Origin: Pseudomonadota bacterium
GTDB lineage: Bacteria; Pseudomonadota; Alphaproteobacteria; UBA1280; RI-95
DNA length: 64,000 nucleotides
Direction of reading: 5' to 3'
Assembly: GCA_016125375.1 (NCBI GenBank)
Contig: WGLU01000004.1
Location: 10,528 to 74,527 of the forward strand
Shown: positions 1-64,000 of the stretch, piece by piece
Layout: the number at the start of each line of letters is the position of its first letter
Numbering within the stretch: position 1 is the stretch's first letter
Translations under genes and position numbers: made by a program
The notes under the pieces: generated by a model
What the model was told of the DNA's origin: nothing
Database searches by the model: none
The model's input: only the letters and a program-made list of their open reading frames with translations

Positions 1-68
1 GTGGGAACTGTCCATAATCTTTGCGCAAATTGTACCATATTTATGCAAAAAACAAGGAAAAACAAAAA

Positions 69-90
69 CCCCCTGCCATGCGGCAGGGGG
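69..90 (-). terminator. intrinsic terminator downstream of the 107..694 gene
   Basis: 9-bp stem ccccctgcc/ggcaggggg with 4-nt loop; the A-run at 64-68 on + gives the T-run on the - strand. Confidence 0.6.
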
Positions 91-106
91 TGGACGCTCG
101 GGGGAA

Positions 107-694
107 TCAGTCCGGGTTGCGTACCGGCTCGTGGGGCGTGAAAACGACTTCTTCCACCTGCACAATCTCATGCAGATAAACGCGGTCGATACAGGCCTGA
201 ATGTCGGTCTCGTCATAGGCACCGCGCCAGGCGATTTCGTCCTCGGACTGCGGACGCAGGTCGAAGATGCGCAGCCAGCTGGCGCGTTTTTCCGCGTCCG
301 AGGGTTCGCGCTTGTCGGCGTGGACGGCATCGTCCTCGACTTCGGTCAGGGACAGATACCAGCCGTTGAGCACGGCATGAAAGGCATCCAGGCTCGACAG
401 CAGCACGCGGTCGTCCGGCACCTCGATGGTCAGTAGCACATAGCCACCCACATGGTCGCCGTAGCTGTTGACCTCGATGGGTCCGCGGGTGCGGGGGTCC
501 ACCGTCCAGGCCCAGACGGGAAAATCACCGCTGAAGCCGTTCATACGCGCAGCCATGTGGTCGCGCATAAAGGCGTAGCCGCGTTCGAAACCGGGCCAGT
601 CGTCAAAGTTCTGAAAAGTGTGACTGCCGCTCAGATAGCCGCGCACTTGGGCGGCATCCCAAGCGGCACGTGCTTGAATGGAATAGAGACGCAT
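107..694 (-). CDS. DUF3841-like protein (195 aa)
   Basis: In-frame ATG at 694 inside the artefactual 744-aa ORF, with GGAG upstream. MRLYSIQ...FPVWAW...VLLSSLDAFHAVLNGWY matches my memory of the DUF3841 family. C/G-ending codon bias and pyrimidine-rich leader. Confidence 0.65.
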   Translation of the reverse strand: MRLYSIQARAAWDAAQVRGYLSGSHTFQNFDDWPGFERGYAFMRDHMAARMNGFSGDFPVWAWTVDPRTRGPIEVNSYGDHVGGYVLLTIEVPDDRVLLSSLDAFHAVLNGWYLSLTEVEDDAVHADKREPSDAEKRASWLRIFDLRPQSEDEIAWRGAYDETDIQACIDRVYLHEIVQVEEVVFTPHEPVRNPD

Positions 695-847
695 AGGACG
701 CTCCGTCGGAGAAGAGGGAAAAGGGAGTCGGGATGATTTTTTGTATACTATTTTTGAGGCCGCCGCAAGGTTCTGGACAGGGACCAGACCCCGTGGCACA
801 GTTATAAACCTGACGTTAACGACCCGTAAAAATGGAGTGGCCGCGCG

Positions 848-2005
848 ATGGCACAAAGCAATTACCTCTTTACCAGCGAATCTGTTTCCGAAGGACACCC
901 GGACAAGGTTGCCGACCAGATTTCCGATAGCGTTCTTGATGCGTTTTTTGAGCGCGAGCCGGAAGCCCGTGTGGCTGTTGAAACGCTGGTCACCACCAAT
1001 CTGGTTGTGCTGGCTGGCGAATACCGCGCAGCCCACGTGCCGGATGTGGAAAAAATCGCCCGCGAGACCATCCGCCGTATCGGCTACGCCGGCGGCGATT
1101 TTGACCCCGATACCGTAGAAATTATCAACCGTCTGCATGGCCAGTCGCCCGAAATCGCCCAAGGTGTCGATGCTGGCGATAAGAAGGAGGAAGGTGCCGG
1201 CGACCAGGGCATCATGTTCGGTTATGCCACCAACGAAACACCGGACTTTATGCCTGCACCCATCCATTATGCCCACCGGATGCTGGAAGCTTTGGCCAAA
1301 CGCCGTCACGACGGTGACCCGCGCCTTAAACCCGATGCCAAAAGCCAGCTCACGCTGGAATACCGCGACGGTAAGCCTTTCCGTGTGAACACGCTGCTGA
1401 TTTCCCACCAGCATGCAGCCGACTGCAGCCGCGACGAGCTGACAGCCATCGTCCGTAATACAGCAGAGGAAGTGCTGCCCAAAGGGTGGTTTGATGCGGA
1501 TACCCGTGTACTGGTGAACCCTACAGGGTCCTTTGTCCACGGTGGCCCGGGTGCCGATACAGGTCTGACCGGCCGTAAGATTATCGTCGACACCTACGGC
1601 GGTATGTCCCGTCACGGTGGCGGTGCCTTCTCCGGTAAGGACCCGACAAAAGTTGACCGCAGCGCCGCTTATGCAGCCCGCTATCTGGCTAAAAACATCG
1701 TTGCTGCCGATCTGGCGGACTGTTGCGAAATCCAGCTCTGCTACGCTATCGGTGTGGCCGAGCCGCTGGCTATTTATCTGGATACCTTCGGGACCATCAA
1801 AGGCAACCTGACCGAAGACCGTATTGCCGCCGCAATCGGCAAGTCCATGTCGCTGACGCCGAAAGGGATTCGCAGCCATCTGGGCCTGAACAAGCCGATT
1901 TATGCCAAAACCGCCAGCTATGGCCACTTTGGCCGCCAGCCTGAAGGTGACTACTTCAGCTGGGAGCGGACTGATCTGGCGGACGAGATTGTGAAGAATC
2001 TCTAG
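848..2005 (+). CDS. metK: S-adenosylmethionine synthetase
   Basis: N-terminus LFTSESVSEGHPDKVADQISD, GAGDQGIMFGYA and GGGAFSGKDPTKVDRSAAY are hallmark MetK motifs; 385 aa. Confidence 0.97.
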   Translation: MAQSNYLFTSESVSEGHPDKVADQISDSVLDAFFEREPEARVAVETLVTTNLVVLAGEYRAAHVPDVEKIARETIRRIGYAGGDFDPDTVEIINRLHGQSPEIAQGVDAGDKKEEGAGDQGIMFGYATNETPDFMPAPIHYAHRMLEALAKRRHDGDPRLKPDAKSQLTLEYRDGKPFRVNTLLISHQHAADCSRDELTAIVRNTAEEVLPKGWFDADTRVLVNPTGSFVHGGPGADTGLTGRKIIVDTYGGMSRHGGGAFSGKDPTKVDRSAAYAARYLAKNIVAADLADCCEIQLCYAIGVAEPLAIYLDTFGTIKGNLTEDRIAAAIGKSMSLTPKGIRSHLGLNKPIYAKTASYGHFGRQPEGDYFSWERTDLADEIVKNL

Positions 2006-2019
2006 TTCCGGACAAACAA

Positions 2020-2045
2020 CCCCCGCTTCGGCGGGGGTTTTTCTT
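2020..2045 (+). terminator. intrinsic terminator after metK
   Basis: stem cccccgc/gcggggg, loop ttcg, followed by tttttcttt. Confidence 0.8.
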
Positions 2046-2083
2046 TGCTTGCGCTGGATTGCCCGTTGCGGTAAGGGAGGGAC

Positions 2084-2839
2084 ATGACAGAAAAATTGCA
2101 CAAAAAACCGCTGACTGCCGACGGCCATAATCGCTCCTTCGGGCGGGTGGCCAGTCGTATGAGTCCTGCAGAACAGACCGCGCTGGATGCACGGCTCGCC
2201 CCCTATGCCGTCGATGTGGGCGGAGGCCGTAAAATTGACCTTAAAGCCCTGTTCCCTGTTCAAGATGGGCCGCTGCTGGTCGAATTGGGGATGGGCAAGG
2301 GCGAGCAGATTTGTGTGCGTGCGCAGGCTAATGCCGGGCACCGCTTCATCGGCTGCGAGGTGTACCGCAACGGGCTGGAAAAAGTCCTGCGCGTGATTGA
2401 GGCGGCAGGGCTGTCAAACCTGCGGCTGTGCCCGCACGATGGCCGCGCCTTGCTGGATAGCCTGCCGGATGCCTCGGTCGATAACCTGCTGGTTTTGTAT
2501 CCCGACCCCTGGCCCAAGAAAAAACACCATAAACGGCGGATTGTACAAGCTGACCTGCTGGATGCCGCTGCCCGTGTCCTCAAGCCTGATGGTACGCTGC
2601 TTCTGGTGACCGATATCGTGGATTATGCCCTGTGGATGATCAGTACGGTGTATGGCCACGGTGTGTTCTTCCCCACGGCGATCAGTCCGGCTGAATGGGC
2701 CGTGCAGCCCGAAGGCTGGCACCCGACAGGATACGAGAAAAAAGCCCTGCGGGAAGGGCGTAAGCCTTTCTATCTGCACTTCAAACGCCGCGCAGTGCAG
2801 GAAAATCAGGCCCACAACCTTAAAACACCTGCCTGTTAA
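2084..2839 (+). CDS. trmB: tRNA (guanine46-N7)-methyltransferase
   Basis: LVELGMGKGE SAM-binding region and YPDPWPKKKHHKRR motif typical of TrmB. Confidence 0.92.
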   Translation: MTEKLHKKPLTADGHNRSFGRVASRMSPAEQTALDARLAPYAVDVGGGRKIDLKALFPVQDGPLLVELGMGKGEQICVRAQANAGHRFIGCEVYRNGLEKVLRVIEAAGLSNLRLCPHDGRALLDSLPDASVDNLLVLYPDPWPKKKHHKRRIVQADLLDAAARVLKPDGTLLLVTDIVDYALWMISTVYGHGVFFPTAISPAEWAVQPEGWHPTGYEKKALREGRKPFYLHFKRRAVQENQAHNLKTPAC

Positions 2840-2902
2840 ACCGTTTCTGGTTTAAGCTATAAATCTACATAAGAACACCGTAACCACGCAGGTAATCCGG
2901 CA

Positions 2903-4321
2903 ATGGCAATGAAACGACGTACCCTTCTTACTGGTGCTGCGGCAGTGGCGGCGGCAGCTGCCCTGAATGCGCCCAAGGCATGGACGCAGGACGTGCCGTT
3001 GCTTGGGGGTGGCAAAGGTGTGCCGCTGCCGTTCAAGCTTTATACCGTTGGCGAGATGGGTGACCTGCTGCGTCCGGCCGACTATGACAGTATGGGGATG
3101 GCTCACCCGGACCTGGGCAAGCTCTCCGTTGTGATTGAGCTGGATATGATGACCCGCAAGGCGCGGTATATGCCCTACCTCATGCCCATCGGGCACTGGC
3201 CGCTGGTGCTGCCGGACGGGCGTATTTTCCTGACATCGCGTTTTTCCAATCAGGGCACTTTCCTCAGTCCCGATGGCGAGGTGCTCAAAACCTTTAAGCT
3301 GGAAGAGTACGCCGCCTTGAACTTTGGCGGCCACAGCATTTACGACGCGCCCCGTAACCGCATTATTTCCACCGTGACCAATGCCGACAATTCGGGCGAA
3401 ATGACGGGCTTTGTGGCGATTGTGGACCCTAAAGAGATGAAAGTGGTGGGCATGGCCCCCGTTCCGGGCACCAATAACAGCCACGAACTGCGGGTTTTGC
3501 CCGGCGGCAAGGAGCTGGTTGTAACCGGTTATGCCAAAAACGGTAACTACGAAGGCCTGACCGACATGGTCAAGGTGGGCTGGAACTTTGCCGATGTCGA
3601 ACGTGCCCAGCTCAGTGTGCTGGATATGGAAACGTTGGAACTCAAACGGCAGTTCACGTCCCCGAACCCCTACACAATGGGGCACATGGATGTGGATAGC
3701 GAGGGGAACGTTTATCTGGAACAGTTCCGTAATCTGGTCTACAAAACGCCGCGCATCACCTCGAACGACGGTGATGACGATGACGATGCAAAAGATACAA
3801 AAGAAACCAAAGACGACAAGCAGTCTGACAAAAAGCGGATGACGACCGAAAAAATGATGGAGCTTGCGGCCCAGTACGAACATGAGATTGGCGGCCCGCG
3901 TACCTGGCCCCTGCACCAGACGGAAACAGCCCAGAAGGGCCTGAGCACGCCAACTGCAATTATGAAAATCAACGCCTATACGGGCGACATTCAGGAACTG
4001 TGGGAAAAGCGGGAGAACCACCGTTACGTCCAGTCGGTCGTCTACCATCCGGATTTGAAGGCTGTTTATATTGCCTCCCGTCACTCGGACGCACTGGTGG
4101 TGTTCCCGACAGACGGCAGCAAACCCTACAGCCGGTCGACGGCTGACTACGGCATTTATACCGCCTGCGGCGTATGCGCGTTCCCGGGTACGCCGTACAT
4201 CGGTCTGCTGAGTAACTACAGCGGTATTGCCATCATCGATGCATCGACCATGAACGCGGTGGATTACTATCCGCTCACCACGTTCCGCTCCATCCACCTC
4301 AATCCGGTACGGATGGCCTAA
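2903..4321 (+). CDS. Tat-signal exported protein, probable beta-propeller (DUF1513-like?), with an internal acidic/Lys-rich insert
   Basis: MAMKRRTLLTGAAAVAAAAALNAPKAWTQ twin-arginine signal; 472 aa. The family call is tentative. Confidence 0.75.
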   Translation: MAMKRRTLLTGAAAVAAAAALNAPKAWTQDVPLLGGGKGVPLPFKLYTVGEMGDLLRPADYDSMGMAHPDLGKLSVVIELDMMTRKARYMPYLMPIGHWPLVLPDGRIFLTSRFSNQGTFLSPDGEVLKTFKLEEYAALNFGGHSIYDAPRNRIISTVTNADNSGEMTGFVAIVDPKEMKVVGMAPVPGTNNSHELRVLPGGKELVVTGYAKNGNYEGLTDMVKVGWNFADVERAQLSVLDMETLELKRQFTSPNPYTMGHMDVDSEGNVYLEQFRNLVYKTPRITSNDGDDDDDAKDTKETKDDKQSDKKRMTTEKMMELAAQYEHEIGGPRTWPLHQTETAQKGLSTPTAIMKINAYTGDIQELWEKRENHRYVQSVVYHPDLKAVYIASRHSDALVVFPTDGSKPYSRSTADYGIYTACGVCAFPGTPYIGLLSNYSGIAIIDASTMNAVDYYPLTTFRSIHLNPVRMA

Positions 4322-4331
4322 CAGACGCCAC

Positions 4332-4362
4332 AAAAAAAGGAGCCCCGCAAATGCGGGGCTCC
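4332..4362. terminator. bidirectional hairpin between convergent genes
   Basis: stem ggagccccgc/gcggggctcc, loop aaat, A-run upstream (T-run for the - strand gene). Confidence 0.7.
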
Positions 4363-4374
4363 AATCGTTTCGGC

Positions 4375-6075
4375 TTAGCGGCGCGAAGCCAGCTCGGCCT
4401 TCAGGTGCGGGACAGCGGCGGTGACGGCCGACAGGACTTCCTGCTTCTGCAGTTCGTCCAGACCGTTCCACCAGTCCTTGTTGACGACGACGGTGGCGCC
4501 CATCTCGATGGTGTTCGGGTCGCCCCAGACGTGCTTCAGGTCGGCGTACTGCTCGTCGTCGGTCTCGGAGGCGGTGTAGACCCGCTTCTCGGTACCGTTG
4601 ATGACGATCTTCGCGTTGTCGAAGTCGCCGTCATCGAACGAGGACAGTTCCAGCTTGAAGCCGAGCGTCTTGGCCATCTTGGCCAGGTCGTTGACCGACT
4701 TGGCACCCGGTGCCACGACCGACAGCATGCACGACACTTCGCTGCGGCTCATGGCCAGCAGCGCGTCCTGCCCGCCCATCGGGACGGTGAGGATGCTCGC
4801 GTAGCTGTCGTCGAGCTTCACCATCTGGTTCCAGGTGTAGTTGGTACCGGAACCGGGCTTGTCGATGGCCAGCACGCCGCCGGAGCGACGCAGAGCCTGG
4901 ATCGAGCCGATGCCATCCTTGCAGAGCAGGTGGGCGTTCTCGGTCAGGACCTGAACCAGCGGCATCGCGTTGACGCCGATGGTGCTGCGCTCGCCGTAGA
5001 GCACGTCGTTCTGCGAGACGCCGATCTGGCACTCGCCGGAGTCGACGCCCGTCAGGATGCTCACCGAACCGGCCTTCGAGCCGAGCTCGAGCACCATGTC
5101 CGGCAACTGGTCCTTCAGGTGACGGCCGTAGGCGTAGTAGGCGCCGCCGGTCGAACCACCGCAGAACTTGCCGTAGACCCGGCCGCTGTTGACGGCCTGC
5201 TCGTACAGCGACGGCGCGCCGTTGGTGGCACCCGCGTTCGCGTCCTCGCCGGTCGAGATTTCCTCGCCCTCGGAGAGCTGCTGCAGGTAAGCCTCGTCGC
5301 CGGCCTGGACCTTGGAGACGTCATAGCCCTTCTGCTGCAGGTACTGGACGGCCTGCGCTTCGGAGATGTTGTTCTGCTGGGCGTAGACCACCCGCTCACG
5401 CGGAGACAGGAGCCAGTACCAGAAGAACGGGTTGTGGTAGATGTAGCCGTAGCCCGGGCTGTAGAAGCCCATGTACGGATAGCCGCCGATCATGTAGCGG
5501 TTCACCGACACGGTACCGTAGCCGCGGCTGACCGTACGGGTCGAGGTGCCGACCGCACGCGGGCGGTTGGTCCCGATGACCGTCTTGGCGCGGCTCTGGG
5601 CCGCACCCACGCGGGCCGTGGTCGGCTTCTGCGCGGTCGGACGGGTCGCGTTGGCACCGGCCGTCTTGCCCGGCTGCGCCTTGAAGGCACCCCCGGTGTT
5701 CGGCTTGTTGGCGCCGCCGTTCAGCGTCGTGTTCGGCTTGGTCGCACCGCCGAAGTTCGGCTTGTTGGCACCGGTGTTCGGCGTGGCCGGCTTGGCCGGA
5801 GTGGTCGGCTTGGGGGCCACGTACGGCTTGCTCGGCGCCGACGGCTTGCTCGGGCTCGACTTGAAGCCGCCGCCGAAGCTCTTGGAACTGCCACCGAAGC
5901 TCTTGGAACCGCCGCTGCCAAACTTGCCGACGAGCTCGATGTGCGCGTCGCCAGTCTGGATGGCCGTGGTGCTGAGCAGGTCGTGGGCGGTCAGGGTGAC
6001 GGCCGCCTCGGCCTGAGTGGAAAGGCACAGCGCCAGCGCGGCCGCTGCCCCAAGGAGAGAGATCTTCACGTTCAT
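4375..6075 (-). CDS. secreted protein: signal peptide, ~190-aa Gly/Ser/Pro/Lys/Asn low-complexity region, Tyr/Gly-rich patch, and a TAXI-like periplasmic binding domain
   Basis: MNVKISLLGAAAALALCLSTQAEA signal. C-terminal GGSTGGAYYAYG...AGSVSILTGVDSGECQIGVSQNDVLYG...KPGSGTNYT resembles TAXI-family TRAP solute receptors. Strongly C/G-ending codons. Confidence 0.8.
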   Translation of the reverse strand: MNVKISLLGAAAALALCLSTQAEAAVTLTAHDLLSTTAIQTGDAHIELVGKFGSGGSKSFGGSSKSFGGGFKSSPSKPSAPSKPYVAPKPTTPAKPATPNTGANKPNFGGATKPNTTLNGGANKPNTGGAFKAQPGKTAGANATRPTAQKPTTARVGAAQSRAKTVIGTNRPRAVGTSTRTVSRGYGTVSVNRYMIGGYPYMGFYSPGYGYIYHNPFFWYWLLSPRERVVYAQQNNISEAQAVQYLQQKGYDVSKVQAGDEAYLQQLSEGEEISTGEDANAGATNGAPSLYEQAVNSGRVYGKFCGGSTGGAYYAYGRHLKDQLPDMVLELGSKAGSVSILTGVDSGECQIGVSQNDVLYGERSTIGVNAMPLVQVLTENAHLLCKDGIGSIQALRRSGGVLAIDKPGSGTNYTWNQMVKLDDSYASILTVPMGGQDALLAMSRSEVSCMLSVVAPGAKSVNDLAKMAKTLGFKLELSSFDDGDFDNAKIVINGTEKRVYTASETDDEQYADLKHVWGDPNTIEMGATVVVNKDWWNGLDELQKQEVLSAVTAAVPHLKAELASRR

Positions 6076-6216
6076 CAGGGATGCTCCCGTTGATGGGGGA
6101 AGGAAAAGCGAAGGAAGGTGATGACGCGCAGCGCGGACGCTACCCGTGGGTTCTAGGGGAAGAAAGCAAGGAAACCTTGCATGAAAAACGCATCGGAAGA
6201 TAGATAATCTGGCGTT

Positions 6217-6244
6217 AAAGTAGGTACTTTGAACGGGATGTCAA
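6217..6244 (-). promoter_or_regulatory. putative sigma70-type promoter of the 4375..6075 gene
   Basis: On the - strand: TTGACA-N16-TACTTT, about 140 nt upstream of the ATG. Confidence 0.35.
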
Positions 6245-6408
6245 CCGCTGATTGTCATAAATCAAAAATTAGCGCGGAATCTGCCGCCTGCGCGCGTAGT
6301 TTTGGCGGTGCAATAAAGGGGGTTGCGTTCCGTGTTTTTTGCGCCTATAGTGCGCTTGCCGAATGGCCGAAGAGATACATTGATTAAAAACAGGCTTGTT
6401 GATTGTAC

Positions 6409-6433
6409 AAGCGGGCGGACGGCCCGCTTTTTA
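6409..6433 (+). terminator. leader terminator/attenuator immediately upstream of rimP
   Basis: stem aagcgggc/gcccgctt, 5-nt loop, then ttttta; ends 24 nt before the rimP ATG. Confidence 0.55.
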
Positions 6434-6456
6434 TATGGGATGGACTGATAGGTTAC

Positions 6457-6972
6457 ATGCAGCCGCTTGAGCACAAAATCTGGCAGATGATTGCCCCCGG
6501 GGTAGACGATTTGGGTCTGCGCCTTGTTCGTGTGCGCCTGTCCGGTGGTGAAAACACGTCGTCCACCTTGCAGGTGATGATCGAACCAGCCACCGCCAGC
6601 CGGACCAACCGGGTATCGGTCACAGTGGATGATTGCGAAAAGGTTTCGCGCATGGTGTCGGCACTCATGGATGTGGAAGATCCGCTGCCGGATGCCTATA
6701 CGCTAGAAGTCAGCAGTACGGGCCTCGAGCGTCCGTTGGTGCTGGCCGAGGATTTTGCCCAGTGGGCGCCGCATCGCGTCAAGCTGGAGCTGTCTGTCGC
6801 CCATGACGGGCGCAAACGTTTTGTCGGCCTGATGGAAGGGCTGGAGGATGGTGACATCCTTTTCCGTCAGGACGGGCAGGAGGAGGTACAACTCCGTCTG
6901 CCGTACGAAGCCCTTAAGACCGCCCGTATCGTGTATACGGACGATGAGTTTAAGAAATTGTTCAACAACTAA
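6457..6972 (+). CDS. rimP: ribosome maturation factor RimP
   Basis: MQPLEHKIWQMIAPGVDDLGLRLVRVRL start and position upstream of nusA. I prefer the ATG downstream of the leader hairpin over the track start at 6403. Confidence 0.88.
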   Translation: MQPLEHKIWQMIAPGVDDLGLRLVRVRLSGGENTSSTLQVMIEPATASRTNRVSVTVDDCEKVSRMVSALMDVEDPLPDAYTLEVSSTGLERPLVLAEDFAQWAPHRVKLELSVAHDGRKRFVGLMEGLEDGDILFRQDGQEEVQLRLPYEALKTARIVYTDDEFKKLFNN

Positions 6973-6989
6973 CCATTAGGATAGCGCAA

Positions 6990-8618
6990 ATGGCATTGGA
7001 AATGTTGCAAGTTGCTGACGCGGTTGCCCGCGAGAAAAGCATTGATAAGGAACTCGTCCTCGAGGCGATGGAACAAGCCATCCAAATGGGCGCCCGCCGC
7101 AAATACGGTATGGGCCTGAACATCAACGCCCACATCGACCGCGTTGACGGTGGCATCACCATCAAACAGCTCTGGGAAGTGGTTGACCGCGTGATGGAAC
7201 CCATCTCGGAAGAGGAAGTACGCCTGGCCCACCGCGAAGGCCGTGAACCTGCCATGCGCCCTGCGTTCGACGGCAAGGGCAATGCCCTCAAGCGTAACGA
7301 CACCCAGATTCTGCTGGCCGAAGCCAAGAAAATTAACCCCGAGCTGGAACTGGGCGAGTTCATTACCGAAGACGTCCCGCCGTTCGACTTTGGCCGTATT
7401 GCCGCACAGGCCGCCAAACAGGTCATCTTCCAGAAGGTGCGTGACGCCGAGCGCGTGAAAGAGTTTGAAGAGTACAAAAACCGCAAGGGCGAGCTGATCA
7501 GCGGCATCGTCAAGCGTGTCGATCACAACGGTGTGCTGGTTGATCTGGGCCGTGCCGAGGCAACCCTGCCCCGTAACGAGATTATCCCGCGCGAAACCTA
7601 CCGTCAGGGCGACCGCGTCCGTGCATACATCTTTGATGTACGCCGCGAAGTGCGCGGGCCGCAGATTTTCCTGAGCCGCACACACCCGCAGTTCATGGTG
7701 CGCCTGTTCGAACAGGAAGTGCCAGAAATCGCCTCCGGCATGATCGAAGTTATGGGCGCTGCCCGTGACCCGGGTTTTCGTGCAAAAATCGCCGTTAAGT
7801 CGGCTGACCGCAACGTTGACCCGGTCGGCGCCTGCGTCGGTATCCGCGGCGTGCGCGTACAGGCTGTGGTGACCGAACTGCAAGGTGAGCGTATCGACAT
7901 CGTTCAGTGGGATGCCGATCCTGCCCGCTACCTCATCAGCGCGCTGGCACCTGCCGAAGTAACCAAGGTGATTCTGGACGAAACCGAAAACCGCATGGAA
8001 GTGGTAGTACCCGAGGATAAACTCTCGCTGGCCATCGGCCGTCGCGGTCAGAACGTGCGTCTGGCTTCCATCCTGACCGGTTGGGATATCGACGTGATGA
8101 CCGAAGAGGAAGAGTCCGAGCGTCGTAAAGGCGAGTTCAACACCATGTCGCAAACCTTCATGGCTGCGCTGGACGTGGATGATACACTGGCCCGCCTGCT
8201 GATTGTCGAAGGCTTCAACAGCCCCGAGGACCTGCTCCGCGTCGGTACCGGCGAGCTGGGCAGCATCGAGGGTCTGGACGAGGCGATCGGTGCCGAGCTG
8301 CAACGCCGTGCACAGGTTTACGTCGACAGCCTGTCCAAAGAGGTGGAGAACCTCGGCGTAGAGGAAGAGCTGCGTAACCTGGACGGTATGCGTACCGACC
8401 TGCTGCTGATTCTGGCCAAGAACGACATCAAGTCCCGTGACGACTTGGGCGAGCTGGCCACCGATGAACTGCAGGACATGCTGCCCAAGGGCACGCTGAC
8501 CAAAGCACAGGCAGAAAAACTGATCATGGCAGCCCGCCAGCACTGGTTTGCTGACGAGGACGAGGTGGCAAACGCACACCCAAAGCCTGACCTTGTAGCC
8601 GGGACCATGCATGCCTGA
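6990..8618 (+). CDS. nusA: transcription termination/antitermination factor NusA
   Basis: S1 and KH regions (RVRAYIFDVRREVRGPQIFLSRTHP, KIAVKSADRNVDPVGACVGIRGVRVQAV); 542 aa. Confidence 0.97.
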   Translation: MALEMLQVADAVAREKSIDKELVLEAMEQAIQMGARRKYGMGLNINAHIDRVDGGITIKQLWEVVDRVMEPISEEEVRLAHREGREPAMRPAFDGKGNALKRNDTQILLAEAKKINPELELGEFITEDVPPFDFGRIAAQAAKQVIFQKVRDAERVKEFEEYKNRKGELISGIVKRVDHNGVLVDLGRAEATLPRNEIIPRETYRQGDRVRAYIFDVRREVRGPQIFLSRTHPQFMVRLFEQEVPEIASGMIEVMGAARDPGFRAKIAVKSADRNVDPVGACVGIRGVRVQAVVTELQGERIDIVQWDADPARYLISALAPAEVTKVILDETENRMEVVVPEDKLSLAIGRRGQNVRLASILTGWDIDVMTEEEESERRKGEFNTMSQTFMAALDVDDTLARLLIVEGFNSPEDLLRVGTGELGSIEGLDEAIGAELQRRAQVYVDSLSKEVENLGVEEELRNLDGMRTDLLLILAKNDIKSRDDLGELATDELQDMLPKGTLTKAQAEKLIMAARQHWFADEDEVANAHPKPDLVAGTMHA

Positions 8619-9198
8619 GCGGCATACGGCTGCAAGTAAAACCTTTACCTGCCTCGGGGGTGGGGGAACCCACCCCGAGGCGGAACTGCTCAGGTTTGTT
8701 GCAGGGCCGGACGGGAACATCCACCCGGACCTGACAGGCAAACTTAAAACGCCACAACAGGCGTATGTTCTGCCAAAGCGGCACTATGTGCTGGCAGCGG
8801 CACCCGCACTGGCGACCTTGTTCGGATGCCCGTGCGACGGGGGCGACCTGCTGGCGCGCACCGTGGCGCAAGTCCGCAAGCGTTGGCTTGGCAGCCTTGG
8901 GCTGGCCCGCAAAAGCGGCGCTTTGTCCCTCGGTACCGATAAGGTGTGCGACGGCCTGCAGGCAGACGATATTGTGCTGGTTTTGCTGGCACGGGATACG
9001 GCCGCTCATACCCGCGAACGGGTTGAGCGGGTGGCAAAGGCAGCGGGTGTGCCCGTTTATGCCCTCGCCGGGCGGGACGATATGTCCGCGGCGCTGGGGC
9101 AACAGAATTGCGCGGTTGTGGGTGTGCATGACGCCCCGCAGGCCGCAACGGTTCGAATTGGCGCCAAGCGCCTGCACGAACTGGAAAACGATAGATGA
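8611..9198 (+). CDS. YlxR/DUF448-like RNA-binding protein with L7Ae-like C-terminal part
   Basis: Start overlaps the nusA stop; sits in the conserved nusA-infB slot; ELLRFVAGPDG motif. Confidence 0.78.
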   Translation: MPERHTAASKTFTCLGGGGTHPEAELLRFVAGPDGNIHPDLTGKLKTPQQAYVLPKRHYVLAAAPALATLFGCPCDGGDLLARTVAQVRKRWLGSLGLARKSGALSLGTDKVCDGLQADDIVLVLLARDTAAHTRERVERVAKAAGVPVYALAGRDDMSAALGQQNCAVVGVHDAPQAATVRIGAKRLHELENDR

Positions 9199-9206
9199 CC
9201 TAACCG

Positions 9207-11711
9207 ATGGAAAGACGAGACATGACAGACGCAGGTAAAGACAAGAAAAGTACCACGCTGGGTGTCAAATCCGGCACGTTGAGCGTCGGCACCCTCTCGA
9301 CCGCAAGCGGTACCCGCGCCAATGCATCCCGTGGCGTGGAAGTTGAAGTGCGCAAGCGCCGCGATTTCAGCAGCACCCCTGCCGTCGGCGGTAAAGGCCC
9401 TGTTTCTCCGGAGCTGGAAGAAAAACGCCGTATTCTGGAAGAGGCCGAGAAAAACGCCGCGACCGAAGCCGAGCAGCGTGACCGCGACCGTAAAGTGGCC
9501 GAGGATCTGGCCCGCAAACGCGCGGAAGAAGCTCAGCGTAAAGTTGAGGAAGAGGCGGCCCGCAAAGCAGCAGAAGAAGCCCGCGCAGCAGAAGAGACCG
9601 TCGCTGCCGTTCAGGCTACCGCACGCCCTGCCGAGGATGACCGCCCCAAAACAGCAACACCGGTGGACAGTGCCCCCCGCCGCCGCGATCCGGCTGCAGA
9701 AGAGCGCGAGCGCAACCGTGCCGCTCCGGTTAAGGGTAAAGATACATCCGGCCGCAAAAAAGGTGGCCGTAACGCCTATCTGGAAGATCTGGAACAGCGC
9801 TATCGTAGCGGGCGCCGTAAAGTGGGTGTGAACAAAAAAGGCTTCTCCAGCCAGCCGGCCGAAAAAATCATCCGTGAGGTCATTATCCCCGAGGTAATTA
9901 CCGTGGGCGAACTGGCCAACCGTATGAGCGAGCGTAGTGCTGACGTGGTCAAAAAACTGATGGGTCTGGGCCAAATGGTCACTATCACCCAGTCGATTGA
10001 TCAAGAAACTGCCGCCCTGCTGGTCGAAGAGTTTGGCCACAAGTACAAACTGGTTGCCGAAACCGATATCGAAATTGATCTGGTCGAGGCTGATGATTCT
10101 GCCGAGGACATGATTACCCGTCCGCCGGTTGTGACCGTTATGGGCCACGTTGACCACGGTAAAACATCGCTGCTGGATGCCATCCGCCGGACCGACGTGG
10201 TTGCTGGCGAGGCTGGCGGGATTACCCAGCACATCGGCGCATATCAGGTAACCACCAAATCCGGCAAGCCGATTACCTTCCTAGATACACCGGGTCACGA
10301 GGCCTTTACCGCCATGCGTGCACGTGGTGCCGCAGTAACGGACGTGGTTGTTCTGGTTGTAGCTGCTGACGACGGCGTCATGCCGCAAACAGTGGAAGCC
10401 ATCAAACACGCCAAAGCAGCCGGTGTGCCGATTATTGTGGCCGTGAACAAAATTGATAAGCCCGAAGCGAACCCAGATAAAGTTAAGCAGGAACTGCTGA
10501 GCTACGAACTGGTGTCCGAGGATTACGGCGGCGAGACCATTTTCGTCCACGTATCTGCCAAGCAAGGCAAAGGCATTGATGAACTGGAAGAGATGATTCT
10601 CCTCCAGTCCGAAGTGCTGGACCTGCAAGCCAACCCGAGCCGTAAGGCCGATGGTGTTGTGGTCGAAGCCCAACTGGACAAAGGCCGTGGCCCAGTCGCT
10701 ACCGTGATTGTGAAGCGCGGTACCCTGAAAGACGGTGATATTCTGGTGGTCGGCAGCACATGGGGCCGTGTCCGCGCCCTGATGAACGACCGCGGCGCCC
10801 GCGTGACCGAAGCCGGTCCCGCCATGCCGGTGGAGATTCTGGGCCTGCAATCCGTGCCGGACGCCGGTGACGAGTTCGTGGTGGTGGACAGTGACCGCCG
10901 TGCCCGCGAGGTTGCCGAGTTCCGTGACCGTAAAAAACGCGAAATGCAGCAGGTTCAGACCAGCAAAATGTCGCTGGATAACCTCTTCAGCCAGATTGCC
11001 GCCGGTGAGGTTAAAGAACTGCCGCTCATCGTTAAGGGTGACGTGCAGGGCTCTATCGAGGCCATTACCGACGCCGTACAGAAACTGGCAACGGACGAGA
11101 TTAAAGTCCGCGTGCTGCACAGCGCCGTGGGCGTGATTACCGAGTCCGACGTGATGCTGGCAACAGCGTCCAACGCGCTGATTATCGGCTTTAACGTCCG
11201 TGCGAACCCTCAGGCACGAACCCTGTCGGAACGCGAAGGCATCGAGATCCGTTACTACAACGTGATTTACACACTTGTGGACGAGATCAAGTCCGCGATG
11301 GCCGGTATGCTCGAGCCCGAGTACACCGAGAAAGTCATCGGTCAGGCCGAAATCCGCGAAGTGTTCAAGGTTTCCAAAGTGGGCACCATTGCCGGCTGTA
11401 TGGTCACCAGCGGTGTTATCCAGCGCAATGCCAAGGTCCGCCTCATCCGTGACGGTATCGTCATTCACGAAGGCGAACTGGCCAGCCTGAAACGCTTCAA
11501 GGATGACGCCAAGGAAGTTCAGTCCGGCTTTGAATGCGGCCTGAGCTTTGCCAAGACTGACGACCTGCGTGCGGGAGATCAGGTTGAATGCTTCATCATG
11601 GAAGAGCAGAAAATTGACCTCGACGTCCTGAAAAAACGTGCCGAAGAGCGCCAGAAAGCCGCAGCGGCTGAAGAGAAAGCTGCCGCAGCGAACGAGGAAA
11701 AAGCAGGTTGA
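9207..11711 (+). CDS. infB: translation initiation factor IF-2
   Basis: GTPase motifs [29 protein letters not shown]; Lys/Glu/Ala-rich N-terminus; 834 aa. Confidence 0.97.
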
Positions 11712-12091
11712 AAGCCGGTACATCCACACGCCAGCAACGGGTAGAAGGACTGATTAAAGAGATTGTCAGTCAGGCACTTGCCCGTGGGGATACGCACCAT
11801 CCGCTGCTGACCAGCCTGATTACCATCTCCGCCGTGGAGGTCAGCCCCGACCTGCGCCACGCCAAGGTGTACTTCAGCCCGCTGGGTGGCCGTGGCGACA
11901 TCAAAGAGCTGGCCACAGCCTTGAATGATGAAGCCCGTTACTTCAGCGCCGTGCTGGGCCGCCAGATGCATACCAAATACACACCGCGTCTGCGTTTTGT
12001 GTATGACGATGCGTTCGACGAGGCCAGCAGGATGGACGACCTTATTCGCCGTGCCAACAGCAAACCGATTGGCGTGGACGAAGAAGAATAG
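11708..12091 (+). CDS. rbfA: ribosome-binding factor A
   Basis: Overlaps the infB stop; [20 protein letters not shown]...TPRLRFVYD typical of RbfA. Confidence 0.92.
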
Positions 12092-12106
12092 GTATCTGCA
12101 AATAGA

Positions 12107-12138
12107 AAAGGCCCCCGCACTTGCGGGGGCTTTCGCTT
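12107..12138. terminator. hairpin shared by rbfA (+) and the 12148..12522 gene (-)
   Basis: stem gcccccgc/gcgggggc, loop actt, A-run before and T-rich after. Confidence 0.7.
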
Positions 12139-12147
12139 GGGAGGGGC

Positions 12148-12522
12148 TTAAGCCGCATACTCGAGCTTGATCGTAATCGGCCAGTCAAGGTTGTCAATGG
12201 TCGCGACCAGCATCATGATCGTGACCTCCTCCAGCAGGAGCTTGAAAGGCTGGATGGCCTTGTTCAGGTCCTTGATGTCGGCATTGGCCGGAAAGTCCTG
12301 CAGCAGCGCGGCGAGGCGCATGAACATTTTCAGGTTCAGGTCTTCCTGGCTGGCGGCGATGATGGTATTGAACACCAGATCGTCGGTCGGCAGGCCGTGC
12401 ATCTCGGCAGTTTTAATCGCAATAGCGAACCGGCGCCGCGTTTCGGCATCCACACGGACGGAGAAGCGGGCGTTAACAGCTTTCAATAATGTAAGGTCGG
12501 TTATGGGGGTTGGGAGCGTCAT
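12148..12522 (-). CDS. hypothetical protein, paralog A (124 aa)
   Basis: ATG at 12522 with GGAG 11 nt upstream; aligns over its full length with the 12659..13024 product; C/G-ending codons. Confidence 0.7.
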   Translation of the reverse strand: MTLPTPITDLTLLKAVNARFSVRVDAETRRRFAIAIKTAEMHGLPTDDLVFNTIIAASQEDLNLKMFMRLAALLQDFPANADIKDLNKAIQPFKLLLEEVTIMMLVATIDNLDWPITIKLEYAA

Positions 12523-12568
12523 GATAGGTCTTCTCCAGACAGGAAACGGAAAAGATAAATAAGGACCC

Positions 12569-12598
12569 ATAAGTGCCAGTCGTGGGCAGATATGTCAA
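12569..12598 (-). promoter_or_regulatory. putative promoter of paralog A
   Basis: - strand TTGACA-N18-ACTTAT. Confidence 0.35.
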
Positions 12599-12616
12599 GT
12601 TATTCGCACCAAAAGA

Positions 12617-12643
12617 ACAAGCCCCCGCAGTGCGGGGGCTTGT
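12617..12643 (-). terminator. intrinsic terminator of paralog B
   Basis: 12-bp stem acaagcccccgc/gcgggggcttgt, 3-nt loop, T-rich tract on the - strand. Confidence 0.75.
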
Positions 12644-12658
12644 CGTCGTTTGGTGTGG

Positions 12659-13024
12659 TCAGAACTCGATGGTCAGCGGCCATTCCGGCAGTTCGCCGTT
12701 GTGGGCGCGTATCATCAGGGCCTTGACGATGTCGAGCAGCGGCATGACCGGCTGGATGGCGGTGATCAGCTTCAACAGACCGACATCCACCGACAGGTCT
12801 TTGATCAGTGCCACGATGCGGGTGTTGATCTTCAGCAGCAGGTCTTCGGCATCGGTTGCGGTCAGCTTGCGAAACTCGGTATCGTTCTCCGGCATGCCGC
12901 GGGTGCGGGCGATGGAAAGGGCTTCTGCGAACTGGGCCTTGTTGTCGGCGTCCAGCATGGGCGAAAAGCGCGCGTAGGTGACTTCGAGGACCGTCAGATC
13001 GGTCTCGGGCGTCGGGAGGGACAT
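12659..13024 (-). CDS. hypothetical protein, paralog B (121 aa)
   Basis: AAGGAG SD before the ATG at 13024; 49 of 120 aligned positions identical to paralog A by hand alignment. Confidence 0.75.
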   Translation of the reverse strand: MSLPTPETDLTVLEVTYARFSPMLDADNKAQFAEALSIARTRGMPENDTEFRKLTATDAEDLLLKINTRIVALIKDLSVDVGLLKLITAIQPVMPLLDIVKALMIRAHNGELPEWPLTIEF

Positions 13025-13082
13025 GGCAGCTCCTTAAAAGCAGGCGGAAAAGCGTGAAAGCAAGATGGGTAATCTCCCCGCA

Positions 13083-13111
13083 GATTTAGGGTGGGGGGCG
13101 GCGTGTTTCAA
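13083..13111 (-). promoter_or_regulatory. putative promoter of paralog B
   Basis: - strand TTGAAA-N17-TAAATC. Confidence 0.3.
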
Positions 13112-13175
13112 GAGCGTAACTTGACGTCCCCCGATTTTTAGGCGATGGATACAGTGTTTTTAAAAGGACGGACAC

Positions 13176-14111
13176 ATGGCACGGCGCAAAAAAGGTAACC
13201 CTGTTCACGGCTGGCTGATACTGGACAAGCCCTACGGTATGGGCTCCACACCTGCTGTAAGTTTTGCCCGCCGCGTCTTTAATGCGCAGAAGGCGGGGCA
13301 CGGCGGCACGCTTGACCCGCTGGCCGAAGGCGTGCTGCCCATTGCACTGGGCGAGGCCACCAAAACCCTGCCCTATATTTTAGATGCCGATAAAACCTAC
13401 CGCTTCACCCTGCGTTTTGGCACCGCTACGGCCACAGGGGATGCGGAAGGTGACATCGTGGCAACCAGCGATGTACGCCCGACCGAAGCACAAATACAGG
13501 CTATTCTGCCCCAGTTTACAGGCGGGATTACCCAAACACCGCCCGCCTACAGTGCTCTTAAAATTGACGGCAAGCCTGCTTATGAACGTGCCCGCGCCGG
13601 TGAGACGGTGGAGATACCCAGCCGCGACGTGACCATTTACAGCCTTAAACTGCGCGCCTACACGCCGGAGGAGAGCACCTTCGAGGCTGAAGTCAGCAAA
13701 GGCACCTATATCCGCTCCCTCGGGCAGGATATGGCGGTGGCATTGGGCAGTTGCGGGCACCTGAGCTACCTGCGCCGCCTCAAGGCCGGGCCGTTTGACG
13801 AAAAAATGGCGATTACAAAAGAAACACTTGAAAACTGCCTACAAAATGGGCATAGTCCCCAAACTGTTTTGCACCCGCCCGAAGTGGCGCTGGCCGATAT
13901 CCCGGCCCACACGGCGGATGCCCAGGACAGGCAAACCCTGAAAACAGGCCGAGTACCCGACTGGCCTGGGTTGGCTCCCGGCACGTACCGCGTGCACGAT
14001 AAGGTCAACGGGCAATTGCTGTCACTGGTCAGCATCGGCGCAGATGCGGAAGGGACAAAGCGTATTCTGCGCAATTTTAACTTGGATGAAACGGATATCG
14101 CGAAGGAGTAA
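13176..14111 (+). CDS. truB: tRNA pseudouridine55 synthase
   Basis: [13 protein letters not shown]...[16 protein letters not shown] catalytic-Asp motif. Confidence 0.95.
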
Positions 14112-14116
14112 GACAA

Positions 14117-14386
14117 ATGAGCTTGCATTATATCGACACTGCCGCTCTGGTGAAAAAATACGGTAAAGACGGTAAAGATTCCGGCGCTGTAGAAGTACAG
14201 GTTGCTGTTCTGACCGGTCGTATCAACCACCTGACCGAACACTTTAAAGAGCACAAAAAAGACCATCACGGCCGCCGCGGCCTGATGAAGATGGTTTCGA
14301 CCCGTCGTCGTCTGCTCAAGTACCTGCAAGGCAAAGACCAAGCACGTTACACCACACTGATTGGTGAGCTGGGTCTGCGTAAGTAA
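14117..14386 (+). CDS. rpsO: 30S ribosomal protein S15
   Basis: 89 aa; GSVEVQVA-type N-terminus, [15 protein letters not shown]-like core, YxxLIxxLGLR end. Confidence 0.97.
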
Positions 14387-14405
14387 CACTTACCTGCCAC
14401 ACGCT

Positions 14406-14437
14406 AAAAACCCCCGCATGCCGCGGGGGTTTTTTTG
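14406..14437 (+). terminator. intrinsic terminator after rpsO
   Basis: stem cccccgc/gcggggg followed by ttttttt. Confidence 0.85.
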
Positions 14438-14445
14438 TTGCCGTG

Positions 14446-14470
14446 CGCCATCCAAACGATGGCGGTTTTT
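14446..14470 (+). terminator. second hairpin with T-run in the rpsO-pnp spacer
   Basis: stem cgccatc/gatggcg, loop caaac, then gttttta. Confidence 0.5.
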
Positions 14471-14540
14471 ATGCGTTTGGGGATGTTTTTTGATAATTTT
14501 GTTTGTGATTGCGGCGAACCGTTCTATATAGAGGGGGACG

Positions 14541-14570
14541 TATGAAAGTTAAATGTAAGAGTGAAAGTTA
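14541..14570 (+). CDS. 9-codon upstream ORF (MKVKCKSES) in the pnp leader
   Basis: GAGGGGGA SD 4 nt before the ATG. The stop lies 10 nt before the pnp ATG, which has no recognisable SD of its own. Confidence 0.3.
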
Positions 14571-14580
14571 GATAAACAGC

Positions 14581-16803
14581 ATGTTTACTGTATTCCGCAA
14601 ACAAATGGACTGGGCTGGCCGCCCCCTGACAATTGAAACCGGCCGCGTAGCCCGTCAGGCCGATGGCGCCGTAATGGTGACCTACGGCGAAACCGTGGTA
14701 CTGGCCACTGTCTGCTTTGAGAAAAAGCAAAAAGAAGGTCTGGATTTCTTCCCCCTGACCGTGAACTATCAAGAGAAATTCTATGCCGGCGGCCGTATCC
14801 CCGGCGGTTTCTTCAAGCGTGAAGGTCGTCCGACCGAGAAGGAGACCCTGACCTCCCGCCTGATCGACCGTCCTATCCGCCCGCTGTTCGTCAAAGGCTT
14901 CAAAAACGAAACACAGGTTATCTGCACCGTACTGTCCTCTGACGGCCAGAACGATGCCGACGTTGTGTCCATGGTTGCTGCCTCCGCTGCGCTGACCCTG
15001 TCCGGCGTGCCTTTCATGGGCCCGGTAGGCGCTGCCCGTGTTGCCGTTATCAACGGCGAATACGTGCTGAACCCGACCACCGAAGAACGTGCTGACACCA
15101 GCCTCGACATGGTGGTTGCCGGTACACGCGAAGGCGTGCTGATGGTTGAGTCCGAAGCCAAAGAACTGCCGGAAGACGTGATGCTGGGCGCCGTTATGTA
15201 CGCCCACAAAGAGTTCCAACCTGTTATCGACGGTATCATCGAACTGGCCGAAGCTGCTGCCAAGCCGGGCTTCGAGTTCAGCGTTGCCGACACCGACGAC
15301 ATGGAAAAATCCATCGCCAAAGCCTTCGGTAAAGACATCGAAAAAGCTTACGGCATCAAAGAAAAAACCGAGCGCCGCAACCTGCTGGACAGCCTGAAAC
15401 AACAGGCCATCGAGAAATTCGGCGGTGCTGAAGGCGAAAACGCCAACATGGTTAAAGGCGTCTTTAAAGAAGCCGAAGCCCGCGTGCTGCGCGGCGCCGT
15501 GCTGGAAACCGGCAAGCGTATCGACGGCCGCGACACCCGCACCGTCCGTCCGATTGTCTGCGAAGTTGACATGCTGCCCCGTGCCCACGGTAGCGCCATG
15601 TTCACCCGCGGCGAAACCCAGGCCATTGTTGTGGCCACGCTGGGTTCCGGCCGTGATGAGCAGATTATCGACTCCATCGAAGGCGAATTCAAAGACCGCT
15701 TCATGCTGCACTACAACTTCCCTCCGTTCTCGGTTGGTGAAGTTGGCCGCATGGGCTCCCCGGGCCGCCGCGAAATCGGTCACGGCCGTCTGGCACGCCG
15801 CTCCATCGAGGGTATGCTGCCTGCCAAGGATGCTTTCCCGTACACCATCCGCGTTGTGTCCGAGATTACCGAATCCAACGGTTCGTCCTCTATGGCAACC
15901 GTCTGCGGTACCTCGATGGCACTGATGGCCGCTGGCGTGCCGATGGAACGCCCTGTTGCCGGTATCGCCATGGGTCTGGTGAAAGAAGGTAAAGACTTTA
16001 CCGTTCTGTCCGACATCATGGGTGACGAAGACCACCTCGGCGACATGGACTTTAAAGTAGCCGGTACCGAAAAAGGGATTACCGCGCTGCAGATGGACAT
16101 CAAAATCACCTCCATTACCGAGGCGATTATGAAACAGGCGCTGGAGCAGGCTCACGAGGGCCGTATCCACATCCTCGGCAAAATGGCGAGCGCCATCAGC
16201 GAAAGCCGTACCGAAGTGTCCGAAAAAGCCCCTGGCATGACCACCTTCAAGATCGACAAAGAGAAGATCCGCGAAGTGATTGGTACCGGTGGTAAAATCA
16301 TCCGCGCCCTGCAAGAAGAAACAGGCTGCACGGTTGATATTCAGGACGACGGTACCGTGTCTGTCTCCGGCGTTGACCGTAAGTCCCTGAAAGAGTGCGT
16401 TGAGCGCATTCAGGGCATTGTCGCTATGCCGGAAGCCGGCACCATGTACACCGGCGAAGTGACCCGCGTGACCGACTTCGGTGCGTTTATCCGCATCCTG
16501 CCGAGCCACGAAGGTCTGCTCCACATCTCCGAAATCGTTCCTGTCCGCATCGGTCAGGTAAGCGATGTCCTGAACGAGGGTGAAGTGGTGACCGTCAAGT
16601 GCGTGAACCTAGAAGACAATGGCAAAATCCGCCTGACCATGAAGGAAATCCCACAAACGGCCGAGATTCAGGCCCGTGTGGAAGCCGTTGTGGAAGCCGG
16701 TGGCACCCAGCCTACCGCCGAAACCCTTGCCGCTCGTGAGCGCAAGGAAGAGCGTGGTGGCCGTGACCGCGGCCGTGGTGGCCCGCGCCGCCGCAGCGCC
16801 TAA
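14581..16803 (+). CDS. pnp: polyribonucleotide nucleotidyltransferase (PNPase)
   Basis: Two RNase PH domains plus KH and S1 ([15 protein letters not shown]); Arg/Gly-rich C-terminal tail; 740 aa. Confidence 0.97.
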
Positions 16804-16818
16804 GGCATCTGCCAAAGA

Positions 16819-16848
16819 CAAAACCCCCGCCGAAAGGCGGGGGTTTTT
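16819..16848. terminator. bidirectional terminator between pnp and the convergent M48 gene
   Basis: stem cccccgcc/ggcggggg, loop gaaa, A-run before and T-run after. Confidence 0.85.
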
Positions 16849-16850
16849 CG

Positions 16851-17852
16851 TTATTTCTTGTGATAGACGGCGCGCAGGCGGCGCATCGCGTCATAGCGGG
16901 CCGTGGACGGCGGATGGGAAGCCAGATACTTCACCCAGCCCTGAACGGGCATATCCGGGTCGTGGCCGAGCTTGCGGTAGTAGGCACGCTGTGCCTCTTC
17001 CACGATGAACAGGCCGGCGACCAGCAACTGCGGGTCCATACGGCGGGCGCTGAAGTAGTCGGCATGGAACTCGTTCCGGCGACTGGAGGCAGTCGACAGC
17101 AGGAAGATGGCCATGCGGGCAGCGCCCCACGTGAGGATGAACGACAGCATCAGCGGCGCCCAGCCGGACGTAACCGGCGTATTGATGAGCGCGAAGATGA
17201 GCGTGGCAGCGGTTGCGATGCCGCCCAGCACATGGAACAGCACAGCGCGCGAGATGTCGCGGTTCTTGACGTGACCCAGCTCGTGGAGCAGTACGGCGGC
17301 CAACTCTTGGCGCGTCATGGTCTCGGTGAGCGTCTGGTCGATGAGGATGATGGGCGTGCTCTGCCAACCCTGCACGGTCACCATGATGTTGGGTACATCC
17401 ATGGGATACACGTACACCTCGGGCGGGCTGATGCCTTCCACCTCGGTCAGGAGGCGCACCATGTCGTACAGGGCGTCGCCGGTCTTGAGCTGGCGGCCAC
17501 CCTTTTTGGTGGCTTCCTCGTGCAGCGCTTCGCGCACACGGAGGTTGTAGCGCATGCCCACATAGAACAGCGTCAGGACGCCGACGGCAATGCCGAGGTA
17601 GAACAGATTCAGACTGTCCAGCGCCTCGAAACCGTAGAACACCCAGTCAGCGCCCGAAAGCACCATGAAAACGCCATGCAGCAAATCGTACGCCACCACC
17701 CACAAAGGCAGGCTGGCGACGGCTGCAAGCGCCAGGGCGTTGCTCTTGCGCGAGAGGGTCTTGCCGTAGTTGGGATCTTCAGGGGCGGGGTAGCCGGCGC
17801 CATAGGCAACCAGTCCCGCCGAGAGGAACAGCGAGAGAAGAAACAGGAACAT
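16851..17852 (-). CDS. membrane-embedded M48-family zinc metalloprotease (HtpX-like)
   Basis: HELGHVKNRD (HEXXH) flanked by several hydrophobic segments. Confidence 0.85.
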   Translation of the reverse strand: MFLFLLSLFLSAGLVAYGAGYPAPEDPNYGKTLSRKSNALALAAVASLPLWVVAYDLLHGVFMVLSGADWVFYGFEALDSLNLFYLGIAVGVLTLFYVGMRYNLRVREALHEEATKKGGRQLKTGDALYDMVRLLTEVEGISPPEVYVYPMDVPNIMVTVQGWQSTPIILIDQTLTETMTRQELAAVLLHELGHVKNRDISRAVLFHVLGGIATAATLIFALINTPVTSGWAPLMLSFILTWGAARMAIFLLSTASSRRNEFHADYFSARRMDPQLLVAGLFIVEEAQRAYYRKLGHDPDMPVQGWVKYLASHPPSTARYDAMRRLRAVYHKK

Positions 17853-18024
17853 AACCGCCTCCTTGCAGGCAGGTCAGTTTGGAAAGCCATCAGGAGAAAA
17901 GACGGGGGAACAGGATGTATGTTTTGGAACTAAAAGGAAAAAAGGGTCAAAAAACCCGCTGATTGTAACGCCAAAAGGCCCCTTTGGCGAGGGGGAAAGT
18001 CATCTTTTTATGCAGAGGCAGGAA

Positions 18025-19185
18025 TTAGTCGGTATCGCCGCTGATGTGCACGCGGGTTTTCTGGCCTTCGTTCCCGTAGACGGCCACCACGCTGGGGTAC
18101 TGCAGGCTGATGGTGTTGCGCTTGCTGGTCTCGGAGCGCAGTTGGCCGCAGGCGGCCAGAATGTCCTCGCCGCGGGTTTTACGCACGGTTACGTGTACAC
18201 CGGCCTTGTCCAGAATGGCGGCAAAGGCGTCGATGCGCTCGGGGCTGGAGCACCCGAACGGGCTGCCCGGCCAGACGTTGAACGGAATCATATTTACCAG
18301 CGAGGGGATGCCCTCGATCAGCTTGACCAGTTTGCGGGCATGGGCGTCACTGTCGTTAATGCCGTCCAGCATCACATACTCCCACGTAATGCGGCGGCGT
18401 TCTTTCAGTTTAAAACCGCGGACTGCGCTCATCAGCGCCGCAACAGGGTATTTTTTATTGATGGGCATAATAGCGGTGCGTGTTTCGTCGTCCGGCGCGT
18501 GGAGGGAAACGGCCAGATTCACGCCCAGTTCTTCGCCCACACGGGTAATCTCGGGCACCACACCGCTGGTGGACAGGGTGATTTTACGGCTGCCGAAGCC
18601 CTGGCCTTTTTCATCCATCAGAATGTGAATGGCGGGGAATACGTTCTCGGTATTATACAGCGGCTCGCCCATGCCCATGAAGACAACGTTACTCAGTTTG
18701 CGGGCGGCGTCTTTGCCGTTAAAGTCGCTCAAAGCCTTACGGGCCAGCCACACCTGCGCCACAATTTCCGCTGCGGTCAGGTTGCGCGCCAGGGCCTGTG
18801 TGCCCGTGTGGCAAAAGCGGCAGGTGAGGGTGCAGCCAATCTGGCTGGACACACACAACGTGCTGCGGGTTTCTTCCGGGATGTAGACGCTCTCCACCTC
18901 GTGGCCGTCGGCCATTTTGAACAGCCATTTAATCACACCGTCGGCGGCGCGTTGCTCCACGCTTACGCTTGGCAGGCGCAAATCCAGCACTTCGGCCATG
19001 ACGGCGCGGTCGCCTTTGGAGAGGTTGGTCATATCTTCCGGCGCCAGAACACCTTTTACATGCACCCAGTCCCATACTTGGGCCGCGCGGAATTTAGGCA
19101 TGCCGCCGCCAACCAGCAGGTCGGTCAGTTGTGCAAGGCTCAGGCCCAGAAGGTGTGGTTTGGTCATGTGGCGTCCGTCCGTCAA
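18025..19185 (-). CDS. rlmN: 23S rRNA/tRNA adenine-C2 methyltransferase, radical SAM
   Basis: CVSSQIGCTLTCRFCHTG radical-SAM cluster motif; GMGEPL; 386 aa. Confidence 0.94.
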   Translation of the reverse strand: MTDGRHMTKPHLLGLSLAQLTDLLVGGGMPKFRAAQVWDWVHVKGVLAPEDMTNLSKGDRAVMAEVLDLRLPSVSVEQRAADGVIKWLFKMADGHEVESVYIPEETRSTLCVSSQIGCTLTCRFCHTGTQALARNLTAAEIVAQVWLARKALSDFNGKDAARKLSNVVFMGMGEPLYNTENVFPAIHILMDEKGQGFGSRKITLSTSGVVPEITRVGEELGVNLAVSLHAPDDETRTAIMPINKKYPVAALMSAVRGFKLKERRRITWEYVMLDGINDSDAHARKLVKLIEGIPSLVNMIPFNVWPGSPFGCSSPERIDAFAAILDKAGVHVTVRKTRGEDILAACGQLRSETSKRNTISLQYPSVVAVYGNEGQKTRVHISGDTD

Positions 19186-19268
19186 AAAAAGCGTTCAACG
19201 GAATATAGGCTTTCTGCTTGAAAGTACAAGGCCAAGCTGCCACCCTTTTTACCTCAAGAGAGGATAAA

Positions 19269-19835
19269 ATGATGGCCCTGACACGCAAATGGGATGACGA
19301 TTTGACCCTGCCGACCGAGCGGTTGGTGATACGGGCGATTTACCCGTCCGATGCGCCGTTGATTTACGCCGCGATTATGGAGACGCTACCGCACCTGCAG
19401 GAATGGATGCCCTGGGCTAGTCCTGCACCCGCACTGGCGGATACCGAATCTTTCTGCAAACACGCGGATGCCCAGCGCAAGGCGGGCAAGGACCTTATCC
19501 TGATTGCAGTGGATAAAACCACTGGCGCGCACGTACTCAGCACGGGCATTCATCCTAAAGATACGGGCGTGCCGTCGTTCGAAATCGGGTACTGGTGCCG
19601 GGCGTCAAAACAGGGACAGGGCTATGTAACCGAGGTGGTCAAGGCACTGACAGATTATGCCTTTACCCATCTTGGTGCGCGCCGCGTGCAGATACACTGC
19701 GATGCCGATAACGCCAAAAGTGCAGCCGTTCCCCGCCGCTGCGGCTTTATAGAGGAGGGGCGCATGAAGCACCATGCCCTCAAACCCGATACGGGTGACC
19801 TGCGCGATACGCTGATTTTTGCCCGCTGCCAGTGA
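19269..19835 (+). CDS. GNAT-family N-acetyltransferase (RimJ/RimL-like)
   Basis: GYWCRASKQGQGYVTEVVKAL...RRCGF motif. ATG at 19269 with AGAGAGGA SD preferred over the track start. Confidence 0.82.
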   Translation: MMALTRKWDDDLTLPTERLVIRAIYPSDAPLIYAAIMETLPHLQEWMPWASPAPALADTESFCKHADAQRKAGKDLILIAVDKTTGAHVLSTGIHPKDTGVPSFEIGYWCRASKQGQGYVTEVVKALTDYAFTHLGARRVQIHCDADNAKSAAVPRRCGFIEEGRMKHHALKPDTGDLRDTLIFARCQ

Positions 19836-19854
19836 AGGCGGGCGACCGGGCAGC

Positions 19855-20922
19855 CTATTTTTTGGTGTTCGGTTGCAGGGGAAGCCCCTTTGCCAGCTTG
19901 TCGTTGATTTCTTTCGCGGTGCGCTCAAGAGCTACATAGCGTGCTGCCGTTGGCGGGTGGGTGGTCGTCATGGTGATGGCCTCTTTGCTCATGGCACCCA
20001 TGCGCCGCCAGATCAGATAGCCCTTGTTATAGTCGTAACCGGCCAGTGCGGTGGCATACATACCCATGTAGTCGGCCTCGCTCTCGAAGTCGGGGGAAAA
20101 CACCTGTGAGCCGATTTGTTGGCCCATGTTGCTAAAAGCATTCCCGGTGCCCAGCGCCGCATCCAGCAAAAGGCCGCCCAGGCCGCCAATCAGGATATTC
20201 CCCTGCTGCTTTTGCACGTGCCCCAAAATGTTGTGGGAGAGTTCGTGGCCGATGACCAGTGCCAGTTCATCATCGGTCTTTGCAAGGTCAACAATACCCT
20301 GATTGATAACGATGTTTTGGCCGTCGGCGTGGGCGTTGACCACGCTGTCCGGCGAAACGGAGAAGCCGTAATTGCAGGTAGGGGCGGGGTGGATTGTAGC
20401 CGTCAGCTGTCTGTCGCCGCGTTGGATGACAAGATCAAGCGGAACAGCAGTTTTGGACTCCTGTAGTTTTTTTACATAGTCCTGCATGTCCTTGATCGCG
20501 GCCTTGCCATTCGCCACGGGGGTGTAGGTTCCCAGTTTGATGATGGCATCGCCTTCTTTAAGGCCGGCCTGATCTGCGGGCGATCCGGCAAAAACAATGT
20601 ACACGACAGGTGTGTCGCCAAGGCCGAACGTCCTGACGGCAGCCTGCCGTTCAAGTTTGTCCGTGATCGAAGGTGCGTTCCAGAAGCTTAATGTGTAGAG
20701 GAAGCGCAGATTGTCGCCGCACAGGGGCGCCGCGCGGGAAAGGATACGCAGGCCGATGCCGTAGACACGGCGTTCGTTGTCGCGTTTTTCCTGTAGGGCG
20801 AAGGCGTACTGGTTAACGGCTTCCGCCTCCATCGCCCCGGTGCTGACGCGCTGGGTCTGGAGTGTGGGGGCACATCCGCCAAGGGTGGCTGCCAACAGGC
20901 ACAGGGCAAACAAACGGCGCAT
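19855..20922 (-). CDS. lipoprotein M48 metallopeptidase with PDZ domain
   Basis: Lipobox LGGC, PDZ-like GSPADQAGLKEGDAIIKLG, HELSHNILGH zinc site. Confidence 0.85.
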   Translation of the reverse strand: MRRLFALCLLAATLGGCAPTLQTQRVSTGAMEAEAVNQYAFALQEKRDNERRVYGIGLRILSRAAPLCGDNLRFLYTLSFWNAPSITDKLERQAAVRTFGLGDTPVVYIVFAGSPADQAGLKEGDAIIKLGTYTPVANGKAAIKDMQDYVKKLQESKTAVPLDLVIQRGDRQLTATIHPAPTCNYGFSVSPDSVVNAHADGQNIVINQGIVDLAKTDDELALVIGHELSHNILGHVQKQQGNILIGGLGGLLLDAALGTGNAFSNMGQQIGSQVFSPDFESEADYMGMYATALAGYDYNKGYLIWRRMGAMSKEAITMTTTHPPTAARYVALERTAKEINDKLAKGLPLQPNTKK

Positions 20923-20932
20923 GGGGAGTTCC

Positions 20933-22552
20933 TCACATCTCGCTATAGTTGGGACCGCTGCCGCCTTCCGGCGTTACCCAGGTGATAATCTGGTAGGGGT
21001 CTTTGATGTCGCAGGTTTTGCAGTGGATGCAGTTGGCGCTGTTGATTTGCAACTTGGGTTTGCCATCCTCTGCCTTGACCATTTCGTACACGCCTGCGGG
21101 GCAGAACTTGGTGCAGGGGTTGCCGTATTCCTCGGCACATTTTGTCACGCATACGTCGGTATCGGCCACGTGCAGGTGTACGGGCTGATGTTCGTTGTGC
21201 GCTGTGGAGGTGAGCGATACACCCGTCAGGCGGTCAATGGTATGACTATCTTTGGTATAGGTGACGGGGGCTGACGCGTTTGCGCGTTTTTCCAGCGCCT
21301 CATGGTCGGCGTGTTTGTAATGCAGCGTCCACGGGGTTTTGCCGCCGAGCAGCGTTTCCATACCGGCATTGATAAGGCCGAACAGGCGCCCTTTCTGGAA
21401 CCCGGGGCGGATGTTGCGCACGGCATGCAGCTCCTGTCCCAGCCAGCTTTGCTGCACAAAATCTGGGAATGTTTCCAGCGGGCTTTGCAGGCCGATGTGT
21501 GCGTGTGCGCATTCGGCAGCCAGCATGGCACTCTTCATCGCTGTGTGGATGCCCTTGATTTTGGGAACGTTCAAAAAGCCTGCCGCATCACCGGTAAACA
21601 AAGCGCCGGGCACGGCCAGTTTGTACTGCCCCTGAATACCACCCTCATACAAGGCACGGCCACCGGCGCTCAGGATTTCGCCGCCGTCGAGCAGCGCCTT
21701 GACGCGCGGGTGGGTTTTGAAGGCCTGCATGACCTCGGTCGGCATCAGCGCGGGGTTTTTATAGTCCAGACCGACCACAAAACCGATGCTCACCTTGTTG
21801 TCCGGCAGGTGATAAATCCAGCCACCGCCGTAGGTGTCACCGTCCAGCGGCCAGCCGATGCTGTGCTCCACGTGGCCGGTTTTATGGTTCTCCGGCTTGA
21901 TGCGCCAGATTTCTTTCAGACCGATGCCATAACTTTGCGGGTCGCGTCCCTTACCCAGACCAAAAACAGGGACCAACGACTTGGTGATGTGACCGCGGCA
22001 GCCTTCGCCGAACATTGTTACTTTCGCACGCAGGTCGGTGCCTGGCATGTAGCCGTTGCCCGGGGTGCCGTCCTTGTTCAGGCCAAAATCACCGCTGCGT
22101 ACACCGACAACGGTGCCGTTCTCGACCAGTGCTTCCTGTGCGGCAAAGCCCGGGAGGACGTCCACACCCAGTGCCTCTGCCTTGCGGCCAAGGTAGCCGC
22201 ACAGTTGGGACAGGGAGATGATGTAATTGTGTTTGTTATGCATCTGCGGCGGGGTTGGCAGGCGGAAGGCGCCTTTGGCCGTGTACCACATAAAGTCGTC
22301 GCCGGTCACACTCTGGTGGACAAAATCCGCGTCCTGACGCCAGTCGGGCAGGAGTTCGTCCAGCGCGCGGGGTTCCAGCACGGCACCCGCAAGGCTGTGG
22401 CCACCGATTTGGGCGGCTTTTTCCATCACAGCGACCGTCAGGTTGCCGTCCAGTTGTTTGAGGCGGATGGCCGCAGAAAGACCTGCCGGCCCGCCGCCGA
22501 CGATGACCACGTCGTACTCGAGGGTCTCGCGCTGTACAGATGTGTTTTCCAT
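20933..22552 (-). CDS. electron-transfer flavoprotein:ubiquinone oxidoreductase
   Basis: YDVVIVGGGPAGLSAA FAD fold and C-terminal 4Fe-4S motif CPAGVYE...NCIHCKTCDIKDP. Confidence 0.95.
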   Translation of the reverse strand: MENTSVQRETLEYDVVIVGGGPAGLSAAIRLKQLDGNLTVAVMEKAAQIGGHSLAGAVLEPRALDELLPDWRQDADFVHQSVTGDDFMWYTAKGAFRLPTPPQMHNKHNYIISLSQLCGYLGRKAEALGVDVLPGFAAQEALVENGTVVGVRSGDFGLNKDGTPGNGYMPGTDLRAKVTMFGEGCRGHITKSLVPVFGLGKGRDPQSYGIGLKEIWRIKPENHKTGHVEHSIGWPLDGDTYGGGWIYHLPDNKVSIGFVVGLDYKNPALMPTEVMQAFKTHPRVKALLDGGEILSAGGRALYEGGIQGQYKLAVPGALFTGDAAGFLNVPKIKGIHTAMKSAMLAAECAHAHIGLQSPLETFPDFVQQSWLGQELHAVRNIRPGFQKGRLFGLINAGMETLLGGKTPWTLHYKHADHEALEKRANASAPVTYTKDSHTIDRLTGVSLTSTAHNEHQPVHLHVADTDVCVTKCAEEYGNPCTKFCPAGVYEMVKAEDGKPKLQINSANCIHCKTCDIKDPYQIITWVTPEGGSGPNYSEM

Positions 22553-22600
22553 GGGCGCTATATTGCGTTGAAAAACAGCCCAGCGTCAAGCGCTTGCACC

Positions 22601-22628
22601 TTGACATGACGGCTCAAAGGGCTTATCT
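22601..22628 (+). promoter_or_regulatory. putative promoter of the 22707..23662 operon
   Basis: TTGACA-N16-TTATCT, the same geometry and -10 as at 24830..24857. Confidence 0.4.
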
Positions 22629-22706
22629 GCTGAACGTAGGTTTTTCCTGCCTATCTGTGCTTCCTTTTCTCTTTTTTCTTCTGTCCAACACCTAGTGAGG
22701 TATCCG

Positions 22707-23180
22707 ATGGACGGTATCCTGAGCGCCCTCATGGGCTTCCTCCTTTCCGAAGCCGGGCTTTACACCATCATCTCCGTGCTCGCTCTCGTGCTCGTTGGCT
22801 GGGCCATCCGCTCGGTCAGCAACGCACTGAAGAACCGCAACGAGAAGAAGCGCAAGGCCCGCATCATCGACGCGCGCCTCGACCCGCTGGTCAAGGCCGT
22901 GACCGATGCCGGTGCCAAGCGCGAGCGCGGCCCGTCGCCCGACCTGACGCCGCTGCGTGATGCCGCTGCCGCTCTGGTGGCGGAGATCGACGCCGTGCGT
23001 ATCGACATCCTCAAGGAAGTCACGGGCGTCAAGCCGGCGGAGCCGGCCAAGCCTGCCGACAAGCCTGCGGAAGAGCCCGCTCCGGCGGCCGAAGCGCCGG
23101 CCGAGCCGCGCAAGCCGCAGGTCTTCCCCGTCGACGCGGACGGCAAGGTCGTCACCGACGAAACGGAAAAGACCGACTGA
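22707..23180 (+). CDS. hypothetical membrane-anchored protein with Pro/Ala/Glu-rich linker
   Basis: ATG with GAGG SD; N-terminal hydrophobic segment, basic patch KNRNEKKRKAR, then KPAEPAKPADKPAEEPAPAAEAPAEP; C/G-ending codons. Confidence 0.65.
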   Translation: MDGILSALMGFLLSEAGLYTIISVLALVLVGWAIRSVSNALKNRNEKKRKARIIDARLDPLVKAVTDAGAKRERGPSPDLTPLRDAAAALVAEIDAVRIDILKEVTGVKPAEPAKPADKPAEEPAPAAEAPAEPRKPQVFPVDADGKVVTDETEKTD

Positions 23181-23662
23181 TGGAACGCATCAGCTGGAAA
23201 AGCTGGGTCATGCCGATGTCGGCGGTCGAGCTGGCGTATGCGGTGACAACGCTGCATGACGCCATGGCCGCCGATTTCGGCAAGCCGATGAAGGTCGTGA
23301 TCCAGTGCTATAGCGGCTTGCCGTACACCTCCAATTTTCTGCACGATGACGGTGTGGAAGAGTGGATGGCGAGCGAGAACGCCAAGCGCGTCTTCGCGAC
23401 CTTCTCAAGTCCGGCCGATCCCGGCTACAAGGAGGCCTTCGACAAGGCGGTCTACGTGCGTGCGGTGGTGTCCCCCGTCGAAACCGGGGAGCGCGACACC
23501 ACGTTCGGCAGCATCGACGCCAAAGGCAACGCACCGCGTGTGCTGGCCTTCTACGTGCAAGGCAACTGCGACGATGTGGCCTGCGAAGCCGTCATCACCA
23601 AAGTGCGTGCTGCCCGCCATGTGGGCATGCGCCTCGGTGACGGTTACGAGGACCATACCTGA
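23180..23662 (+). CDS. hypothetical protein (160 aa)
   Basis: TGATG stop/start overlap with the upstream ORF indicates translational coupling; followed by a strong terminator. Confidence 0.65.
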   Translation: MERISWKSWVMPMSAVELAYAVTTLHDAMAADFGKPMKVVIQCYSGLPYTSNFLHDDGVEEWMASENAKRVFATFSSPADPGYKEAFDKAVYVRAVVSPVETGERDTTFGSIDAKGNAPRVLAFYVQGNCDDVACEAVITKVRAARHVGMRLGDGYEDHT

Positions 23663-23673
23663 ACAAGCGACGA

Positions 23674-23706
23674 ACGCCCCTCCCATGTGGAGGGGCGTTT
23701 TTTTGT
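23674..23706 (+). terminator. intrinsic terminator
   Basis: 10-bp stem acgcccctcc/ggaggggcgt followed by ttttttt. Confidence 0.85.
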
Positions 23707-23778
23707 TTGCTTGCATTTGTGCCGCTTATCCCCATAATACGGCCAGATTTTTTACAGATTTGTGGAAGAGGGAAGAGG

Positions 23779-24783
23779 ATGAAAAAACGGATTCGGGTAG
23801 CGCTGGCAGGTGCAACAGGACTGGTGGGGCGCGAAATTGTCCGCGTGCTGGAAGAGTCGGAAGTGATTGATGCCGTGCCCGTTTTCCTGGCCTCCAAGGA
23901 CAGTGAGGGCGAAGAAGTCCCTTACAAAGGGCTGGAAGCAACCGTTATGCCGTTGGACGGATATGACTTCAAGGGGGTCGATGTTGCCATTTTTGCGGTT
24001 CCCGCCGCTGTAGCTGCCAAATATGTGCCTGTCGCCCGCGATGCCGGTGTCATGGTGCTCGACGCCTCCGGCCGTCAGGACAAGGACACACAGGTCGGTG
24101 CCCTGGGCAGTGATTTGAAAAAAGCCCGTGTTGTTGCATGTCCGCACCCTGCTGCGCTGGCCTTGGCATCGGCCTTGTCGGCCATTCAGGCCCAAGCCAA
24201 GATTCAACGTGTTGTAACCACCGTCATGCAGCCCACCAGCGGAGCTGGCAAACTGGCGATGGACGAGCTGTACCGCCAGTCCGTTTCCCTTCTGGGCGGT
24301 GCCGGCGCCGGTGCTGTGGATAACGAACACTTCCCCATGCAGGTGGCTTTCAACATCCTGCCCCAGGTTGGTGAGTTCGAGAAAAATGGCCAGACGACGG
24401 CCGAGAACCGGATTGCCCGCGATTTCCAGAGTCTGATGGGTGCGGCCGTACCTGTGAGCGTCAGCTGCGTTTACGTGCCGACCTTCGTTGGGGTTAGCCA
24501 GTCGGTCAACATTACGCTGGATAAGCCGCTGGCGGCTGATGAAGTGCGTAATATGCTGGAGGCAAGCGACACTCTGGTTGTGATTGACGACCCTGAAAGC
24601 GGGGAGTATTCCACCCCCTTTGGCGCTGCGGAAATGGGTGCGGTTTACGTATCCCGTGTACGGGCGGATGCCAGCACACCTAACAGCCTGAATCTGTGGA
24701 TTGTGGCCGACAACCTGCGTGCGGGTGTGGCCGAGAATATGGTCCGCATGGTCGAGCAGGTGGCTGTAGGCACAGCTGCCTAA
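23779..24783 (+). CDS. aspartate-semialdehyde dehydrogenase family protein (Asd/USG-1-like)
   Basis: MKKRIRVALAGATGLVGRE NAD-binding start with GGAAGAGG SD; semialdehyde dehydrogenase-like core. Confidence 0.8.
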   Translation: MKKRIRVALAGATGLVGREIVRVLEESEVIDAVPVFLASKDSEGEEVPYKGLEATVMPLDGYDFKGVDVAIFAVPAAVAAKYVPVARDAGVMVLDASGRQDKDTQVGALGSDLKKARVVACPHPAALALASALSAIQAQAKIQRVVTTVMQPTSGAGKLAMDELYRQSVSLLGGAGAGAVDNEHFPMQVAFNILPQVGEFEKNGQTTAENRIARDFQSLMGAAVPVSVSCVYVPTFVGVSQSVNITLDKPLAADEVRNMLEASDTLVVIDDPESGEYSTPFGAAEMGAVYVSRVRADASTPNSLNLWIVADNLRAGVAENMVRMVEQVAVGTAA

Positions 24784-24802
24784 GCAGGCCGGGTATATTC
24801 TT

Positions 24803-24828
24803 AAAGGCGGGTTTATCCCGCCTTTTTG
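24803..24828 (+). terminator. intrinsic terminator
   Basis: stem aaaggcggg/cccgccttt with T-run. Confidence 0.75.
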
Positions 24829-24829
24829 C

Positions 24830-24857
24830 TTGAAAAACAACATGTGAGCCCTTATCT
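24830..24857 (+). promoter_or_regulatory. putative promoter of the 24952..25299 gene
   Basis: TTGAAA-N16-TTATCT. Confidence 0.4.
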
Positions 24858-24951
24858 AACCGGAATACTTCACCATTATCTTTTCCTCTATTGTTTTCTC
24901 CCTTTCGCCGCGCATTAGCGCAAAAGTCACACGAGACCAACGGAGAATCCC

Positions 24952-25299
24952 ATGTCTCGCATTCGTACCCTCGCTCTCGCTGCCGTCGCTTCGCTTGCCG
25001 TGCTCAGCGGTTCCGGCTCCGTCCAGGCCCAACAGACCCCGGACGATATCGGCCGCGCCATCACCGAGCTCGCCCGCATCCTGAACGGCGTTCAGCAGGG
25101 CCTGACCAACGACAATCAGGCCTGCAATCTGGCTCTGGTCCGCATCGACCAGAATCTGACGGCTGCCGAAGGTGCCTGGTCGCGCGACACGCTCATCAAG
25201 CGTGAGGCCGCCGCCCAGAACTGGATCGCCGTCTACGGCCAGTACAACTGCAATCCGGGGCCGCTGCTGCGGTTGCTGGAAGTGCATGAGGGCAAGTAA
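24952..25299 (+). CDS. small secreted hypothetical protein (115 aa)
   Basis: Signal peptide MSRIRTLALAAVASLAVLSGSGSVQA; GGAG SD; two Cys; C/G-ending codons. Confidence 0.65.
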   Translation: MSRIRTLALAAVASLAVLSGSGSVQAQQTPDDIGRAITELARILNGVQQGLTNDNQACNLALVRIDQNLTAAEGAWSRDTLIKREAAAQNWIAVYGQYNCNPGPLLRLLEVHEGK

Positions 25300-25312
25300 C
25301 CTCCCCATCGAA

Positions 25313-25342
25313 GACCCGTCTGCATCAGCAGGCGGGTTTTTG
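25313..25342 (+). terminator. intrinsic terminator
   Basis: stem cccgtctgc/gcaggcggg (one G-U pair), loop atca, then ttttt. Confidence 0.7.
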
Positions 25343-25363
25343 CGTTTTGCAGGATTTACGCGT

Positions 25364-26035
25364 ATGCTCTGGGGTATGAAAAAACATCCGCCTGCCCATC
25401 CGTTTGCCGTTTTGTTGTACGCACTGCTGGCTGCCTGTGCACTGGCCTGTCTGCCGCCCGTGCCGCGGAGCGCAGCCCTTGCAGGCGTGCTTCTGGTATG
25501 GGGTGTTTTTGCCGGGTGGCGCGTACCGTTCAAGTTCCTGTGGCGCACCTGCTGGATGGCGATTGGTTTTGTACTGCTGTACGGCTACATGTACGGCGGC
25601 GTCAGGCTTGGGCAACAGCCTTGGGCGCCGACGTATGAAGGCGTGGTTGCCGGCTGGCACATGTATGCGCTGCTGGCCGTGCTGGCGGCGAACAGTATTT
25701 TCCTGCTCAGCCGGACAGAGGTGCATCTCCTGCTTGCCCAATCGGCTCATATTCCGGTGTTGCGACAGTTGATGGCACTGGTCGGGATGACGTTGGTCTG
25801 GGTGACGCATCTCCCCCATCTGTACCGGACGGTGAAAGGCAGTTCACCGTTGGAACGTGCCCGGGCAATGGTCTGGCATGCCCTGTGGGATGAAGAAGAT
25901 AAAATACGTCTTCTCCTTCCCCGTACAACGTCGGGCGGCACGCCGGATAAGCGGCAGACATGGCTCTGGGCATTGTGGCCAACCTTGCTTTGGTTGTTTG
26001 TTATGCTGTTTCGGTTGACACCGGCCGGAGAGTAG
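25364..26035 (+). CDS. polytopic membrane protein of unknown function
   Basis: Internal ATG downstream of the terminator; at least 5 hydrophobic segments; backbone-like codon usage. A CbiQ/EcfT-like fold is only a guess. Confidence 0.55.
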   Translation: MLWGMKKHPPAHPFAVLLYALLAACALACLPPVPRSAALAGVLLVWGVFAGWRVPFKFLWRTCWMAIGFVLLYGYMYGGVRLGQQPWAPTYEGVVAGWHMYALLAVLAANSIFLLSRTEVHLLLAQSAHIPVLRQLMALVGMTLVWVTHLPHLYRTVKGSSPLERARAMVWHALWDEEDKIRLLLPRTTSGGTPDKRQTWLWALWPTLLWLFVMLFRLTPAGE

Positions 26036-26043
26036 CCTAAAAG
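26015..26043 (+). promoter_or_regulatory. putative promoter of deoC
   Basis: TTGACA-N17-TAAAAG, overlapping the 3' end of the preceding gene. Confidence 0.3.
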
Positions 26044-26105
26044 TGTATACAATTTTTCCTTACCGTGACTTTTCCGCGTATTCATTCAAATGAGGGGAGT
26101 CCCCA

Positions 26106-26891
26106 ATGACCTACGATAAGTTGATTCTCAAGTGCCGTGCCGAACTGGCTGCCGTGCTGGGTAACCGTGCGCCTCTGGCGGCGGATGCGCCCTTCGGCAC
26201 CAATGCCCTGCCGAAAGGCTTTTCGGGCAATCTGCTCGCCTATCTGGACCTGACCAACCTCAAGCCGCAGGCCACCAAGGCGGATATCACCGCCCTGTGT
26301 GCCAAGGCCAAGGCCGATGGCGTTGCCGCTGTATGCGTCAACCCGATGTGGGTCAGCCTGGCGGCGGAGCTGCTGGCCGGAACGGCCGTCAAGCCGATCT
26401 GCGTGGTCGGGTTCCCGCTGGGTGCCACCCTGCCGGAAGCTGTGGCCGCCGAAACCGAAGCCGCCCTCAAGCACGGCGCGCTGGAAGTCGACATGGTCCT
26501 GCCTGTCGGCCTGGTGAAGGAAGGACGTTTCACCGAGGCACTGACCTACATTCAGGCCGTCGTCAAGGCGGCGGACGGTGTGCCGGTGAAGGTGATTCTG
26601 GAAGCCTGCAAACTGACCGATGAAGAGGTGGTTTTCGGCTGCCTGCTGTCGCAGATTGCTGGCGCCGCTTTCGTCAAGACCAGCACCGGCTTCTCCATGG
26701 ACAAGCTGGACGGCCAGCCCCATACGGGCGCGACGGTGGAACGCATCACCCTGATGCGCCGCACCGTGGGCGATACGCTGGGCGTCAAGGCCTCCGGCGG
26801 TATCAAAACCGCGGACGATGCCAAGGCCCTGCTTGCCGCTGGTGCCGACCGTCTGGGCGCGTCGGGTCTTAACACCTCCGGCGCCTACTGA
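26106..26891 (+). CDS. deoC: deoxyribose-phosphate aldolase
   Basis: AAVCVNP, FVKTSTGF (Schiff-base Lys) and VKASGGIKT motifs; C/G-ending codons. Confidence 0.88.
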   Translation: MTYDKLILKCRAELAAVLGNRAPLAADAPFGTNALPKGFSGNLLAYLDLTNLKPQATKADITALCAKAKADGVAAVCVNPMWVSLAAELLAGTAVKPICVVGFPLGATLPEAVAAETEAALKHGALEVDMVLPVGLVKEGRFTEALTYIQAVVKAADGVPVKVILEACKLTDEEVVFGCLLSQIAGAAFVKTSTGFSMDKLDGQPHTGATVERITLMRRTVGDTLGVKASGGIKTADDAKALLAAGADRLGASGLNTSGAY

Positions 26892-26904
26892 CCGAACGAA
26901 ACCG

Positions 26905-26937
26905 TAAAACGGGGCACGTATGTGCCCCGTTTTTTTG
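26905..26937 (+). terminator. intrinsic terminator
   Basis: stem acggggcac/gtgccccgt, loop gtat, then ttttttt. Confidence 0.85.
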
Positions 26938-27026
26938 CTTATCCGCTTGGCCAGTGTGGGCTTTTTGGCCTATACTGCCGGACAGATATATCGGTCAAAA
27001 TAAAATCAACTTCCGGGAAGAGTAAA

Positions 27027-28733
27027 ATGCAACGTCACGACATTCTGATTATCGGTGCTGGTCTCGCAGGCATGCGTGCCGCGTTTGAAGGGATTACAGC
27101 AGGGCTGGATACTGCCGTCGTGACGAAGGTGCACCCGCTGCGTTCGCACTCCTGCGCGGCGCAGGGCGGCGTCAACGCTGCCATTAACCCTAAAGATAAC
27201 TGGGAAGATCACGCCTACGACACCGTTAAAGGTGCGGACTACATTGGCGATGAAGACTCCATCGACATTATGTGCCGCGAAGCGCCTCAGGCCGTGCTCG
27301 ACCTCGACGCTATGGGTTGCCCCTTCTCCCGCGAGGAAGACGGCACCATCGCCCAGCGTCCTTTTGGCGGCGCCAACTTCCCGCGCACTGCTTACGCTGC
27401 TGACCGTACCGGCCACGCCATGCTGCACACCCTATGGGAGCAGGCCGTTAAGCTGGGCACCACCATTTATCAGGAATACCACCTGCTCAAGGTGCTCAAG
27501 GATCCCGAAACCGGCCGCTGCGCTGGCGCTATGGTGATGGAAATCGCCACCGGTAAGGTCGAGACGATTGTTGCCAAAGCCGTGCTGATTGCCACTGGCG
27601 GTTATGGCCGTGTGTACGCCTCCAACACCAACGCCATGATTAACACCGGCGACGGTGTGGCGCTGGCCATGCGCGCTGGCGCCCATGCTGCCGATCTGGA
27701 GTTTGTGCAATTCCACCCGACTGGCCTCAAGAGCTCCGGCCTGCTGATTTCCGAGGGTGTGCGCGGTGAAGGTGCGTACCTGATTGGTAAGGACGGTCAG
27801 CGGTTTATGCAAAAATACGCGCCCAACAAGCTGGAACTGGCCAGCCGCGACGTGGTTTCCCGCGCCGAAACACTGGAAATCATGAACGGTAATGGCGTGG
27901 ACGGCGCTATCTTCCTCGACGTGCGTCACTTGGGGCGTGACCTGATTCTGGAACGTCTGCCGCAAATCCGCCAACTGGCGATTGATTTTGAGGGCGTTGA
28001 CCCCATTCACGAACCGATTCCTGTCCGTCCGACCTGCCACTACACCATGGGCGGCATCCGCACCAATACACTGGGTATGAGCGACAGTCTGCCCGGCCTG
28101 TTTGCCGCAGGCGAAGCTGCTTGCGTATCCGTACACGGGGCTAACCGTCTGGGTGCCAACTCCCTGCTCGAAACCATTGTGTTCGGCAAGGTAACCGGTA
28201 AGGAAATGGTGCGCTTTGTGAATAACGAAGGCAACAGAATGCCTAAAACATCCACAGACGAGGTGGCCGATGCCCAGCGCATGGTCGCCGACCTGAAAGC
28301 CCGCACCAAGCAAGGCGGTGTGCGCCCGGCCGACCTGCGTAAAAAGCTGACCGAGGGCATGCAGCATTTTGTGGGCGTGTTCCGGACTGAAGACCACCTG
28401 AAAGAAGGTCTGAAAGTCGTCCGCGAAGTCCGTAAAGACTTTGACCGCGTGTACATCGATGACAAATCCGACGCCTTTAACACCGACCTGCTGACTACGC
28501 TGGAGTTGCGAAACCTGATTGATATGGCCGAAGGCACCGTGTTGTGCGCGATTGAGCGGAAAGAATCCCGCGGCGCCCACGCCCGTGAGGATTTCCCCAC
28601 CCGTGACGACGCCAACTGGCGCAAGCACTCGCTTGCCGTGTGGAACCACAACCGCGGTGGCATAGAGGTTGATTACGAGGCTGTCCGTACCACAGGCAAC
28701 GCCCGTTACAAACCTGTAGAACGTAAGTACTAG
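27027..28733 (+). CDS. sdhA: succinate dehydrogenase/fumarate reductase flavoprotein subunit
   Basis: [30 protein letters not shown] (FAD-linking His), HPTG and HYTMGGI motifs; no Tat signal. Confidence 0.93.
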
Positions 28734-28747
28734 GCAGGAAGACGCGG

Positions 28748-29470
28748 GTGCTGCTGCCCCTGCACGACCTTAATCCCACCGCCCGTCCGGCGCTTGTGAC
28801 GGGCGGTATTATTGCGGCCTGCTTTGCTGTTTTTTTGTGGCAGTTGCAAGTGGGGCTGGATGTGTCGGTCATCGTTGGCGGTATGGTGCCGGATGTCCTG
28901 GCTGGAATGAACGGCTACGACCTGATGCGGATTCTGCCCGATGTCTGGGGCAAAGTTGACCCGTCAGAGAACTGGGGCTGGTTTACGGTCCTGAGCCACA
29001 TGTTCATGCATGGCGGCTGGATGCATATCATTTTTAATATGTATTTCCTGTGGCTGTTTGGGGACAATGTGGAAGACGCGCTGGGCCGCGGGCGTTATCT
29101 GCTTTTTTACCTGCTGTGCGGCCTGTCGGCGGCAATCATGTACGCCATCATCGATGGTGGTGCGGTGCCGATGGTAGGGGCCAGTGGTGCTATTTCCGGT
29201 GTGATGGGCGCCTATGTGGCGCGATTCCCCCATGCACAGGTGCGCACCCTGCTGCTGATGGGCATTTTTACGCGGATTATTCTGTTGCCCGCGTGGCTGC
29301 TGATTGCGTTCTGGTTCGGACGTGACGTCCTGAGCTGGTTGCTGATACAACAGGCTGGCGGTGGTGGAGGCGGTGTTGCACATATGGCCCACATCGGCGG
29401 ATTTGCCGCAGGATGGATTTTGATGAAGAGCAATGTTTTACAGTCCAGACACGCAGGCCCATGGGGTTGA
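28748..29470 (+). CDS. rhomboid-family intramembrane serine protease
   Basis: GTG start; HMFMHGGWMHIIFNM, GASGAISGVMGAY (catalytic Ser) and HIGGFAAG (catalytic His). Confidence 0.87.
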   Translation: MLLPLHDLNPTARPALVTGGIIAACFAVFLWQLQVGLDVSVIVGGMVPDVLAGMNGYDLMRILPDVWGKVDPSENWGWFTVLSHMFMHGGWMHIIFNMYFLWLFGDNVEDALGRGRYLLFYLLCGLSAAIMYAIIDGGAVPMVGASGAISGVMGAYVARFPHAQVRTLLLMGIFTRIILLPAWLLIAFWFGRDVLSWLLIQQAGGGGGGVAHMAHIGGFAAGWILMKSNVLQSRHAGPWG

Positions 29471-29560
29471 GCGTCTTGGATTTCTTGATGAAATAGGCTA
29501 GACTTTGATGTCCCTTCAAAGTTTGCACGGAACAAACGATAAAACAGGCGGATAGAACCG

Positions 29561-29833
29561 ATGGCGAAAACCGAGACCAAAAAAACGGCAGTTGCAGCAA
29601 AAACCAAGGCTGCTGCGCCTAAAAAAGCTGCTGCAAAGCCTGCAAAGGCTGCCGCCAAACCAGCTGTAAAAGCAGCTGCTAAAAAGCCCGCGGCAAAAGC
29701 ACCTGCCAAAGCTGCTGTAAAGACAGCCGCAAAAAAACCGGTTGCCAAAGCTGCCGCCAAACCGGCAACAACCAAAAAAGCACCTGCCAAAAAAGCGGCT
29801 GCGCCGAAGGCTGCCACTCCTGCCAAAAAGGGC
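29561..29833 (+). repeat. in-frame low-complexity Lys/Ala/Pro tract (histone H1/AlgP-like)
   Basis: Reiterated AAKP/AKKPA units encoded by gct/gca/gcc-aaa/aag repeats. Confidence 0.8.
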
Positions 29834-30847
29834 ATGGGCGAAACCCGCAGCGTAACCTTCCGTATCCGCCGCGGCGAGACTGTGGACGGTAATTACAAAT
29901 CGTGGATGGAAGAGTTCAAGGTGTCCTACGACGACAGCACCACCGTGCTGCAAGGTCTGGAGGCGATCAAGGGTGATCAGGATGGATCGCTGACCTTCCG
30001 CCGTTCCTGCCGTGCCTCCATTTGCGGTTCCTGCGGTATGTTCATCAACAACCGCTCGCGTCTGGCCTGTAAAACCAAGATTAAGGACATTGTCAACGGC
30101 ATGCCGGAGAAGAATGTTCCGCCTTCTGACGTGCTTGAAATCGCCCCGCAGAACAACCAGCCGGTGCTGAAGGATCTGGTCGTCGACATTACACCCTTCT
30201 ACAACAAGGTGGATGCCATCAAGCCTTACGTGCAAGAAGGCCAAGAAGCCGACAGGAACGTTAATAAAAGCTCGTTTGAGCAGGTCAACATGGTGTCCAA
30301 CTGCATCATGTGCGGTGCCTGCTACAGCGACTGTACGGCGATGGTCGAGAATCCCGACTATCTGGGGCCTGCCGCGTTGGCCAAAGCTTTCCGCTTTGTG
30401 TCCGACCCACGTGAAGGCCATAAGACCGAGCGCCTGAAGCAACTGTCAGAAAAGAACGGCGTGTGGGACTGCACGCGATGCGGCATGTGCATTGATGCCT
30501 GCCCGAAAGACGTTGCCCCGATGGAAGCCATCGTTAAACTGCGTACCCGCGCCATAAATGCCGGTGTGACCAGTAACCCGGGTGCCCGCCATGCAATGGC
30601 GTTTAAAAACGACATTCGTACCGGCGGCCTGCTGAACGAACCGTTGCTGCTCCTTAAGACCCTGCACTTCGGTGTGTTGGGCCAACTGGGCAACGCGCTG
30701 AATCTGGTGAAAAAAGGCAAGGTGCCGTCTCCGCTGCCGCACAAGGTCGAGCGCGTGGATGAAGTGGCTAAAATCTTTGCCGAGCTGGAAGCCAACCCCA
30801 TCAGCGTGGAAACCCGCAAAGAAGATACCGGCCCTGGGGCTGGTTAA
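29561..30847 (+). CDS. sdhB: succinate dehydrogenase/fumarate reductase iron-sulfur subunit with N-terminal Lys/Ala/Pro-rich extension
   Basis: Cluster motifs SCRASICGSCGM, CIMCGACYSDC and CTRCGMCIDACP. 91 in-frame Lys/Ala-rich codons precede an alternative ATG at 29834. Confidence 0.85.
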   Translation: MAKTETKKTAVAAKTKAAAPKKAAAKPAKAAAKPAVKAAAKKPAAKAPAKAAVKTAAKKPVAKAAAKPATTKKAPAKKAAAPKAATPAKKGMGETRSVTFRIRRGETVDGNYKSWMEEFKVSYDDSTTVLQGLEAIKGDQDGSLTFRRSCRASICGSCGMFINNRSRLACKTKIKDIVNGMPEKNVPPSDVLEIAPQNNQPVLKDLVVDITPFYNKVDAIKPYVQEGQEADRNVNKSSFEQVNMVSNCIMCGACYSDCTAMVENPDYLGPAALAKAFRFVSDPREGHKTERLKQLSEKNGVWDCTRCGMCIDACPKDVAPMEAIVKLRTRAINAGVTSNPGARHAMAFKNDIRTGGLLNEPLLLLKTLHFGVLGQLGNALNLVKKGKVPSPLPHKVERVDEVAKIFAELEANPISVETRKEDTGPGAG

Positions 30848-30895
30848 GGAGAGCAGGCTGTGTTCCGCAAACAACCTCCAAAGCAAGGTGGGAAT

Positions 30896-31219
30896 ATGAA
30901 GTTTCAGATCGTTCTGGTGGCCCTGATTGTCGGTGGTATTTTCCTCTTCCGCGATCAGATTAACGCCTATCTGGGGCTGGACAGCGGCCACCCCGTTACC
31001 ACAGCTGACGGCACGTTGCCTGAAAGCGGCCTGATTAAAAGCAACGGTACGGCGCTGTACAGCAGCCGTAACGGTAACTCTTTCGGTACGGCAAGTGCCG
31101 GTGACCGGGTGCACATTCTGGCAGGGGACAGTGCGTGGCTCCAAATCCACCACAACGGCCTGACCGCATGGGTGCGTGCAAACGATATCGACCTGTCGCA
31201 AAGCGACCAACAAAACTAA
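30896..31219 (+). CDS. small membrane-anchored protein with SH3b-like C-terminal domain
   Basis: AAGGTGGGA SD; one N-terminal TM (IVLVALIVGGIFLF); GDRVHILAGDSAWLQIHHNGLTAWV resembles bacterial SH3. Confidence 0.55.
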   Translation: MKFQIVLVALIVGGIFLFRDQINAYLGLDSGHPVTTADGTLPESGLIKSNGTALYSSRNGNSFGTASAGDRVHILAGDSAWLQIHHNGLTAWVRANDIDLSQSDQQN

Positions 31220-31245
31220 CAAGCCAGCCGAGAGGACACGAGACA

Positions 31246-32151
31246 ATGGGTATCAGTAAAGATTTGAACTACGCCTACTATCCGGGCTGTGCTGCCAAGC
31301 AGATTCAGAAAGAGGCCGACTGGTCCGCACGCGAAATTTCCAAACAACTGGGCGTCACCCTGCACGATATGCCGGCAGCCACCTGCTGCGGGGCTGGCAA
31401 CCTGCAGGAGCATGATCTGGCTGCGGCGCTGGCTGTGAATGCACGTATTTTCTCGCAAGCGGAAGAGATGGGCATGGATATTGTCACCATCTGCAACACC
31501 TGCCTGCAAACCTTTACCTTTGCCAACGAGCGCCTGAAAAAGGAGCCCGAGCTGCGCGAAAAAATCAATACTGTGCTTAAAAAAGCCGGTGTACGCCCGT
31601 ATGACGGCACAATCGACGTCAAGCACCTCGTCTGGGTGCTGGTTGATGATGTCGGTGTGGAAAAGGTCAAAAAGCAGATTAAAAATCCGCTGGGTGGCCT
31701 CAAGGTTGCGCCGTTCTACGGCTGCCATGCCCTGCGCCCGTCCGAGGTTTTCCACGGTCGTGGCGGTCAGGCGCCCAAGTATCTGGACACACTGATTGCC
31801 GCACTGGGCGGTGAAAGTGTGGACTACAAGGGTAAGGATAAATGCTGCGGCTTCCACTACATGCTGGTGAATGAGAAAGAGTTCCTGAGTATGTCTGGCC
31901 ACCACAGTCTCGAAGCCAAAACCCGTGGCGCCGAAGTGATGGTATCGCCGTGCACCTTGTGCGACATGTCGCTGGGTGCCTACCAGTCCCGCAGCGAGAA
32001 GCATCTGGGTGTTAAAATCAACCTGCCGGAAATGAACATCAGCCAGCTGGTGGGGGTTGCCTTTGGCCTGGACAAGAAAACACTGGGCCTGAACCGGTTG
32101 CACCAGGATGTGCAGCCGGCCCTGCGCGCCCGCAATATCAAAGTGGCCTGA
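31246..32151 (+). CDS. HdrB-like double CCG-domain subunit of a non-classical (type E) succinate dehydrogenase
   Basis: Two C...CCG...CxxC units: YPGC..TCCGAGN..ICNTC and FYGC..KCCGFHY..PCTLC. Confidence 0.85.
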   Translation: MGISKDLNYAYYPGCAAKQIQKEADWSAREISKQLGVTLHDMPAATCCGAGNLQEHDLAAALAVNARIFSQAEEMGMDIVTICNTCLQTFTFANERLKKEPELREKINTVLKKAGVRPYDGTIDVKHLVWVLVDDVGVEKVKKQIKNPLGGLKVAPFYGCHALRPSEVFHGRGGQAPKYLDTLIAALGGESVDYKGKDKCCGFHYMLVNEKEFLSMSGHHSLEAKTRGAEVMVSPCTLCDMSLGAYQSRSEKHLGVKINLPEMNISQLVGVAFGLDKKTLGLNRLHQDVQPALRARNIKVA

Positions 32152-32163
32152 TACAGCCCCTGA

Positions 32164-32200
32164 AAACAAAAAACGCCCGTCTTGCGACGGGCGTTTTCTT
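32164..32200. terminator. bidirectional hairpin
   Basis: stem aacgcccgtc/gacgggcgtt, loop ttgc, A-run before and T-run after. Confidence 0.8.
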
Positions 32201-32204
32201 ATTG

Positions 32205-32597
32205 TCATCGATTGAGGGTCAGACCGAAGTACAGGTGTTCCGCCACCATACCAACCAGTTTGCAGGTCAGAAACAGGAGCGCGACACTCACTACTGCCGG
32301 TACTGTCTCGATAATCGGCATATCTGTCAGCCAGCCGACCAACAGAACAGCTACGACACCGAGGCCGCCGAACATCATCAGGCCGCAGACGACCACACAG
32401 GCCAGAACCTTCAGGGCGCCGCTGCGGCTGATAGCCCACAGTTTGCGGACCTTGTTCGGGCTCAGGGTGAGCGGGATGAAGACCAAAAATGTCACGGCAC
32501 CGATGATCATGGCCGTGATGTTCTGAGCCGGGTTGGGGCCGATGAACATGATGAATACATTGATCATGTAAATGAGCAGGATGATGGGAGGTAGCAT
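32205..32597 (-). CDS. hypothetical 4-TM membrane protein (130 aa)
   Basis: Four hydrophobic segments; own terminator nearly identical to that of the next gene. Confidence 0.6.
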   Translation of the reverse strand: MLPPIILLIYMINVFIMFIGPNPAQNITAMIIGAVTFLVFIPLTLSPNKVRKLWAISRSGALKVLACVVVCGLMMFGGLGVVAVLLVGWLTDMPIIETVPAVVSVALLFLTCKLVGMVAEHLYFGLTLNR

Positions 32598-32708
32598 GCA
32601 GGTTTCTCGGGGTTGAGAGGGAGCCAGAGGGGTGAAAGTCGGTAAACGGAAAAACTGTCAACTGGCAACAAATATGGGGATGGGAAGGGAATCATCCAAG
32701 CCGGAGGC

Positions 32709-32737
32709 AAAAAAACGCCCGTCATCCGACGGGCGTT
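32709..32737 (-). terminator. intrinsic terminator of the 32750..33157 gene
   Basis: Same stem aacgcccgtc/gacgggcgtt as at 32172-32195, loop atcc; 26 of 28 nt identical. Confidence 0.8.
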
Positions 32738-32749
32738 CGTTATTTTTGC

Positions 32750-33157
32750 TTAGCGCCACAGCCACTGCGGGCGTTTGCGCAGCAGGTACAGCGCAAGAAG
32801 GCGGAAGAGCCCGCCGCTAACAGCCATGGCCACAACGAACAGGCCCATCTGGCCAAGTTCCGCTGCTGGTACCTGATTGGAAGGCGCGAGATACATCACA
32901 ACCGCGGTGATGACGGCAACCGTGGACAGGATGATGTTGGCCATCAGGCACATCAGGGTGCACTGGATGGTCGTCGCCTTGCTGGCGGCCCAACCGGCTT
33001 TGATGGTGTCCTTCGGCAGGCCCAGATAGGTCGCAAAACCCATCAGGCCCAGCAACACGGCAGTAAGGGCAATGTTGACCGCCTCGCTGGTGATGTGGAA
33101 GAACATCGACGCGAAGGTAAAGGCCGTAACGCCCAAAAGGGCAAGCAGGAAGCGCAT
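32750..33157 (-). CDS. hypothetical 4-TM membrane protein (135 aa)
   Basis: AGGAG SD; four hydrophobic segments. The loop LPKDTIKAGWAASK weakly parallels SPNKVRKLWAISR of the neighbouring gene. Confidence 0.65.
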   Translation of the reverse strand: MRFLLALLGVTAFTFASMFFHITSEAVNIALTAVLLGLMGFATYLGLPKDTIKAGWAASKATTIQCTLMCLMANIILSTVAVITAVVMYLAPSNQVPAAELGQMGLFVVAMAVSGGLFRLLALYLLRKRPQWLWR

Positions 33158-33300
33158 GGTTGACTCCTGTGGTGAGGGAGGAATGCGTGTAAATAAAACT
33201 GAAAAAGCAAGACCCTGAGGGGTTGATGAATATCTTCAGACCAGATTTGTATACGATATTTGAGCCGCAGGCAACAAAAACGCCCGCGCTGAAAGGGGGC

Positions 33301-33642
33301 TTAACTCCGCGTGTTCAGGGATTCTGTACGGATGCCGAAGCGTTTTTTTAATTCATTTTCGACCAGGTAGCGTTCTTTCGCGTCCAGAAAACGCAGGGCG
33401 TCTGAACCCAGAATCAGGACCTTCTCCGCCCCTTTGGGGGCGCGTTCAAAGGCCAGTGAGATAGCCCAGGCAATATGAAGACGGCGTTCGTTTTCCTGCT
33501 CGGTAGGCGGCAGGGTTTGCAGGTTGCCGATCATGGCCTGCAAATCATCATCGGTTGCGAAAGTACCCTGCACAGGCAGGAGAGCGTGCTCTGTCCGGCT
33601 GAGATTGACGATGAACGGGGGCTGTTTTTGTGTACTTGTCAT
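33301..33642 (-). CDS. hypothetical protein (113 aa)
   Basis: ORF with backbone-like codon usage. I prefer the ATG at 33642, because 33681 would place the upstream terminator hairpin directly against the start. Confidence 0.5.
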   Translation of the reverse strand: MTSTQKQPPFIVNLSRTEHALLPVQGTFATDDDLQAMIGNLQTLPPTEQENERRLHIAWAISLAFERAPKGAEKVLILGSDALRFLDAKERYLVENELKKRFGIRTESLNTRS

Positions 33643-33681
33643 GCCCTGTACGGTAGCCGGATTGCGCGAATGCCTCAACAA

Positions 33682-33724
33682 AAAATCAGAAAGCCGAGGG
33701 GGTTGTGCACCATCCCTCGGCTTT
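33682..33724 (-). terminator. intrinsic terminator of the 33737..34249 gene
   Basis: stem aaagccgaggg/ccctcggcttt with T-run on the - strand. Confidence 0.7.
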
Positions 33725-33736
33725 CATCGACTACTA

Positions 33737-34249
33737 CTACTTTCGGTATCCATTACCGGATCCCTTCATCTTGTTGCGGATTTCCTGATCGCGCTGGCTG
33801 CGGTCGCGCTTGCGGGCGGCGGCACGGGCCTTGCTGTCAGGGGCGGTCTTGTTGCCCAGCGGGCTCTTGGCCGGCTCGGCACGGCGGCGCTCGGTGCGCT
33901 GCGGACGCTCAGCCTTGGGCGGCATCACGTCGGCGGGCAGGGGGCGCGCGGGGTCGGCGTTCAGGCTGACGAGCCGGAACGGCCAGTTGGCAGCGCGGCT
34001 GGCGCGGAAGGCCGTCTCACCCGCCGAGGTTCCGAAGAACACGGGCAGGATGACGCGGTCGATGCGCACACCGAGGACCTTCAGTTGCTCGGCGACCTGA
34101 CGCAGGTACTCCGCGCAGGTGGCCTTCATGGCATCCTTGGCGGCGTCCAGCGCGGCGGTCACGGCAACGTCGAGAGGCGCAATGCCGGTGGCCTTGCGCA
34201 GGTCGGCGATCGCTTCGCCATTGCGGGAGGTGTAGAGAAAGTGGGTCAT
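33737..34249 (-). CDS. hypothetical protein with highly basic disordered C-terminus (170 aa)
   Basis: AAGGAG SD; C/G-ending codons; tail PKAERPQRTERRRAEPAKS...ARAAARKRDRSQRDQEIRNKMKGSGNGYRK. Confidence 0.65.
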   Translation of the reverse strand: MTHFLYTSRNGEAIADLRKATGIAPLDVAVTAALDAAKDAMKATCAEYLRQVAEQLKVLGVRIDRVILPVFFGTSAGETAFRASRAANWPFRLVSLNADPARPLPADVMPPKAERPQRTERRRAEPAKSPLGNKTAPDSKARAAARKRDRSQRDQEIRNKMKGSGNGYRK

Positions 34250-34378
34250 ATCACGCTCCTTCTTCGTTTTTTGCTAGAGGCAGGAAACAAAAGAGCGAGG
34301 AAAAGCAGAGGTCAGGAAAGGTGTATACACACTACGACAGGACCCCGGGGGGCTGTCAAGCGCACAAAAAAAGAATCT

Positions 34379-35122
34379 TTAGGCCGTCCGCAAGCGGGGC
34401 CGTAAGTCAGCTGCGATGCGTTTTGCTTCGGCCACCGGGGACAGGGCCTGCGTAATAGGTCTGCCGATAACCAGATAATCGGCACCGGCGCGCAGAGCCT
34501 GCTCGGGCGTCATGACACGGCTTTGGTCGTCGACCATGCTACCGGTGGGGCGGATGCCCGGTGTCACCAGCGTGATGTCACTGCCGAACGCGGCGCGCAG
34601 GGCAGGGGCTTCCACGGCGCTGGCAACCAGCCCGTTCAGTCCGGCGTTTAGGGCTTCTTCTGCCAGGAAAAGGACCTGCTCTTCCGGCATGCGGCCATAT
34701 ATGGCCTGGCACTGGGCAGGCGTCAGGCTGGTCAAGGCTGTCACACCCAGCAGGTGCATCCGTTGCAGGCCATTACGGGACGCGGCTTCGGTCGCGGCAG
34801 TTGTTGCGGCCTTCATCATTTCTGCGCCGCCCGTGGTGTGTACGGTCAGAAAATACGGCTCCAGCCAGCTGACCTCGCGCACAGCGGCGGCAACCGTGTT
34901 GGGAATATCGTGCAGTTTGAGGTCAAGGAACAACGGCAGTTCCTGTTTGTTGACCTGACGAACGCCTTCCGGACCGTGGGCACAGAAGAACTCCAGCCCC
35001 AGTTTTATCCCCCCCACAAACGCAGAAAGGCCGGCCGCAAGAGAGCTTGCAGCCGGCATGTCGTTTGTGTCGAGTGCCACAAAAACTGGGTTTTTGGGTA
35101 ATGTGTTGCGCGTCATGGTCAT
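34379..35122 (-). CDS. pyrF: orotidine 5'-phosphate decarboxylase
   Basis: VFVALDT...LFLDLKLHDIPNTV...VHTTGG motifs. Start at 35122 or 35116, 5 nt after the Nudix stop. Confidence 0.92.
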   Translation of the reverse strand: MTMTRNTLPKNPVFVALDTNDMPAASSLAAGLSAFVGGIKLGLEFFCAHGPEGVRQVNKQELPLFLDLKLHDIPNTVAAAVREVSWLEPYFLTVHTTGGAEMMKAATTAATEAASRNGLQRMHLLGVTALTSLTPAQCQAIYGRMPEEQVLFLAEEALNAGLNGLVASAVEAPALRAAFGSDITLVTPGIRPTGSMVDDQSRVMTPEQALRAGADYLVIGRPITQALSPVAEAKRIAADLRPRLRTA

Positions 35123-35126
35123 CAGC

Positions 35127-35729
35127 TTACGGGGTGTTGCGCCCCTCGTCAAATGCCCGGCGCATTTTGCGGTACTCGCCGTCGAAGGCCATTTCGCCCT
35201 TGGCGTACATGGCGTCCAGAGTGGCCACGTCAGCAAAGACGAAATTGTGCATTTCATCGGTTTCGACCAGCTGGTCAACCTCGTCATCGGTCAGATGATA
35301 GACGTACGTCACCCCGACCTGCGCCATGTCGCGCAGTTCGTAGATGTCGCCGTACCACATGTTCATGTTCAGCAGGTTTGCAGCGGTGAACTTGGCGGGG
35401 TCGAGGCGGATGCCCGTTTCCTCCCAAACCTCGCGCACGAGGCCGGTTTCGAAGGTTTCGCGGCGTTCCATTTCGATAAATCCGCCGATGCCGCTGTACT
35501 TGCCGTTGGCATCGAGCATGTTGCGGCGCTGGCCGATGAGCAGTTTGCCCTTGTGGAACAGCAGAACGCTGGCCGACAGGCCCGCATGCTGCCACCACGA
35601 CAGGTAACCGATTTTACGCCCGTAGAGCAGGTAGCCTATGGACTGGATGATTTTGTAGCGCAGGTCGGTGCGCTTGAGGGCTCCGAACCGCCCGAGCAGG
35701 CGGTTGACCCATGTGCGTTTGTTGGACAT
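35127..35729 (-). CDS. Nudix hydrolase
   Basis: Nudix box GGFIEMERRETFETGLVREVWEETG. Confidence 0.87.
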   Translation of the reverse strand: MSNKRTWVNRLLGRFGALKRTDLRYKIIQSIGYLLYGRKIGYLSWWQHAGLSASVLLFHKGKLLIGQRRNMLDANGKYSGIGGFIEMERRETFETGLVREVWEETGIRLDPAKFTAANLLNMNMWYGDIYELRDMAQVGVTYVYHLTDDEVDQLVETDEMHNFVFADVATLDAMYAKGEMAFDGEYRKMRRAFDEGRNTP

Positions 35730-35919
35730 GGGGATAATCCCGGTAAAAGAGGGGTAAAAGTGACAGAAATCCGAAGATTCGGGATGAAAAAGAAACGGGA
35801 CTTAAAGGTCAAACAATAGCCCGAGTATAAAAACACCGGGCAGCGCTGGCAAGCATATGCGCCAACAATCGCTGCTGCATTGCGCAAAAACGGTTCACCT
35901 CGCGGCCTAAAAGGCGTAA

Positions 35920-36951
<1,032 letters not shown>

Positions 36952-36956
36952 GACCG

Positions 36957-38132
36957 ATGAATATCCACGAGTATCAAGCCAAAGAAATCTTCCGTAAGTA
37001 CGGCGTTGCCGTGCCGCGCGGGATTGTTGCCAAAACCGCAGACGAAGCTGTGAAAGCAGCCAAGGAACTGGGTGGCAAGGTCTGGGTTGTCAAAGCACAG
37101 GCGCACACAGGTGGCCGCGGTAAGGCTGGCGGTGTTTTCGTCTGCAAGACCGAGGCAGAAGTTAAAACCGCTGCCGAAAAAATCATCGGCATGACGCTGG
37201 TCACAAAACAGACCGGCCCATCCGGTCTGCCGGTTCACAGCGTGCTGGTAGAAGAGGGCAGCAACATTGCCCGCGAGCTGTACCTCGGTATTATTCTGGA
37301 CCGTGCGACCAGCCAGCTGGTCATGATGGCTTCCACCGAAGGCGGTATGGAAATCGAAGAGGTTGCCGAGCATACCCCTGAGAAAATCCTGAAAGAGCAA
37401 ATCAACCCTGTTGTTGGTCTGATGCCGTTCCAAGCCCGCAATCTGGCCTTTAAACTGGGTCTGGAAGGTGATCAGGTTGGTAAGGCCGTCAAGTTCATGA
37501 TGGCGCTGTACCAAGTGTATGTGGATACCGACGTGTCGATTATTGAAATCAACCCGCTGGTTGTGACCAAAGAGAACGAAGTGCTGGCACTGGATGCCAA
37601 AATCAACTTCGACGGTAACGCCCTGTTCCGCCATAAAGACATTGCAGCGATGCAGGACGAAAGCCAGGAAGACGCGAAAGAAGTAGAGGCTCACAAATAC
37701 AACCTCAACTACATCGCGCTCGACGGTAATATCGCCTGCATGGTGAACGGTGCGGGCCTTGCCATGGCAACCATGGACATCATCAAGCACTTCGGTGGCG
37801 AGCCGGCCAACTTCCTGGACGTTGGCGGTGGCGCAACCGAGGAAACCGTAACCGCTGCCTTCCGTATTCTGCTCTCCGACGAGCAAGTTAAAGGCATTCT
37901 GGTCAACATCTTCGGTGGCATTATGAAGTGCGACGTGATTGCCCGCGGTATTGTTGCCGCTGCCAAGAACGTAGAGCTGAACGTGCCGCTGGTGGTGCGT
38001 CTGGAAGGCACCAACGTGGACGCGGGCAAGAAGATTCTTGCCGAGTCCGGCCTGCCTATTACCCCGGCTGACGGCCTTGCCGATGCCGCCAAGAAAATCG
38101 TCGGCGCCGTGCGTCAGCAAAGCGCAGCGTAA
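36957..38132 (+). CDS. sucC: succinyl-CoA ligase beta subunit
   Basis: [17 protein letters not shown] start; ATP-grasp fold. Confidence 0.97.
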
Positions 38133-38144
38133 GGAGAAAGAACA

Positions 38145-39020
38145 ATGGCGATTTTTGTCGATAAAAATACCAAGGTTATCTGTCAGGGCTTTACCGGCTC
38201 TAACGGTACTTTCCACTCCGAGCAAGCACTGGCTTACGGCACCCAGATGGTTGGTGGCGTGACCCCGGGCAAAGGTGGGACCAAACACCTGGGCCTGCCT
38301 GTGTTCAACACCGTGGAAGAGGCTGTGGAAGCAACAGGTGCCAACGCGACCATGATTTTCGTACCACCGCCGTTTGCGGCTGATGCGATTATCGAAGCCG
38401 CTGCTGCCGGTATTGGCCTGTGCGTGTGCATTACCGAGGGGATTCCTATCCTCGACATGATCAAGGTGAAAAAATACATCACCGAGACCAAATGCAACAT
38501 GCGCCTTATCGGCCCCAACTGCCCGGGCGTTATTACACCGGGTGAGTGCAAAATCGGTATTATGCCGGGTCACATCCACAAGCCGGGTAAAGTGGGCATC
38601 GTGTCCCGCTCCGGTACACTGACGTACGAAGCTGTAGCGCAGACGACCGAAGTGGGTCTGGGCCAGAGCACTTGCGTCGGTATCGGTGGCGACCCTGTCA
38701 ACGGTACCAACTTTATTCAGGTCCTGAGCGCTTTTGAAGCCGATCCGCAGACCGAAGCTATCGTCATGATTGGCGAAATCGGTGGTACGGCGGAAGAAGA
38801 AGCAGCCGACTACATCAAAAAGTCCGTGACCAAGCCAGTGGTTGCCTTCATTGCGGGTCAAACCGCGCCTAAGGGCAAGCGTATGGGCCACGCCGGTGCG
38901 ATTATCTCCGGCGGTCAGGGAACAGCTGAGAGCAAAATCAAGGCGTTGACAGATGCCGGTGCCCACGTTGTGGCAACTCCGACAGAGCTGGGCAAGGCCG
39001 TTGCCAAGTTCTTCAGCTAA
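38145..39020 (+). CDS. sucD: succinyl-CoA ligase alpha subunit
   Basis: [23 protein letters not shown] and [10 protein letters not shown] (phospho-His) motifs. Confidence 0.97.
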
Positions 39021-39038
39021 GCGCCTGTTGATTGAATG

Positions 39039-39067
39039 AACGCCGGTTCTTGCCGGCGTTCTTTTTG
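39039..39067 (+). terminator. intrinsic terminator after sucD
   Basis: stem aacgccgg/ccggcgtt followed by cttttt. Confidence 0.75.
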
Positions 39068-39154
39068 GGTGTAGGTCAGGCACCTTTGTGCCGACTGCCA
39101 TAATTAGGTGCTAAGAAAAATAATACTGCCCTTGTGTCATAAAACTGACATAAA

Positions 39155-39445
39155 ATGGCCAAGGGTAAGCGTCAGGGAGGACGTGTCATTAGCAGACGTT
39201 TCGAGGTCCGTATCTATAATGCCCGCGTACGCGAGCTGCTGGAGCACGGGGAAACAAATAATACAGGGTTGAGTGACCGCTGGGCCGATGCGGTGTATGA
39301 AAGTATTATGGCGGCTTCGCCGCAGGAAGCTGTAAAGCTGATGCGTCAAAAGTTCCCGCCTGCACAGGGATTTGTGGTCACTAACGTGCTTCTTGTGACC
39401 GAGACGGGTGTGCAGGAAATCAGAAAACACGAATACGAGAGTTAG
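39155..39445 (+). CDS. hypothetical small basic protein (96 aa)
   Basis: ORF only; AT-richer than its surroundings; no recognisable motif; weak SD. Confidence 0.45.
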   Translation: MAKGKRQGGRVISRRFEVRIYNARVRELLEHGETNNTGLSDRWADAVYESIMAASPQEAVKLMRQKFPPAQGFVVTNVLLVTETGVQEIRKHEYES

Positions 39446-39626
39446 TTTTTTTACCCCCCGTCAGTTGTCTGTCAGCTGACACCTTTGTGCCCCCCTCCAT
39501 ACGGAAGCAGATGTTCTGATGGGAAATGCAAATCCCCATCGGGGACCACCTGCAATCTTTTCCTATCTCACATCTCCTCCGGCGCGAAAGCGCTCCTTTT
39601 CTGTTCTAGCTGAGGGAAGCTAAATC

Positions 39627-39788
39627 ATGATGACCATCGAAAACTCCGCCGACTTCGTCGCTCTGTCGGGCTCCGGCTCCATTCGCTGCCACAGCGGCAG
39701 CGGTTCGATCAAGTGCAGCGGTTCCGGCTCCGGCTCCATCAACTGGGGTGGCTCCGGTTCCTCCCCCCTCTACGGCAGCGGTTCGTAA
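39627..39788 (+). CDS. 53-aa Gly/Ser-repeat peptide MMTIENSADFVALSGSGSIRCHSGSGSIKCSGSGSGSINWGGSGSSPLYGSGS
   Basis: Not in the ORF track (<60 aa). GAGGGAAG SD 7 nt upstream; + strand-specific terminator 39 nt downstream; pyrimidine-rich leader and C/G-ending codons like the other inserts. Confidence 0.6.
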   Translation: MMTIENSADFVALSGSGSIRCHSGSGSIKCSGSGSGSINWGGSGSSPLYGSGS

Positions 39789-39826
39789 CCACAACACACC
39801 CGACCGCTCCACAAGCGAGAATCGAG

Positions 39827-39860
39827 ACCCCGGTGCTTAGGCACCGGGGTTTTGTTATTT
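39827..39860 (+). terminator. intrinsic terminator of the peptide gene
   Basis: 10-bp stem accccggtgc/gcaccggggt, loop ttag. The T-run is on the + strand only, so it does not serve convergent truA. Confidence 0.8.
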
Positions 39861-40634
39861 TCAGCAGGTTTCAAAAACCGTGAACAGGTTTTCCGGATAA
39901 TCAACATCCATAAAATACAGACCGCAAGGGGGCATGGTGCGGCCGCCGTCGGTGCGTTGTTTGCTTGCCAGCAGCGCCTTCATGGTGCCTGCGGGCATGG
40001 CGCCGCGGCCAATATCCACCAGCGTGCCGACGATGATGCGCACCATGTTGTGGAGGAATGCCACGCCCTTGATGTCGATGGTGATGAGCTCACCCTCCTG
40101 CACGATGTTCAGGTGCAGGATTTCGGTAACCGGGCTTTTTGCCTGACACTCGTTGGAGCGGAACGCGCTAAAATCGTGCCGGCCTACCAGTACGGCGGCC
40201 TCTTTACGCATCAGGTCAATATCCAGCGGGTATTTGATGTGGGCGGCGCGGTTGTCCTCCAGCGCCGCATGGGCGCGGCGGTTGAGGATTTTGTAATTGT
40301 AGCGGCGCGCCGTCGCGGCAAAGCGGGCCTGGAACTTCTCGTCCACGTGCGCCACTTCCCGTACGGCAATGTGGGGGCGCAGCAGGCAGTTCAGGCCGTC
40401 TTTTATATTGATGAGTTGCAGGCGGTCGTTGTGCAAGTCCACATGGCAGACCATGCCGCGGGCATGAACACCTGCGTCCGTGCGCCCCGCCATCTCGAAG
40501 GATGTAATCTCTTCATTGGCCAGCGTTTTCAGCGCGCGTTCGATTTCGCCCTGCACGGTGGGCAAGCCGTCCTGCTTTTGCAGACCGTGGAAGGGGGTAC
40601 CGTCAAACTCCAGCAGGAGCTTAAAACGCCTCAT
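39861..40634 (-). CDS. truA: tRNA pseudouridine38-40 synthase
   Basis: MRRFKLLLEFDGTPFHGLQKQ...AGRTDAGVHA catalytic Asp motif. Confidence 0.95.
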   Translation of the reverse strand: MRRFKLLLEFDGTPFHGLQKQDGLPTVQGEIERALKTLANEEITSFEMAGRTDAGVHARGMVCHVDLHNDRLQLINIKDGLNCLLRPHIAVREVAHVDEKFQARFAATARRYNYKILNRRAHAALEDNRAAHIKYPLDIDLMRKEAAVLVGRHDFSAFRSNECQAKSPVTEILHLNIVQEGELITIDIKGVAFLHNMVRIIVGTLVDIGRGAMPAGTMKALLASKQRTDGGRTMPPCGLYFMDVDYPENLFTVFETC

Positions 40635-41551
40635 GCAAAAACGTCCCCGACGTTTATCCCGCCGCCGCGTAGGAGCTCGCTGTCGCTCATGGGCTTTTTG
40701 CCCTCGCGCTGGAGCTGTGTCAGGCGCACGGCATCTTCGCCACAGGCCACAATCAGGCCGCCTTTTGGGTCAACCGACAGCACCGTGCCGGGCTTGCCGT
40801 TACCCTCGGCCAGTTTGGCGTCCAGCAGTTTGTACAGCACGCCGTCCAGCTTTGTGGTTGCACCGGGGAAGGGGCACATGCCCAGAATATGCTGGCGCAC
40901 CTCATGGGCGGTTTTGCCAAAGTCGGTCACCTTCATCTCCGGCGTCAGCTTGTGAGCATAGGTGAGATTTTCCTCATGCTGGGGTGCAGCGCGCTCGCGG
41001 TAATTCGGCCAGTTTTTAAGCACCTGCATCAAGGCGCTGGCGCCGAGGGTGGCCAGGTCGTCGTGCAGTTTTCCTGTGGTTGTGCCGTCTTTGATTTTTA
41101 CCGGCAGGCGCAGATACACGGGCCCGCTGTCGAGGCCCTTCTCCATATGCATGATGCACACTTCTGTCGTGGTGTCGCCAGCCAGAATCGTATGATGAAG
41201 GGGAGCTGCGCCACGCCAGCGAGGCAGGGCGCTGGGGTGCACATTCAGGCAAGGGGCAACGTCCAGCACGCTCTGCGGTAGCAACAGGCCGTAGGCGGCC
41301 ACGCAAATCATATCCGGGTGCAAGGCTTGCAACTGCTCCAGTCCCTCGCCTTTGAAGCGCGCGGGGGTAAACACGGGAATGCCGTGTTTTTCGGCGACTT
41401 CATGCACAGGTGTTTTACGCACCTGCATGCCCCGTCCGGCAGGGCGCGGCGGTTGGGTGAATACGCCTACAACCTTGTGCTGGTCGCTGGCGATAAGCTT
41501 TTGCAGGCTGGGGACCGCAAACTCCGGCGCACCCATAAAGACAACGTGCAT
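40631..41551 (-). CDS. fmt: methionyl-tRNA formyltransferase
   Basis: MHVVFMGAPEFAVPSL...NVHPSALPRWRGAAP motif; overlaps the truA start. Confidence 0.95.
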   Translation of the reverse strand: MHVVFMGAPEFAVPSLQKLIASDQHKVVGVFTQPPRPAGRGMQVRKTPVHEVAEKHGIPVFTPARFKGEGLEQLQALHPDMICVAAYGLLLPQSVLDVAPCLNVHPSALPRWRGAAPLHHTILAGDTTTEVCIMHMEKGLDSGPVYLRLPVKIKDGTTTGKLHDDLATLGASALMQVLKNWPNYRERAAPQHEENLTYAHKLTPEMKVTDFGKTAHEVRQHILGMCPFPGATTKLDGVLYKLLDAKLAEGNGKPGTVLSVDPKGGLIVACGEDAVRLTQLQREGKKPMSDSELLRGGGINVGDVFA

Positions 41552-41565
41552 AGGATTAAACTCCG

Positions 41566-42108
41566 TTACAGGGCGTGCATTTTAGGGTCAAAGGCACCCT
41601 GCTTTTTTTCTTTCATCAGTTTACGCAAAATAATGTCGCGCTTGATGCGGCTGATGTGGTCGACAAAAATCACACCATCCAGATGGTCAATTTCGTGCTG
41701 CACGCAGGTGGCCAGCAGGTCGTCGGCCTCAAACTCGATCTGTTCGTTCTTTTCGTTCAGCGCGCGGATTTTAACGCGGGCAGGGCGGGTGACTTCCTCA
41801 AACTTCTGCGGTAGGGACAGGCAGCCCTCCTCATACACGCTGGTATCGTCCGATGCCCAGATAACTTCCGGGTTAGCAAGACGCAGCGGGTTGGGTTTTT
41901 CACCATTTTTAGTATCGGCAATATCAATCACAATCACGCGCTTGTCTACGCCAACCTGTGTGGCGGCAAGGCCAATGCCCGGTGCTGCGTACATGGTCTC
42001 CAGCATGTCATCCATGAGTTTACGGATGCCTGCATCCACCTCCTTAACAGGTGTTGCCTTGATTTTGAGCCGCGGGTCCGGCGCTACGATAATTTTCAAA
42101 ATCGCCAT
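41566..42108 (-). CDS. def: peptide deformylase
   Basis: GIGLAATQVG, EGCLS and QHEIDHLDG motifs. Confidence 0.96.
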   Translation of the reverse strand: MAILKIIVAPDPRLKIKATPVKEVDAGIRKLMDDMLETMYAAPGIGLAATQVGVDKRVIVIDIADTKNGEKPNPLRLANPEVIWASDDTSVYEEGCLSLPQKFEEVTRPARVKIRALNEKNEQIEFEADDLLATCVQHEIDHLDGVIFVDHISRIKRDIILRKLMKEKKQGAFDPKMHAL

Positions 42109-42230
42109 ATTTCTGCCATTTTCTCACTTGGTGCGTTGCACGCCTACTATAGGCAATTTGGCTTGGATAACAAGCTCTTTTGGCCTAAACTGGCCGCTGT
42201 TATTGTGCATCAAAAAACGGAGAAACGGGC

Positions 42231-42962
42231 ATGAAAATTCTTGTCGGCTTCAAGCGGGTGATCGACTACAACATCACCGCCCGCCCCAATGCGCAGGGAA
42301 CAGCTGTGGAGCTGTCCGGCGTAAAAATGTCGCCCAACCCCTTTGACGAGATTGCCCTCGAGCAGGCCGTAAAGCTGAAAGAGCAAGGTCTTGCAACCGA
42401 AGTGGTCGCCCTGTCCATTGGCGATGCCGGCTGCGCCGAAACCCTGCGTACGGCACTGGCGATGGGCGCCGACCGTGCCCTACATGTCAAAACCGACGGC
42501 ACGCCCGATGCCCTGTCCGTTGCCAAAGCCTTTGCACAGGTCGCGAAGGATGAAGGCGTTAAACTGGTTCTACTCGGCAAACAGGCCATTGATACCGACC
42601 ACGGCCAGACCCCGTCCATGGTGGCCGAGTTGCTGGGCTGGCCGCAGGCGCTGAACGCTTTCAAAATGGAACTGACGGGCGATGATGCCAAAGTCACGTC
42701 CGAGATTGATGGCGGTCTGGAAACTTTTGCCTTCAAGCTGCCTGCTGTGGTGAGCGTGGACCTGCGCCTGAACACACCGCGCTTTGTGTCCATGCCGGCC
42801 ATTATCAAAGCCCGCAGCAAGCCGATTGAAGAGAAAACCGTCGACGGTATGGCCGCCACGCGCGTGACCGTTAAATCGGTTTTCACCCCCAAACAGGAAC
42901 GCAAACAGGTCATGGTCGAAACCCTCGACGACCTGCTCAAACATCTGGAGGCACGCGCATGA
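42231..42962 (+). CDS. etfB: electron transfer flavoprotein beta subunit
   Basis: MKILVGFKRVIDYN...NPFDEIALEQAVKLKE. Confidence 0.95.
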   Translation: MKILVGFKRVIDYNITARPNAQGTAVELSGVKMSPNPFDEIALEQAVKLKEQGLATEVVALSIGDAGCAETLRTALAMGADRALHVKTDGTPDALSVAKAFAQVAKDEGVKLVLLGKQAIDTDHGQTPSMVAELLGWPQALNAFKMELTGDDAKVTSEIDGGLETFAFKLPAVVSVDLRLNTPRFVSMPAIIKARSKPIEEKTVDGMAATRVTVKSVFTPKQERKQVMVETLDDLLKHLEARA

Positions 42963-43891
42963 GTACGCTTCTCGTTCTGGCCGAACATAACGGCACCACC
43001 CTTGCGCCCAGCTTTGCCAAACTGATGGGTGCCGCAGTGGCGCTGGGCAAAGCCACAGTGCTGGTATGCGGTAAAGGCGCCAAAGCCGTTGCCGACGACG
43101 CAGCGACCTATCAAGGTGTGGAAAAAGTCCTGTATGCCGAGCATGACAGCTTCGCCCGCCCGACTGCGGAGGCCCTGTGCGAGATGCTGGATGCCCATGT
43201 TGGCAGTGCACAGTACGTGCTGGCCGCAGGCAGCAGCTACAGCCGTGGCGCACTCGCCCGTTTCGCTGCCCGTAAAGGCGCCGTGATGTTGAGCGACGTG
43301 CTGGCCGTAGATGGCCCCACCAGTTTTACCCGCCCCATGTACGCAGGTGCGGTAAATGCCAAAGTGGACGTGCCGGCAGGTTTGACCGTACTGACCGTCC
43401 GTGCAACAGCCTTTGCGGAAGGCTCCAAAGGCGGCAACGCCGCTGTTGAAGCTATCGCAGCCGTACCCGCCAAAGTGGCCAATGCCAGCGTGGGTGTGGA
43501 ACTGACCAAATCCAGCCGCCCCGAGCTGGGCAGCGCCAAAGTGGTTGTTTCCGGTGGTCGTGGCCTCGGCTCCAAGGAAAACTTCAAGATTATCGAGGAT
43601 CTGGCCGATGCGCTGGGTGCTGCCGTCGGCGCTTCCCGCGCGGCGGTGGACGCAGGCTATGTGCCCAACGACCTGCAAGTGGGGCAGACCGGTAAGGTCG
43701 TCGCGCCCGAGCTGTATGTGGCGGTGGGTATCTCCGGCGCGGTACAGCACCTGGCAGGTATCAAGGGTGCCAAGACCATCGTTGCTATCAACAAAGACCC
43801 CAATGCCCCCATCTTCAAGGTGGCTGACTACGGGCTGGTGGGTGATTTGTTCGAGATTATCCCCCAGTGGTCCGGCAAGGCCAAAGGCTAG
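42959..43891 (+). CDS. etfA: electron transfer flavoprotein alpha subunit
   Basis: Overlaps the etfB stop; [10 protein letters not shown]...[21 protein letters not shown] motif. Confidence 0.95.
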
Positions 43892-43903
43892 GGGTACCGC
43901 ACG

Positions 43904-43940
43904 AAAAAAGGCCGGACATGTGTCCGGCCTTTCTCGTTTG
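43904..43940. terminator. bidirectional hairpin
   Basis: stem ggccggac/gtccggcc, loop atgt, A-run before and T-rich after. Confidence 0.75.
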
Positions 43941-44549
43941 TTACAGCTCGTTTGCGACGGTGGCCGCAAGGGCGCCGTCCAGCATGCTGGCGTATTTGCT
44001 GCGAAAGCCCGTGGCCGTGCAGTAGAACTGCACTTCCCAGATGGTGCCCGTGGCCAGAATGGCCGCACGGTCCACCACTTCGTCAGCATCGGTGAAGCCG
44101 CAGCCTTCGGTGACAAAGTCCTCGAGCGTGTTCCAGTTAGTACCGTCGCCAGCGACGCGGTAGTCGTTGGCGTGGATGCATAGGCCACCCTTGCAGGCAG
44201 CCAGCAGTGCGGCGATCGCCGTGTCCACATCCGGCTGGTCCGTCAGGTCATCGGCACCGAGCAGACGTTCTTTGCAGGCTGTGAGCAGCGTCGTCAGGTC
44301 GCCGGCGACCATGTTGTGCAGACGGTTGCCGTTATCGATGACGTAGAACTCGAACAGGTGGCCCTTGCGGAGAATCTCGTCCTCCGGCTCCAGCAGCTCC
44401 GGTTTCCACCAGAAGGTGGGATTACGGGCCTCTGCCAGTCGCTCTTCCAGCGTCTGGAAGCAGGATGGATGCTCGTCGGCCGTCAGATGAAAGGCCGTGT
44501 TGGGGGTGAACTTGCACGCCAGGGCGGCAAGGATTTGGGCGTTGGTCAT
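43941..44549 (-). CDS. hypothetical Cys-containing acidic protein (202 aa)
   Basis: ATG at 44549 with GGAGG SD; C/G-ending codons; no recognisable motif. Confidence 0.65.
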   Translation of the reverse strand: MTNAQILAALACKFTPNTAFHLTADEHPSCFQTLEERLAEARNPTFWWKPELLEPEDEILRKGHLFEFYVIDNGNRLHNMVAGDLTTLLTACKERLLGADDLTDQPDVDTAIAALLAACKGGLCIHANDYRVAGDGTNWNTLEDFVTEGCGFTDADEVVDRAAILATGTIWEVQFYCTATGFRSKYASMLDGALAATVANEL

Positions 44550-44749
44550 AACGACCTCCGGTTTGGGGGAAGAAACGGGTAATCGAACGATGGTACTGAA
44601 ATCGCCCAAGGAATGTTGGTACACCGGCCACGACCTGCAAGGGGATAAAGGTGTTTATTCTGTTTTTGCGTTTTCCCGTGACTTTGGTACACTTTTGATG
44701 CGCCGCATCATTGGTGGCCCAAACAACCCTTAAACAGGAAGATTTTTCC

Positions 44750-45631
44750 ATGAGCATTCAGAAAATCGGTGTTATTGGCGCAGGCCAGATGGGCAACGGT
44801 ATTGCCCACGTTGCCGCGCAATGTGGCCACGATGTGGTGATGATGGACATGCAGGAAGCGGCACTCGAAAAAGGCATGGCTACCATCGGCAAGAACCTTG
44901 ACCGTCAGGTAAAGAAAGAAATCATCAGCGAGAACGAAAAAGGCGCCATCCTCGGCCGCATCAAAACCACGACCAAGGTTGCTGATCTGGGGAAAATGGA
45001 TCTGGTGATTGAGGCCGCGACCGAGAACGAGAGCATCAAGGCCAAAATCTTCCGCGAGGTGGATGCCGTGCTGCAACCGTCCGCTATTCTGGCATCCAAC
45101 ACCTCTTCCATCTCCATCACGCGTCTGGCCTCCTACACCAGCCGCCCCGAGCAGTTTATCGGCATGCACTTTATGAACCCGGTGCCGATGATGAAACTGG
45201 TTGAAGTGATCAACGGTATCGCCACCTCCACCAAAACGTATAAGACCGTTGTTGCCACGGCAGAGAAAATGGGCAAAACCGTTGCTCTGGCCGAAGATGC
45301 GCCGGGCTTTATCGTCAACCGCCTGTTGCTGCCCATGCTGAACGAAGCGACCTTCGCCCTGCAGGACGGTGTGGCCGACGTTGTGTCCATCGACACCGCC
45401 ATGAAACTGGGCACCGCCCACCCGATGGGCCCGCTGGAGCTGGCAGACTTTATCGGTCTGGACACATGCCTGAGCATCATGCGCGTCCTGCACACAGAGC
45501 TGGGTGACAGCAAATACCGTCCATGCCCGCTGCTGGTTAAATACGTGGATGCCGGTTGGCTGGGCCGTAAGAGTGGCAAAGGCTTTTATGACTACAGCAA
45601 AGAGCCGCCGGTACCGACCAAGCGCGCCTAG
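44750..45631 (+). CDS. hbd: 3-hydroxybutyryl-CoA dehydrogenase
   Basis: [17 protein letters not shown] Rossmann start; NTSSISIT; [14 protein letters not shown]. Confidence 0.93.
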
Positions 45632-45639
45632 TGCTACAC

Positions 45640-45670
45640 AAAAAACCCGCCCGGAAGGGCGGGTTTTTCA
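45640..45670. terminator. bidirectional terminator
   Basis: stem acccgccc/gggcgggt, loop ggaa, flanked by an A-run and a T-run. Confidence 0.85.
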
Positions 45671-45889
45671 GTTTGCAGCGGGACCGCAAGGCGTTGGGGG
45701 TACAGCGGGTTTGTAAAAGGCCATTTTATAGCCCGCATACCGCAAAACAGTGGGCAAAGTTGGTACAAACACACAATAGCCCATCCCCAGAACAATGCCG
45801 GTAATCAGCCCCAGCATCATCATCTGGTTGGCCATATGGGCACGTTCTTCATTCAGCCGTTCAATCTGGCTGGCGGTGTAGTAAAGCAT
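45668..45889 (-). CDS. small single-TM protein (73 aa)
   Basis: ATG at 45889 with GGAGG SD; hydrophobic core MMMLGLITGIVLGMGYCVFV. Confidence 0.5.
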   Translation of the reverse strand: MLYYTASQIERLNEERAHMANQMMMLGLITGIVLGMGYCVFVPTLPTVLRYAGYKMAFYKPAVPPTPCGPAAN

Positions 45890-46028
45890 GGAACCTCCTG
45901 TCACAGACGTTGAGCAAGGTTCCCTCAGATGTTTCTCTGTTTTTCATAATGCAGGAGATGTGCCAATTCCGGCTTGTCATCCCTGCATGACCGAAGCATA
46001 ATGGCGCTACTTTTCACGAGGAAGAAGA

Positions 46029-46910
46029 ATGAAGATACTGCTCACCGGTGCTACCACCTACGTTGGCCGACATGTTCTGAAAACACTGCTCGAAGCGGGG
46101 CATGACATCCGCCTGTTTGCGGGCGACGTGCCCGAGGGCTTTGGCGACGGTCTGACCGTTGTGGGCGGTGACTTGCTGACCGGTGAGGGGATGGAAGCTG
46201 CGATTGACGGTGTCGAGAAGGTTGTTTACCTGTCCACCCAGCGCGAACCCGACCGCAAAAAAACCCGCGACGTGAACACACAGGGCCTGATGTACCTGCT
46301 CAAAGCTTTGGGCAAGGTGCGCTTTCAGGGGCACTTTATTCTGGGTTCCAGTGCCGCCGTTTACGGTGACATGGTGGTGATGCCACAACGCGAGGACCAT
46401 ATCGGTCACCCGTTGGACTTCTATTCTGCCGACGTGCAGAAGGTGGAGCAGTACGTGGATATGTATTTCCGCCTGCACAGTATCCGCTACCTGACCCTGC
46501 GGTTCTTCGACGTCTACGGCACCAGCTACCACAAGGGCGAAAGCCCCAGCATTGTGCTGCGCCTGCTCCAGCAAGCTGTGAAAGGCCAGCCGATGACCCT
46601 GTTCGGTGACGGGGAGTTTCTGCGTGATTTTGTCCATGTGGATGATATCTGCCTGGCAGTGGACCGCGCCCTCAAGTGCACAAAAATTGGTGCCGTGAAC
46701 GTGGGGACTGGAACAGCAATATCGCTCAATATGCTGGCCAAAACTGTTCAGGATGTGACAGGCAAAGCGGTGGAAATCACTTACCTGCCGGAAAATCGCC
46801 AGCGCATGCCCCACGCGATTGCCGATACAGCCCGCGCGAAAGAGTGGCTGGGTTTCGAGCCTCAGGTATCGTTGGAGAAGGGCATCGCCAAACTCAAGGA
46901 AGCCCTCTAA
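46029..46910 (+). CDS. NAD-dependent epimerase/dehydratase (SDR)
   Basis: MKILLTGATTYVGRHV glycine-rich start; YSADVQK (YxxxK). Confidence 0.87.
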   Translation: MKILLTGATTYVGRHVLKTLLEAGHDIRLFAGDVPEGFGDGLTVVGGDLLTGEGMEAAIDGVEKVVYLSTQREPDRKKTRDVNTQGLMYLLKALGKVRFQGHFILGSSAAVYGDMVVMPQREDHIGHPLDFYSADVQKVEQYVDMYFRLHSIRYLTLRFFDVYGTSYHKGESPSIVLRLLQQAVKGQPMTLFGDGEFLRDFVHVDDICLAVDRALKCTKIGAVNVGTGTAISLNMLAKTVQDVTGKAVEITYLPENRQRMPHAIADTARAKEWLGFEPQVSLEKGIAKLKEAL

Positions 46911-46913
46911 GCC

Positions 46914-49043
46914 TTACGCTTTTTCGCGTATCCCGTAACCGGGGGAGTAGGCAATCGGCTCGGGTGTCGGGTCTGTCGGCGTAATACCGTCATTTTCCAG
47001 AACAAAATCCGTCACAGTCAGGTCTTTGCCTGACAGTTCCACCATCCGGTAGATGGGCTGGCCGTAGCCCTGATGGGTTCCGACAAAGCCTCTGGTGCCA
47101 AAATACATGCATCCTGCCAGTGCGCGGTCCGGCAGACGGAAGGTGCCGTACTCAAACGGGCACGGCTCGGCGGTACCTGCCTTGGGTGCGTGGTGTACAC
47201 GCACGGAACGGTAGCGGTTGCGCACTTCCGGCAGGGCTGTGTAGATGAACGTGCCCGGATCCTGGAAAACAGGCCCTGTTTTTGTCATCAACTCAAGCGC
47301 CAGATGGTCATTGTGCGCATGGCCGCCATTGCCGGCCTGACCGTTGGGGCCTGCCCTCAGGCCAATAAAGGTTTCTTTTCCGCGCCAGATGTAGGCACCG
47401 AAATCGGGATAGGCATAAAGGTTCAGATTGCCGACCTTCTCATCAATCTTGAAAGACTGGCTGAGTTTCTGGCGGTCTGGCAGCTCTGCCACGCGGGCTT
47501 TCCACAAATCGAACTCAAAATCCTGACCGATGGTACAGACATGGGCGGCAACAGCAGCGCCGGGACGGCGGTAGGAAAGCAGGCAAATGCCGGCGCTCAA
47601 CGCTTCAACCAGCCAACCGTCCGTTTTAAAGCTGCCGGCTGCACTGCGCAGGTCCTCGCGTCCGAACAGGGAACCAATAGCCCCCCATAAATGATGGTGG
47701 TCCAGACCGTCCTCGATAAGCGTGTCGGCATGGACGGCGGGCTGCACATTGAAAAAGCGCCCGCTGTCGTTGTCGCCTACCTGCCAGAGCACGCCATCCG
47801 GACGTGTCATATGCAGGCTGAATTCCGCTGTTTTTTCCAGCCTTTCCAGCAGCTCGTTATCCAGGTCGGCGCTTTGCGGTGCAGGTGCCAGCGGGGGGTT
47901 GCCCTTGGCTTTTGTCCAGTCGTAGCTCTGCAATGCCTGTTTGCGTTCGGACGAAAGCCCGGTCAGCAGCGCGGTGGCATAGGCGGCCATTTCCGATGAA
48001 AGGCGGTGATAGGCGCTGGAGGCCTCGAAGTTCGCACCGTCAGGGAGGAACTGCAACGGCAGCTCACCGACAAACTCCTGTACGGCCAGCGCAAACCAGG
48101 CATCCGTTTGCGGGGTGCGTTCCAGGGCGCATAGGGTGAACAACTGGCCGCAAACATCTGCCAGATAGTGGTTGCCGCGCAGGGTGTGGTGCCATTCGTA
48201 ATGTGTTGCCGTATGGCGGGCATGTTCGTACAAGACGGTTCCCAGCAGGGTGCGGAACGGCGCGTCCCATTCATGGCCGCTCTTTTCGATGAGGGTGGCG
48301 GCAAGGGCAATATTCGCGGCACGGATGGCTACGTCCATCGTGCATACCCAGTTCACACCGAAACGGGGCGGGTTAGTGGCCGCAAAGTCGATAATCTGGT
48401 TACGGATGGCGTGGACAAGTCCAACGTCCGGACTGTCCAGATGGCTGAGTGCCATCAAGGGCAGATGCTGCATGCGGGCAAGCTCCCACGGCACTTTCAC
48501 ATCCGCGCCGGGTTTGTTGCCAAAGGTTATGGCGCTGCTGGGCAGCTTGCTGCTCCAGCGGTAGCCGCTGATAAAGTCCAGCTGCCAGTCGATAGGGGTG
48601 TAGCCGCCTTTAATAAGGCGCCAGCGGCGGCGGCTTTCCGCCAGCATGCTGGCCGGAACATATGCTGCCAGCCAGTCGCCGGTCGCATCGGCAACCACGT
48701 CGGCACCCATTGTGTAGGTATTGCCGTCACGGCCACGGCAGCGCATGCCATAACGTTGCTCAATCCAGCCGGAACCCAGCAGGTTGAAGCTATGGCCGGC
48801 AAACTTGCGGCACAGGCGGTGCAGGGCCTCATCCATCCGCGGTGGTTTGCTCGCTGTCAGCAGGGTTTGCAGGCCTGTAAAGGCGGGTGTGTGTTCCAGC
48901 GCGAATGTCCCGCGCAGCAGGTCATGTGCCTGCTTGTGGCGGTTGGCAACAAGGTGGTTTGCTTTACGCACGGCAACGCGGGCAATCTCCTGTGCCGGGA
49001 GCTCCTTCAGACGATGCAGGTAATAGGCAAGTTTCGCGGGCAT
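46914..49043 (-). CDS. heparinase II/III-like (polysaccharide lyase/epimerase-like) protein
   Basis: 709 aa; GNGGHAHNDHLALEL block typical of the heparinase II/III C-terminal domain as I recall it. Confidence 0.75.
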   Translation of the reverse strand: MPAKLAYYLHRLKELPAQEIARVAVRKANHLVANRHKQAHDLLRGTFALEHTPAFTGLQTLLTASKPPRMDEALHRLCRKFAGHSFNLLGSGWIEQRYGMRCRGRDGNTYTMGADVVADATGDWLAAYVPASMLAESRRRWRLIKGGYTPIDWQLDFISGYRWSSKLPSSAITFGNKPGADVKVPWELARMQHLPLMALSHLDSPDVGLVHAIRNQIIDFAATNPPRFGVNWVCTMDVAIRAANIALAATLIEKSGHEWDAPFRTLLGTVLYEHARHTATHYEWHHTLRGNHYLADVCGQLFTLCALERTPQTDAWFALAVQEFVGELPLQFLPDGANFEASSAYHRLSSEMAAYATALLTGLSSERKQALQSYDWTKAKGNPPLAPAPQSADLDNELLERLEKTAEFSLHMTRPDGVLWQVGDNDSGRFFNVQPAVHADTLIEDGLDHHHLWGAIGSLFGREDLRSAAGSFKTDGWLVEALSAGICLLSYRRPGAAVAAHVCTIGQDFEFDLWKARVAELPDRQKLSQSFKIDEKVGNLNLYAYPDFGAYIWRGKETFIGLRAGPNGQAGNGGHAHNDHLALELMTKTGPVFQDPGTFIYTALPEVRNRYRSVRVHHAPKAGTAEPCPFEYGTFRLPDRALAGCMYFGTRGFVGTHQGYGQPIYRMVELSGKDLTVTDFVLENDGITPTDPTPEPIAYSPGYGIREKA

Positions 49044-49202
49044 TTTTCACGTTGTCTGGTTGATTGTACACAGCATAAAGGGCCGCAGTATAGCGCATAT
49101 AAAGACGTTTTGGGGTGCTTTTTTTAGCTATGCCTTGCAATCGGTTTATGCGTGTATGATACTGGTCAGGTTGAAAAAATATACAGAAATCAGCAAAGGT
49201 AC

Positions 49203-51080
49203 ATGGTCGAAAACCTCCAGATTCTTGTTCTTGGATTCCTGACCGTCTTTTTGTACATGGCGGCCGGGCGACTTGTGTTTACCCATATCGGCCAGCATAA
49301 ATGGGCCACTCCCTTCAATACACTGCTCACCGGGGCCGGTATCTGGTACCTGTGGTTCCTGATGCTGCATGGTTTGCTGGGCGCAAGCATGAAGCTGGTC
49401 TGGTGGCTGTTTGCCGTGTCTGTTGTCGGGTTGTTGCTGGTCATGACCAAAGCCCACCAGATGCACGACCGCACAATGAAGTTCTTCTGGCCCGTGATTA
49501 TGGTTGTACTGGTGGTTACGCTGCCGGCTTTCTGGTATCTGACCGGTGACAGCCCCATGCTCTGGGGTGAGCTGACCCACTATGTTAAAAATGCCGACCA
49601 TATTTTCCGGCTTGATGGCCTGCCCACAGCAGCCGATGCCGCCCAGTTTGCTATCTACCTGCCGCCGGTCCCCATGGGGCTGGCGATTGTCGTTTTGCCG
49701 GTCAGCATCATCATGGGCAAGTTTGTCCCTGCCGCTTTTGCCATGTTCGGTCTTGCGCTGGTTGCTGCGGCATCCGGCCACATGGTTCGGATTTCGGGCG
49801 TACAGGTTGGCTGGCACAACGTGGTGCTGAGCACCGTCTTTGCGTTGTTCGCGCTGACGGTCATGAATCCCTTCTTCAAGGAAATGATTATCTTCTCCGG
49901 CTATCCGGATATGCTGATTGCCGCGCTGCTGTTTGCGGTTTGCGCCCCGCTGATGCGCAGCGAGCATCTGCCCCGCGGGCTGGAGGTTGTGCCCACCGCC
50001 TTCGGGCTGGCCCTGCTGGTCGGCACGAGCGAAATTGGTCAGGCCCTGACCATTTTCCTGCTTGGGTACTGGTTGCTCCGCAGCATGCTGGAAAGTCCTG
50101 TTCCTGCGATTAAAGACATACTGGGCTGGTCCATATTGGCCATGCTGCCGATGGTGGCGTGGTTCATCTGGCGTAACTATTTGCTCGCGAATGGTGTGCC
50201 GCTTACCGATCCCCTTAAGTTCCAGACGGCGAACTTTGTCGATGTGATTCTGGCCTATGGCGAAACGCTGAGCGCCAACCCTGCTGCCGCATTTCTGATT
50301 GTTATTGTACTGGCAATGGGCTTGCGCAGGCTGCTGTCGGTCAGTTCTTTCGGGGGTATCAAGCGCTTCCTTATCAGCGAAAGCCCGCTCACCTTCCCAA
50401 TGGTGATGTTGATTGTCTACGTGTTTGGTTTTGGCGTGATGGCGCTCAGCCGTTACGGCTCCGGTGACCAGCAGCTGTATGAACAGCCATGGATGTTCCT
50501 TTTCCACATGCAGTATCTGGTCATTCTGCCGATTTGGCTGTGGCTGAATCACTGGTATCTGGGCACCACAGAGCTGCGTGCGTGGGTTGCTAAAACACCT
50601 GGCACACTGGCGCTGGTTATGTGTCTGGTCTTTATGGGGCTGGTGATTGCCAGCAAAAACCGCATCGTTGTGCCGGTTTCCCTCCAGCTTGACCATACAT
50701 TCCGCGTGGCCAACACCATGATGCTCAACAAGCAGATTGGCTGGGGGAACAAGGTTGCCGTGCTGGACAGTTTCGAGTCCAACGGCTACTACGCCGCCGC
50801 TTTGGGTTACGGCCTGCGCCATTACAGTCCGGTGAACTCGGTCATCAAGGAATTTGCGCGCTCAGGCGGTGATTTTATTACATTCCACCGCGCCCTGCTC
50901 AAGGGTGGGTATGAATATCTGTGGGTGCATACCTCTACACCGGATATCATCGCCATGATGGGGGATGACCTTCAGCCGGAGAACTCTTACCTGTTTGAAA
51001 TCACCAACACAGGTCTGACGTTCCGCAACGCCTACCCGCACCCGGGGTATGTTAGCACCCCGTGGCGCCTGCGCTATTAG
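49203..51080 (+). CDS. large polytopic membrane protein, possibly a GT-C-type glycosyltransferase or polymerase
   Basis: At least 12 hydrophobic segments followed by a ~130-aa soluble C-terminus. Start uncertain (GTG 49152 or ATG 49203). Confidence 0.65.
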   Translation: MVENLQILVLGFLTVFLYMAAGRLVFTHIGQHKWATPFNTLLTGAGIWYLWFLMLHGLLGASMKLVWWLFAVSVVGLLLVMTKAHQMHDRTMKFFWPVIMVVLVVTLPAFWYLTGDSPMLWGELTHYVKNADHIFRLDGLPTAADAAQFAIYLPPVPMGLAIVVLPVSIIMGKFVPAAFAMFGLALVAAASGHMVRISGVQVGWHNVVLSTVFALFALTVMNPFFKEMIIFSGYPDMLIAALLFAVCAPLMRSEHLPRGLEVVPTAFGLALLVGTSEIGQALTIFLLGYWLLRSMLESPVPAIKDILGWSILAMLPMVAWFIWRNYLLANGVPLTDPLKFQTANFVDVILAYGETLSANPAAAFLIVIVLAMGLRRLLSVSSFGGIKRFLISESPLTFPMVMLIVYVFGFGVMALSRYGSGDQQLYEQPWMFLFHMQYLVILPIWLWLNHWYLGTTELRAWVAKTPGTLALVMCLVFMGLVIASKNRIVVPVSLQLDHTFRVANTMMLNKQIGWGNKVAVLDSFESNGYYAAALGYGLRHYSPVNSVIKEFARSGGDFITFHRALLKGGYEYLWVHTSTPDIIAMMGDDLQPENSYLFEITNTGLTFRNAYPHPGYVSTPWRLRY

Positions 51081-51739
51081 GGCGCAACGTCCATAATTTC
51101 TACATTGTCGAACTTGGGCTGGTCAGGGTTATGAATCGCCTGACGGCGGAGTGTATCTTCCAAAACCATGCGGGCGCTGTCGCTCATCCAGCTGCCGTAG
51201 CCGGGCAGCATGCCGACAAGCTGGCCATCTCGGTCTATGACAAAGCTGGCCGGCAGCGTGCGTACGTTGAATGACGCGGGTGCATCTGCCGTCGGGTCAG
51301 AAAAAACGGGCAGATTGCGGATGTTGTGTTCTTTATAAAAGCTCTCAATCGTGTTCAGGCCGCCTTCGTCTACTGACACAGCTGCCACAAGCAGTCCGGC
51401 GCTGCCATAACGCTGCTGCAGGGCGTCCAGCTCAGGCATTTCCATCACGCAGGGGCCGCACCATGTGGCCCAGAAGTTGACCACAACCACATATCCCTTC
51501 AGGTCCTTCAGGGCGACGGCCTTACCGGCACGGTCCTGCCATGTGACTTCCGGCGCTGGCAAAGGCTGGGGGTAGGGGATGTATTTGAAGTTATCCGGGC
51601 GGCTGTAAGCCTGCTCCGGCTGGCCAAGGTTCATGGTGTCCTGTGGCTGCCAGTTAAGTGTATCGGCGTTCGGAATCATCTGCGCCTGTGCGCTGGGAGC
51701 CATCCATAAAAGGGAAAGGAGCAAAAAACCGGTGCGCAT
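51077..51739 (-). CDS. TlpA-family periplasmic thiol:disulfide oxidoreductase
   Basis: Signal peptide and WATWCGPC thioredoxin motif. Confidence 0.88.
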   Translation of the reverse strand: MRTGFLLLSLLWMAPSAQAQMIPNADTLNWQPQDTMNLGQPEQAYSRPDNFKYIPYPQPLPAPEVTWQDRAGKAVALKDLKGYVVVVNFWATWCGPCVMEMPELDALQQRYGSAGLLVAAVSVDEGGLNTIESFYKEHNIRNLPVFSDPTADAPASFNVRTLPASFVIDRDGQLVGMLPGYGSWMSDSARMVLEDTLRRQAIHNPDQPKFDNVEIMDVAP

Positions 51740-51784
51740 GGGGGCGGCGTTTCTTTCTTATTATCTTTGGTGTACCATCGTCTT

Positions 51785-51916
51785 ATGAAGCGCTTTAAGA
51801 ATAAAATAACTGTCGTCCTTTGTCTGCTGGCTATGTCGGTTTTTCTGTCGGCATGTGGCCAGCGTCTGAACATGGAGCCGCCGCCGGACCGTGTGCAAGA
51901 CGCCTATGAGTACTAA
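51785..51916 (+). CDS. 43-aa lipoprotein MKRFKNKITVVLCLLAMSVFLSACGQ...
   Basis: Not in the track (<60 aa); classic lipobox FLSAC; ends 6 nt before the next gene. Confidence 0.5.
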   Translation: MKRFKNKITVVLCLLAMSVFLSACGQRLNMEPPPDRVQDAYEY

Positions 51917-51922
51917 ACCGAC

Positions 51923-54196
51923 ATGCTGCCCCGGATACTGACAGAATCCTCTCGCTTTCTAATGTTTGTCGAGCGCCTTTGGCAGGCGTTTCTCCCTCTT
52001 TTTCTTTTGCTCGCCGGGGTGCTGGTTACCGCAGGCCTTGGGCTATGGTCACCGCTCCCGCTGCTCGTGCATGTGCCGTTACTGGGGCTGTGTGTTATTG
52101 GCGCGGGGGTCTTGTTCGTACGTGGGTTGCGCCGCTGTCCGGTCTACCCGACAGCGCTTGATGCGCGCCGTGGACTGGAAAAGCAAAAGAACCTGCTGCA
52201 CAGGCCGCTCTCCTTCCTGTCAGATCGGCCTTCTGTGCCGCTCACGCCTGCCCAGCATGTCTTGTGGCAAAAAGCACGTAAACAGGCCATGCGCACCCGC
52301 GTGCTGTTGCCCCGTTGGCCGGAAAGTGCCTTCCATAAAACCGATATGTGGGGCGTGCGCTACCCGTTGGCGCTGGGGCTGTTGCTCCTGTGCGCCACCA
52401 ACGGTGCGCCAACCCTGATCGGCGAGGCCCTGTTCCCCATCGCCAAAACCAGTGGGCTCAGCCGTGTGCTGGGGGTAGAGGTCTGGCTGGAACCGCCAGC
52501 CTATACCGGACGGCCCGGTTTTGCGCTGGAACAGGGAACTACGGCACAAGTGCTGACAGGTACCACGCTGCGCGCGCAGGTGCACGTGCGCAAACCGTTA
52601 TTGGTCACACCAAAGCTGACGACGGAGAGTACATTCCCTCTGCCTGCTGTGAGTGGCGGCTATACGGCCAGTACCACGCTCACCGTCAGCGGCCCGGTTA
52701 CCCTGTCTTACGGGTGGACAACACTGTTCGGCGCCCATGTGGATGTAACGCCGGACAGCCCGCCGATGATTCAGTTCTCCAAAGACCTTGCCCGCACGTC
52801 GGAGGGCCTGCTGGAAGTCAACTTTAGTGCAACGGATGACTACGGTCTTAAGGCCGCGTGGCTGGTTGCCGAACACCCTGCCGTGGGGCAAATATCTCAA
52901 TCTTTGGTTCTGCCGACCCGTAATAACACACAGGTCGACGATCATGCCTATGTGGACTTTACCGCCGAAATGATTGCTGGGCAGGAAGCCCGGGTATACC
53001 TCAAGGTCATGGATGTGGCCGGCCAGATGGGCGAGTCCGATGCATTCAATGTGCTGCTGCCGGAACGGGAGTTCCATCATCCTGTGGCCAAAAAGCTGGT
53101 CCAGCTACGCAAAGACCTGGTTGCCGACCCGCTCAGTGGCGCTTCTGCCATGACGGCGCTGGATGCGATTATGGCCGCGCCGGACACCTTTAATAACGAC
53201 ACGCGTGCCTACTTGTCCATGACCCTTGCGCGGCAGATCCTGTTTTACCGTGGAGAGGATAAGGACCACTTTATTCCGCGCGCCACCGGCCTGATGTGGG
53301 ACGCGGCCATCCGTATCGAGAAAGGGCCGGTCAGCCAGATGCTCGAAGAGGTGATGCAGCGCCAGCAGGAATTGCAAAAAGCGCTGGCGGAGGGAGCCTC
53401 GCCGGAAAAACTCAAAGCCCTGTTCGCCCAGTTCCAGCAAGCGATGGCAGATTTGTTCCAGAGCATGACATTCAACGGGCCGGATAAAATGCAGAACCTT
53501 CAGGATATTCCGGGCCTGAGGGATGAGGATGTGGCCCGCCTGATGCAAAAAATCTCCGACCTGATGGCCAGCGGTGCCTATGACGAGGCCCGCAAGGCCC
53601 TGAAACAGCTTGAGGATCTGATGGCCAACATCCAGTTCGGTAACGACCCGCAGACCATGCAGGTTGTGCAGATGTTGCAGAAAATGGGCGACCTGTCCCG
53701 TCAGCAGAAAGAGCTTATCGAGCAGAGTTTTAAAAACCCCGTGCCGGGTCGGCTGACGCTTGAGCAACAGGTGCTCCAGAAACAGTTGCTTCAGCAGACG
53801 CAAAAGCTCTCGCAGGAGCTTCAACAGATGGGTCTGCCCGCCGGGCAGTTGAACCGGGCGATGGAGGCTATGCGGCAGGTGATGCAGAACGCCGGTAAGC
53901 CGGGCAGCGAATCCTACGTCAACCACTTGATGAACCAGGCATTCCAGTCGCTGGAGCAAGCGAAAGAGAATATGGTCCAGCAGCTCATGCAACAGGCGGG
54001 CTACGGCAATATGATGGGCATGAAGCGCGACCCCTCCGGACAGCTCCATCACGACGGGGAAAAAGTCACTGTGCCGGAGGAGTCACCGGAAACCCTGTCG
54101 CGTAAAATCCGTGATGAGCTCTATAACCGTGCGGACGACCTTGGCCGCCCCGATAAGGAGCAGCAATACCTCAAACGGTTGCTGGACAGGTTCTAG
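51923..54196 (+). CDS. TIGR02302/DUF4175-type membrane protein with Gln-rich low-complexity region
   Basis: N-terminal TM segments; Q/L/M-rich coiled region; C-terminus RKIRDELYNRADDLGRPDKEQQYLKRLLDRF as recalled for this alphaproteobacterial family. Confidence 0.75.
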   Translation: MLPRILTESSRFLMFVERLWQAFLPLFLLLAGVLVTAGLGLWSPLPLLVHVPLLGLCVIGAGVLFVRGLRRCPVYPTALDARRGLEKQKNLLHRPLSFLSDRPSVPLTPAQHVLWQKARKQAMRTRVLLPRWPESAFHKTDMWGVRYPLALGLLLLCATNGAPTLIGEALFPIAKTSGLSRVLGVEVWLEPPAYTGRPGFALEQGTTAQVLTGTTLRAQVHVRKPLLVTPKLTTESTFPLPAVSGGYTASTTLTVSGPVTLSYGWTTLFGAHVDVTPDSPPMIQFSKDLARTSEGLLEVNFSATDDYGLKAAWLVAEHPAVGQISQSLVLPTRNNTQVDDHAYVDFTAEMIAGQEARVYLKVMDVAGQMGESDAFNVLLPEREFHHPVAKKLVQLRKDLVADPLSGASAMTALDAIMAAPDTFNNDTRAYLSMTLARQILFYRGEDKDHFIPRATGLMWDAAIRIEKGPVSQMLEEVMQRQQELQKALAEGASPEKLKALFAQFQQAMADLFQSMTFNGPDKMQNLQDIPGLRDEDVARLMQKISDLMASGAYDEARKALKQLEDLMANIQFGNDPQTMQVVQMLQKMGDLSRQQKELIEQSFKNPVPGRLTLEQQVLQKQLLQQTQKLSQELQQMGLPAGQLNRAMEAMRQVMQNAGKPGSESYVNHLMNQAFQSLEQAKENMVQQLMQQAGYGNMMGMKRDPSGQLHHDGEKVTVPEESPETLSRKIRDELYNRADDLGRPDKEQQYLKRLLDRF

Positions 54197-54201
54197 GGCG
54201 T

Positions 54202-54957
54202 TTATTTGCTGGCGTGATGGTCGAAGACAGCCTTGATAGAGGCCACCTTGTCGAAGGGAATATTGTAAAAATGCCCCATCCACGTGGTGCGCTCGCCCGG
54301 TTCAAGGACGGTTTTTTCCACGTGTACAGGCCACGAGTCGATAACACCGCCGGTTTCATCCAGTAACGTCACGCGGATAGGCGGCAGTTCTTTTTCCAGT
54401 TTATTATCATTACGCACTTCGCCGCGCAGAATCAGAATCGGATTGTCAGGGTCCTGCGGATTTTCCATCACTTCACGGCTCAGCTTGTCGGTCGGGATGA
54501 CAAGGCCCTGCGTCAGTTTGGCAAAGGCATCGTTGGCAGCGGCGTTTTTATCCCCAAGGCCGATGGCACCATACATGCCACGAGTCCAGGGCAGGCCGTC
54601 CATAATATCGGCGCGCAGAATAACCAGCGCGCTGCCAAGGCCAACCAGCATCAAGGCGCTGGCAAACAGGGACAGGTAAAAACTGCGCCGTGCCTGCCGT
54701 GCAGATGTGGCGACTGCGGGTACCGTAGAAGGGACGGATGCCTGGGTGTTGCCGGACGCCATACGGTCGCGGCGGGCTTCCATCGGATCGGGGCGCGGGG
54801 GCTGGGATGCTTTGGATTCTGCCATCTTCTGGGCGGCTGTCGGCGCGGGCTGGAACCACTCGTGGCTGCACCGCGTGCAGCGGACGAGGCGACCGTCACG
54901 GAGCGACGTCGCTGGAACCATATACCGGGTCTGACAGGCCGGACAGGTCAGAATCAT
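54202..54957 (-). CDS. MJ0042-type zinc-ribbon protein with DUF3426-like C-terminus
   Basis: MILTCPACQTRYMVP...RCTRCSHEW; one TM; divergent from ftsE as in many alphaproteobacteria. Confidence 0.8.
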   Translation of the reverse strand: MILTCPACQTRYMVPATSLRDGRLVRCTRCSHEWFQPAPTAAQKMAESKASQPPRPDPMEARRDRMASGNTQASVPSTVPAVATSARQARRSFYLSLFASALMLVGLGSALVILRADIMDGLPWTRGMYGAIGLGDKNAAANDAFAKLTQGLVIPTDKLSREVMENPQDPDNPILILRGEVRNDNKLEKELPPIRVTLLDETGGVIDSWPVHVEKTVLEPGERTTWMGHFYNIPFDKVASIKAVFDHHASK

Positions 54958-55108
54958 GCTGCTGTGATGCCCTCAACTGTTTGTATTCACTAGCATCCAA
55001 TATGCGAGGCAGAATGGCAAGTATTCCGTTGCGCGCCTTGCAAACCTCTTGGGCTTCGGACTAAAATGCGTCCATTGTGTATAGTCGTTTTTGAGGTGGA
55101 GGTAAAGG

Positions 55109-55780
55109 TTGATGATACGGTTTGATAACGTGTCCTACACCTACCAGACAGCAGACACGCCGGCCGTGTTTAATCTGAATTTTGAGCTGGAGGAGGGGTC
55201 CTTCCACTACCTGACGGGTGCGTCCGGTGCCGGTAAAACCACCATCTTCCGTATGCTGTACATGGACATTCTGCCCACAGCTGGCGAGCTGCATATCTTT
55301 GGGCGCAACGTTGCAGGTCTCGAACGGGACGATATTGCCCGCCTGCGCCGCCGCATGGGCATTCTGTTTCAGGACTTCCGTCTGCTGGACCATCTGACGG
55401 TCCGTGAGAACGTCTCCCTGCCCCTTTCCCTCCAGCGTTGTCTGACGCCGGAAGAGGAAAAGTGCGTGGCTGAGATTCTGGACTGGGTCGGGCTGGGTCA
55501 GAAAATGGACCAGCACCCGGCAATGCTTTCCGGTGGCGAGAAACAACGGGCCGCCATTGCCCGCGCTGTGGTCAACCGCCCCGCATTGCTGATTGCCGAC
55601 GAACCGACAGGTAACGTGGATCAGGCGATGGGGCGGCGCATCATGCACCTGTTCAACGAGCTGAACCGCCACGGCACCACGATCCTGATTGCCACGCACG
55701 ACCAGCAGATTATTAAAGATTTTCCTGCCCCTGCGCTGCACATCGCCGAGGGTCAGGTATCGGTAAGGAAGGTGGCCTGA
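55109..55780 (+). CDS. ftsE: cell-division ABC transporter ATPase FtsE
   Basis: Walker A GASGAGKTT, signature LSGGEKQR, Walker B LLIADEPTG; start TTG 55109 or ATG 55112. Confidence 0.93.
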   Translation: MMIRFDNVSYTYQTADTPAVFNLNFELEEGSFHYLTGASGAGKTTIFRMLYMDILPTAGELHIFGRNVAGLERDDIARLRRRMGILFQDFRLLDHLTVRENVSLPLSLQRCLTPEEEKCVAEILDWVGLGQKMDQHPAMLSGGEKQRAAIARAVVNRPALLIADEPTGNVDQAMGRRIMHLFNELNRHGTTILIATHDQQIIKDFPAPALHIAEGQVSVRKVA

Positions 55781-56637
55781 TGCGTTTTCTGGCAAGTCTG
55801 GACCCGTCGGCCCGCAAGGCATTATCGCTGCGGAAGGACAGTTTTTTCCGCCTTGTGGTGGTGATGATGGTGCTGCTGGGGTGGATATCCGGCATCGGGG
55901 CCGCCGGTATGGCAGGCCTGCAAAACCTGTATGCGGACTGGCAACTGGCGCAGAAGAGCCGCGTCAGCATTTACCTGATGCCTGACAGCAGTGCCGAGGA
56001 AGTGGCACACCTGCGCGATGATTTGAGTACCATGAAGGGTGTGCGTGACGTTATCGAGCTGGACCAGCATGCCGTCAAGGTGCTGATGAAACCCTATACC
56101 CGCGACGATGTGTTGCTGCCCCTGCCGCGTATTCTGGACATGGCAGTAACCAGCGAGCTGGACCGTGCCGCCCTGCAAAAGCGGGTGGTGGACAGCTTCC
56201 CGATGGCCGAGGTGGATGACGTTCGCGACATGCTCAAAGCCGTGGCAACCGTCGTCCGGTTTGTTCAGATGCTCACCGTTGCGCTGGCTCTCATTGTATT
56301 TATGGTGATGGCTGTGATTGTCAGTTTGACTGTTCATGCGGGTCTGCGCGGTAAAAAAGCGGCACTGGACGTGCTGCAATATGTGGGGGCCACGGATGCC
56401 TTCCTGACCGTGCTGGTTACCCGTCAGGTACTGGCGCAGGCCTTTATCGGGACAGCAGGGGCTGTCGTTTTGGGGTGTGGCTCGCTGGCCGTTGCCAGCA
56501 GTGTATGGCCCGCCCTGCAAACCTTCATGGGGACCAATGTCTGGCTGGCAACATGTGCCATGCCGGTTGTCCTGATGGCTGTGGCGGTGCTGACGGCCCG
56601 TGTAGCCTCTATTCATGTCATCCGCAAGGAGGTTTAG
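55780..56637 (+). CDS. ftsX: cell-division permease-like protein FtsX
   Basis: Start overlaps the ftsE stop; 4 TM segments with a periplasmic loop. Confidence 0.87.
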   Translation: MRFLASLDPSARKALSLRKDSFFRLVVVMMVLLGWISGIGAAGMAGLQNLYADWQLAQKSRVSIYLMPDSSAEEVAHLRDDLSTMKGVRDVIELDQHAVKVLMKPYTRDDVLLPLPRILDMAVTSELDRAALQKRVVDSFPMAEVDDVRDMLKAVATVVRFVQMLTVALALIVFMVMAVIVSLTVHAGLRGKKAALDVLQYVGATDAFLTVLVTRQVLAQAFIGTAGAVVLGCGSLAVASSVWPALQTFMGTNVWLATCAMPVVLMAVAVLTARVASIHVIRKEV

Positions 56638-56639
56638 GG

Positions 56640-57227
56640 GTGATTCTCCTGTCCGAACGGATGTTCCTGTTCTCTGTGCGTCTGGTGATGCTGCTGGCTT
56701 TGGTTTTTGCGGTGACTGTCGGTTTTTTTGCCGTGGACAGTCTGGGTGATACGCCCGTGCCCCGCACAATCGAGGTTCATCAGGGTCTGGTCGTCTTTAC
56801 CGGCGGCACAAACCGTATCGAAGAAGGTGCAAAAGCCTTGCTGGACGGCTATGAGGGGCCAGTGCTTGTTACGGGTGTGTACCCCGGCGTGACCGTGGAC
56901 CACCTTTTCTCACCCTATGGTGTTACCCCCGAACAGCGTGCCCGCATTACACTGGATTATGCCGCCCAGACCACAGCCGGTAACGTGCTGGAAACCGGCA
57001 AGTGGGCCGAAAAAAACAACATCACCACATTGAACGTTGTTACGTCCACCTACCATACTGCGCGTTGCCGGTTATTGTTTCGCAGGTACATGCCCCGGCT
57101 TGCCGTGACCATCCATCAGGTGCATCCTGACCGTGGAACGGTGCGCATCTGGCTAAAAGAATATGCCAAATACACGCTTGTTCTGCTGGGGATAGAGGCG
57201 TTCTTCCCGGCAACCTTGAATGCCTGA
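56640..57227 (+). CDS. DUF218/YdcF(ElyC)-family protein
   Basis: TM anchor, then VVFTGGTNRIEEG...VLVTG...TSTYHTARC; start uncertain (GTG 56640 or ATG 56661). Confidence 0.72.
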   Translation: MILLSERMFLFSVRLVMLLALVFAVTVGFFAVDSLGDTPVPRTIEVHQGLVVFTGGTNRIEEGAKALLDGYEGPVLVTGVYPGVTVDHLFSPYGVTPEQRARITLDYAAQTTAGNVLETGKWAEKNNITTLNVVTSTYHTARCRLLFRRYMPRLAVTIHQVHPDRGTVRIWLKEYAKYTLVLLGIEAFFPATLNA

Positions 57228-57294
57228 GTAAAGAACAATAACAAACACAAAGGGTGCGTTGACAGCCGCTGGCGTTCGCCGCACACTGGAAGAC

Positions 57295-59073
57295 ATGAAA
57301 AAACACCGTTCCTTCTCGTCTCTGTTGCTTATCCTCGCTGCCGGTGTGGCGCTGAGCGCATGCCAGACAACCGCCACAAAACCGCCTGTTGATCCGGCAA
57401 CTGCGCTGGAACTGAATGATGAGGATGTGGCCGCTGCCATGCAGGAAGTTCAAGGCCCGCCACTCGAGGTGGACGACCTTGCCGGCCTGATGTCGAGCTA
57501 CCTGTCGGCCATTATTGCCGATACCCGCGGGGATGATGATGTCGCCTCCGGTTATTACCGCCAGATTTTGAAGCAAGACCCTATCCACACCCCTGTACGT
57601 GAGCGTGCATTCAGCTTGTCGCTGGCAGAAGGGGATATTACCGGTGCGCTGGCACTGGTGCCGGACGACGGCTCCATGGTGGATGTATCTGGCCAGCCGA
57701 TGGTGCAGTTGACCCGCTTTTACAAAGCCGTCGCCGACGGCAAAATGGACAAGGCCTACAAGTCACTGGATGCGGCGGAAGCCACCAGCCCGCAATTGCT
57801 GCTGTTGCAACTGGCGCGCGCCTATCTGGACCTGAACAGCGGTAAAACGGTTGCCGAGGCGATGGAGACTGTCCGCGGGGCGGAGATTTCATCCTATCTG
57901 GTTGCCTTCAAATATTATCACCTGGGCCGCCTGTACGAGAGTGCAGGCCAGGTTGACGACGCGCTGGTTGCCTACCGTAACGGCCAGATGGTTGACCCAT
58001 CATCGCTGTTCCTGACACTGGCGCTGGGCGAGCTGTACGAACGCCGCGGGCAGGTTGATAAAGCGCTGGAAGTCTATGACAGTTTTTCCAGCCTTAACCC
58101 GGATACCAGCTGGCTCGACAGCGCGTATGAGCGCATCCACGCCGGTAAGGCGCCACCACCTGCCGATACCTCCCTGCAAGCAGGTCTGGCCCATCTGGTC
58201 TTCGACTTTGGCACCATTATGGTGGGACAGCAGGTTTTCCTGACGGCGCAGCAGTTTTTCCAACTGGCTGTACTGGTGGACCCCAAGCACGAGTTTGCCA
58301 ATTTCTACCTTGGCCTGCTGAACGAACAGGCGGGACGTATGGATCAGGCGATTGTCTATTACCAGAAGATTCCCGCAGGCAGCCCGCCATATCTTTCTGC
58401 CCAGATTCGCGTGGCAGAGTCCATTTACGCCGACAAGAACAAGGCAGGTGCCATCAACCAGCTTAAACAGCTGCTGAAAGAATATCCGCACGCAACAGCG
58501 CTGCACCGCGCGTTGGCACAGATGTACTACGACATGGAAGACTATAAAAAAGCCATCGAGCAGTACGACATCATCCTCAAGGATGTGACGGTGCCCGAGA
58601 AGCGCCACGCCATGCTGTTCTTCTCCCGCGGGGCCAGCCATGAGCGCTTGCGCCAGTTCGATCAGGCCACGGCAGACCTTGAAAAAGCCCTTGCGCTGCT
58701 GCCGGACAACCCGATGATTCTGAACTATCTCGGCTATATGTGGGCCGATATCGACCGCAATCTGGAGCAGGCTTACGGCTATATCAAACGCGCTATCGAG
58801 TTGCGCCCCGATGATGGTGCGATTGTGGATAGTCTGGGCTGGGCCTACTACAAAAAAGGCGATTACGATACGGCGGTCAAATATCTGGAGCAGGCAACAT
58901 CGCTGTTGCCGAACGACCCGACCATCAATGCACACCTTGGCGACGTGTACGACAAGCTTGGCCGTGCGGATGAGGCCCGCACCCAGTGGCACCGTGCCTT
59001 GACCATCGGTCCCGACAGACCGGAGGAGCGCCGCGAGCTGGAAAAGAAACTCGGCCTTAAAACAAAAGGCTGA
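57295..59073 (+). CDS. TPR-repeat lipoprotein
   Basis: MKKHRSFSSLLLILAAGVALSAC lipobox; repeated TPR-like AxxxYxxAL units. Confidence 0.8.
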   Translation: MKKHRSFSSLLLILAAGVALSACQTTATKPPVDPATALELNDEDVAAAMQEVQGPPLEVDDLAGLMSSYLSAIIADTRGDDDVASGYYRQILKQDPIHTPVRERAFSLSLAEGDITGALALVPDDGSMVDVSGQPMVQLTRFYKAVADGKMDKAYKSLDAAEATSPQLLLLQLARAYLDLNSGKTVAEAMETVRGAEISSYLVAFKYYHLGRLYESAGQVDDALVAYRNGQMVDPSSLFLTLALGELYERRGQVDKALEVYDSFSSLNPDTSWLDSAYERIHAGKAPPPADTSLQAGLAHLVFDFGTIMVGQQVFLTAQQFFQLAVLVDPKHEFANFYLGLLNEQAGRMDQAIVYYQKIPAGSPPYLSAQIRVAESIYADKNKAGAINQLKQLLKEYPHATALHRALAQMYYDMEDYKKAIEQYDIILKDVTVPEKRHAMLFFSRGASHERLRQFDQATADLEKALALLPDNPMILNYLGYMWADIDRNLEQAYGYIKRAIELRPDDGAIVDSLGWAYYKKGDYDTAVKYLEQATSLLPNDPTINAHLGDVYDKLGRADEARTQWHRALTIGPDRPEERRELEKKLGLKTKG

Positions 59074-59100
59074 GGGCAGGTAAAATAGCGAAAATGGTTG

Positions 59101-59130
59101 TTGACAACCTTACGCCGTTTTTTTACTTTA
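59101..59130 (+). promoter_or_regulatory. putative tRNA-Gln promoter
   Basis: TTGACA-N18-ACTTTA, ending 11 nt before the mature tRNA 5' end. Confidence 0.5.
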
Positions 59131-59141
59131 GCCCCTGCTGT

Positions 59142-59216
<75 letters not shown>

Positions 59217-59218
59217 AC

Positions 59219-59250
59219 AAAAAACCACCCTATACGGGTGGTTTTTTGTT
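59219..59250 (+). terminator. intrinsic terminator after tRNA-Gln
   Basis: stem ccaccc/gggtgg, extendable by A/T pairs, followed by tttttt. Confidence 0.75.
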
Positions 59251-59254
59251 GGCT
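59235..59254 (+). repeat. direct repeat copy 1 (cgggtggttttttgttggct)
   Basis: Exact 20-mer that recurs at 59402-59421. Confidence 0.9.
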
Positions 59255-59401
59255 GAGTGGGAGGGGCCGAGAACCCGAACAAGAGGGTTCGACCGCGCAG
59301 GCAGCAAGCCGGAGCGGCGCTGGCGCCAGCCAGCCCGAAGGGCGGTGGGGAGCAGACCCGCCGCAATCCTGACGGCTACGTTAAATCACAGTCACACCCG
59401 G

Positions 59402-59421
59402 CGGGTGGTTTTTTGTTGGCT
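59402..59421 (+). repeat. direct repeat copy 2 (cgggtggttttttgttggct)
   Basis: Exact 20-mer; with the preceding caccc it again forms a short hairpin plus T-run. Confidence 0.9.
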
Positions 59422-59427
59422 CCAGCT

Positions 59428-60087
59428 TTAGTCAACTTTCAGCGCGCCGACAATCTGGCCCATGCCGGCATATTGTACCAGTACCACGCGGTGGGTACCG
59501 TCAGGTGCTGCGGGCAGTGCGCGTGTTGTGGCCTGCCCTTGCCAGGTGCCAAGCGACTGGATGCTGCGGACAAGATTAATCTCGTTCAACTGGTTTCCGG
59601 CATTTTCACCACGTGTAACGTCTGTTGCTGCCTTTGGCTGGACGGTTAGCAGCAGAACCTCTGCCTCATGGCCGTGCAAATCGCTTGCGGGCAGGCGCAG
59701 GGTTGTCGCATCGGCGCTCAGGGCCACGAAAGGGGTGTTTTTAGTCATGGCGCCGTTAATGCCGCGCGCGTCGGAACCAACCAGACTGCTGATACCATTG
59801 ATGCGCATTTCCGGCGTAAAAACACGGCCGCTGCCGGCGGCGGCGTAAGCGCGCTGGCGGGCAGTACCTTCCGGTGTGGCATAAGGGTCCGCCCACCCCA
59901 GATAGTCCCAGTACGTCACGTGGTAGGCGAGGGTGATAACACCCTCCTGTTTGTCCAGTTTCTGCAACAGCGCCTCGGCTGGCGGGCAGGAGGAGCATCC
60001 CTGAGAGGTGAAGAGCTCGAGAACGGCAGCGTTGGCGTTTTGTGCCGCACTCAGGCAGGCGAGGGTTATCAGGGCAGCGCGCAGCAT
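59428..60087 (-). CDS. DUF1223 thioredoxin-like secreted protein
   Basis: Signal peptide MLRAALITLACLSAAQNANA, then ELFTSQGCSSCPPAE, hallmark of DUF1223. Confidence 0.85.
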   Translation of the reverse strand: MLRAALITLACLSAAQNANAAVLELFTSQGCSSCPPAEALLQKLDKQEGVITLAYHVTYWDYLGWADPYATPEGTARQRAYAAAGSGRVFTPEMRINGISSLVGSDARGINGAMTKNTPFVALSADATTLRLPASDLHGHEAEVLLLTVQPKAATDVTRGENAGNQLNEINLVRSIQSLGTWQGQATTRALPAAPDGTHRVVLVQYAGMGQIVGALKVD

Positions 60088-60147
60088 GGGGCATCCTTTC
60101 ATGGTCATGCCAGAAGGTTCGGCTCATGTGGACAATAGGTTACACAT

Positions 60148-60179
60148 AAAAAGCAACCGCAGGCCAGCGTGGCCTGCGG
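60148..60179 (-). terminator. intrinsic terminator of the 60201..60755 gene
   Basis: stem ccgcaggcc/ggcctgcgg with T-run on the - strand. Confidence 0.7.
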
Positions 60180-60200
60180 TGCGGGCTTTGTAAGCGTTGC

Positions 60201-60755
60201 CTATGCCGACTTGCGGACGGGGTGAGTTTCCACCACTGGGAAGTCGATATCGGTCTTGAACACCTCGTTAAAATAATTGGTGAAGGTGTTCAGGGCAACG
60301 TGGGCAACAATCTCTACCAGTTCTTCGTCTGTAAAACCGGCCTGACGTATAGTGTCAACATCACTGTCGGCCACGTGGCCACGGTTGTCGATGACTTTAC
60401 GGGCAAAATCCAACGCGGCCTGTACTTTACCGTCGGATGCTGTGCCGCTCAGGTTGGCAGTCGTTTCCTCTTTGCTCAGGCCTTGGCGGCTACCCATGAA
60501 AGTGTGGGCGGAGGCGCAATAGTTACAGCCGTTATAGCCTGCGGTTGTCAGGGCAAGTTGTTCGCGCAGCTGGGCAGGTAGCGTGCCGCTGCCGAGGGCC
60601 TTGTTAAACCCCAGATACCCTTCCAGTACGGCTGGCGCATTTGCCATGGCGCCGAAAATATTCAGTTCCGCGCCAAGAGCGCTTTTAACAGCGCCGAGCA
60701 GAGCATTGGCTTTACCGTCGGTGGTTGCAATTTTCAGAGTGGGGATGCGTTGCAT
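60201..60755 (-). CDS. carboxymuconolactone decarboxylase/AhpD-like family protein
   Basis: NGCNYCASAH CxxC-type motif in a ~180-aa all-helical protein. Confidence 0.82.
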   Translation of the reverse strand: MQRIPTLKIATTDGKANALLGAVKSALGAELNIFGAMANAPAVLEGYLGFNKALGSGTLPAQLREQLALTTAGYNGCNYCASAHTFMGSRQGLSKEETTANLSGTASDGKVQAALDFARKVIDNRGHVADSDVDTIRQAGFTDEELVEIVAHVALNTFTNYFNEVFKTDIDFPVVETHPVRKSA

Positions 60756-60777
60756 GGTTTTATCCTTTCATTTTGGT

Positions 60778-60791
60778 AAACAAAATTGTTT
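60778..60791. promoter_or_regulatory. inverted repeat AAACAA-aa-TTGTTT, candidate TetR operator
   Basis: 6-2-6 palindrome in the divergent region, 23 nt from the AhpD-like start. Confidence 0.3.
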
Positions 60792-60914
60792 CCTCTACAG
60801 ATTAATTCGGCGGGGCAGGAAATTGGTTACATGGTTTCTTAAAATTTTTTAAAATAACTAACATGTTGATTTTGAATGGATTGAAAGTGCGTTGTTGCGT
60901 GTTATCTTAAATAT

Positions 60915-61505
60915 ATGAGCAGGAAACAAACAGGTATCAACAAACCCAGTCGCCGTGACCACCTCGTCCGTACGGCCATGGAACTCTTTTGTGCACACGG
61001 CTACCATGCTACGGGCGTGGATATGATTATGCAGGCTTCCGGGGTTTCCAAAAAAACCATGTACACGTATTTCCGCACCAAGGAGGAACTGGTGCTTGCG
61101 GCGCTTATGGCCTATGACAGTGTGTTCCGCAACCAGTTCATGCGCGCGGTCGAGGCCGCCACCACAACGCCGCAGGACAAACTGCTCGCCGTATTCGATG
61201 TGGCTCATGACTGGTTTGGCCAGAATAACTTTTACGGCTGCCCGTTCATTAATGCGGTTGGCGAGTATGCCGATACCGACAACCCTGTCCGCCAGATCAG
61301 CAAACTCTTCAAACAACAGATGCATGACTATGTGCGTAGTCTGTGCGTTGCCGCCGGTGCCGGTAACCCTGACGGACTGGCGGATGAGCTGGCACTCCTG
61401 CTCGAAGGGGCGATTGTGACGGCGCAGGTGAGCGGCCGGCCCGGCGCAGCAGAAACCGCCAAGCGTATTGCCGCTCACCGGATAGCGGAACAGACAAAAA
61501 AATGA
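60915..61505 (+). CDS. TetR/AcrR-family transcriptional regulator
   Basis: N-terminal HTH RDHLVRTAMELFCAHGYHATGVDMIMQASGVSKKTMYTYF. Confidence 0.9.
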   Translation: MSRKQTGINKPSRRDHLVRTAMELFCAHGYHATGVDMIMQASGVSKKTMYTYFRTKEELVLAALMAYDSVFRNQFMRAVEAATTTPQDKLLAVFDVAHDWFGQNNFYGCPFINAVGEYADTDNPVRQISKLFKQQMHDYVRSLCVAAGAGNPDGLADELALLLEGAIVTAQVSGRPGAAETAKRIAAHRIAEQTKK

Positions 61506-61606
61506 ATTGTTGGGCAACCTGCGCAGGGTTTGCTTTGACGCTGCGTTGTATGTGCTAGACTTTGTTGATAAATCCGGTTGGACGTAAGCAAAAGTAAGGA
61601 AAAACC

Positions 61607-62668
61607 ATGCGCCTTAAGCCCGTACTTGTTGTTGTTGCCGTTGCTGCCTTCGGGTGGGTGGGGTACAAGGCCTTTTTCGCCGGCAGCGGTGTCAAAAAGG
61701 AGCGTGGCGCAGCGGTTGTGATGGTACAGCCTGCGGCGCTGAGCACCATTGAGGACCTGATTGAGGCATTGGGTACTGCGAAAGCCAACGAGTCGGTGGT
61801 AATTACCTCCCACGTGACTGAAAGTATCAAGGACATCAATTTCGACGACGGCGAAATGGTTGACGAGGGGCGTATTCTGGTAGAGCTCAGCAAGTTCGAG
61901 GAAACGGCCGAACTGCAAAATGCCCGTTCCAACCTTGCAGAGCAGGAAAAACAGTATCAGCGTGCGGTCGAGCTGGTCAAATCGGGCGCTGCTACAAAAT
62001 CCCGCCTGGACACACAGACTGCCGCCCTTAAATCCGCCAAAGCACAGGTTGCCGTTGCCGAGGCCCGCATCAACGACCGTGTGATTAAAGCGCCCTTTAC
62101 CGGTATTCTGGGTCTGCGTCAGGTCAGCCCAGGATCGCTGATTCAACCGGGTACGGTTATTACGACGCTCGACGATATTCGCACCATCAAGCTCGACTTT
62201 GCAGTGCCGGAAACCTATCTGGCCGAAGTTCAAACAGGCCTGAGCATTCAGGCCCGTAATGCTGCCTATCCCGACAGGGTATTCGAGGGGAAGGTCTCCA
62301 GCGTGGATACGCGTGTGGACCCCGCAACCCGCACGGTAACGGTACGTGCCCAGCTGGATAATCCCGAGTTTATCATCCGCCCCGGCATGCTGATGGTGGT
62401 TGACGTGGTGCGTAACCCCCGCGAGCGGATTATGATTCCCGAACAGGCCATCATGTCCTTGCAGGACCGGCAGTACGTCTACGTTATGGACGCGGCGAGC
62501 AGGGCCCAGCGTGTGACCATCAAAACAGGCATTCGCCGTAATGGCATGATCGAGGTGACAGAGGGCCTGAATGCCGGTGACAACGTTGTGGTGGAAGGCG
62601 CCTTCAAACTCCGCCCCGGTGCCGAGGCGAAAACCGTTCCCTTTGTTGCTGACGGGGGCGGCGCATGA
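61607..62668 (+). CDS. RND efflux periplasmic adaptor (membrane fusion protein)
   Basis: TM/signal start, coiled-coil hairpin, APFTGILGLRQVSPGSLI lipoyl-like motif; precedes the RND pump. Confidence 0.9.
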   Translation: MRLKPVLVVVAVAAFGWVGYKAFFAGSGVKKERGAAVVMVQPAALSTIEDLIEALGTAKANESVVITSHVTESIKDINFDDGEMVDEGRILVELSKFEETAELQNARSNLAEQEKQYQRAVELVKSGAATKSRLDTQTAALKSAKAQVAVAEARINDRVIKAPFTGILGLRQVSPGSLIQPGTVITTLDDIRTIKLDFAVPETYLAEVQTGLSIQARNAAYPDRVFEGKVSSVDTRVDPATRTVTVRAQLDNPEFIIRPGMLMVVDVVRNPRERIMIPEQAIMSLQDRQYVYVMDAASRAQRVTIKTGIRRNGMIEVTEGLNAGDNVVVEGAFKLRPGAEAKTVPFVADGGGA

Positions 62669-64000
62669 TTCTGTCGGATATTTCGGTCAAACGTCCGGTT
62701 TTCGCGACGGTTATCAGCTTGCTGCTGGTGACCTTCGGGGTAATGTTCTTCCAGCGGTTGCCGCTACGGGAATATCCGGATATTGACCCGCCGGTCGTGT
62801 CCGTGACCACCAGTTACCCCGGTGCCTCTGCTGCCGTAGTAGAGAGTAAGGTCACCCAGATTATCGAGGACCAGATTAGCGGTATCGAAGGCATCCGTAC
62901 CATCGAATCCAGCAGTCAGGACGGACGCTCCAGCATCAACATCGAGTTTACCCTCAACCGCGATATCGACGCCGCGGCTAACGACATCCGCGATCGTGTG
63001 AGCCGTGTACTGGGCAATTTGCCGGAAGAGGTGGATGCGCCGGAAGTGGCTAAATCCGACTCCGACAACAGTCCCATCATGTGGCTTAACCTTTCCAGCA
63101 CCAAAATGAACGGGCTGGAGCTGACCGACTTTGCGGACCGGTATCTGGTAGACAAGTTCTCGGTCGTTGACGGGGTTGCGCGCGTGCGCATCGGCGGCGA
63201 ACGCCGTTACGCCATGCGCATCTGGATTGACCGTAATGCTCTCGCCGCCCGCGACCTGACCGTGGCGGATCTGGAGAATGCGCTCCGCCGTGAAAACGTC
63301 GAGCTGCCCGCCGGTCGGCTGGAATCCAAACAGATGGAATACACGGTGCGGGTGGCGCGCCTGTATAACAACGCGACCGATTTTTCTGCCCTTGTGTTGA
63401 AGATGAATGGCGATGGCACCCCTGTCCGCTTGGGGGATGTTGCCCGTGTCGAGGTTGGTGCCGAGGACGAACGCAACGAGCTGCGCGGGAATGGTCAGGA
63501 CATGATTGGTCTGGGTATCGTCAAACAGTCAAAAGCCAATACACTGGCGGTCGCCCGTGGTATCCGCGAGAAAATGGCCGAAGTACAGGAAGGCCTGCCG
63601 GAAGGTACAAACCTGTACAACAGCTACGACTCGTCCGTGTTTATTGAGGAGGCGATTAAAGAGGTCTACTTCACTCTGTTTATCGCCATGGTACTGGTGG
63701 TCGGTGTTATTTACATCTTCCTCGGCAACGTGCGCACGGTGTTGGTGCCTGCCGTTACCGTACCCGTGTCGCTGGTTGCCAGTTCGACGGTGCTGTTCGC
63801 CATGGGGTACTCGGTCAACCTGCTCACCCTGTTGGCGTTGGTGCTGGCGATTGGCCTTGTGGTGGATGATGCCATCGTGGTGCTGGAGAACGTGGTGCGC
63901 CGTATCCAAAAGGGCGAGCCGGCCCTACTGGCCGCAGCCCGCGGCACACGGCAGGTGGGTTTTGCCGTACTGGCAACTACCTTTGTGCTGATTGCCGTTT
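62665..64000 (+). CDS. RND (HAE1/AcrB-like) efflux permease, 5' part, runs off the window
   Basis: ATGA overlap with the adaptor stop; MILSDISVKRPVFATVISLLL...GLVVDDAIVVLENV; no stop before the window end. Confidence 0.92.
   Translation, partial: MILSDISVKRPVFATVISLLLVTFGVMFFQRLPLREYPDIDPPVVSVTTSYPGASAAVVESKVTQIIEDQISGIEGIRTIESSSQDGRSSINIEFTLNRDIDAAANDIRDRVSRVLGNLPEEVDAPEVAKSDSDNSPIMWLNLSSTKMNGLELTDFADRYLVDKFSVVDGVARVRIGGERRYAMRIWIDRNALAARDLTVADLENALRRENVELPAGRLESKQMEYTVRVARLYNNATDFSALVLKMNGDGTPVRLGDVARVEVGAEDERNELRGNGQDMIGLGIVKQSKANTLAVARGIREKMAEVQEGLPEGTNLYNSYDSSVFIEEAIKEVYFTLFIAMVLVVGVIYIFLGNVRTVLVPAVTVPVSLVASSTVLFAMGYSVNLLTLLALVLAIGLVVDDAIVVLENVVRRIQKGEPALLAAARGTRQVGFAVLATTFVLIAV

Follow-up and report, generated by a model that had tools for sequence, protein, structure and literature searches.

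Organisation of the gene units

The stretch of DNA analysed, referred to below as the window, comprises 64,000 nt of contig WGLU01000004.1 from the Pseudomonadota bacterium assembly GCA_016125375.1, an alphaproteobacterium of a little-sampled, uncultured lineage. It contains about 15 small genes, mostly of unassigned function, that share a C/U-rich leader bearing CUUUUCC, a strong ribosome binding site and a preference for codons ending in G or C. The 14 ORFs listed in the original prediction are all present, and independent gene calls on this organism's Logan contigs predict the same products (195, 566, 124, 121, 157, 160, 130, 135, 170 and 200 aa). A member that had been overlooked is the M48 peptidase gene at 16851–17852 (minus strand), with a GC3 of 0.83 and a CT-rich leader. 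Searches of Pfam, PHROG and NCBIfam gave no matches for 10 members, and a set of 1.84 billion representative proteins holds just 3 relatives of the 170-aa protein (33737–34249). The functions are heterogeneous.

On the minus strand, the DUF3841 gene (unit 68–748, CDS 107–694, terminator 68–91) has a CU-rich leader from 695 to ~740 with CTTTTCC at 717–723 and a GTATACA box at 742–748; with a GC3 of 0.74 it is the weakest member of the class. The product of the unit at 4339–6244 is a secreted protein that combines a low-complexity region with a TAXI/NMT1_3-like domain (CDS 4375–6075, GC3 0.91); the unit has a terminator at 4339–4362, a leader of ~130 nt with CTTTTCC at 6102–6108, and a −35 box TTGACA at 6239–6244. 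Between rbfA and truB lies a 124-aa ORFan (unit 12111–12598, CDS 12148–12522, terminator 12111–12130) in which CTTTTCC at 12548–12554 pairs with the Shine–Dalgarno (SD) sequence GGAGAAG and TTGACA is found at 12593–12598. Its 121-aa paralogue (unit 12616–13111, CDS 12659–13024, terminator 12616–12644, GC3 0.85) has CTTTTCC at 13046–13052 and TTGAAA at 13106–13111. The M48 unit (16851–17946) has CU-rich tracts at 17893–17914 and 17926–17946, with TTTTCC at 17936–17941. Two membrane proteins of 130 and 135 aa follow, the first in unit 32170–32661 (CDS 32205–32597, TTTTCC 32648–32653, TTGACA 32656–32661, bidirectional terminator 32170–32197) and the second in unit 32713–33254 (CDS 32750–33157, CU-rich leader 33171–33211, GTATACA 33248–33254), whose terminator at 32713–32738 is 93% identical to that of its neighbour. 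The 170-aa ORFan occupies unit 33690–34359 (terminator 33690–33724), with CTTTTCC at 34299–34305, TGTATACA at 34322–34329 and TTGACA at 34354–34359. The NUDIX gene (unit 35127–35852, CDS 35127–35729) heads an operon with pyrF (34379–35122); its leader has CU-rich tracts at 35742–35762 and 35781–35799, and its promoter, TTGCCA-N17-TATACT (35824–35852), is conserved. The last minus-strand unit, 43907–44579, encodes a 202-aa ORFan (CDS 43941–44549) with a CU-rich tract at 44565–44579.

On the plus strand, a two-gene unit (22601–23700) consists of CDS 22707–23180, encoding a TM segment and a Pro/Ala-rich region, and CDS 23180–23662, with TTGACA at 22601–22606, a CU-rich leader at 22641–22686 and a terminator at 23672–23700. 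A secreted 115-aa protein is encoded in unit 24830–25337 (TTGAAA 24830–24835, CTTTTCC 24880–24886, CDS 24952–25299, terminator 25318–25337). The deoC unit (26015–26933, CDS 26106–26891, terminator 26906–26933) has its TTGACA (26015–26020) inside the TM gene that precedes it, at the 3' end of that gene, and a leader with TGTATACA at 26044–26051, TTTTCC at 26054–26059 and CTTTTCC at 26069–26075. Finally, a 53-aa Gly/Ser-repeat peptide (unit 39470–39854, CDS 39627–39788) is preceded by the palindrome TGTCAGCTGACA at 39470–39481, a hairpin at 39516–39542, CTTTTCC at 39557–39563, a second hairpin at 39581–39593 and an SD presented in a hairpin at 39606–39622; its terminator (39823–39854) shows compensatory changes in species E.

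Promoters and terminators

Of the seven intergenic TTGACA hexamers in the window, six lie upstream of listed genes in the sense orientation (22601, 26015, 34359, 32661, 12598 and 6244) and the seventh is upstream of tRNA-Gln; TTGAAA precedes 24952 and 12659. The good −35 boxes of the predicted sigma70-like promoters are real, but the −10 boxes are non-canonical and a scan with an E. coli-type promoter recovers only that of NUDIX. Each unit had also been assigned its own GC hairpin terminator. A strong hairpin with a T-run follows 12 of the 13 units, the exception being NUDIX, because pyrF starts 4 nt downstream, and several terminators are common to a class unit and a convergent backbone gene (32170–32197; 43907–43932, with etfA; 16820–16847, with pnp). 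The backbone genes metK, rpsO and pnp also end in CCCCCGC-type hairpins like those of the class. The class is real and non-random, and its native-looking promoters and terminators bear out the view that its members are not raw foreign DNA.

Leader composition and folding

Read in each gene's sense orientation, the leaders are indeed pyrimidine-rich: the pyrimidine fraction at −70 to −16 is 0.70 for listed genes and 0.53 for others (p = 1.5e-6). The leaders are 40–130 nt long, mostly <90 nt, lie next to a strong SD and have a composition of C 0.34, G 0.14 and U 0.37, with a YC dimer fraction of 0.24 compared with 0.09. CTTTTCC occurs in 8 of 14 listed leaders and in none of 27 others; dinucleotide shuffles of the class leaders give 0.92 expected, and 8 or more were reached in 0 of 500. 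Its distance from the inferred start of transcription is mostly ~25 nt or less. TTTTCC is missing from three members.

Two further traits, beyond the four originally described, are stronger SD sites (SD:anti-SD duplex energy −7.2 compared with −4.0 kcal/mol, p = 0.001) and less folded leaders (leader-only folding energy −5.9 compared with −10.7 kcal/mol, p = 7e-4). The suggestion that the leaders sequester the SD, perhaps as thermosensors, is not supported by folding as a mechanism of the class. The predicted probability of SD pairing is 0.54 for the class and 0.52 for backbone genes (z = −0.36 against shuffled leaders), the opening energy of the ribosome binding site is 9.8 compared with 8.3 kcal/mol (p = 0.11), and predicted folding showed no differential effect of temperature between class and backbone. 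Pairing of CT blocks with the SD is clear in 12148, where a 9-bp helix is predicted, and is present in 22707 and 33737, but is not a class property.

Codon usage

GC3 is 0.81 (range 0.74–0.91) for the listed genes and 0.67 (0.55–0.83) for the other 47 genes in the window (Mann–Whitney p = 6e-8), while GC at codon positions 1 + 2 is equal (0.536 and 0.533). The codon bias is therefore real, but the description of two-fold codons as almost always ending in C or G was overstated: the fraction is 0.74 compared with 0.58 in other genes, it exceeds 0.8 in four listed genes only, and GAA still accounts for 44%. Across all 42 window genes whose upstream gap is 75 nt or longer, leader pyrimidine fraction correlates with GC3 (Spearman 0.72), so that the link is independent of the way the loci were originally selected; across four related loci the coefficient is 0.77. 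Neighbouring ORFans that lack such a leader show the GC3 of the backbone (25376–26035, 0.67; 33301–33642, 0.60; 2903–4321, 0.70).

Plain GC pressure does not explain the excess, since GGG (0.06 in the class, 0.13 elsewhere, p = 0.002) and TTG (0.04 and 0.10, p = 8e-4) are depleted and CCC is not raised. We scored the genes, leave-one-out, on a codon axis that separates presumed highly from weakly expressed backbone genes, a split based on general knowledge. The class scores +0.030, the presumed highly expressed set +0.039 and the weakly expressed set −0.070 (class against weakly expressed, p = 2e-4), and the result persists when scoring is restricted to the choice among G/C-ending codons. In avoiding GGG and TTG, the codon choice of the class resembles that of presumed highly expressed genes. 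A second axis, on which AAG makes up 82% compared with 38% (p = 1e-22) and A-ending codons are strongly avoided, is absent from the presumed highly expressed backbone genes. The window's one gene for a ribosomal protein, rpsO, is lowest of all in GC3 (0.55) and uses AAA, so that class usage (AAG 82%, ACA 4%, A3 5%) is not simply that of highly expressed genes.

Conservation in related genomes

Synteny was compared in four relatives with genomic GC of 52–63%. Orthologues of 12148/12659, M48, 24952, deoC, 33737, NUDIX, 39627 and 43941 are found at the same positions (that of 43941 in L084 with 63% identity), and NUDIX adjoins mdh even in the distant relative L002. The orthologues retain the CU-rich leader, with TTTTC in 14 of 14 leaders compared with 8.4 expected, and a GC3 excess over their own backbone; for 33737 the values are 0.85, 0.89–0.95 and 0.89 against ~0.67, 0.78 and 0.55. 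Persistence of the excess despite differing backbone GC3 suggests an ongoing gene-specific force rather than history. Between species, the 39627 leader is unchanged at CTTTTCCTATCT and CTTTTCT and differs in the hairpin loops. The leaders of NUDIX and deoC vary in sequence from species to species, and composition alone is kept.

The only variable unit is 4375–6075, present in one genome and absent from the same junction in another (L085); the junction of the Gly/Ser mini-gene (39627) is empty, at 57 nt, in L002. No flanking repeats, mobility genes, integrases or attC-like sites were found at the class loci. The terms inserts and mini-cassettes are thus not supported. The set had also been called lineage-specific, and the database searches support lineage restriction for most members; deoC, NUDIX-pyrF and M48 are ordinary enzymes. 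ORFan members diverge fast (37–66% identity, against 77–94% for the backbone). Overall, the traits of the original prediction are real, but recent or mobile inserts and SD sequestration are not upheld; retention in related species gives the set the look of a conserved class concerned with expression or regulation.

Possible roles of the leader

We observe directly the sequence traits, the statistical linkage between them and their conservation across species. Our preferred reading, offered tentatively, is one of strong expression from self-contained transcription units, with the unstructured CU-rich leader serving as a loading platform for ribosomal protein S1 and the 30S subunit. Each unit starts with a promoter of sigma70 type whose −35 box is near consensus (TTGACA or TTGAAA, like tRNA-Gln), continues with a 40–130 nt, C/U-rich, G-poor and almost unfolded leader, usually with CUUUUCC, then a strong GGAG-type SD and a coding region biased to G/C-ending codons, and finishes with an intrinsic terminator that is efficient. 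The single-stranded pyrimidines immediately 5' of the SD may offer the 30S subunit a place to land or stand by via S1, which is reported to contact pyrimidine-rich stretches of 5' UTRs (PMC4288201). Together with the strong SD it would give efficient initiation, and the codon bias would be the matching adaptation in elongation. From these traits we infer that expression is high, that S1 or standby binding takes place and that selection has raised GC3. The rapid divergence of the ORFan members argues against strong expression, being more typical of weakly expressed genes, and the codon usage of rpsO also counts against it. S1 is not known to prefer CUUUUCC, and the enrichment of this motif beyond leader composition therefore also speaks against the S1 reading, as do the repressive effects of CU-rich or anti-SD-like tracts in E. 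coli and B. subtilis.

It is possible, though rather unlikely, that the leader is instead negative, loading Rho for premature termination or, as an anti-SD-like sequence, competing for the SD. Genes with strong promoters would then stay silent until translation initiation or an antagonist prevailed, and their expression would be conditional. A repressive CU tract is documented in the E. coli cfa leader, where 16 nt determine a rut site that loads Rho (PMC12691595), and pyrimidine k-mers resembling the anti-SD act repressively by pairing with the SD (PMC12697547). The class leaders are likewise C-rich, G-poor, rich in YC dimers and unfolded, and CUUUUCC can pair with GGAGAAG or GGAGGAG, as in the three units above. 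However, most leaders, at 40–70 nt, are short for a rut site of ~80 nt and abut a strong SD, where initiating ribosomes would cover them; predicted SD occlusion equals that of backbone and shuffled leaders; and consensus −35 boxes, strong SDs and a codon choice resembling the presumed highly expressed set all favour expression over silencing.

Another reading, which we consider improbable, is a post-transcriptional regulon in which an RNA-binding protein (cold-shock-type or with KH/S1 domains) or a purine-rich sRNA recognises the 5'-proximal CUUUUCC and co-regulates stability or translation, with codon usage reflecting a dedicated translational state. The enrichment and conservation of CUUUUCC make leader-based co-regulation appear more plausible, and the position of the motif near the transcription start, its invariance in the 39627 leader and the separate AAG axis are consistent with it. 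Against this, no candidate regulator or sRNA was found within the window and there were no Rfam matches, the NUDIX and deoC leaders keep only their composition, three members are without TTTTCC, and the functions differ.

Recent foreign cassettes from a GC-richer donor, like phage morons or integron cassettes and not yet ameliorated, would account for the deviant composition, the individual promoters and terminators, the mostly ORFan products and the two empty junctions, but this is highly unlikely. It is largely refuted by the synteny in four relatives and by a GC3 excess maintained where backbone GC3 is ~0.55–0.78, which amelioration should have erased; the equal GC at positions 1 + 2, the lack of mobile elements, the backbone-type terminators and the avoidance of GGG and TTG, as in native presumed highly expressed genes, add to this. 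Equally remote is the reading that young, weakly constrained genes drift to a mutational or biased-gene-conversion GC3 equilibrium, with leader likeness a chance effect amplified by selection of loci by their traits: the ORFans do evolve fast, but the correlation covers all genes, ORFans lacking the leader stay at backbone GC3, GGG and TTG are depleted, the motif exceeds shuffles and orthologues keep the traits.

Comparison with known systems

S1-binding pyrimidine tracts 5' of the SD occur in E. coli ssb, in Q-beta and fr phage RNAs and in cyanobacterial rbcL. Like these mRNAs, the class has an unstructured pyrimidine tract 15–70 nt 5' of the start, near the SD, with other signals of strong expression. 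It differs in that the tract is C + U-rich with CUUUUCC, where known tracts are U- or A/U-rich, in that S1 binding is putative, and in that the leader marks a discrete gene subset and is coupled to a shift in codon usage. SD-sequestering RNA thermometers include fourU and ROSE. As in these and in anti-SD-like sequences (PMC12697547), CUUUUCC is complementary to GGAG-type SDs, with G-U pairs, but in its predicted pairing of the SD, its opening energy and its response to temperature the class does not depart from the backbone. The rut site of cfa (PMC12691595) is similarly a short CU-rich, G-poor 5' leader tract that is accessible unless sequestered. The cfa leader, however, is >200 nt and sRNA-controlled, whereas class leaders are mostly <90 nt with an adjacent strong SD.

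Phage morons are promoter–gene–terminator units of deviant composition inserted between conserved genes. The class resembles them in that single-gene units carry a promoter and terminator of their own, deviate in GC3 and lie between conserved operons (for example rbfA/truB, on the opposite strand), but it is chromosomal, positionally conserved across species, apparently actively maintained in its composition offset and without mobile context. Codon-biased stress regulons, or modification-tunable transcripts, include the mycobacterial DosR regulon, which is biased to ACG. By analogy only, the class is also a gene subset marked by synonymous choice (AAG, ACG and TCG, with A-ending codons avoided), and its 5'-proximal oligopyrimidine element recalls, again as an analogy, that of eukaryotic 5'TOP mRNAs.

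Members of the class

The window is a chromosomal segment of 58% GC from an alphaproteobacterium. Its backbone comprises metK, rimP-nusA-ylxR-infB-rbfA, truB-rpsO-pnp, ETF-QO, asd, an SDH-like cluster, pyrF, mdh-sucCD, truA-fmt-def, etfBA, hbd and a heparinase-like gene. Gene calling used a self-trained codon model, whose output was corrected against the gene calls on contigs of the same organism. The class described here encodes a DUF3841 protein (107–694), a secreted protein with a TAXI/NMT1_3-like domain (4375–6075, minus strand), helical 121/124-aa paralogues (12148–12522 and 12659–13024), an M48 peptidase (16851–17852, minus strand), a TM protein with a Pro/Ala-rich region (22707–23180), a 115-aa secreted protein (24952–25299), DeoC (26106–26891), two small membrane proteins (32205–32597 and 32750–33157), a NUDIX protein in an operon with pyrF (35127–35729), a 53-aa Gly/Ser-repeat peptide (39627–39788) and three ORFans of 160, 170 and 202 aa (23180–23662, 33737–34249 and 43941–44549). 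Some are named below by the start of their coding sequence. The M48 gene was absent from the original prediction, which listed the others; it is a member by its GC3 (GC at third codon positions) of 0.83, its CU-rich leader with TTTTCC and its strong Shine-Dalgarno (SD) sequence AAGGAGG (unit 16851–17946), and its orthologue in the related locus L085 retains these traits with a GC3 of 0.85 and a leader pyrimidine fraction of 0.69. A further 3.7 kb and 3.3 kb of contig sequence contained no additional members.

The ORFans have no Pfam, PHROG or NCBIfam matches, the helical AlphaFold model of the 121-aa family (pLDDT 85) has no fold match in the PDB, and the 170-aa protein has three relatives among 1.84 billion representative proteins. 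The gene at 4375–6075 has the most extreme GC3 of the class (0.91) and encodes a signal peptide, a low-complexity region that is rich in Gly, Ser, Lys, Pro and Thr and contains 24-nt tandem repeats (5696–5875), and the TAXI-like domain. The 124/121-aa proteins of the tandem pair 12148–13024 are 41% identical, and their L085 orthologues have diverged asymmetrically (80% versus about 37–45%). In the other tandem pair, 32205–33157, the terminators of the two small membrane-protein units are 93% identical, implying that whole promoter-gene-terminator units were duplicated.

Leaders, promoters and terminators

The pyrimidine-rich leaders that had been proposed are confirmed in the sense orientation of the genes: between −70 and −16, pyrimidines make up 70% of the class leaders versus 53% of the others (p = 1.5e-6). 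When every window gene preceded by a gap of 75 nt or more is taken (42 in all), the pyrimidine content of the leader correlates with GC3 (Spearman 0.72), so that the link between the two is not a product of how the genes were first selected. The class leaders are richer in C (0.34) than in G (0.14), also rich in U, have a YC frequency of 0.24 versus 0.09, and are less folded (−5.9 versus −10.7 kcal/mol, p = 7e-4). The window has 19 copies of the motif CTTTTCC against 9 expected, and 8 of these 19 lie in sense leaders of class genes. It is present in 8 of 14 class leaders and 0 of 27 others; dinucleotide-shuffled leaders would give 0.92, and none of 500 shuffles reaches 8. The TTTTC motifs of the class are positioned −27 to −71 from the ATG.

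Pairing of the SD to the anti-SD is stronger in the class (−7.2 versus −4.0 kcal/mol, p = 0.001). Six of the seven intergenic TTGACA boxes in the window stand upstream of class genes and the seventh upstream of tRNA-Gln, while backbone promoters look more like TTGnnn-N16-CTATAGT. A strong terminator stands at the end of 12 of the 13 units. Several of these terminators are shared with convergent genes; their hairpin family is the same as at the ends of metK, rpsO and pnp. A strong hairpin with a T-run of the CCCCCGC family found at other terminators lies between rpsO and pnp (14403–14438, plus strand), and is probably the rpsO terminator or a pnp leader attenuator.

The palindrome (T)GTATACA has five sites in the 64 kb, against about two matches expected by chance when both strands are counted. 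Four, at 742–748, 26044–26051, 33248–33254 and 34322–34329, fall just 3' of the inferred −10 of the class genes for DUF3841 and deoC and of 32750 and 33737; the sites upstream of deoC and of the 170-aa gene are kept in relatives. The palindrome may act as an operator or as a 5'-end element. A covariance-model scan with Rfam 15 placed only tRNA-Gln above the gathering score and gave no sub-threshold match in class leaders. No EcfG-type promoter (GGAAC-N16-17-CGTT) lies upstream of class genes, the two matches, a chance number, both being within coding regions. RNase E sites are not avoided in the leaders, the density of RNWUU being 34 versus 28 per kb.

The 53-aa peptide (unit 39470–39854, plus strand; 600–1040, minus strand, in L090 from the related species E) is made up of repeats of GSGSIx(C/F/W). 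Compared with species E it shows synonymous changes and indels that stay in frame, as in a real coding gene. Its leader of about 115 nt is better conserved than the protein. The region contains a palindrome, TGTCAGCTGACA, a hairpin, CUGAUGGG-N11-CCCAUCGG, and two exact CU blocks, and the SD is displayed in a hairpin loop. Between the two species the CU motifs are identical, the hairpin loops differ and the terminator carries compensatory changes. The peptide, rich in Gly, Ser and Cys, is reminiscent of the precursors of modified peptides; no modification genes adjoin the gene.

Conservation among relatives

Proteins identical to those of the window are recorded solely from sequencing run SRR10063242, and the lineage is seen in a mere handful of samples. 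An mdh-based search of species-representative genomes gave as nearest, among the matches listed, AT-rich MAGs of 40–45% GC at no more than 72% identity. Closer relatives were reached via homologues of the 43941 and 12659 products and of pyrF. They form four sets of loci: L084 (GCA_964351835.1, 52.7% GC; 43941-gene homologue, etfAB, def, fmt, truA), L085/L086 (Logan, SRR35925438 and SRR30649435, 62% GC; metK to GNAT), L087–L089 (JGI 3300045921/2 and Logan SRR30649436, 63% GC; mdh to asd) and L090/L091 from species E (Logan ERR13967250 and ENA ERZ23491158, 52.5% GC; def to asd). Genomic GC spans about 10 points (52.5–63%) among L084, L085, L087 and L090 despite a backbone identity of 77–94%; the next-nearest genomes beyond them have 40–45% GC.

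At least nine members have same-position orthologues in these loci (12148/12659, M48, 24952, deoC, 33737, NUDIX, 39627 and 43941). The 33737 orthologue is duplicated in L087, and the NUDIX gene adjoins mdh even in the distant relative L002. L002 is without the 53-aa peptide gene, with just 57 nt separating truA from the gene that follows sucD. The sole member absent at a syntenic junction in a close relative is 4375–6075; in L085, rimP and the gene beyond it are 171 nt apart (13789–13961). Only terminator hairpins recur around the class units in the window; no flanking direct or inverted repeats or mobility genes were found, and a PHROG search of the class products gave nothing above noise. 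The view of the loci as inserted mini-cassettes is therefore not supported, and the synteny, the persistent GC3 offset, the equal GC at codon positions 1+2 and the lack of repeats speak against horizontal transfer as a mobile cassette, moron or genomic islet.

The traits persist with the genes. In every relative the orthologue leaders are CU-rich (pyrimidine fraction 0.65–0.80 versus 0.35–0.65) and the orthologues exceed their own backbone in GC3 by 0.07–0.31; leader pyrimidine content and GC3 correlate across 33 genes (Spearman 0.77). The 33737 family holds a GC3 of 0.85–0.95 while that of the backbone moves from ~0.55 to ~0.78 between genomes. For NUDIX and deoC the promoter boxes are kept between species and the leader sequence turns over but remains pyrimidine-rich. 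Judged from these comparisons, the class traits are actively maintained and not passively inherited. Neighbouring ORFans without a CU-rich leader (25376–26035, 33301–33642, 2903–4321 and 49152–51080) have backbone GC3, so that neither ORFan status nor fast evolution alone accounts for the codon shift. The first of these, an uncalled plus-strand gene lying after the 115-aa gene and before deoC, works as a negative control because its GC3 is 0.67 and it has no CU leader. Its product, a membrane protein of ~219 aa, shares 41–49% identity with proteins of 205/206 aa encoded at this position in L087 and L090, and the deoC promoter lies inside the 3' end of the gene.

Other features of the neighbourhood were observed. 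The SDH/FRD-like cluster (26922–32151, plus strand) is atypical, with a flavoprotein, a rhomboid protease, an Fe-S subunit whose N-terminus consists of Ala/Lys repeats, an SH3_3 protein and a CCG-domain subunit, in an order kept in L087 and L090; the true start of the flavoprotein is probably the ATG at 27027, behind its own TTGGCC-N18-TATACT promoter. The sucAB genes are not 3' of sucCD in the window. Species E has a PAS histidine kinase/response-regulator hybrid gene between sucD and an 87-aa gene (L090, 1368–3530) and an ion-transport gene adjoining truA (L091, 2170–2988); both are missing from the window, which marks the two junctions as rearrangement-prone.

Codon usage

The listed genes have a GC3 of 0.81 versus 0.67 for the other 47 window genes (p = 6e-8), with identical GC at codon positions 1+2. 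The predicted bias is thus real, but the statement that two-fold codons end almost always in C or G was too strong, the fractions being 0.74 in the class and 0.58 in the others. At third positions, A drops from 0.13 in the backbone to 0.05 in the class, while C goes up from 0.38 to 0.49. Neither GC pressure by itself nor biased gene conversion fits as the cause, since GGG (0.06 versus 0.13, p = 0.002) and TTG (0.04 versus 0.10, p = 8e-4) are depleted and CCC is flat.

Codon choice was scored along an axis between backbone genes presumed highly expressed (rpsO, sucCD, mdh, nusA, infB, pnp, etfAB, sdhA, metK and a 96-aa gene, 39155–39445) and those presumed weakly expressed (truA/B, rbfA, rimP, rlmN, GNAT, trmB, fmt, def and others). 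The class scores +0.030, close to the first set (+0.039) and far from the second (−0.070; p = 2e-4), and the likeness persists if scoring is restricted to the choice among G/C-ending codons. A second codon axis is specific to the class, with AAG at 82% versus 38% (p = 1e-22), ACA at 4% versus 21%, and ACG and TCG raised; it is absent from rpsO and from the presumed highly expressed set.

Role of the leader

Leaders were folded by partition function (−60 to +20 and −70 to +35) at 20, 37 and 42 °C and compared with backbone genes and shuffles. SD sequestration or thermosensing of the fourU/ROSE kind, which the original prediction proposed, is not supported as the mechanism of the class, since folding at these temperatures shows no difference from backbone or shuffles: the probability that the SD is paired is 0.54 versus 0.52 (z against shuffled leaders −0.36), the opening energy is 9.8 versus 8.3 kcal/mol (p = 0.11), and its change from 20 to 42 °C is 4.6 versus 4.0 kcal/mol (p = 0.11) with pairing nearly flat. 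Individual SD-pairing helices are present in 12148, 22707 and 33737.

The single-stranded, U-rich, C-over-G composition of the leaders would suit both ribosomal protein S1 and Rho. S1 is reported to make contact with pyrimidine-rich stretches of 5' UTRs (PMC4288201), and the class has the arrangement expected of an S1 or standby site, an unfolded 70%-pyrimidine tract immediately 5' of the SD. We tentatively favour a strong-expression architecture in which the CU tract would serve as an S1 or standby platform, because the tracts co-occur with consensus −35 boxes, strong SDs, codons like those of the presumed highly expressed genes and efficient terminators.

The second-ranked explanation, which we consider unlikely, is that the leader represses, through Rho or by an anti-SD role. 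A CU-rich tract is reported as a Rho site in the E. coli cfa leader (PMC12691595), anti-SD-like tracts are able to repress (PMC12697547) and the class leaders have the C-rich, G-poor, YC-rich, unstructured composition of rut sites. A rut site would take ~70–80 nt of ribosome-free RNA and give Rho-dependent 3' ends; the inferred class leaders are mostly 40–70 nt and adjoin strong SDs. Somewhat less likely again, and third in rank, is a regulon defined by a CUUUUCC-recognising factor. The S1/standby model leaves both the specific enrichment of this motif and the second codon axis unexplained, and these two features keep a further reading in play. This reading, the most doubtful of the four, is a second gene-expression programme across the uncultured lineage, in which CUUUUCC-marked, fast-evolving small proteins with a separate codon dialect would be read by a dedicated factor or tRNA state, leader and codons jointly gating translation; the dialect may avoid A-ending codons and prefer AAG, ACG and TCG.

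Discussion

The evidence from sequence points to a conserved gene class, specific to the lineage, in which an oligopyrimidine leader is coupled with distinct codon usage. The observation behind the original prediction is real, and stronger than could then be known, while the insert and SD-sequestering readings attached to it find no support in synteny and folding, respectively. As the linkage of leader and codons is kept across ~10 points of genome GC, selection would act on the 5' leader and the synonymous sites together. The class gives a testable handle on how bacteria tune codon choice in step with leader composition (through S1, Rho or a different factor), and it singles out about 10 conserved ORFans as products of the lineage that are probably important and well expressed.

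Each of the three components, pyrimidine-rich leaders, codon-usage classes and autonomous promoter-gene-terminator units, is known by itself; here they are joined in a single discrete class of genes that evolution has maintained, in a lineage seen in only a handful of metagenomes. The class is a variant of known leader-based expression signals, with a leader that may activate or repress. On the reading of a second expression programme, its 5'-proximal CUUUUCC oligopyrimidine element might be regarded as a bacterial counterpart of the element that marks 5'TOP mRNAs.

Follow-up and report, generated by a model that had tools for sequence, protein, structure and literature searches.

The 64,000-nucleotide stretch of DNA analysed here (the window) contains a 53-codon open reading frame (ORF) of glycine and serine repeats between sucD and truA, which raises the question of whether the ORF is a gene and whether its product is a precursor of a modified peptide, a protein that acts unmodified, or a by-product of a functional RNA. 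A sequence-only reading of the locus had given the position of the ORF, its second ATG and its 53-aa translation exactly as they are found here (MMTIENSADFVALSGSGSIRCHSGSGSIKCSGSGSGSINWGGSGSSPLYGSGS; ATG at 39627, second ATG at 39630, and stop codon TAA at 39786-39788). The Shine-Dalgarno sequence that it had placed 7 nt upstream of the ATG is present, as is its GCGC-GAAA-GCGC leader hairpin (39581-39594), which is followed by a pyrimidine/T-rich tract. The neighbours are, as it had said, sucD, a 96-aa ORF and the convergent truA. The comparison with related loci indicates that ORF 39627-39788 is very probably a real protein-coding gene. Judged from sequence, the encoded glycine/serine (GS) peptide belongs to a small-protein family that is new and of narrow distribution, and the regulatory cassette of the gene is conserved to an unusual degree.

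Features of the GS peptide locus, with positions in the window; A is the lineage of the window, and B, C, and D are related lineages
Feature	Position	Strand	Remarks
Upstream neighbour, 96-aa protein	39155..39445	+	Unannotated family of 65-110 aa; homologues precede the GS peptide in 4/4 lineages
Palindrome TGTCAGCTGACA	39470..39481	none	Invariant in four lineages; proposed operator, overlaps the proposed -35 hexamer
Candidate promoter	39475..39503	+	-35-like GCTGAC/CTGACA (39475-39481), 16-nt spacer, -10-like CCATAC/CATACG (39497-39503)
Long imperfect 5' leader hairpin	39509..39575	+	Closed by AGAUGU/ACAUCU; inner CCCC-AUC-GGGG hairpin
Short GC hairpin with GNRA loop (GGCGC-GAAA-GCGCT), then pyrimidine/U-rich tract	39581..39607	+	Terminator-like call
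Shine-Dalgarno sequence GAGGGAAG	39612..39619	+	7 nt before ATG
Coding sequence of 53-aa Gly/Ser-repeat peptide	39627..39788	+	Homologues of 49, 49, and 36 aa at the syntenic site
C/A-rich 3' untranslated spacer	39789..39822	+	Identity 59-76% among A, B, and C
Intrinsic terminator	39823..39861	+	14-pair stem (39823-39854), TTAG loop, T-run; abuts the stop codon of convergent truA

A search with the peptide against 5.8 billion proteins gave no match. This result is uninformative because exact look-ups demonstrated that the window peptide and its homologues (49-53 aa) are absent from that collection. The organism is poorly represented: its TruA and the 96-aa neighbour of the peptide are singletons at 90% identity, and the best TruA match among GTDB species representatives is 47% identical. 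Homologues were located by synteny, and the description of the family is based on the four lineages. SucD had cluster mates, the contigs of which led to the syntenic locus in two related lineages. In lineage B (L012, L013, and L014), the genes are ordered sucD, an 88-aa gene, a 49-aa gene, an ion-channel gene, and truA, and the 49-aa peptide has the sequence MNTIDNQFCRSGSGSAPLRYSGSGSIHLSGSGSIHWGGSGSMPFSGSGS. Lineage C (L008) has the same order with the addition of a hybrid histidine kinase gene after sucD, and its peptide, also of 49 aa, is MTNLESTPYLRSGSAPVRCFGGSGSIKFGGSGSIHFGGSGSAPLLSSGS. Lineage D was reached through a relative of the upstream protein (P0010) and is far more distant, with a TruA 53% identical to that of the window; its 36-aa peptide (MERNLFSLGGSGSISGSGSIYVSGSGSSPMRSGSGS) is encoded 177 nt after a homologous 79-aa gene. 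In each of the three other lineages, the homologous ORF follows the same gene, of 75-96 aa, at a distance of about 180 nt. The window contains a single copy of the GS peptide, and none of the other loci examined carries one.

A scan of genomes and metagenomes guided by TruA identified a close contig (L005, 79% identity) with no peptide beside truA, which was first read as absent synteny; in longer contigs of the same lineage, an inserted ion-channel gene separates the peptide from truA. In lineage D, a 52-aa ORF that lies upstream of the ion-channel gene was considered as a homologue and rejected, since it is not Gly/Ser-rich. A scan of viral contigs with a profile of the peptide found nothing, and the GS peptide has no significant match in a PDB sequence search or in PADLOC, PHROGs, Pfam, and NCBIfam.

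The ORF could in principle be spurious, either as a non-coding microsatellite of the GGCTCC type or as a stretch of GC-rich intergenic DNA that is open by chance. The GC content of the region leaves several frames open, and Tandem Repeats Finder reports one short 6-nt array of 3.2 copies (39719-39737). The Nei-Gojobori dN/dS ratio of the ORF is 0.64-1.0, which is not low and gives, on its own, no sign of strong purifying selection. The ratio is inflated by switches between serine codon families and by fast-evolving spacer residues, and the evidence for selection is therefore to be found in the pattern of substitutions rather than in the ratio. However, the repeat is regular at the level of the protein and imperfect or weak at the level of the DNA, where the array is limited to the 3.2 copies of the 6-mer. 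Conservation across the lineages extends to the start codon, the stop codon, and the Shine-Dalgarno sequence, and together with the ORF they are kept even where TruA is only 53% identical. The Shine-Dalgarno sequence is invariant in lineages A, B, and C, at 7-9 nt from the ATG, and reads AAGGTG in lineage D. The ORFs are 162, 150, 150, and 111 nt long including the stop codon, so that the differences are multiples of three, and the indels are whole codons, among them a two-codon SG insertion in the window ORF and the loss of a module in lineage D.

The conservation is also specific to one frame. In frame +0, the gap-free repeat blocks have an amino-acid identity of 0.68-0.73, compared with 0.35-0.65 in the other five frames. 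Serine switches between TCN and AGY codons in three alignment columns, two of which (columns 25 and 35) lie within the well-aligned repeat region; in these two, AGC alternates with TCC or TCG, and serine is kept through two or three nucleotide changes. Under a codon-usage model trained on the window genes, the ORF has a log-odds score of +12.1 (0.23 per codon, typical of window genes), whereas the antisense 68-aa ORF scores -18.5. Frame-specific conservation, length changes in multiples of three nucleotides, and variable repeat number thus agree with the earlier claim that the + frame, and not the antisense ORF, is the gene. The same 53-aa gene was predicted by a gene caller in an independent assembly of the same organism, and GS peptide genes were called in independent assemblies of the window organism and its relatives. 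The sample of the former, Logan SRR10063242, is a metagenome from a 27 °C geothermal spring in New Zealand (PMC7692377). The spurious-ORF reading is largely refuted by these comparisons and appears highly improbable.

The four peptides share a simple organization. A non-repetitive N-terminus of 8-13 residues is followed by three to five [G/S]GSGS pentapeptides and an SGS end, and the pentapeptides are separated by hydrophobic or basic spacers of one to five residues (I-x-hydrophobic or x-P-hydrophobic). Most spacers have the form I-(K/H/R/N)-(C/L/F/W/V), and the first and last modules use x-P-(L/V/F/M)-x. The columns invariant in the four lineages are M1, GSGSI, a second GSGSI, GSGS-x-P (GSGS and one proline), and the C-terminal SGS. 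The repeats and the C-terminus are thus the conserved part of the peptide, and the N-terminal 8-13 residues are the least conserved. None of Cys, Trp, Tyr, and His occupies a conserved column, and lineage D has no Cys, Trp, or His. The Cys/Cys/Trp/Tyr punctuation of the modules, to which the sequence-only reading had drawn attention, is therefore a property of the window sequence and is unconserved in the family. The Ser and Gly residues of the repeats are invariant and in principle modifiable. The peptides have molecular weights of 3.4-5.1 kDa, contain 22-25% Gly and 24-36% Ser, and have GRAVY values of -0.33 to 0.0 and isoelectric points of 6.5-9.3. Inspection of the four peptides by eye revealed no signal peptide or hydrophobic segment. 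The AlphaFold2 (AF2) model of the peptide, calculated without an alignment, has a pLDDT of 54 and places beta-strands on the I-x-hydrophobic modules with low confidence.

The region upstream of the gene contains the palindrome TGTCAGCTGACA, which has one exact copy in the window; in lineages B, C, and D, it is longer, reading CCTGTCAGCTGACAGG over 16 bp. The palindrome itself does not vary among lineages A-D although the fourfold degenerate sites of the neighbouring genes are near saturation, and loci with the upstream gene but without the GS peptide do not have it. A literature search with the palindrome found no bacterial operator. We propose that it is an operator for a dimeric transcription factor. 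A CATA core is located at a fixed distance from the palindrome in four of the four lineages, as CATACG in the window, CATATA in L012, CATAAT in L008, and CATAGT in L021/L019. From this arrangement we infer a dedicated promoter for the GS peptide gene. The -10 element is poor, and a simple scan for the sigma-70 consensus called no promoter here in the window; the gene may therefore be co-transcribed with the 96-aa gene. Readings of the upstream region as a sigma-32, sigma-54, or EcfG-type promoter or as a Pho box were weighed by eye and rejected because the spacing varies among the lineages or the upstream half-site is missing in lineage D.

The structured 5' leader is about 117 nt long. In each of the four lineages, its long hairpin is the fold of minimum free energy (z-scores of -2.2 to -3.6); in lineage D, the closing helix is kept and the interior differs. 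The stem of the short GC hairpin is invariant in lineages A, B, and C, and lineage D has a hairpin and a C/U tract in the same place. The short hairpin and the U-tract may act as a translation enhancer or a weak attenuator. In other bacterial mRNAs, a 5'-terminal hairpin can stabilise the transcript and a U-rich tract can enhance translation. The Shine-Dalgarno sequence occupies the loop and the 3' arm of a 4-bp AGCU/AGCU hairpin (39608-39621). A search of the leader against Rfam 15 gave only sub-threshold terminator-like matches with E = 0.2-1, and at Rfam gathering thresholds the window contains a single tRNA.

The ORF is followed by a terminator, called by a terminator scan, with the core CCCCGGTGC/GCACCGGGG (39828-39849). 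Its T-run (39850-39861) is on the + strand only, in agreement with the earlier suggestion that it is one-directional and serves the ORF and not truA. Across lineages A, B, and C, 95% of cells are paired, and in four pairs both sides have changed in a compensatory way. The same place in lineage D is occupied by an unrelated GC hairpin with a T-run. Among lineages A, B, and C, nucleotide identity is 70-75% in the proposed promoter region, 71-78% in the 5' leader, and 65-69% in the coding sequence; it is 29-59% at the fourfold degenerate sites of sucC, sucD, truA, and the 88-aa gene. By this measure, the non-coding parts of the locus are at least as conserved as the ORF.

The only constant neighbour of the GS peptide is the upstream protein of 75-96 aa. 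It is a syntenic partner of the peptide, and a functional link between the two is putative. A profile of the upstream protein identified 184 relatives among 1.84 billion representatives, and most of those examined are without the peptide; five more distant members of the family (L015, L016, L022, L023, and L024) have neither the GS peptide nor the palindrome. The AF2 model of the 96-aa protein, with a pLDDT of 89.7, has a predicted soluble alpha/beta fold, for which there is no significant fold match in the PDB and no family assignment in Pfam or NCBIfam. A second terminator is located after sucD (39038-39061).

The wider context was described from a Pfam scan of 50 predicted genes and from eight previously identified neighbours. 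The window consists of core housekeeping genes: metK and trmB; rimP-nusA-infB-rbfA-truB-rpsO-pnp; rlmN, the gene of ETF-QO, and asd; sdhA/B and mdh-sucCD; truA-fmt-def; and etfBA and hbd. In lineages B, C, and D, the flanks contain sucCD, truA, and genes of a kinase, an ion channel, and M15 peptidases. The ion channel, the hybrid kinase, and the M15 peptidases are absent from the window, and none of them is therefore an obligate partner of the peptide.

Several known repeat proteins resemble the GS peptide in part. The GSGSI motif is similar to the GSG-x-I motif of the beta-helix repeats of Pfam DUF2807 (GIN domain), and gave weak matches of 12.0 bits (E = 0.17) and 11.6 bits (E = 0.24), far below the gathering threshold of 24.2 bits. 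Moreover, the repeat period of about eight residues is too short for a coil of a beta-helix, and the whole peptide is 36-53 aa long. In the RTX nonapeptide repeats GGxGxDxUx, which form a beta-roll, Gly-rich turns alternate with a three-residue strand carrying a hydrophobic residue. The GS modules, for example GGSGSIHF, may similarly combine a Gly-rich turn with a putative three-residue strand. However, their period is eight residues rather than nine, they have no Asp for the binding of Ca2+, and they number only three to five; the peptide has no secretion signal and no type I secretion genes. Hydrophilins and LEA-like proteins are defined by a Gly content above 6% and a hydrophilicity index above 1. 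An assignment of the GS peptide as a stress peptide of this type was rejected: its Gly content is 22-25% but its GRAVY is only -0.33 to 0.0.

The sequence-only reading had seen in the ORF the general layout of a ribosomally synthesized peptide with post-translational modifications (RiPP), a leader followed by a repetitive core with cross-linkable residues, and had noted a likeness to siderophore-microcins. According to this explanation, the GS peptide would be an orphan precursor of a modified or secreted ribosomal peptide, with maturase and exporter genes located elsewhere in the genome. Oxazol(in)es might be formed from its Gly-Ser pairs, as happens in microcin B17, or its C-terminal Ser might be decorated as in the siderophore-microcins. 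Gly preceding Ser is the context used for oxazole formation by microcin B17 synthetase, and each repeat Ser of the GS peptide follows Gly, as in the Gly-Ser-rich core of the microcin B17 precursor McbA and the linear azol(in)e peptides. The gene appears to be tightly regulated, and the portion of the genome inspected is 64 kb. The N-terminus, short and less conserved than the rest of the peptide, is the reverse of the conserved leaders of RiPPs; unlike McbA, the GS peptide has no long conserved leader, and its Cys residues are unconserved. A further difference from McbA and the linear azol(in)e peptides is that the window encodes no YcaO/McbBCD-type cyclodehydratase, dehydrogenase, or scaffold protein. 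In comparison with the class IIb microcins, no double-glycine leader is seen in the GS peptide, and it has no hydrophobic toxic domain. Class IIb microcins (MccE492, MccM, and MccH47) are 5-10 kDa peptides of Enterobacteriaceae with clustered immunity, modification, and export genes, and their hallmark is a Ser-rich C-terminus with a siderophore on the last Ser (PMC6795089). The GS peptide is likewise ribosomal and chromosomally encoded, and its Gly/Ser-rich C-terminus ends in Ser (SGS-COOH). This invariant SGS is the only feature of the siderophore-microcin likeness that holds in the family; the linked genes and the size do not, as the whole GS peptide has a mass of only 3.4-5.1 kDa.

The gene content of the locus argues against a precursor in the same direction. 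The Pfam scan of the 64-kb window found no YcaO protein, lanthionine synthetase, SPASM enzyme, C39-peptidase ABC exporter, or IroB/MceC-like glycosyltransferase, nor were there immunity, MceC/D/I/J-type modification, or ABC exporter genes like those of the class IIb microcins, and the sole radical-SAM protein is RlmN. The earlier remark that no maturase, exporter, or immunity gene is adjacent to the ORF thus extends to the whole window, and to the examined flanks of lineages B, C, and D (none in the four lineages). The search of the window for modifying and export genes consequently lends the precursor idea no support. The upstream 96-aa protein, with its predicted soluble alpha/beta fold, does not look like a membrane immunity protein, and none of the four peptides matches a precursor family in NCBIfam or Pfam. 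With the cross-linkable residues unconserved as well, a RiPP or microcin role for the GS peptide is unsupported by the sequence comparisons, and an orphan precursor of any such kind is unlikely. A different alternative is that the RNA is the main product of the locus, either as a regulatory leader or dual-function small RNA that is translated only incidentally, or with the ORF serving as a regulatory upstream ORF that senses the supply of Gly and Ser. The RNA could be the main functional part because the leader is more conserved (71-78% identical) than the coding sequence (65-69%); the whole transcript folds better than its shuffled versions (z = -3.99), the leader includes the short hairpin and U-tract, and an ion-channel gene lies downstream in lineages B and C. 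However, the substitutions track the protein frame, with serine-family switches and the best identity in frame +0, and every lineage has a strong terminator after the ORF, with covariation among A, B, and C. The window has no gene on the + strand downstream that could be regulated, because truA is convergent. The sole candidate antiterminator pairing found by eye, CUGGGGU (39744-39750)/ACCCCGG (39827-39833), is unconserved in lineage C, and Rfam gave no match at E<=1 beyond terminator-like noise. An attenuator leader peptide was rejected on similar grounds: the ORF is followed by a terminator conserved with covariation and then by convergent truA, and inspection revealed no conserved antiterminator. 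We consider an RNA as the main product to be improbable.

The explanation that we prefer, and to which we give about an even chance of being correct, is that the locus is a lineage-restricted small-protein gene, part of a compact cassette of about 390 bp that is complete in itself, and encodes a regulated microprotein that acts unmodified. Unmodified action is favoured by the nature of the conserved residues, namely the Gly/Ser turns, Ile, Pro, and the C-terminal SGS. A dimeric transcription factor at the palindrome over the -35 region would gate transcription, and the 5'-terminal hairpin, the pyrimidine tract, and the strong Shine-Dalgarno sequence would give a stable, well-translated monocistronic mRNA. 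The peptide would act in the cytoplasm without cross-linking through Cys, Trp, or Tyr. Its flexible GSGS turns may separate short amphipathic beta-strand 'stickers', in which one face would be formed by Ile together with an aromatic or aliphatic residue and the opposite face by Lys, His, Arg, or Asn. The chain may thus fold as an amphipathic beta-meander or behave as a 'sticker-spacer' polymer, and it would work through self-association or partner binding rather than an enzyme-like activity, although the idea of a beta-meander is weak because the model of the peptide has the low pLDDT given above. The GS peptide may be a stress peptide, a regulator, or a structural peptide. The sequence-only reading had, as a fallback, left room for an orphan precursor or for a product of another kind, for instance a disordered peptide, and this fallback is closer to the evidence than the RiPP or microcin reading was.

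A more far-reaching and rather doubtful possibility is that the locus specifies a new kind of tightly regulated peptide, either a Ser/Gly natural-product precursor processed by unlinked enzymes or a self-assembling 'sticker-and-spacer' microprotein, and that in either case the leader is a new cis-regulatory RNA. If the peptide were such a precursor, its [G/S]GSGS-I repeats and SGS C-terminus would define a new class of RiPPs. If it were a sticker-and-spacer protein, a beta-sheet fibril or a condensate would form upon release of a dedicated repressor.

The RiPP-like appearance of one sequence is not borne out by its relatives, and the comparison of the four lineages tempers its over-interpretation. 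The locus also illustrates a practical blind spot: peptides of this type are missing from large protein collections, and synteny here recovered homologues that sequence search had missed. The GS peptides would constitute a new, unannotated family of bacterial microproteins, in which the repeat grammar is very simple and clearly defined and the regulatory cassette of putative operator, structured leader, and terminator is well delimited. The family may therefore offer a tractable case for asking what role low-complexity small proteins have in bacteria.

The 96-aa 'orphan' encoded upstream of the Gly/Ser-repeat (GS) peptide is a member of a small-protein family that lacks annotation; the proteins are about 65-110 aa long, and 184 representatives were identified with a cut-off of E<=1e-3. 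The usual place of the family gene is after sucD or a PAS-HisKA-REC hybrid kinase gene. The protein was confidently modelled as an alpha/beta fold (AF2, pLDDT 89.7). The model has no significant match among PDB folds, and the sequence has none in Pfam or NCBIfam. The GS peptides of 49-53 aa are present in the gene-position index and missing from clustered protein collections, and therefore protein-level homology searches are blind to their family.

In the distant lineage D, the pair formed by a 79-aa gene and the GS-peptide gene is flanked by two divergently oriented Peptidase_M15_4 paralogues, which share 39% sequence identity.

Coordinates of the features discussed
Feature	Location	Strand	Remark
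472-aa predicted protein	window 2903-4321	+
566-aa ORF	window 4375-6075		weak NMT1_3 domain
GSGGSKSFGGSSKSFGGGFK	window about 5919-5931	-	Gly/Ser-rich, low complexity
sdhA, rhomboid protease, SdhB-like Fe-S protein, CCG-domain protein	window 26922-32151	+	in this order
Four consecutive predicted genes	window 32205-34249	-	126-170 aa
717-aa ORF	window 36948-39101	-	shadow of sucC and sucD
96-aa gene	window 39155-39445	+
367-aa ORF	window 39852-40955	+	shadow of truA
642-aa predicted protein	window 49152-51080	+
Peptidase_M15_4 paralogue 1	L021 431-949	-
Peptidase_M15_4 paralogue 2	L021 1678-2196	+
Ion-channel comparison	window 39789-39861; L012 4595-5552; L008 7842-8797

The 717-aa and 367-aa ORFs were rejected as genes. 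A second Gly/Ser-rich stretch, located inside the 566-aa ORF, is unrelated to the GS peptide. Elsewhere in the window, the succinate dehydrogenase region has an unusual gene set, including a 428-aa SdhB-like protein with an N-terminal extension; the region resembles non-classical (CCG-type) succinate:quinone oxidoreductases. The four consecutive predicted genes have good codon-usage scores and no Pfam match. No Pfam family was assigned to the 642-aa and 472-aa predicted proteins, the latter of which contains a weak TAT-signal match.

In lineages B, C, and D, a gene for an Ion_trans (voltage-gated-like) channel separates the GS peptide from truA. Comparison of the window with loci from lineages B (L012) and C (L008) indicates that this gene was lost from the window's organism, so that the terminator of the GS peptide now adjoins truA.
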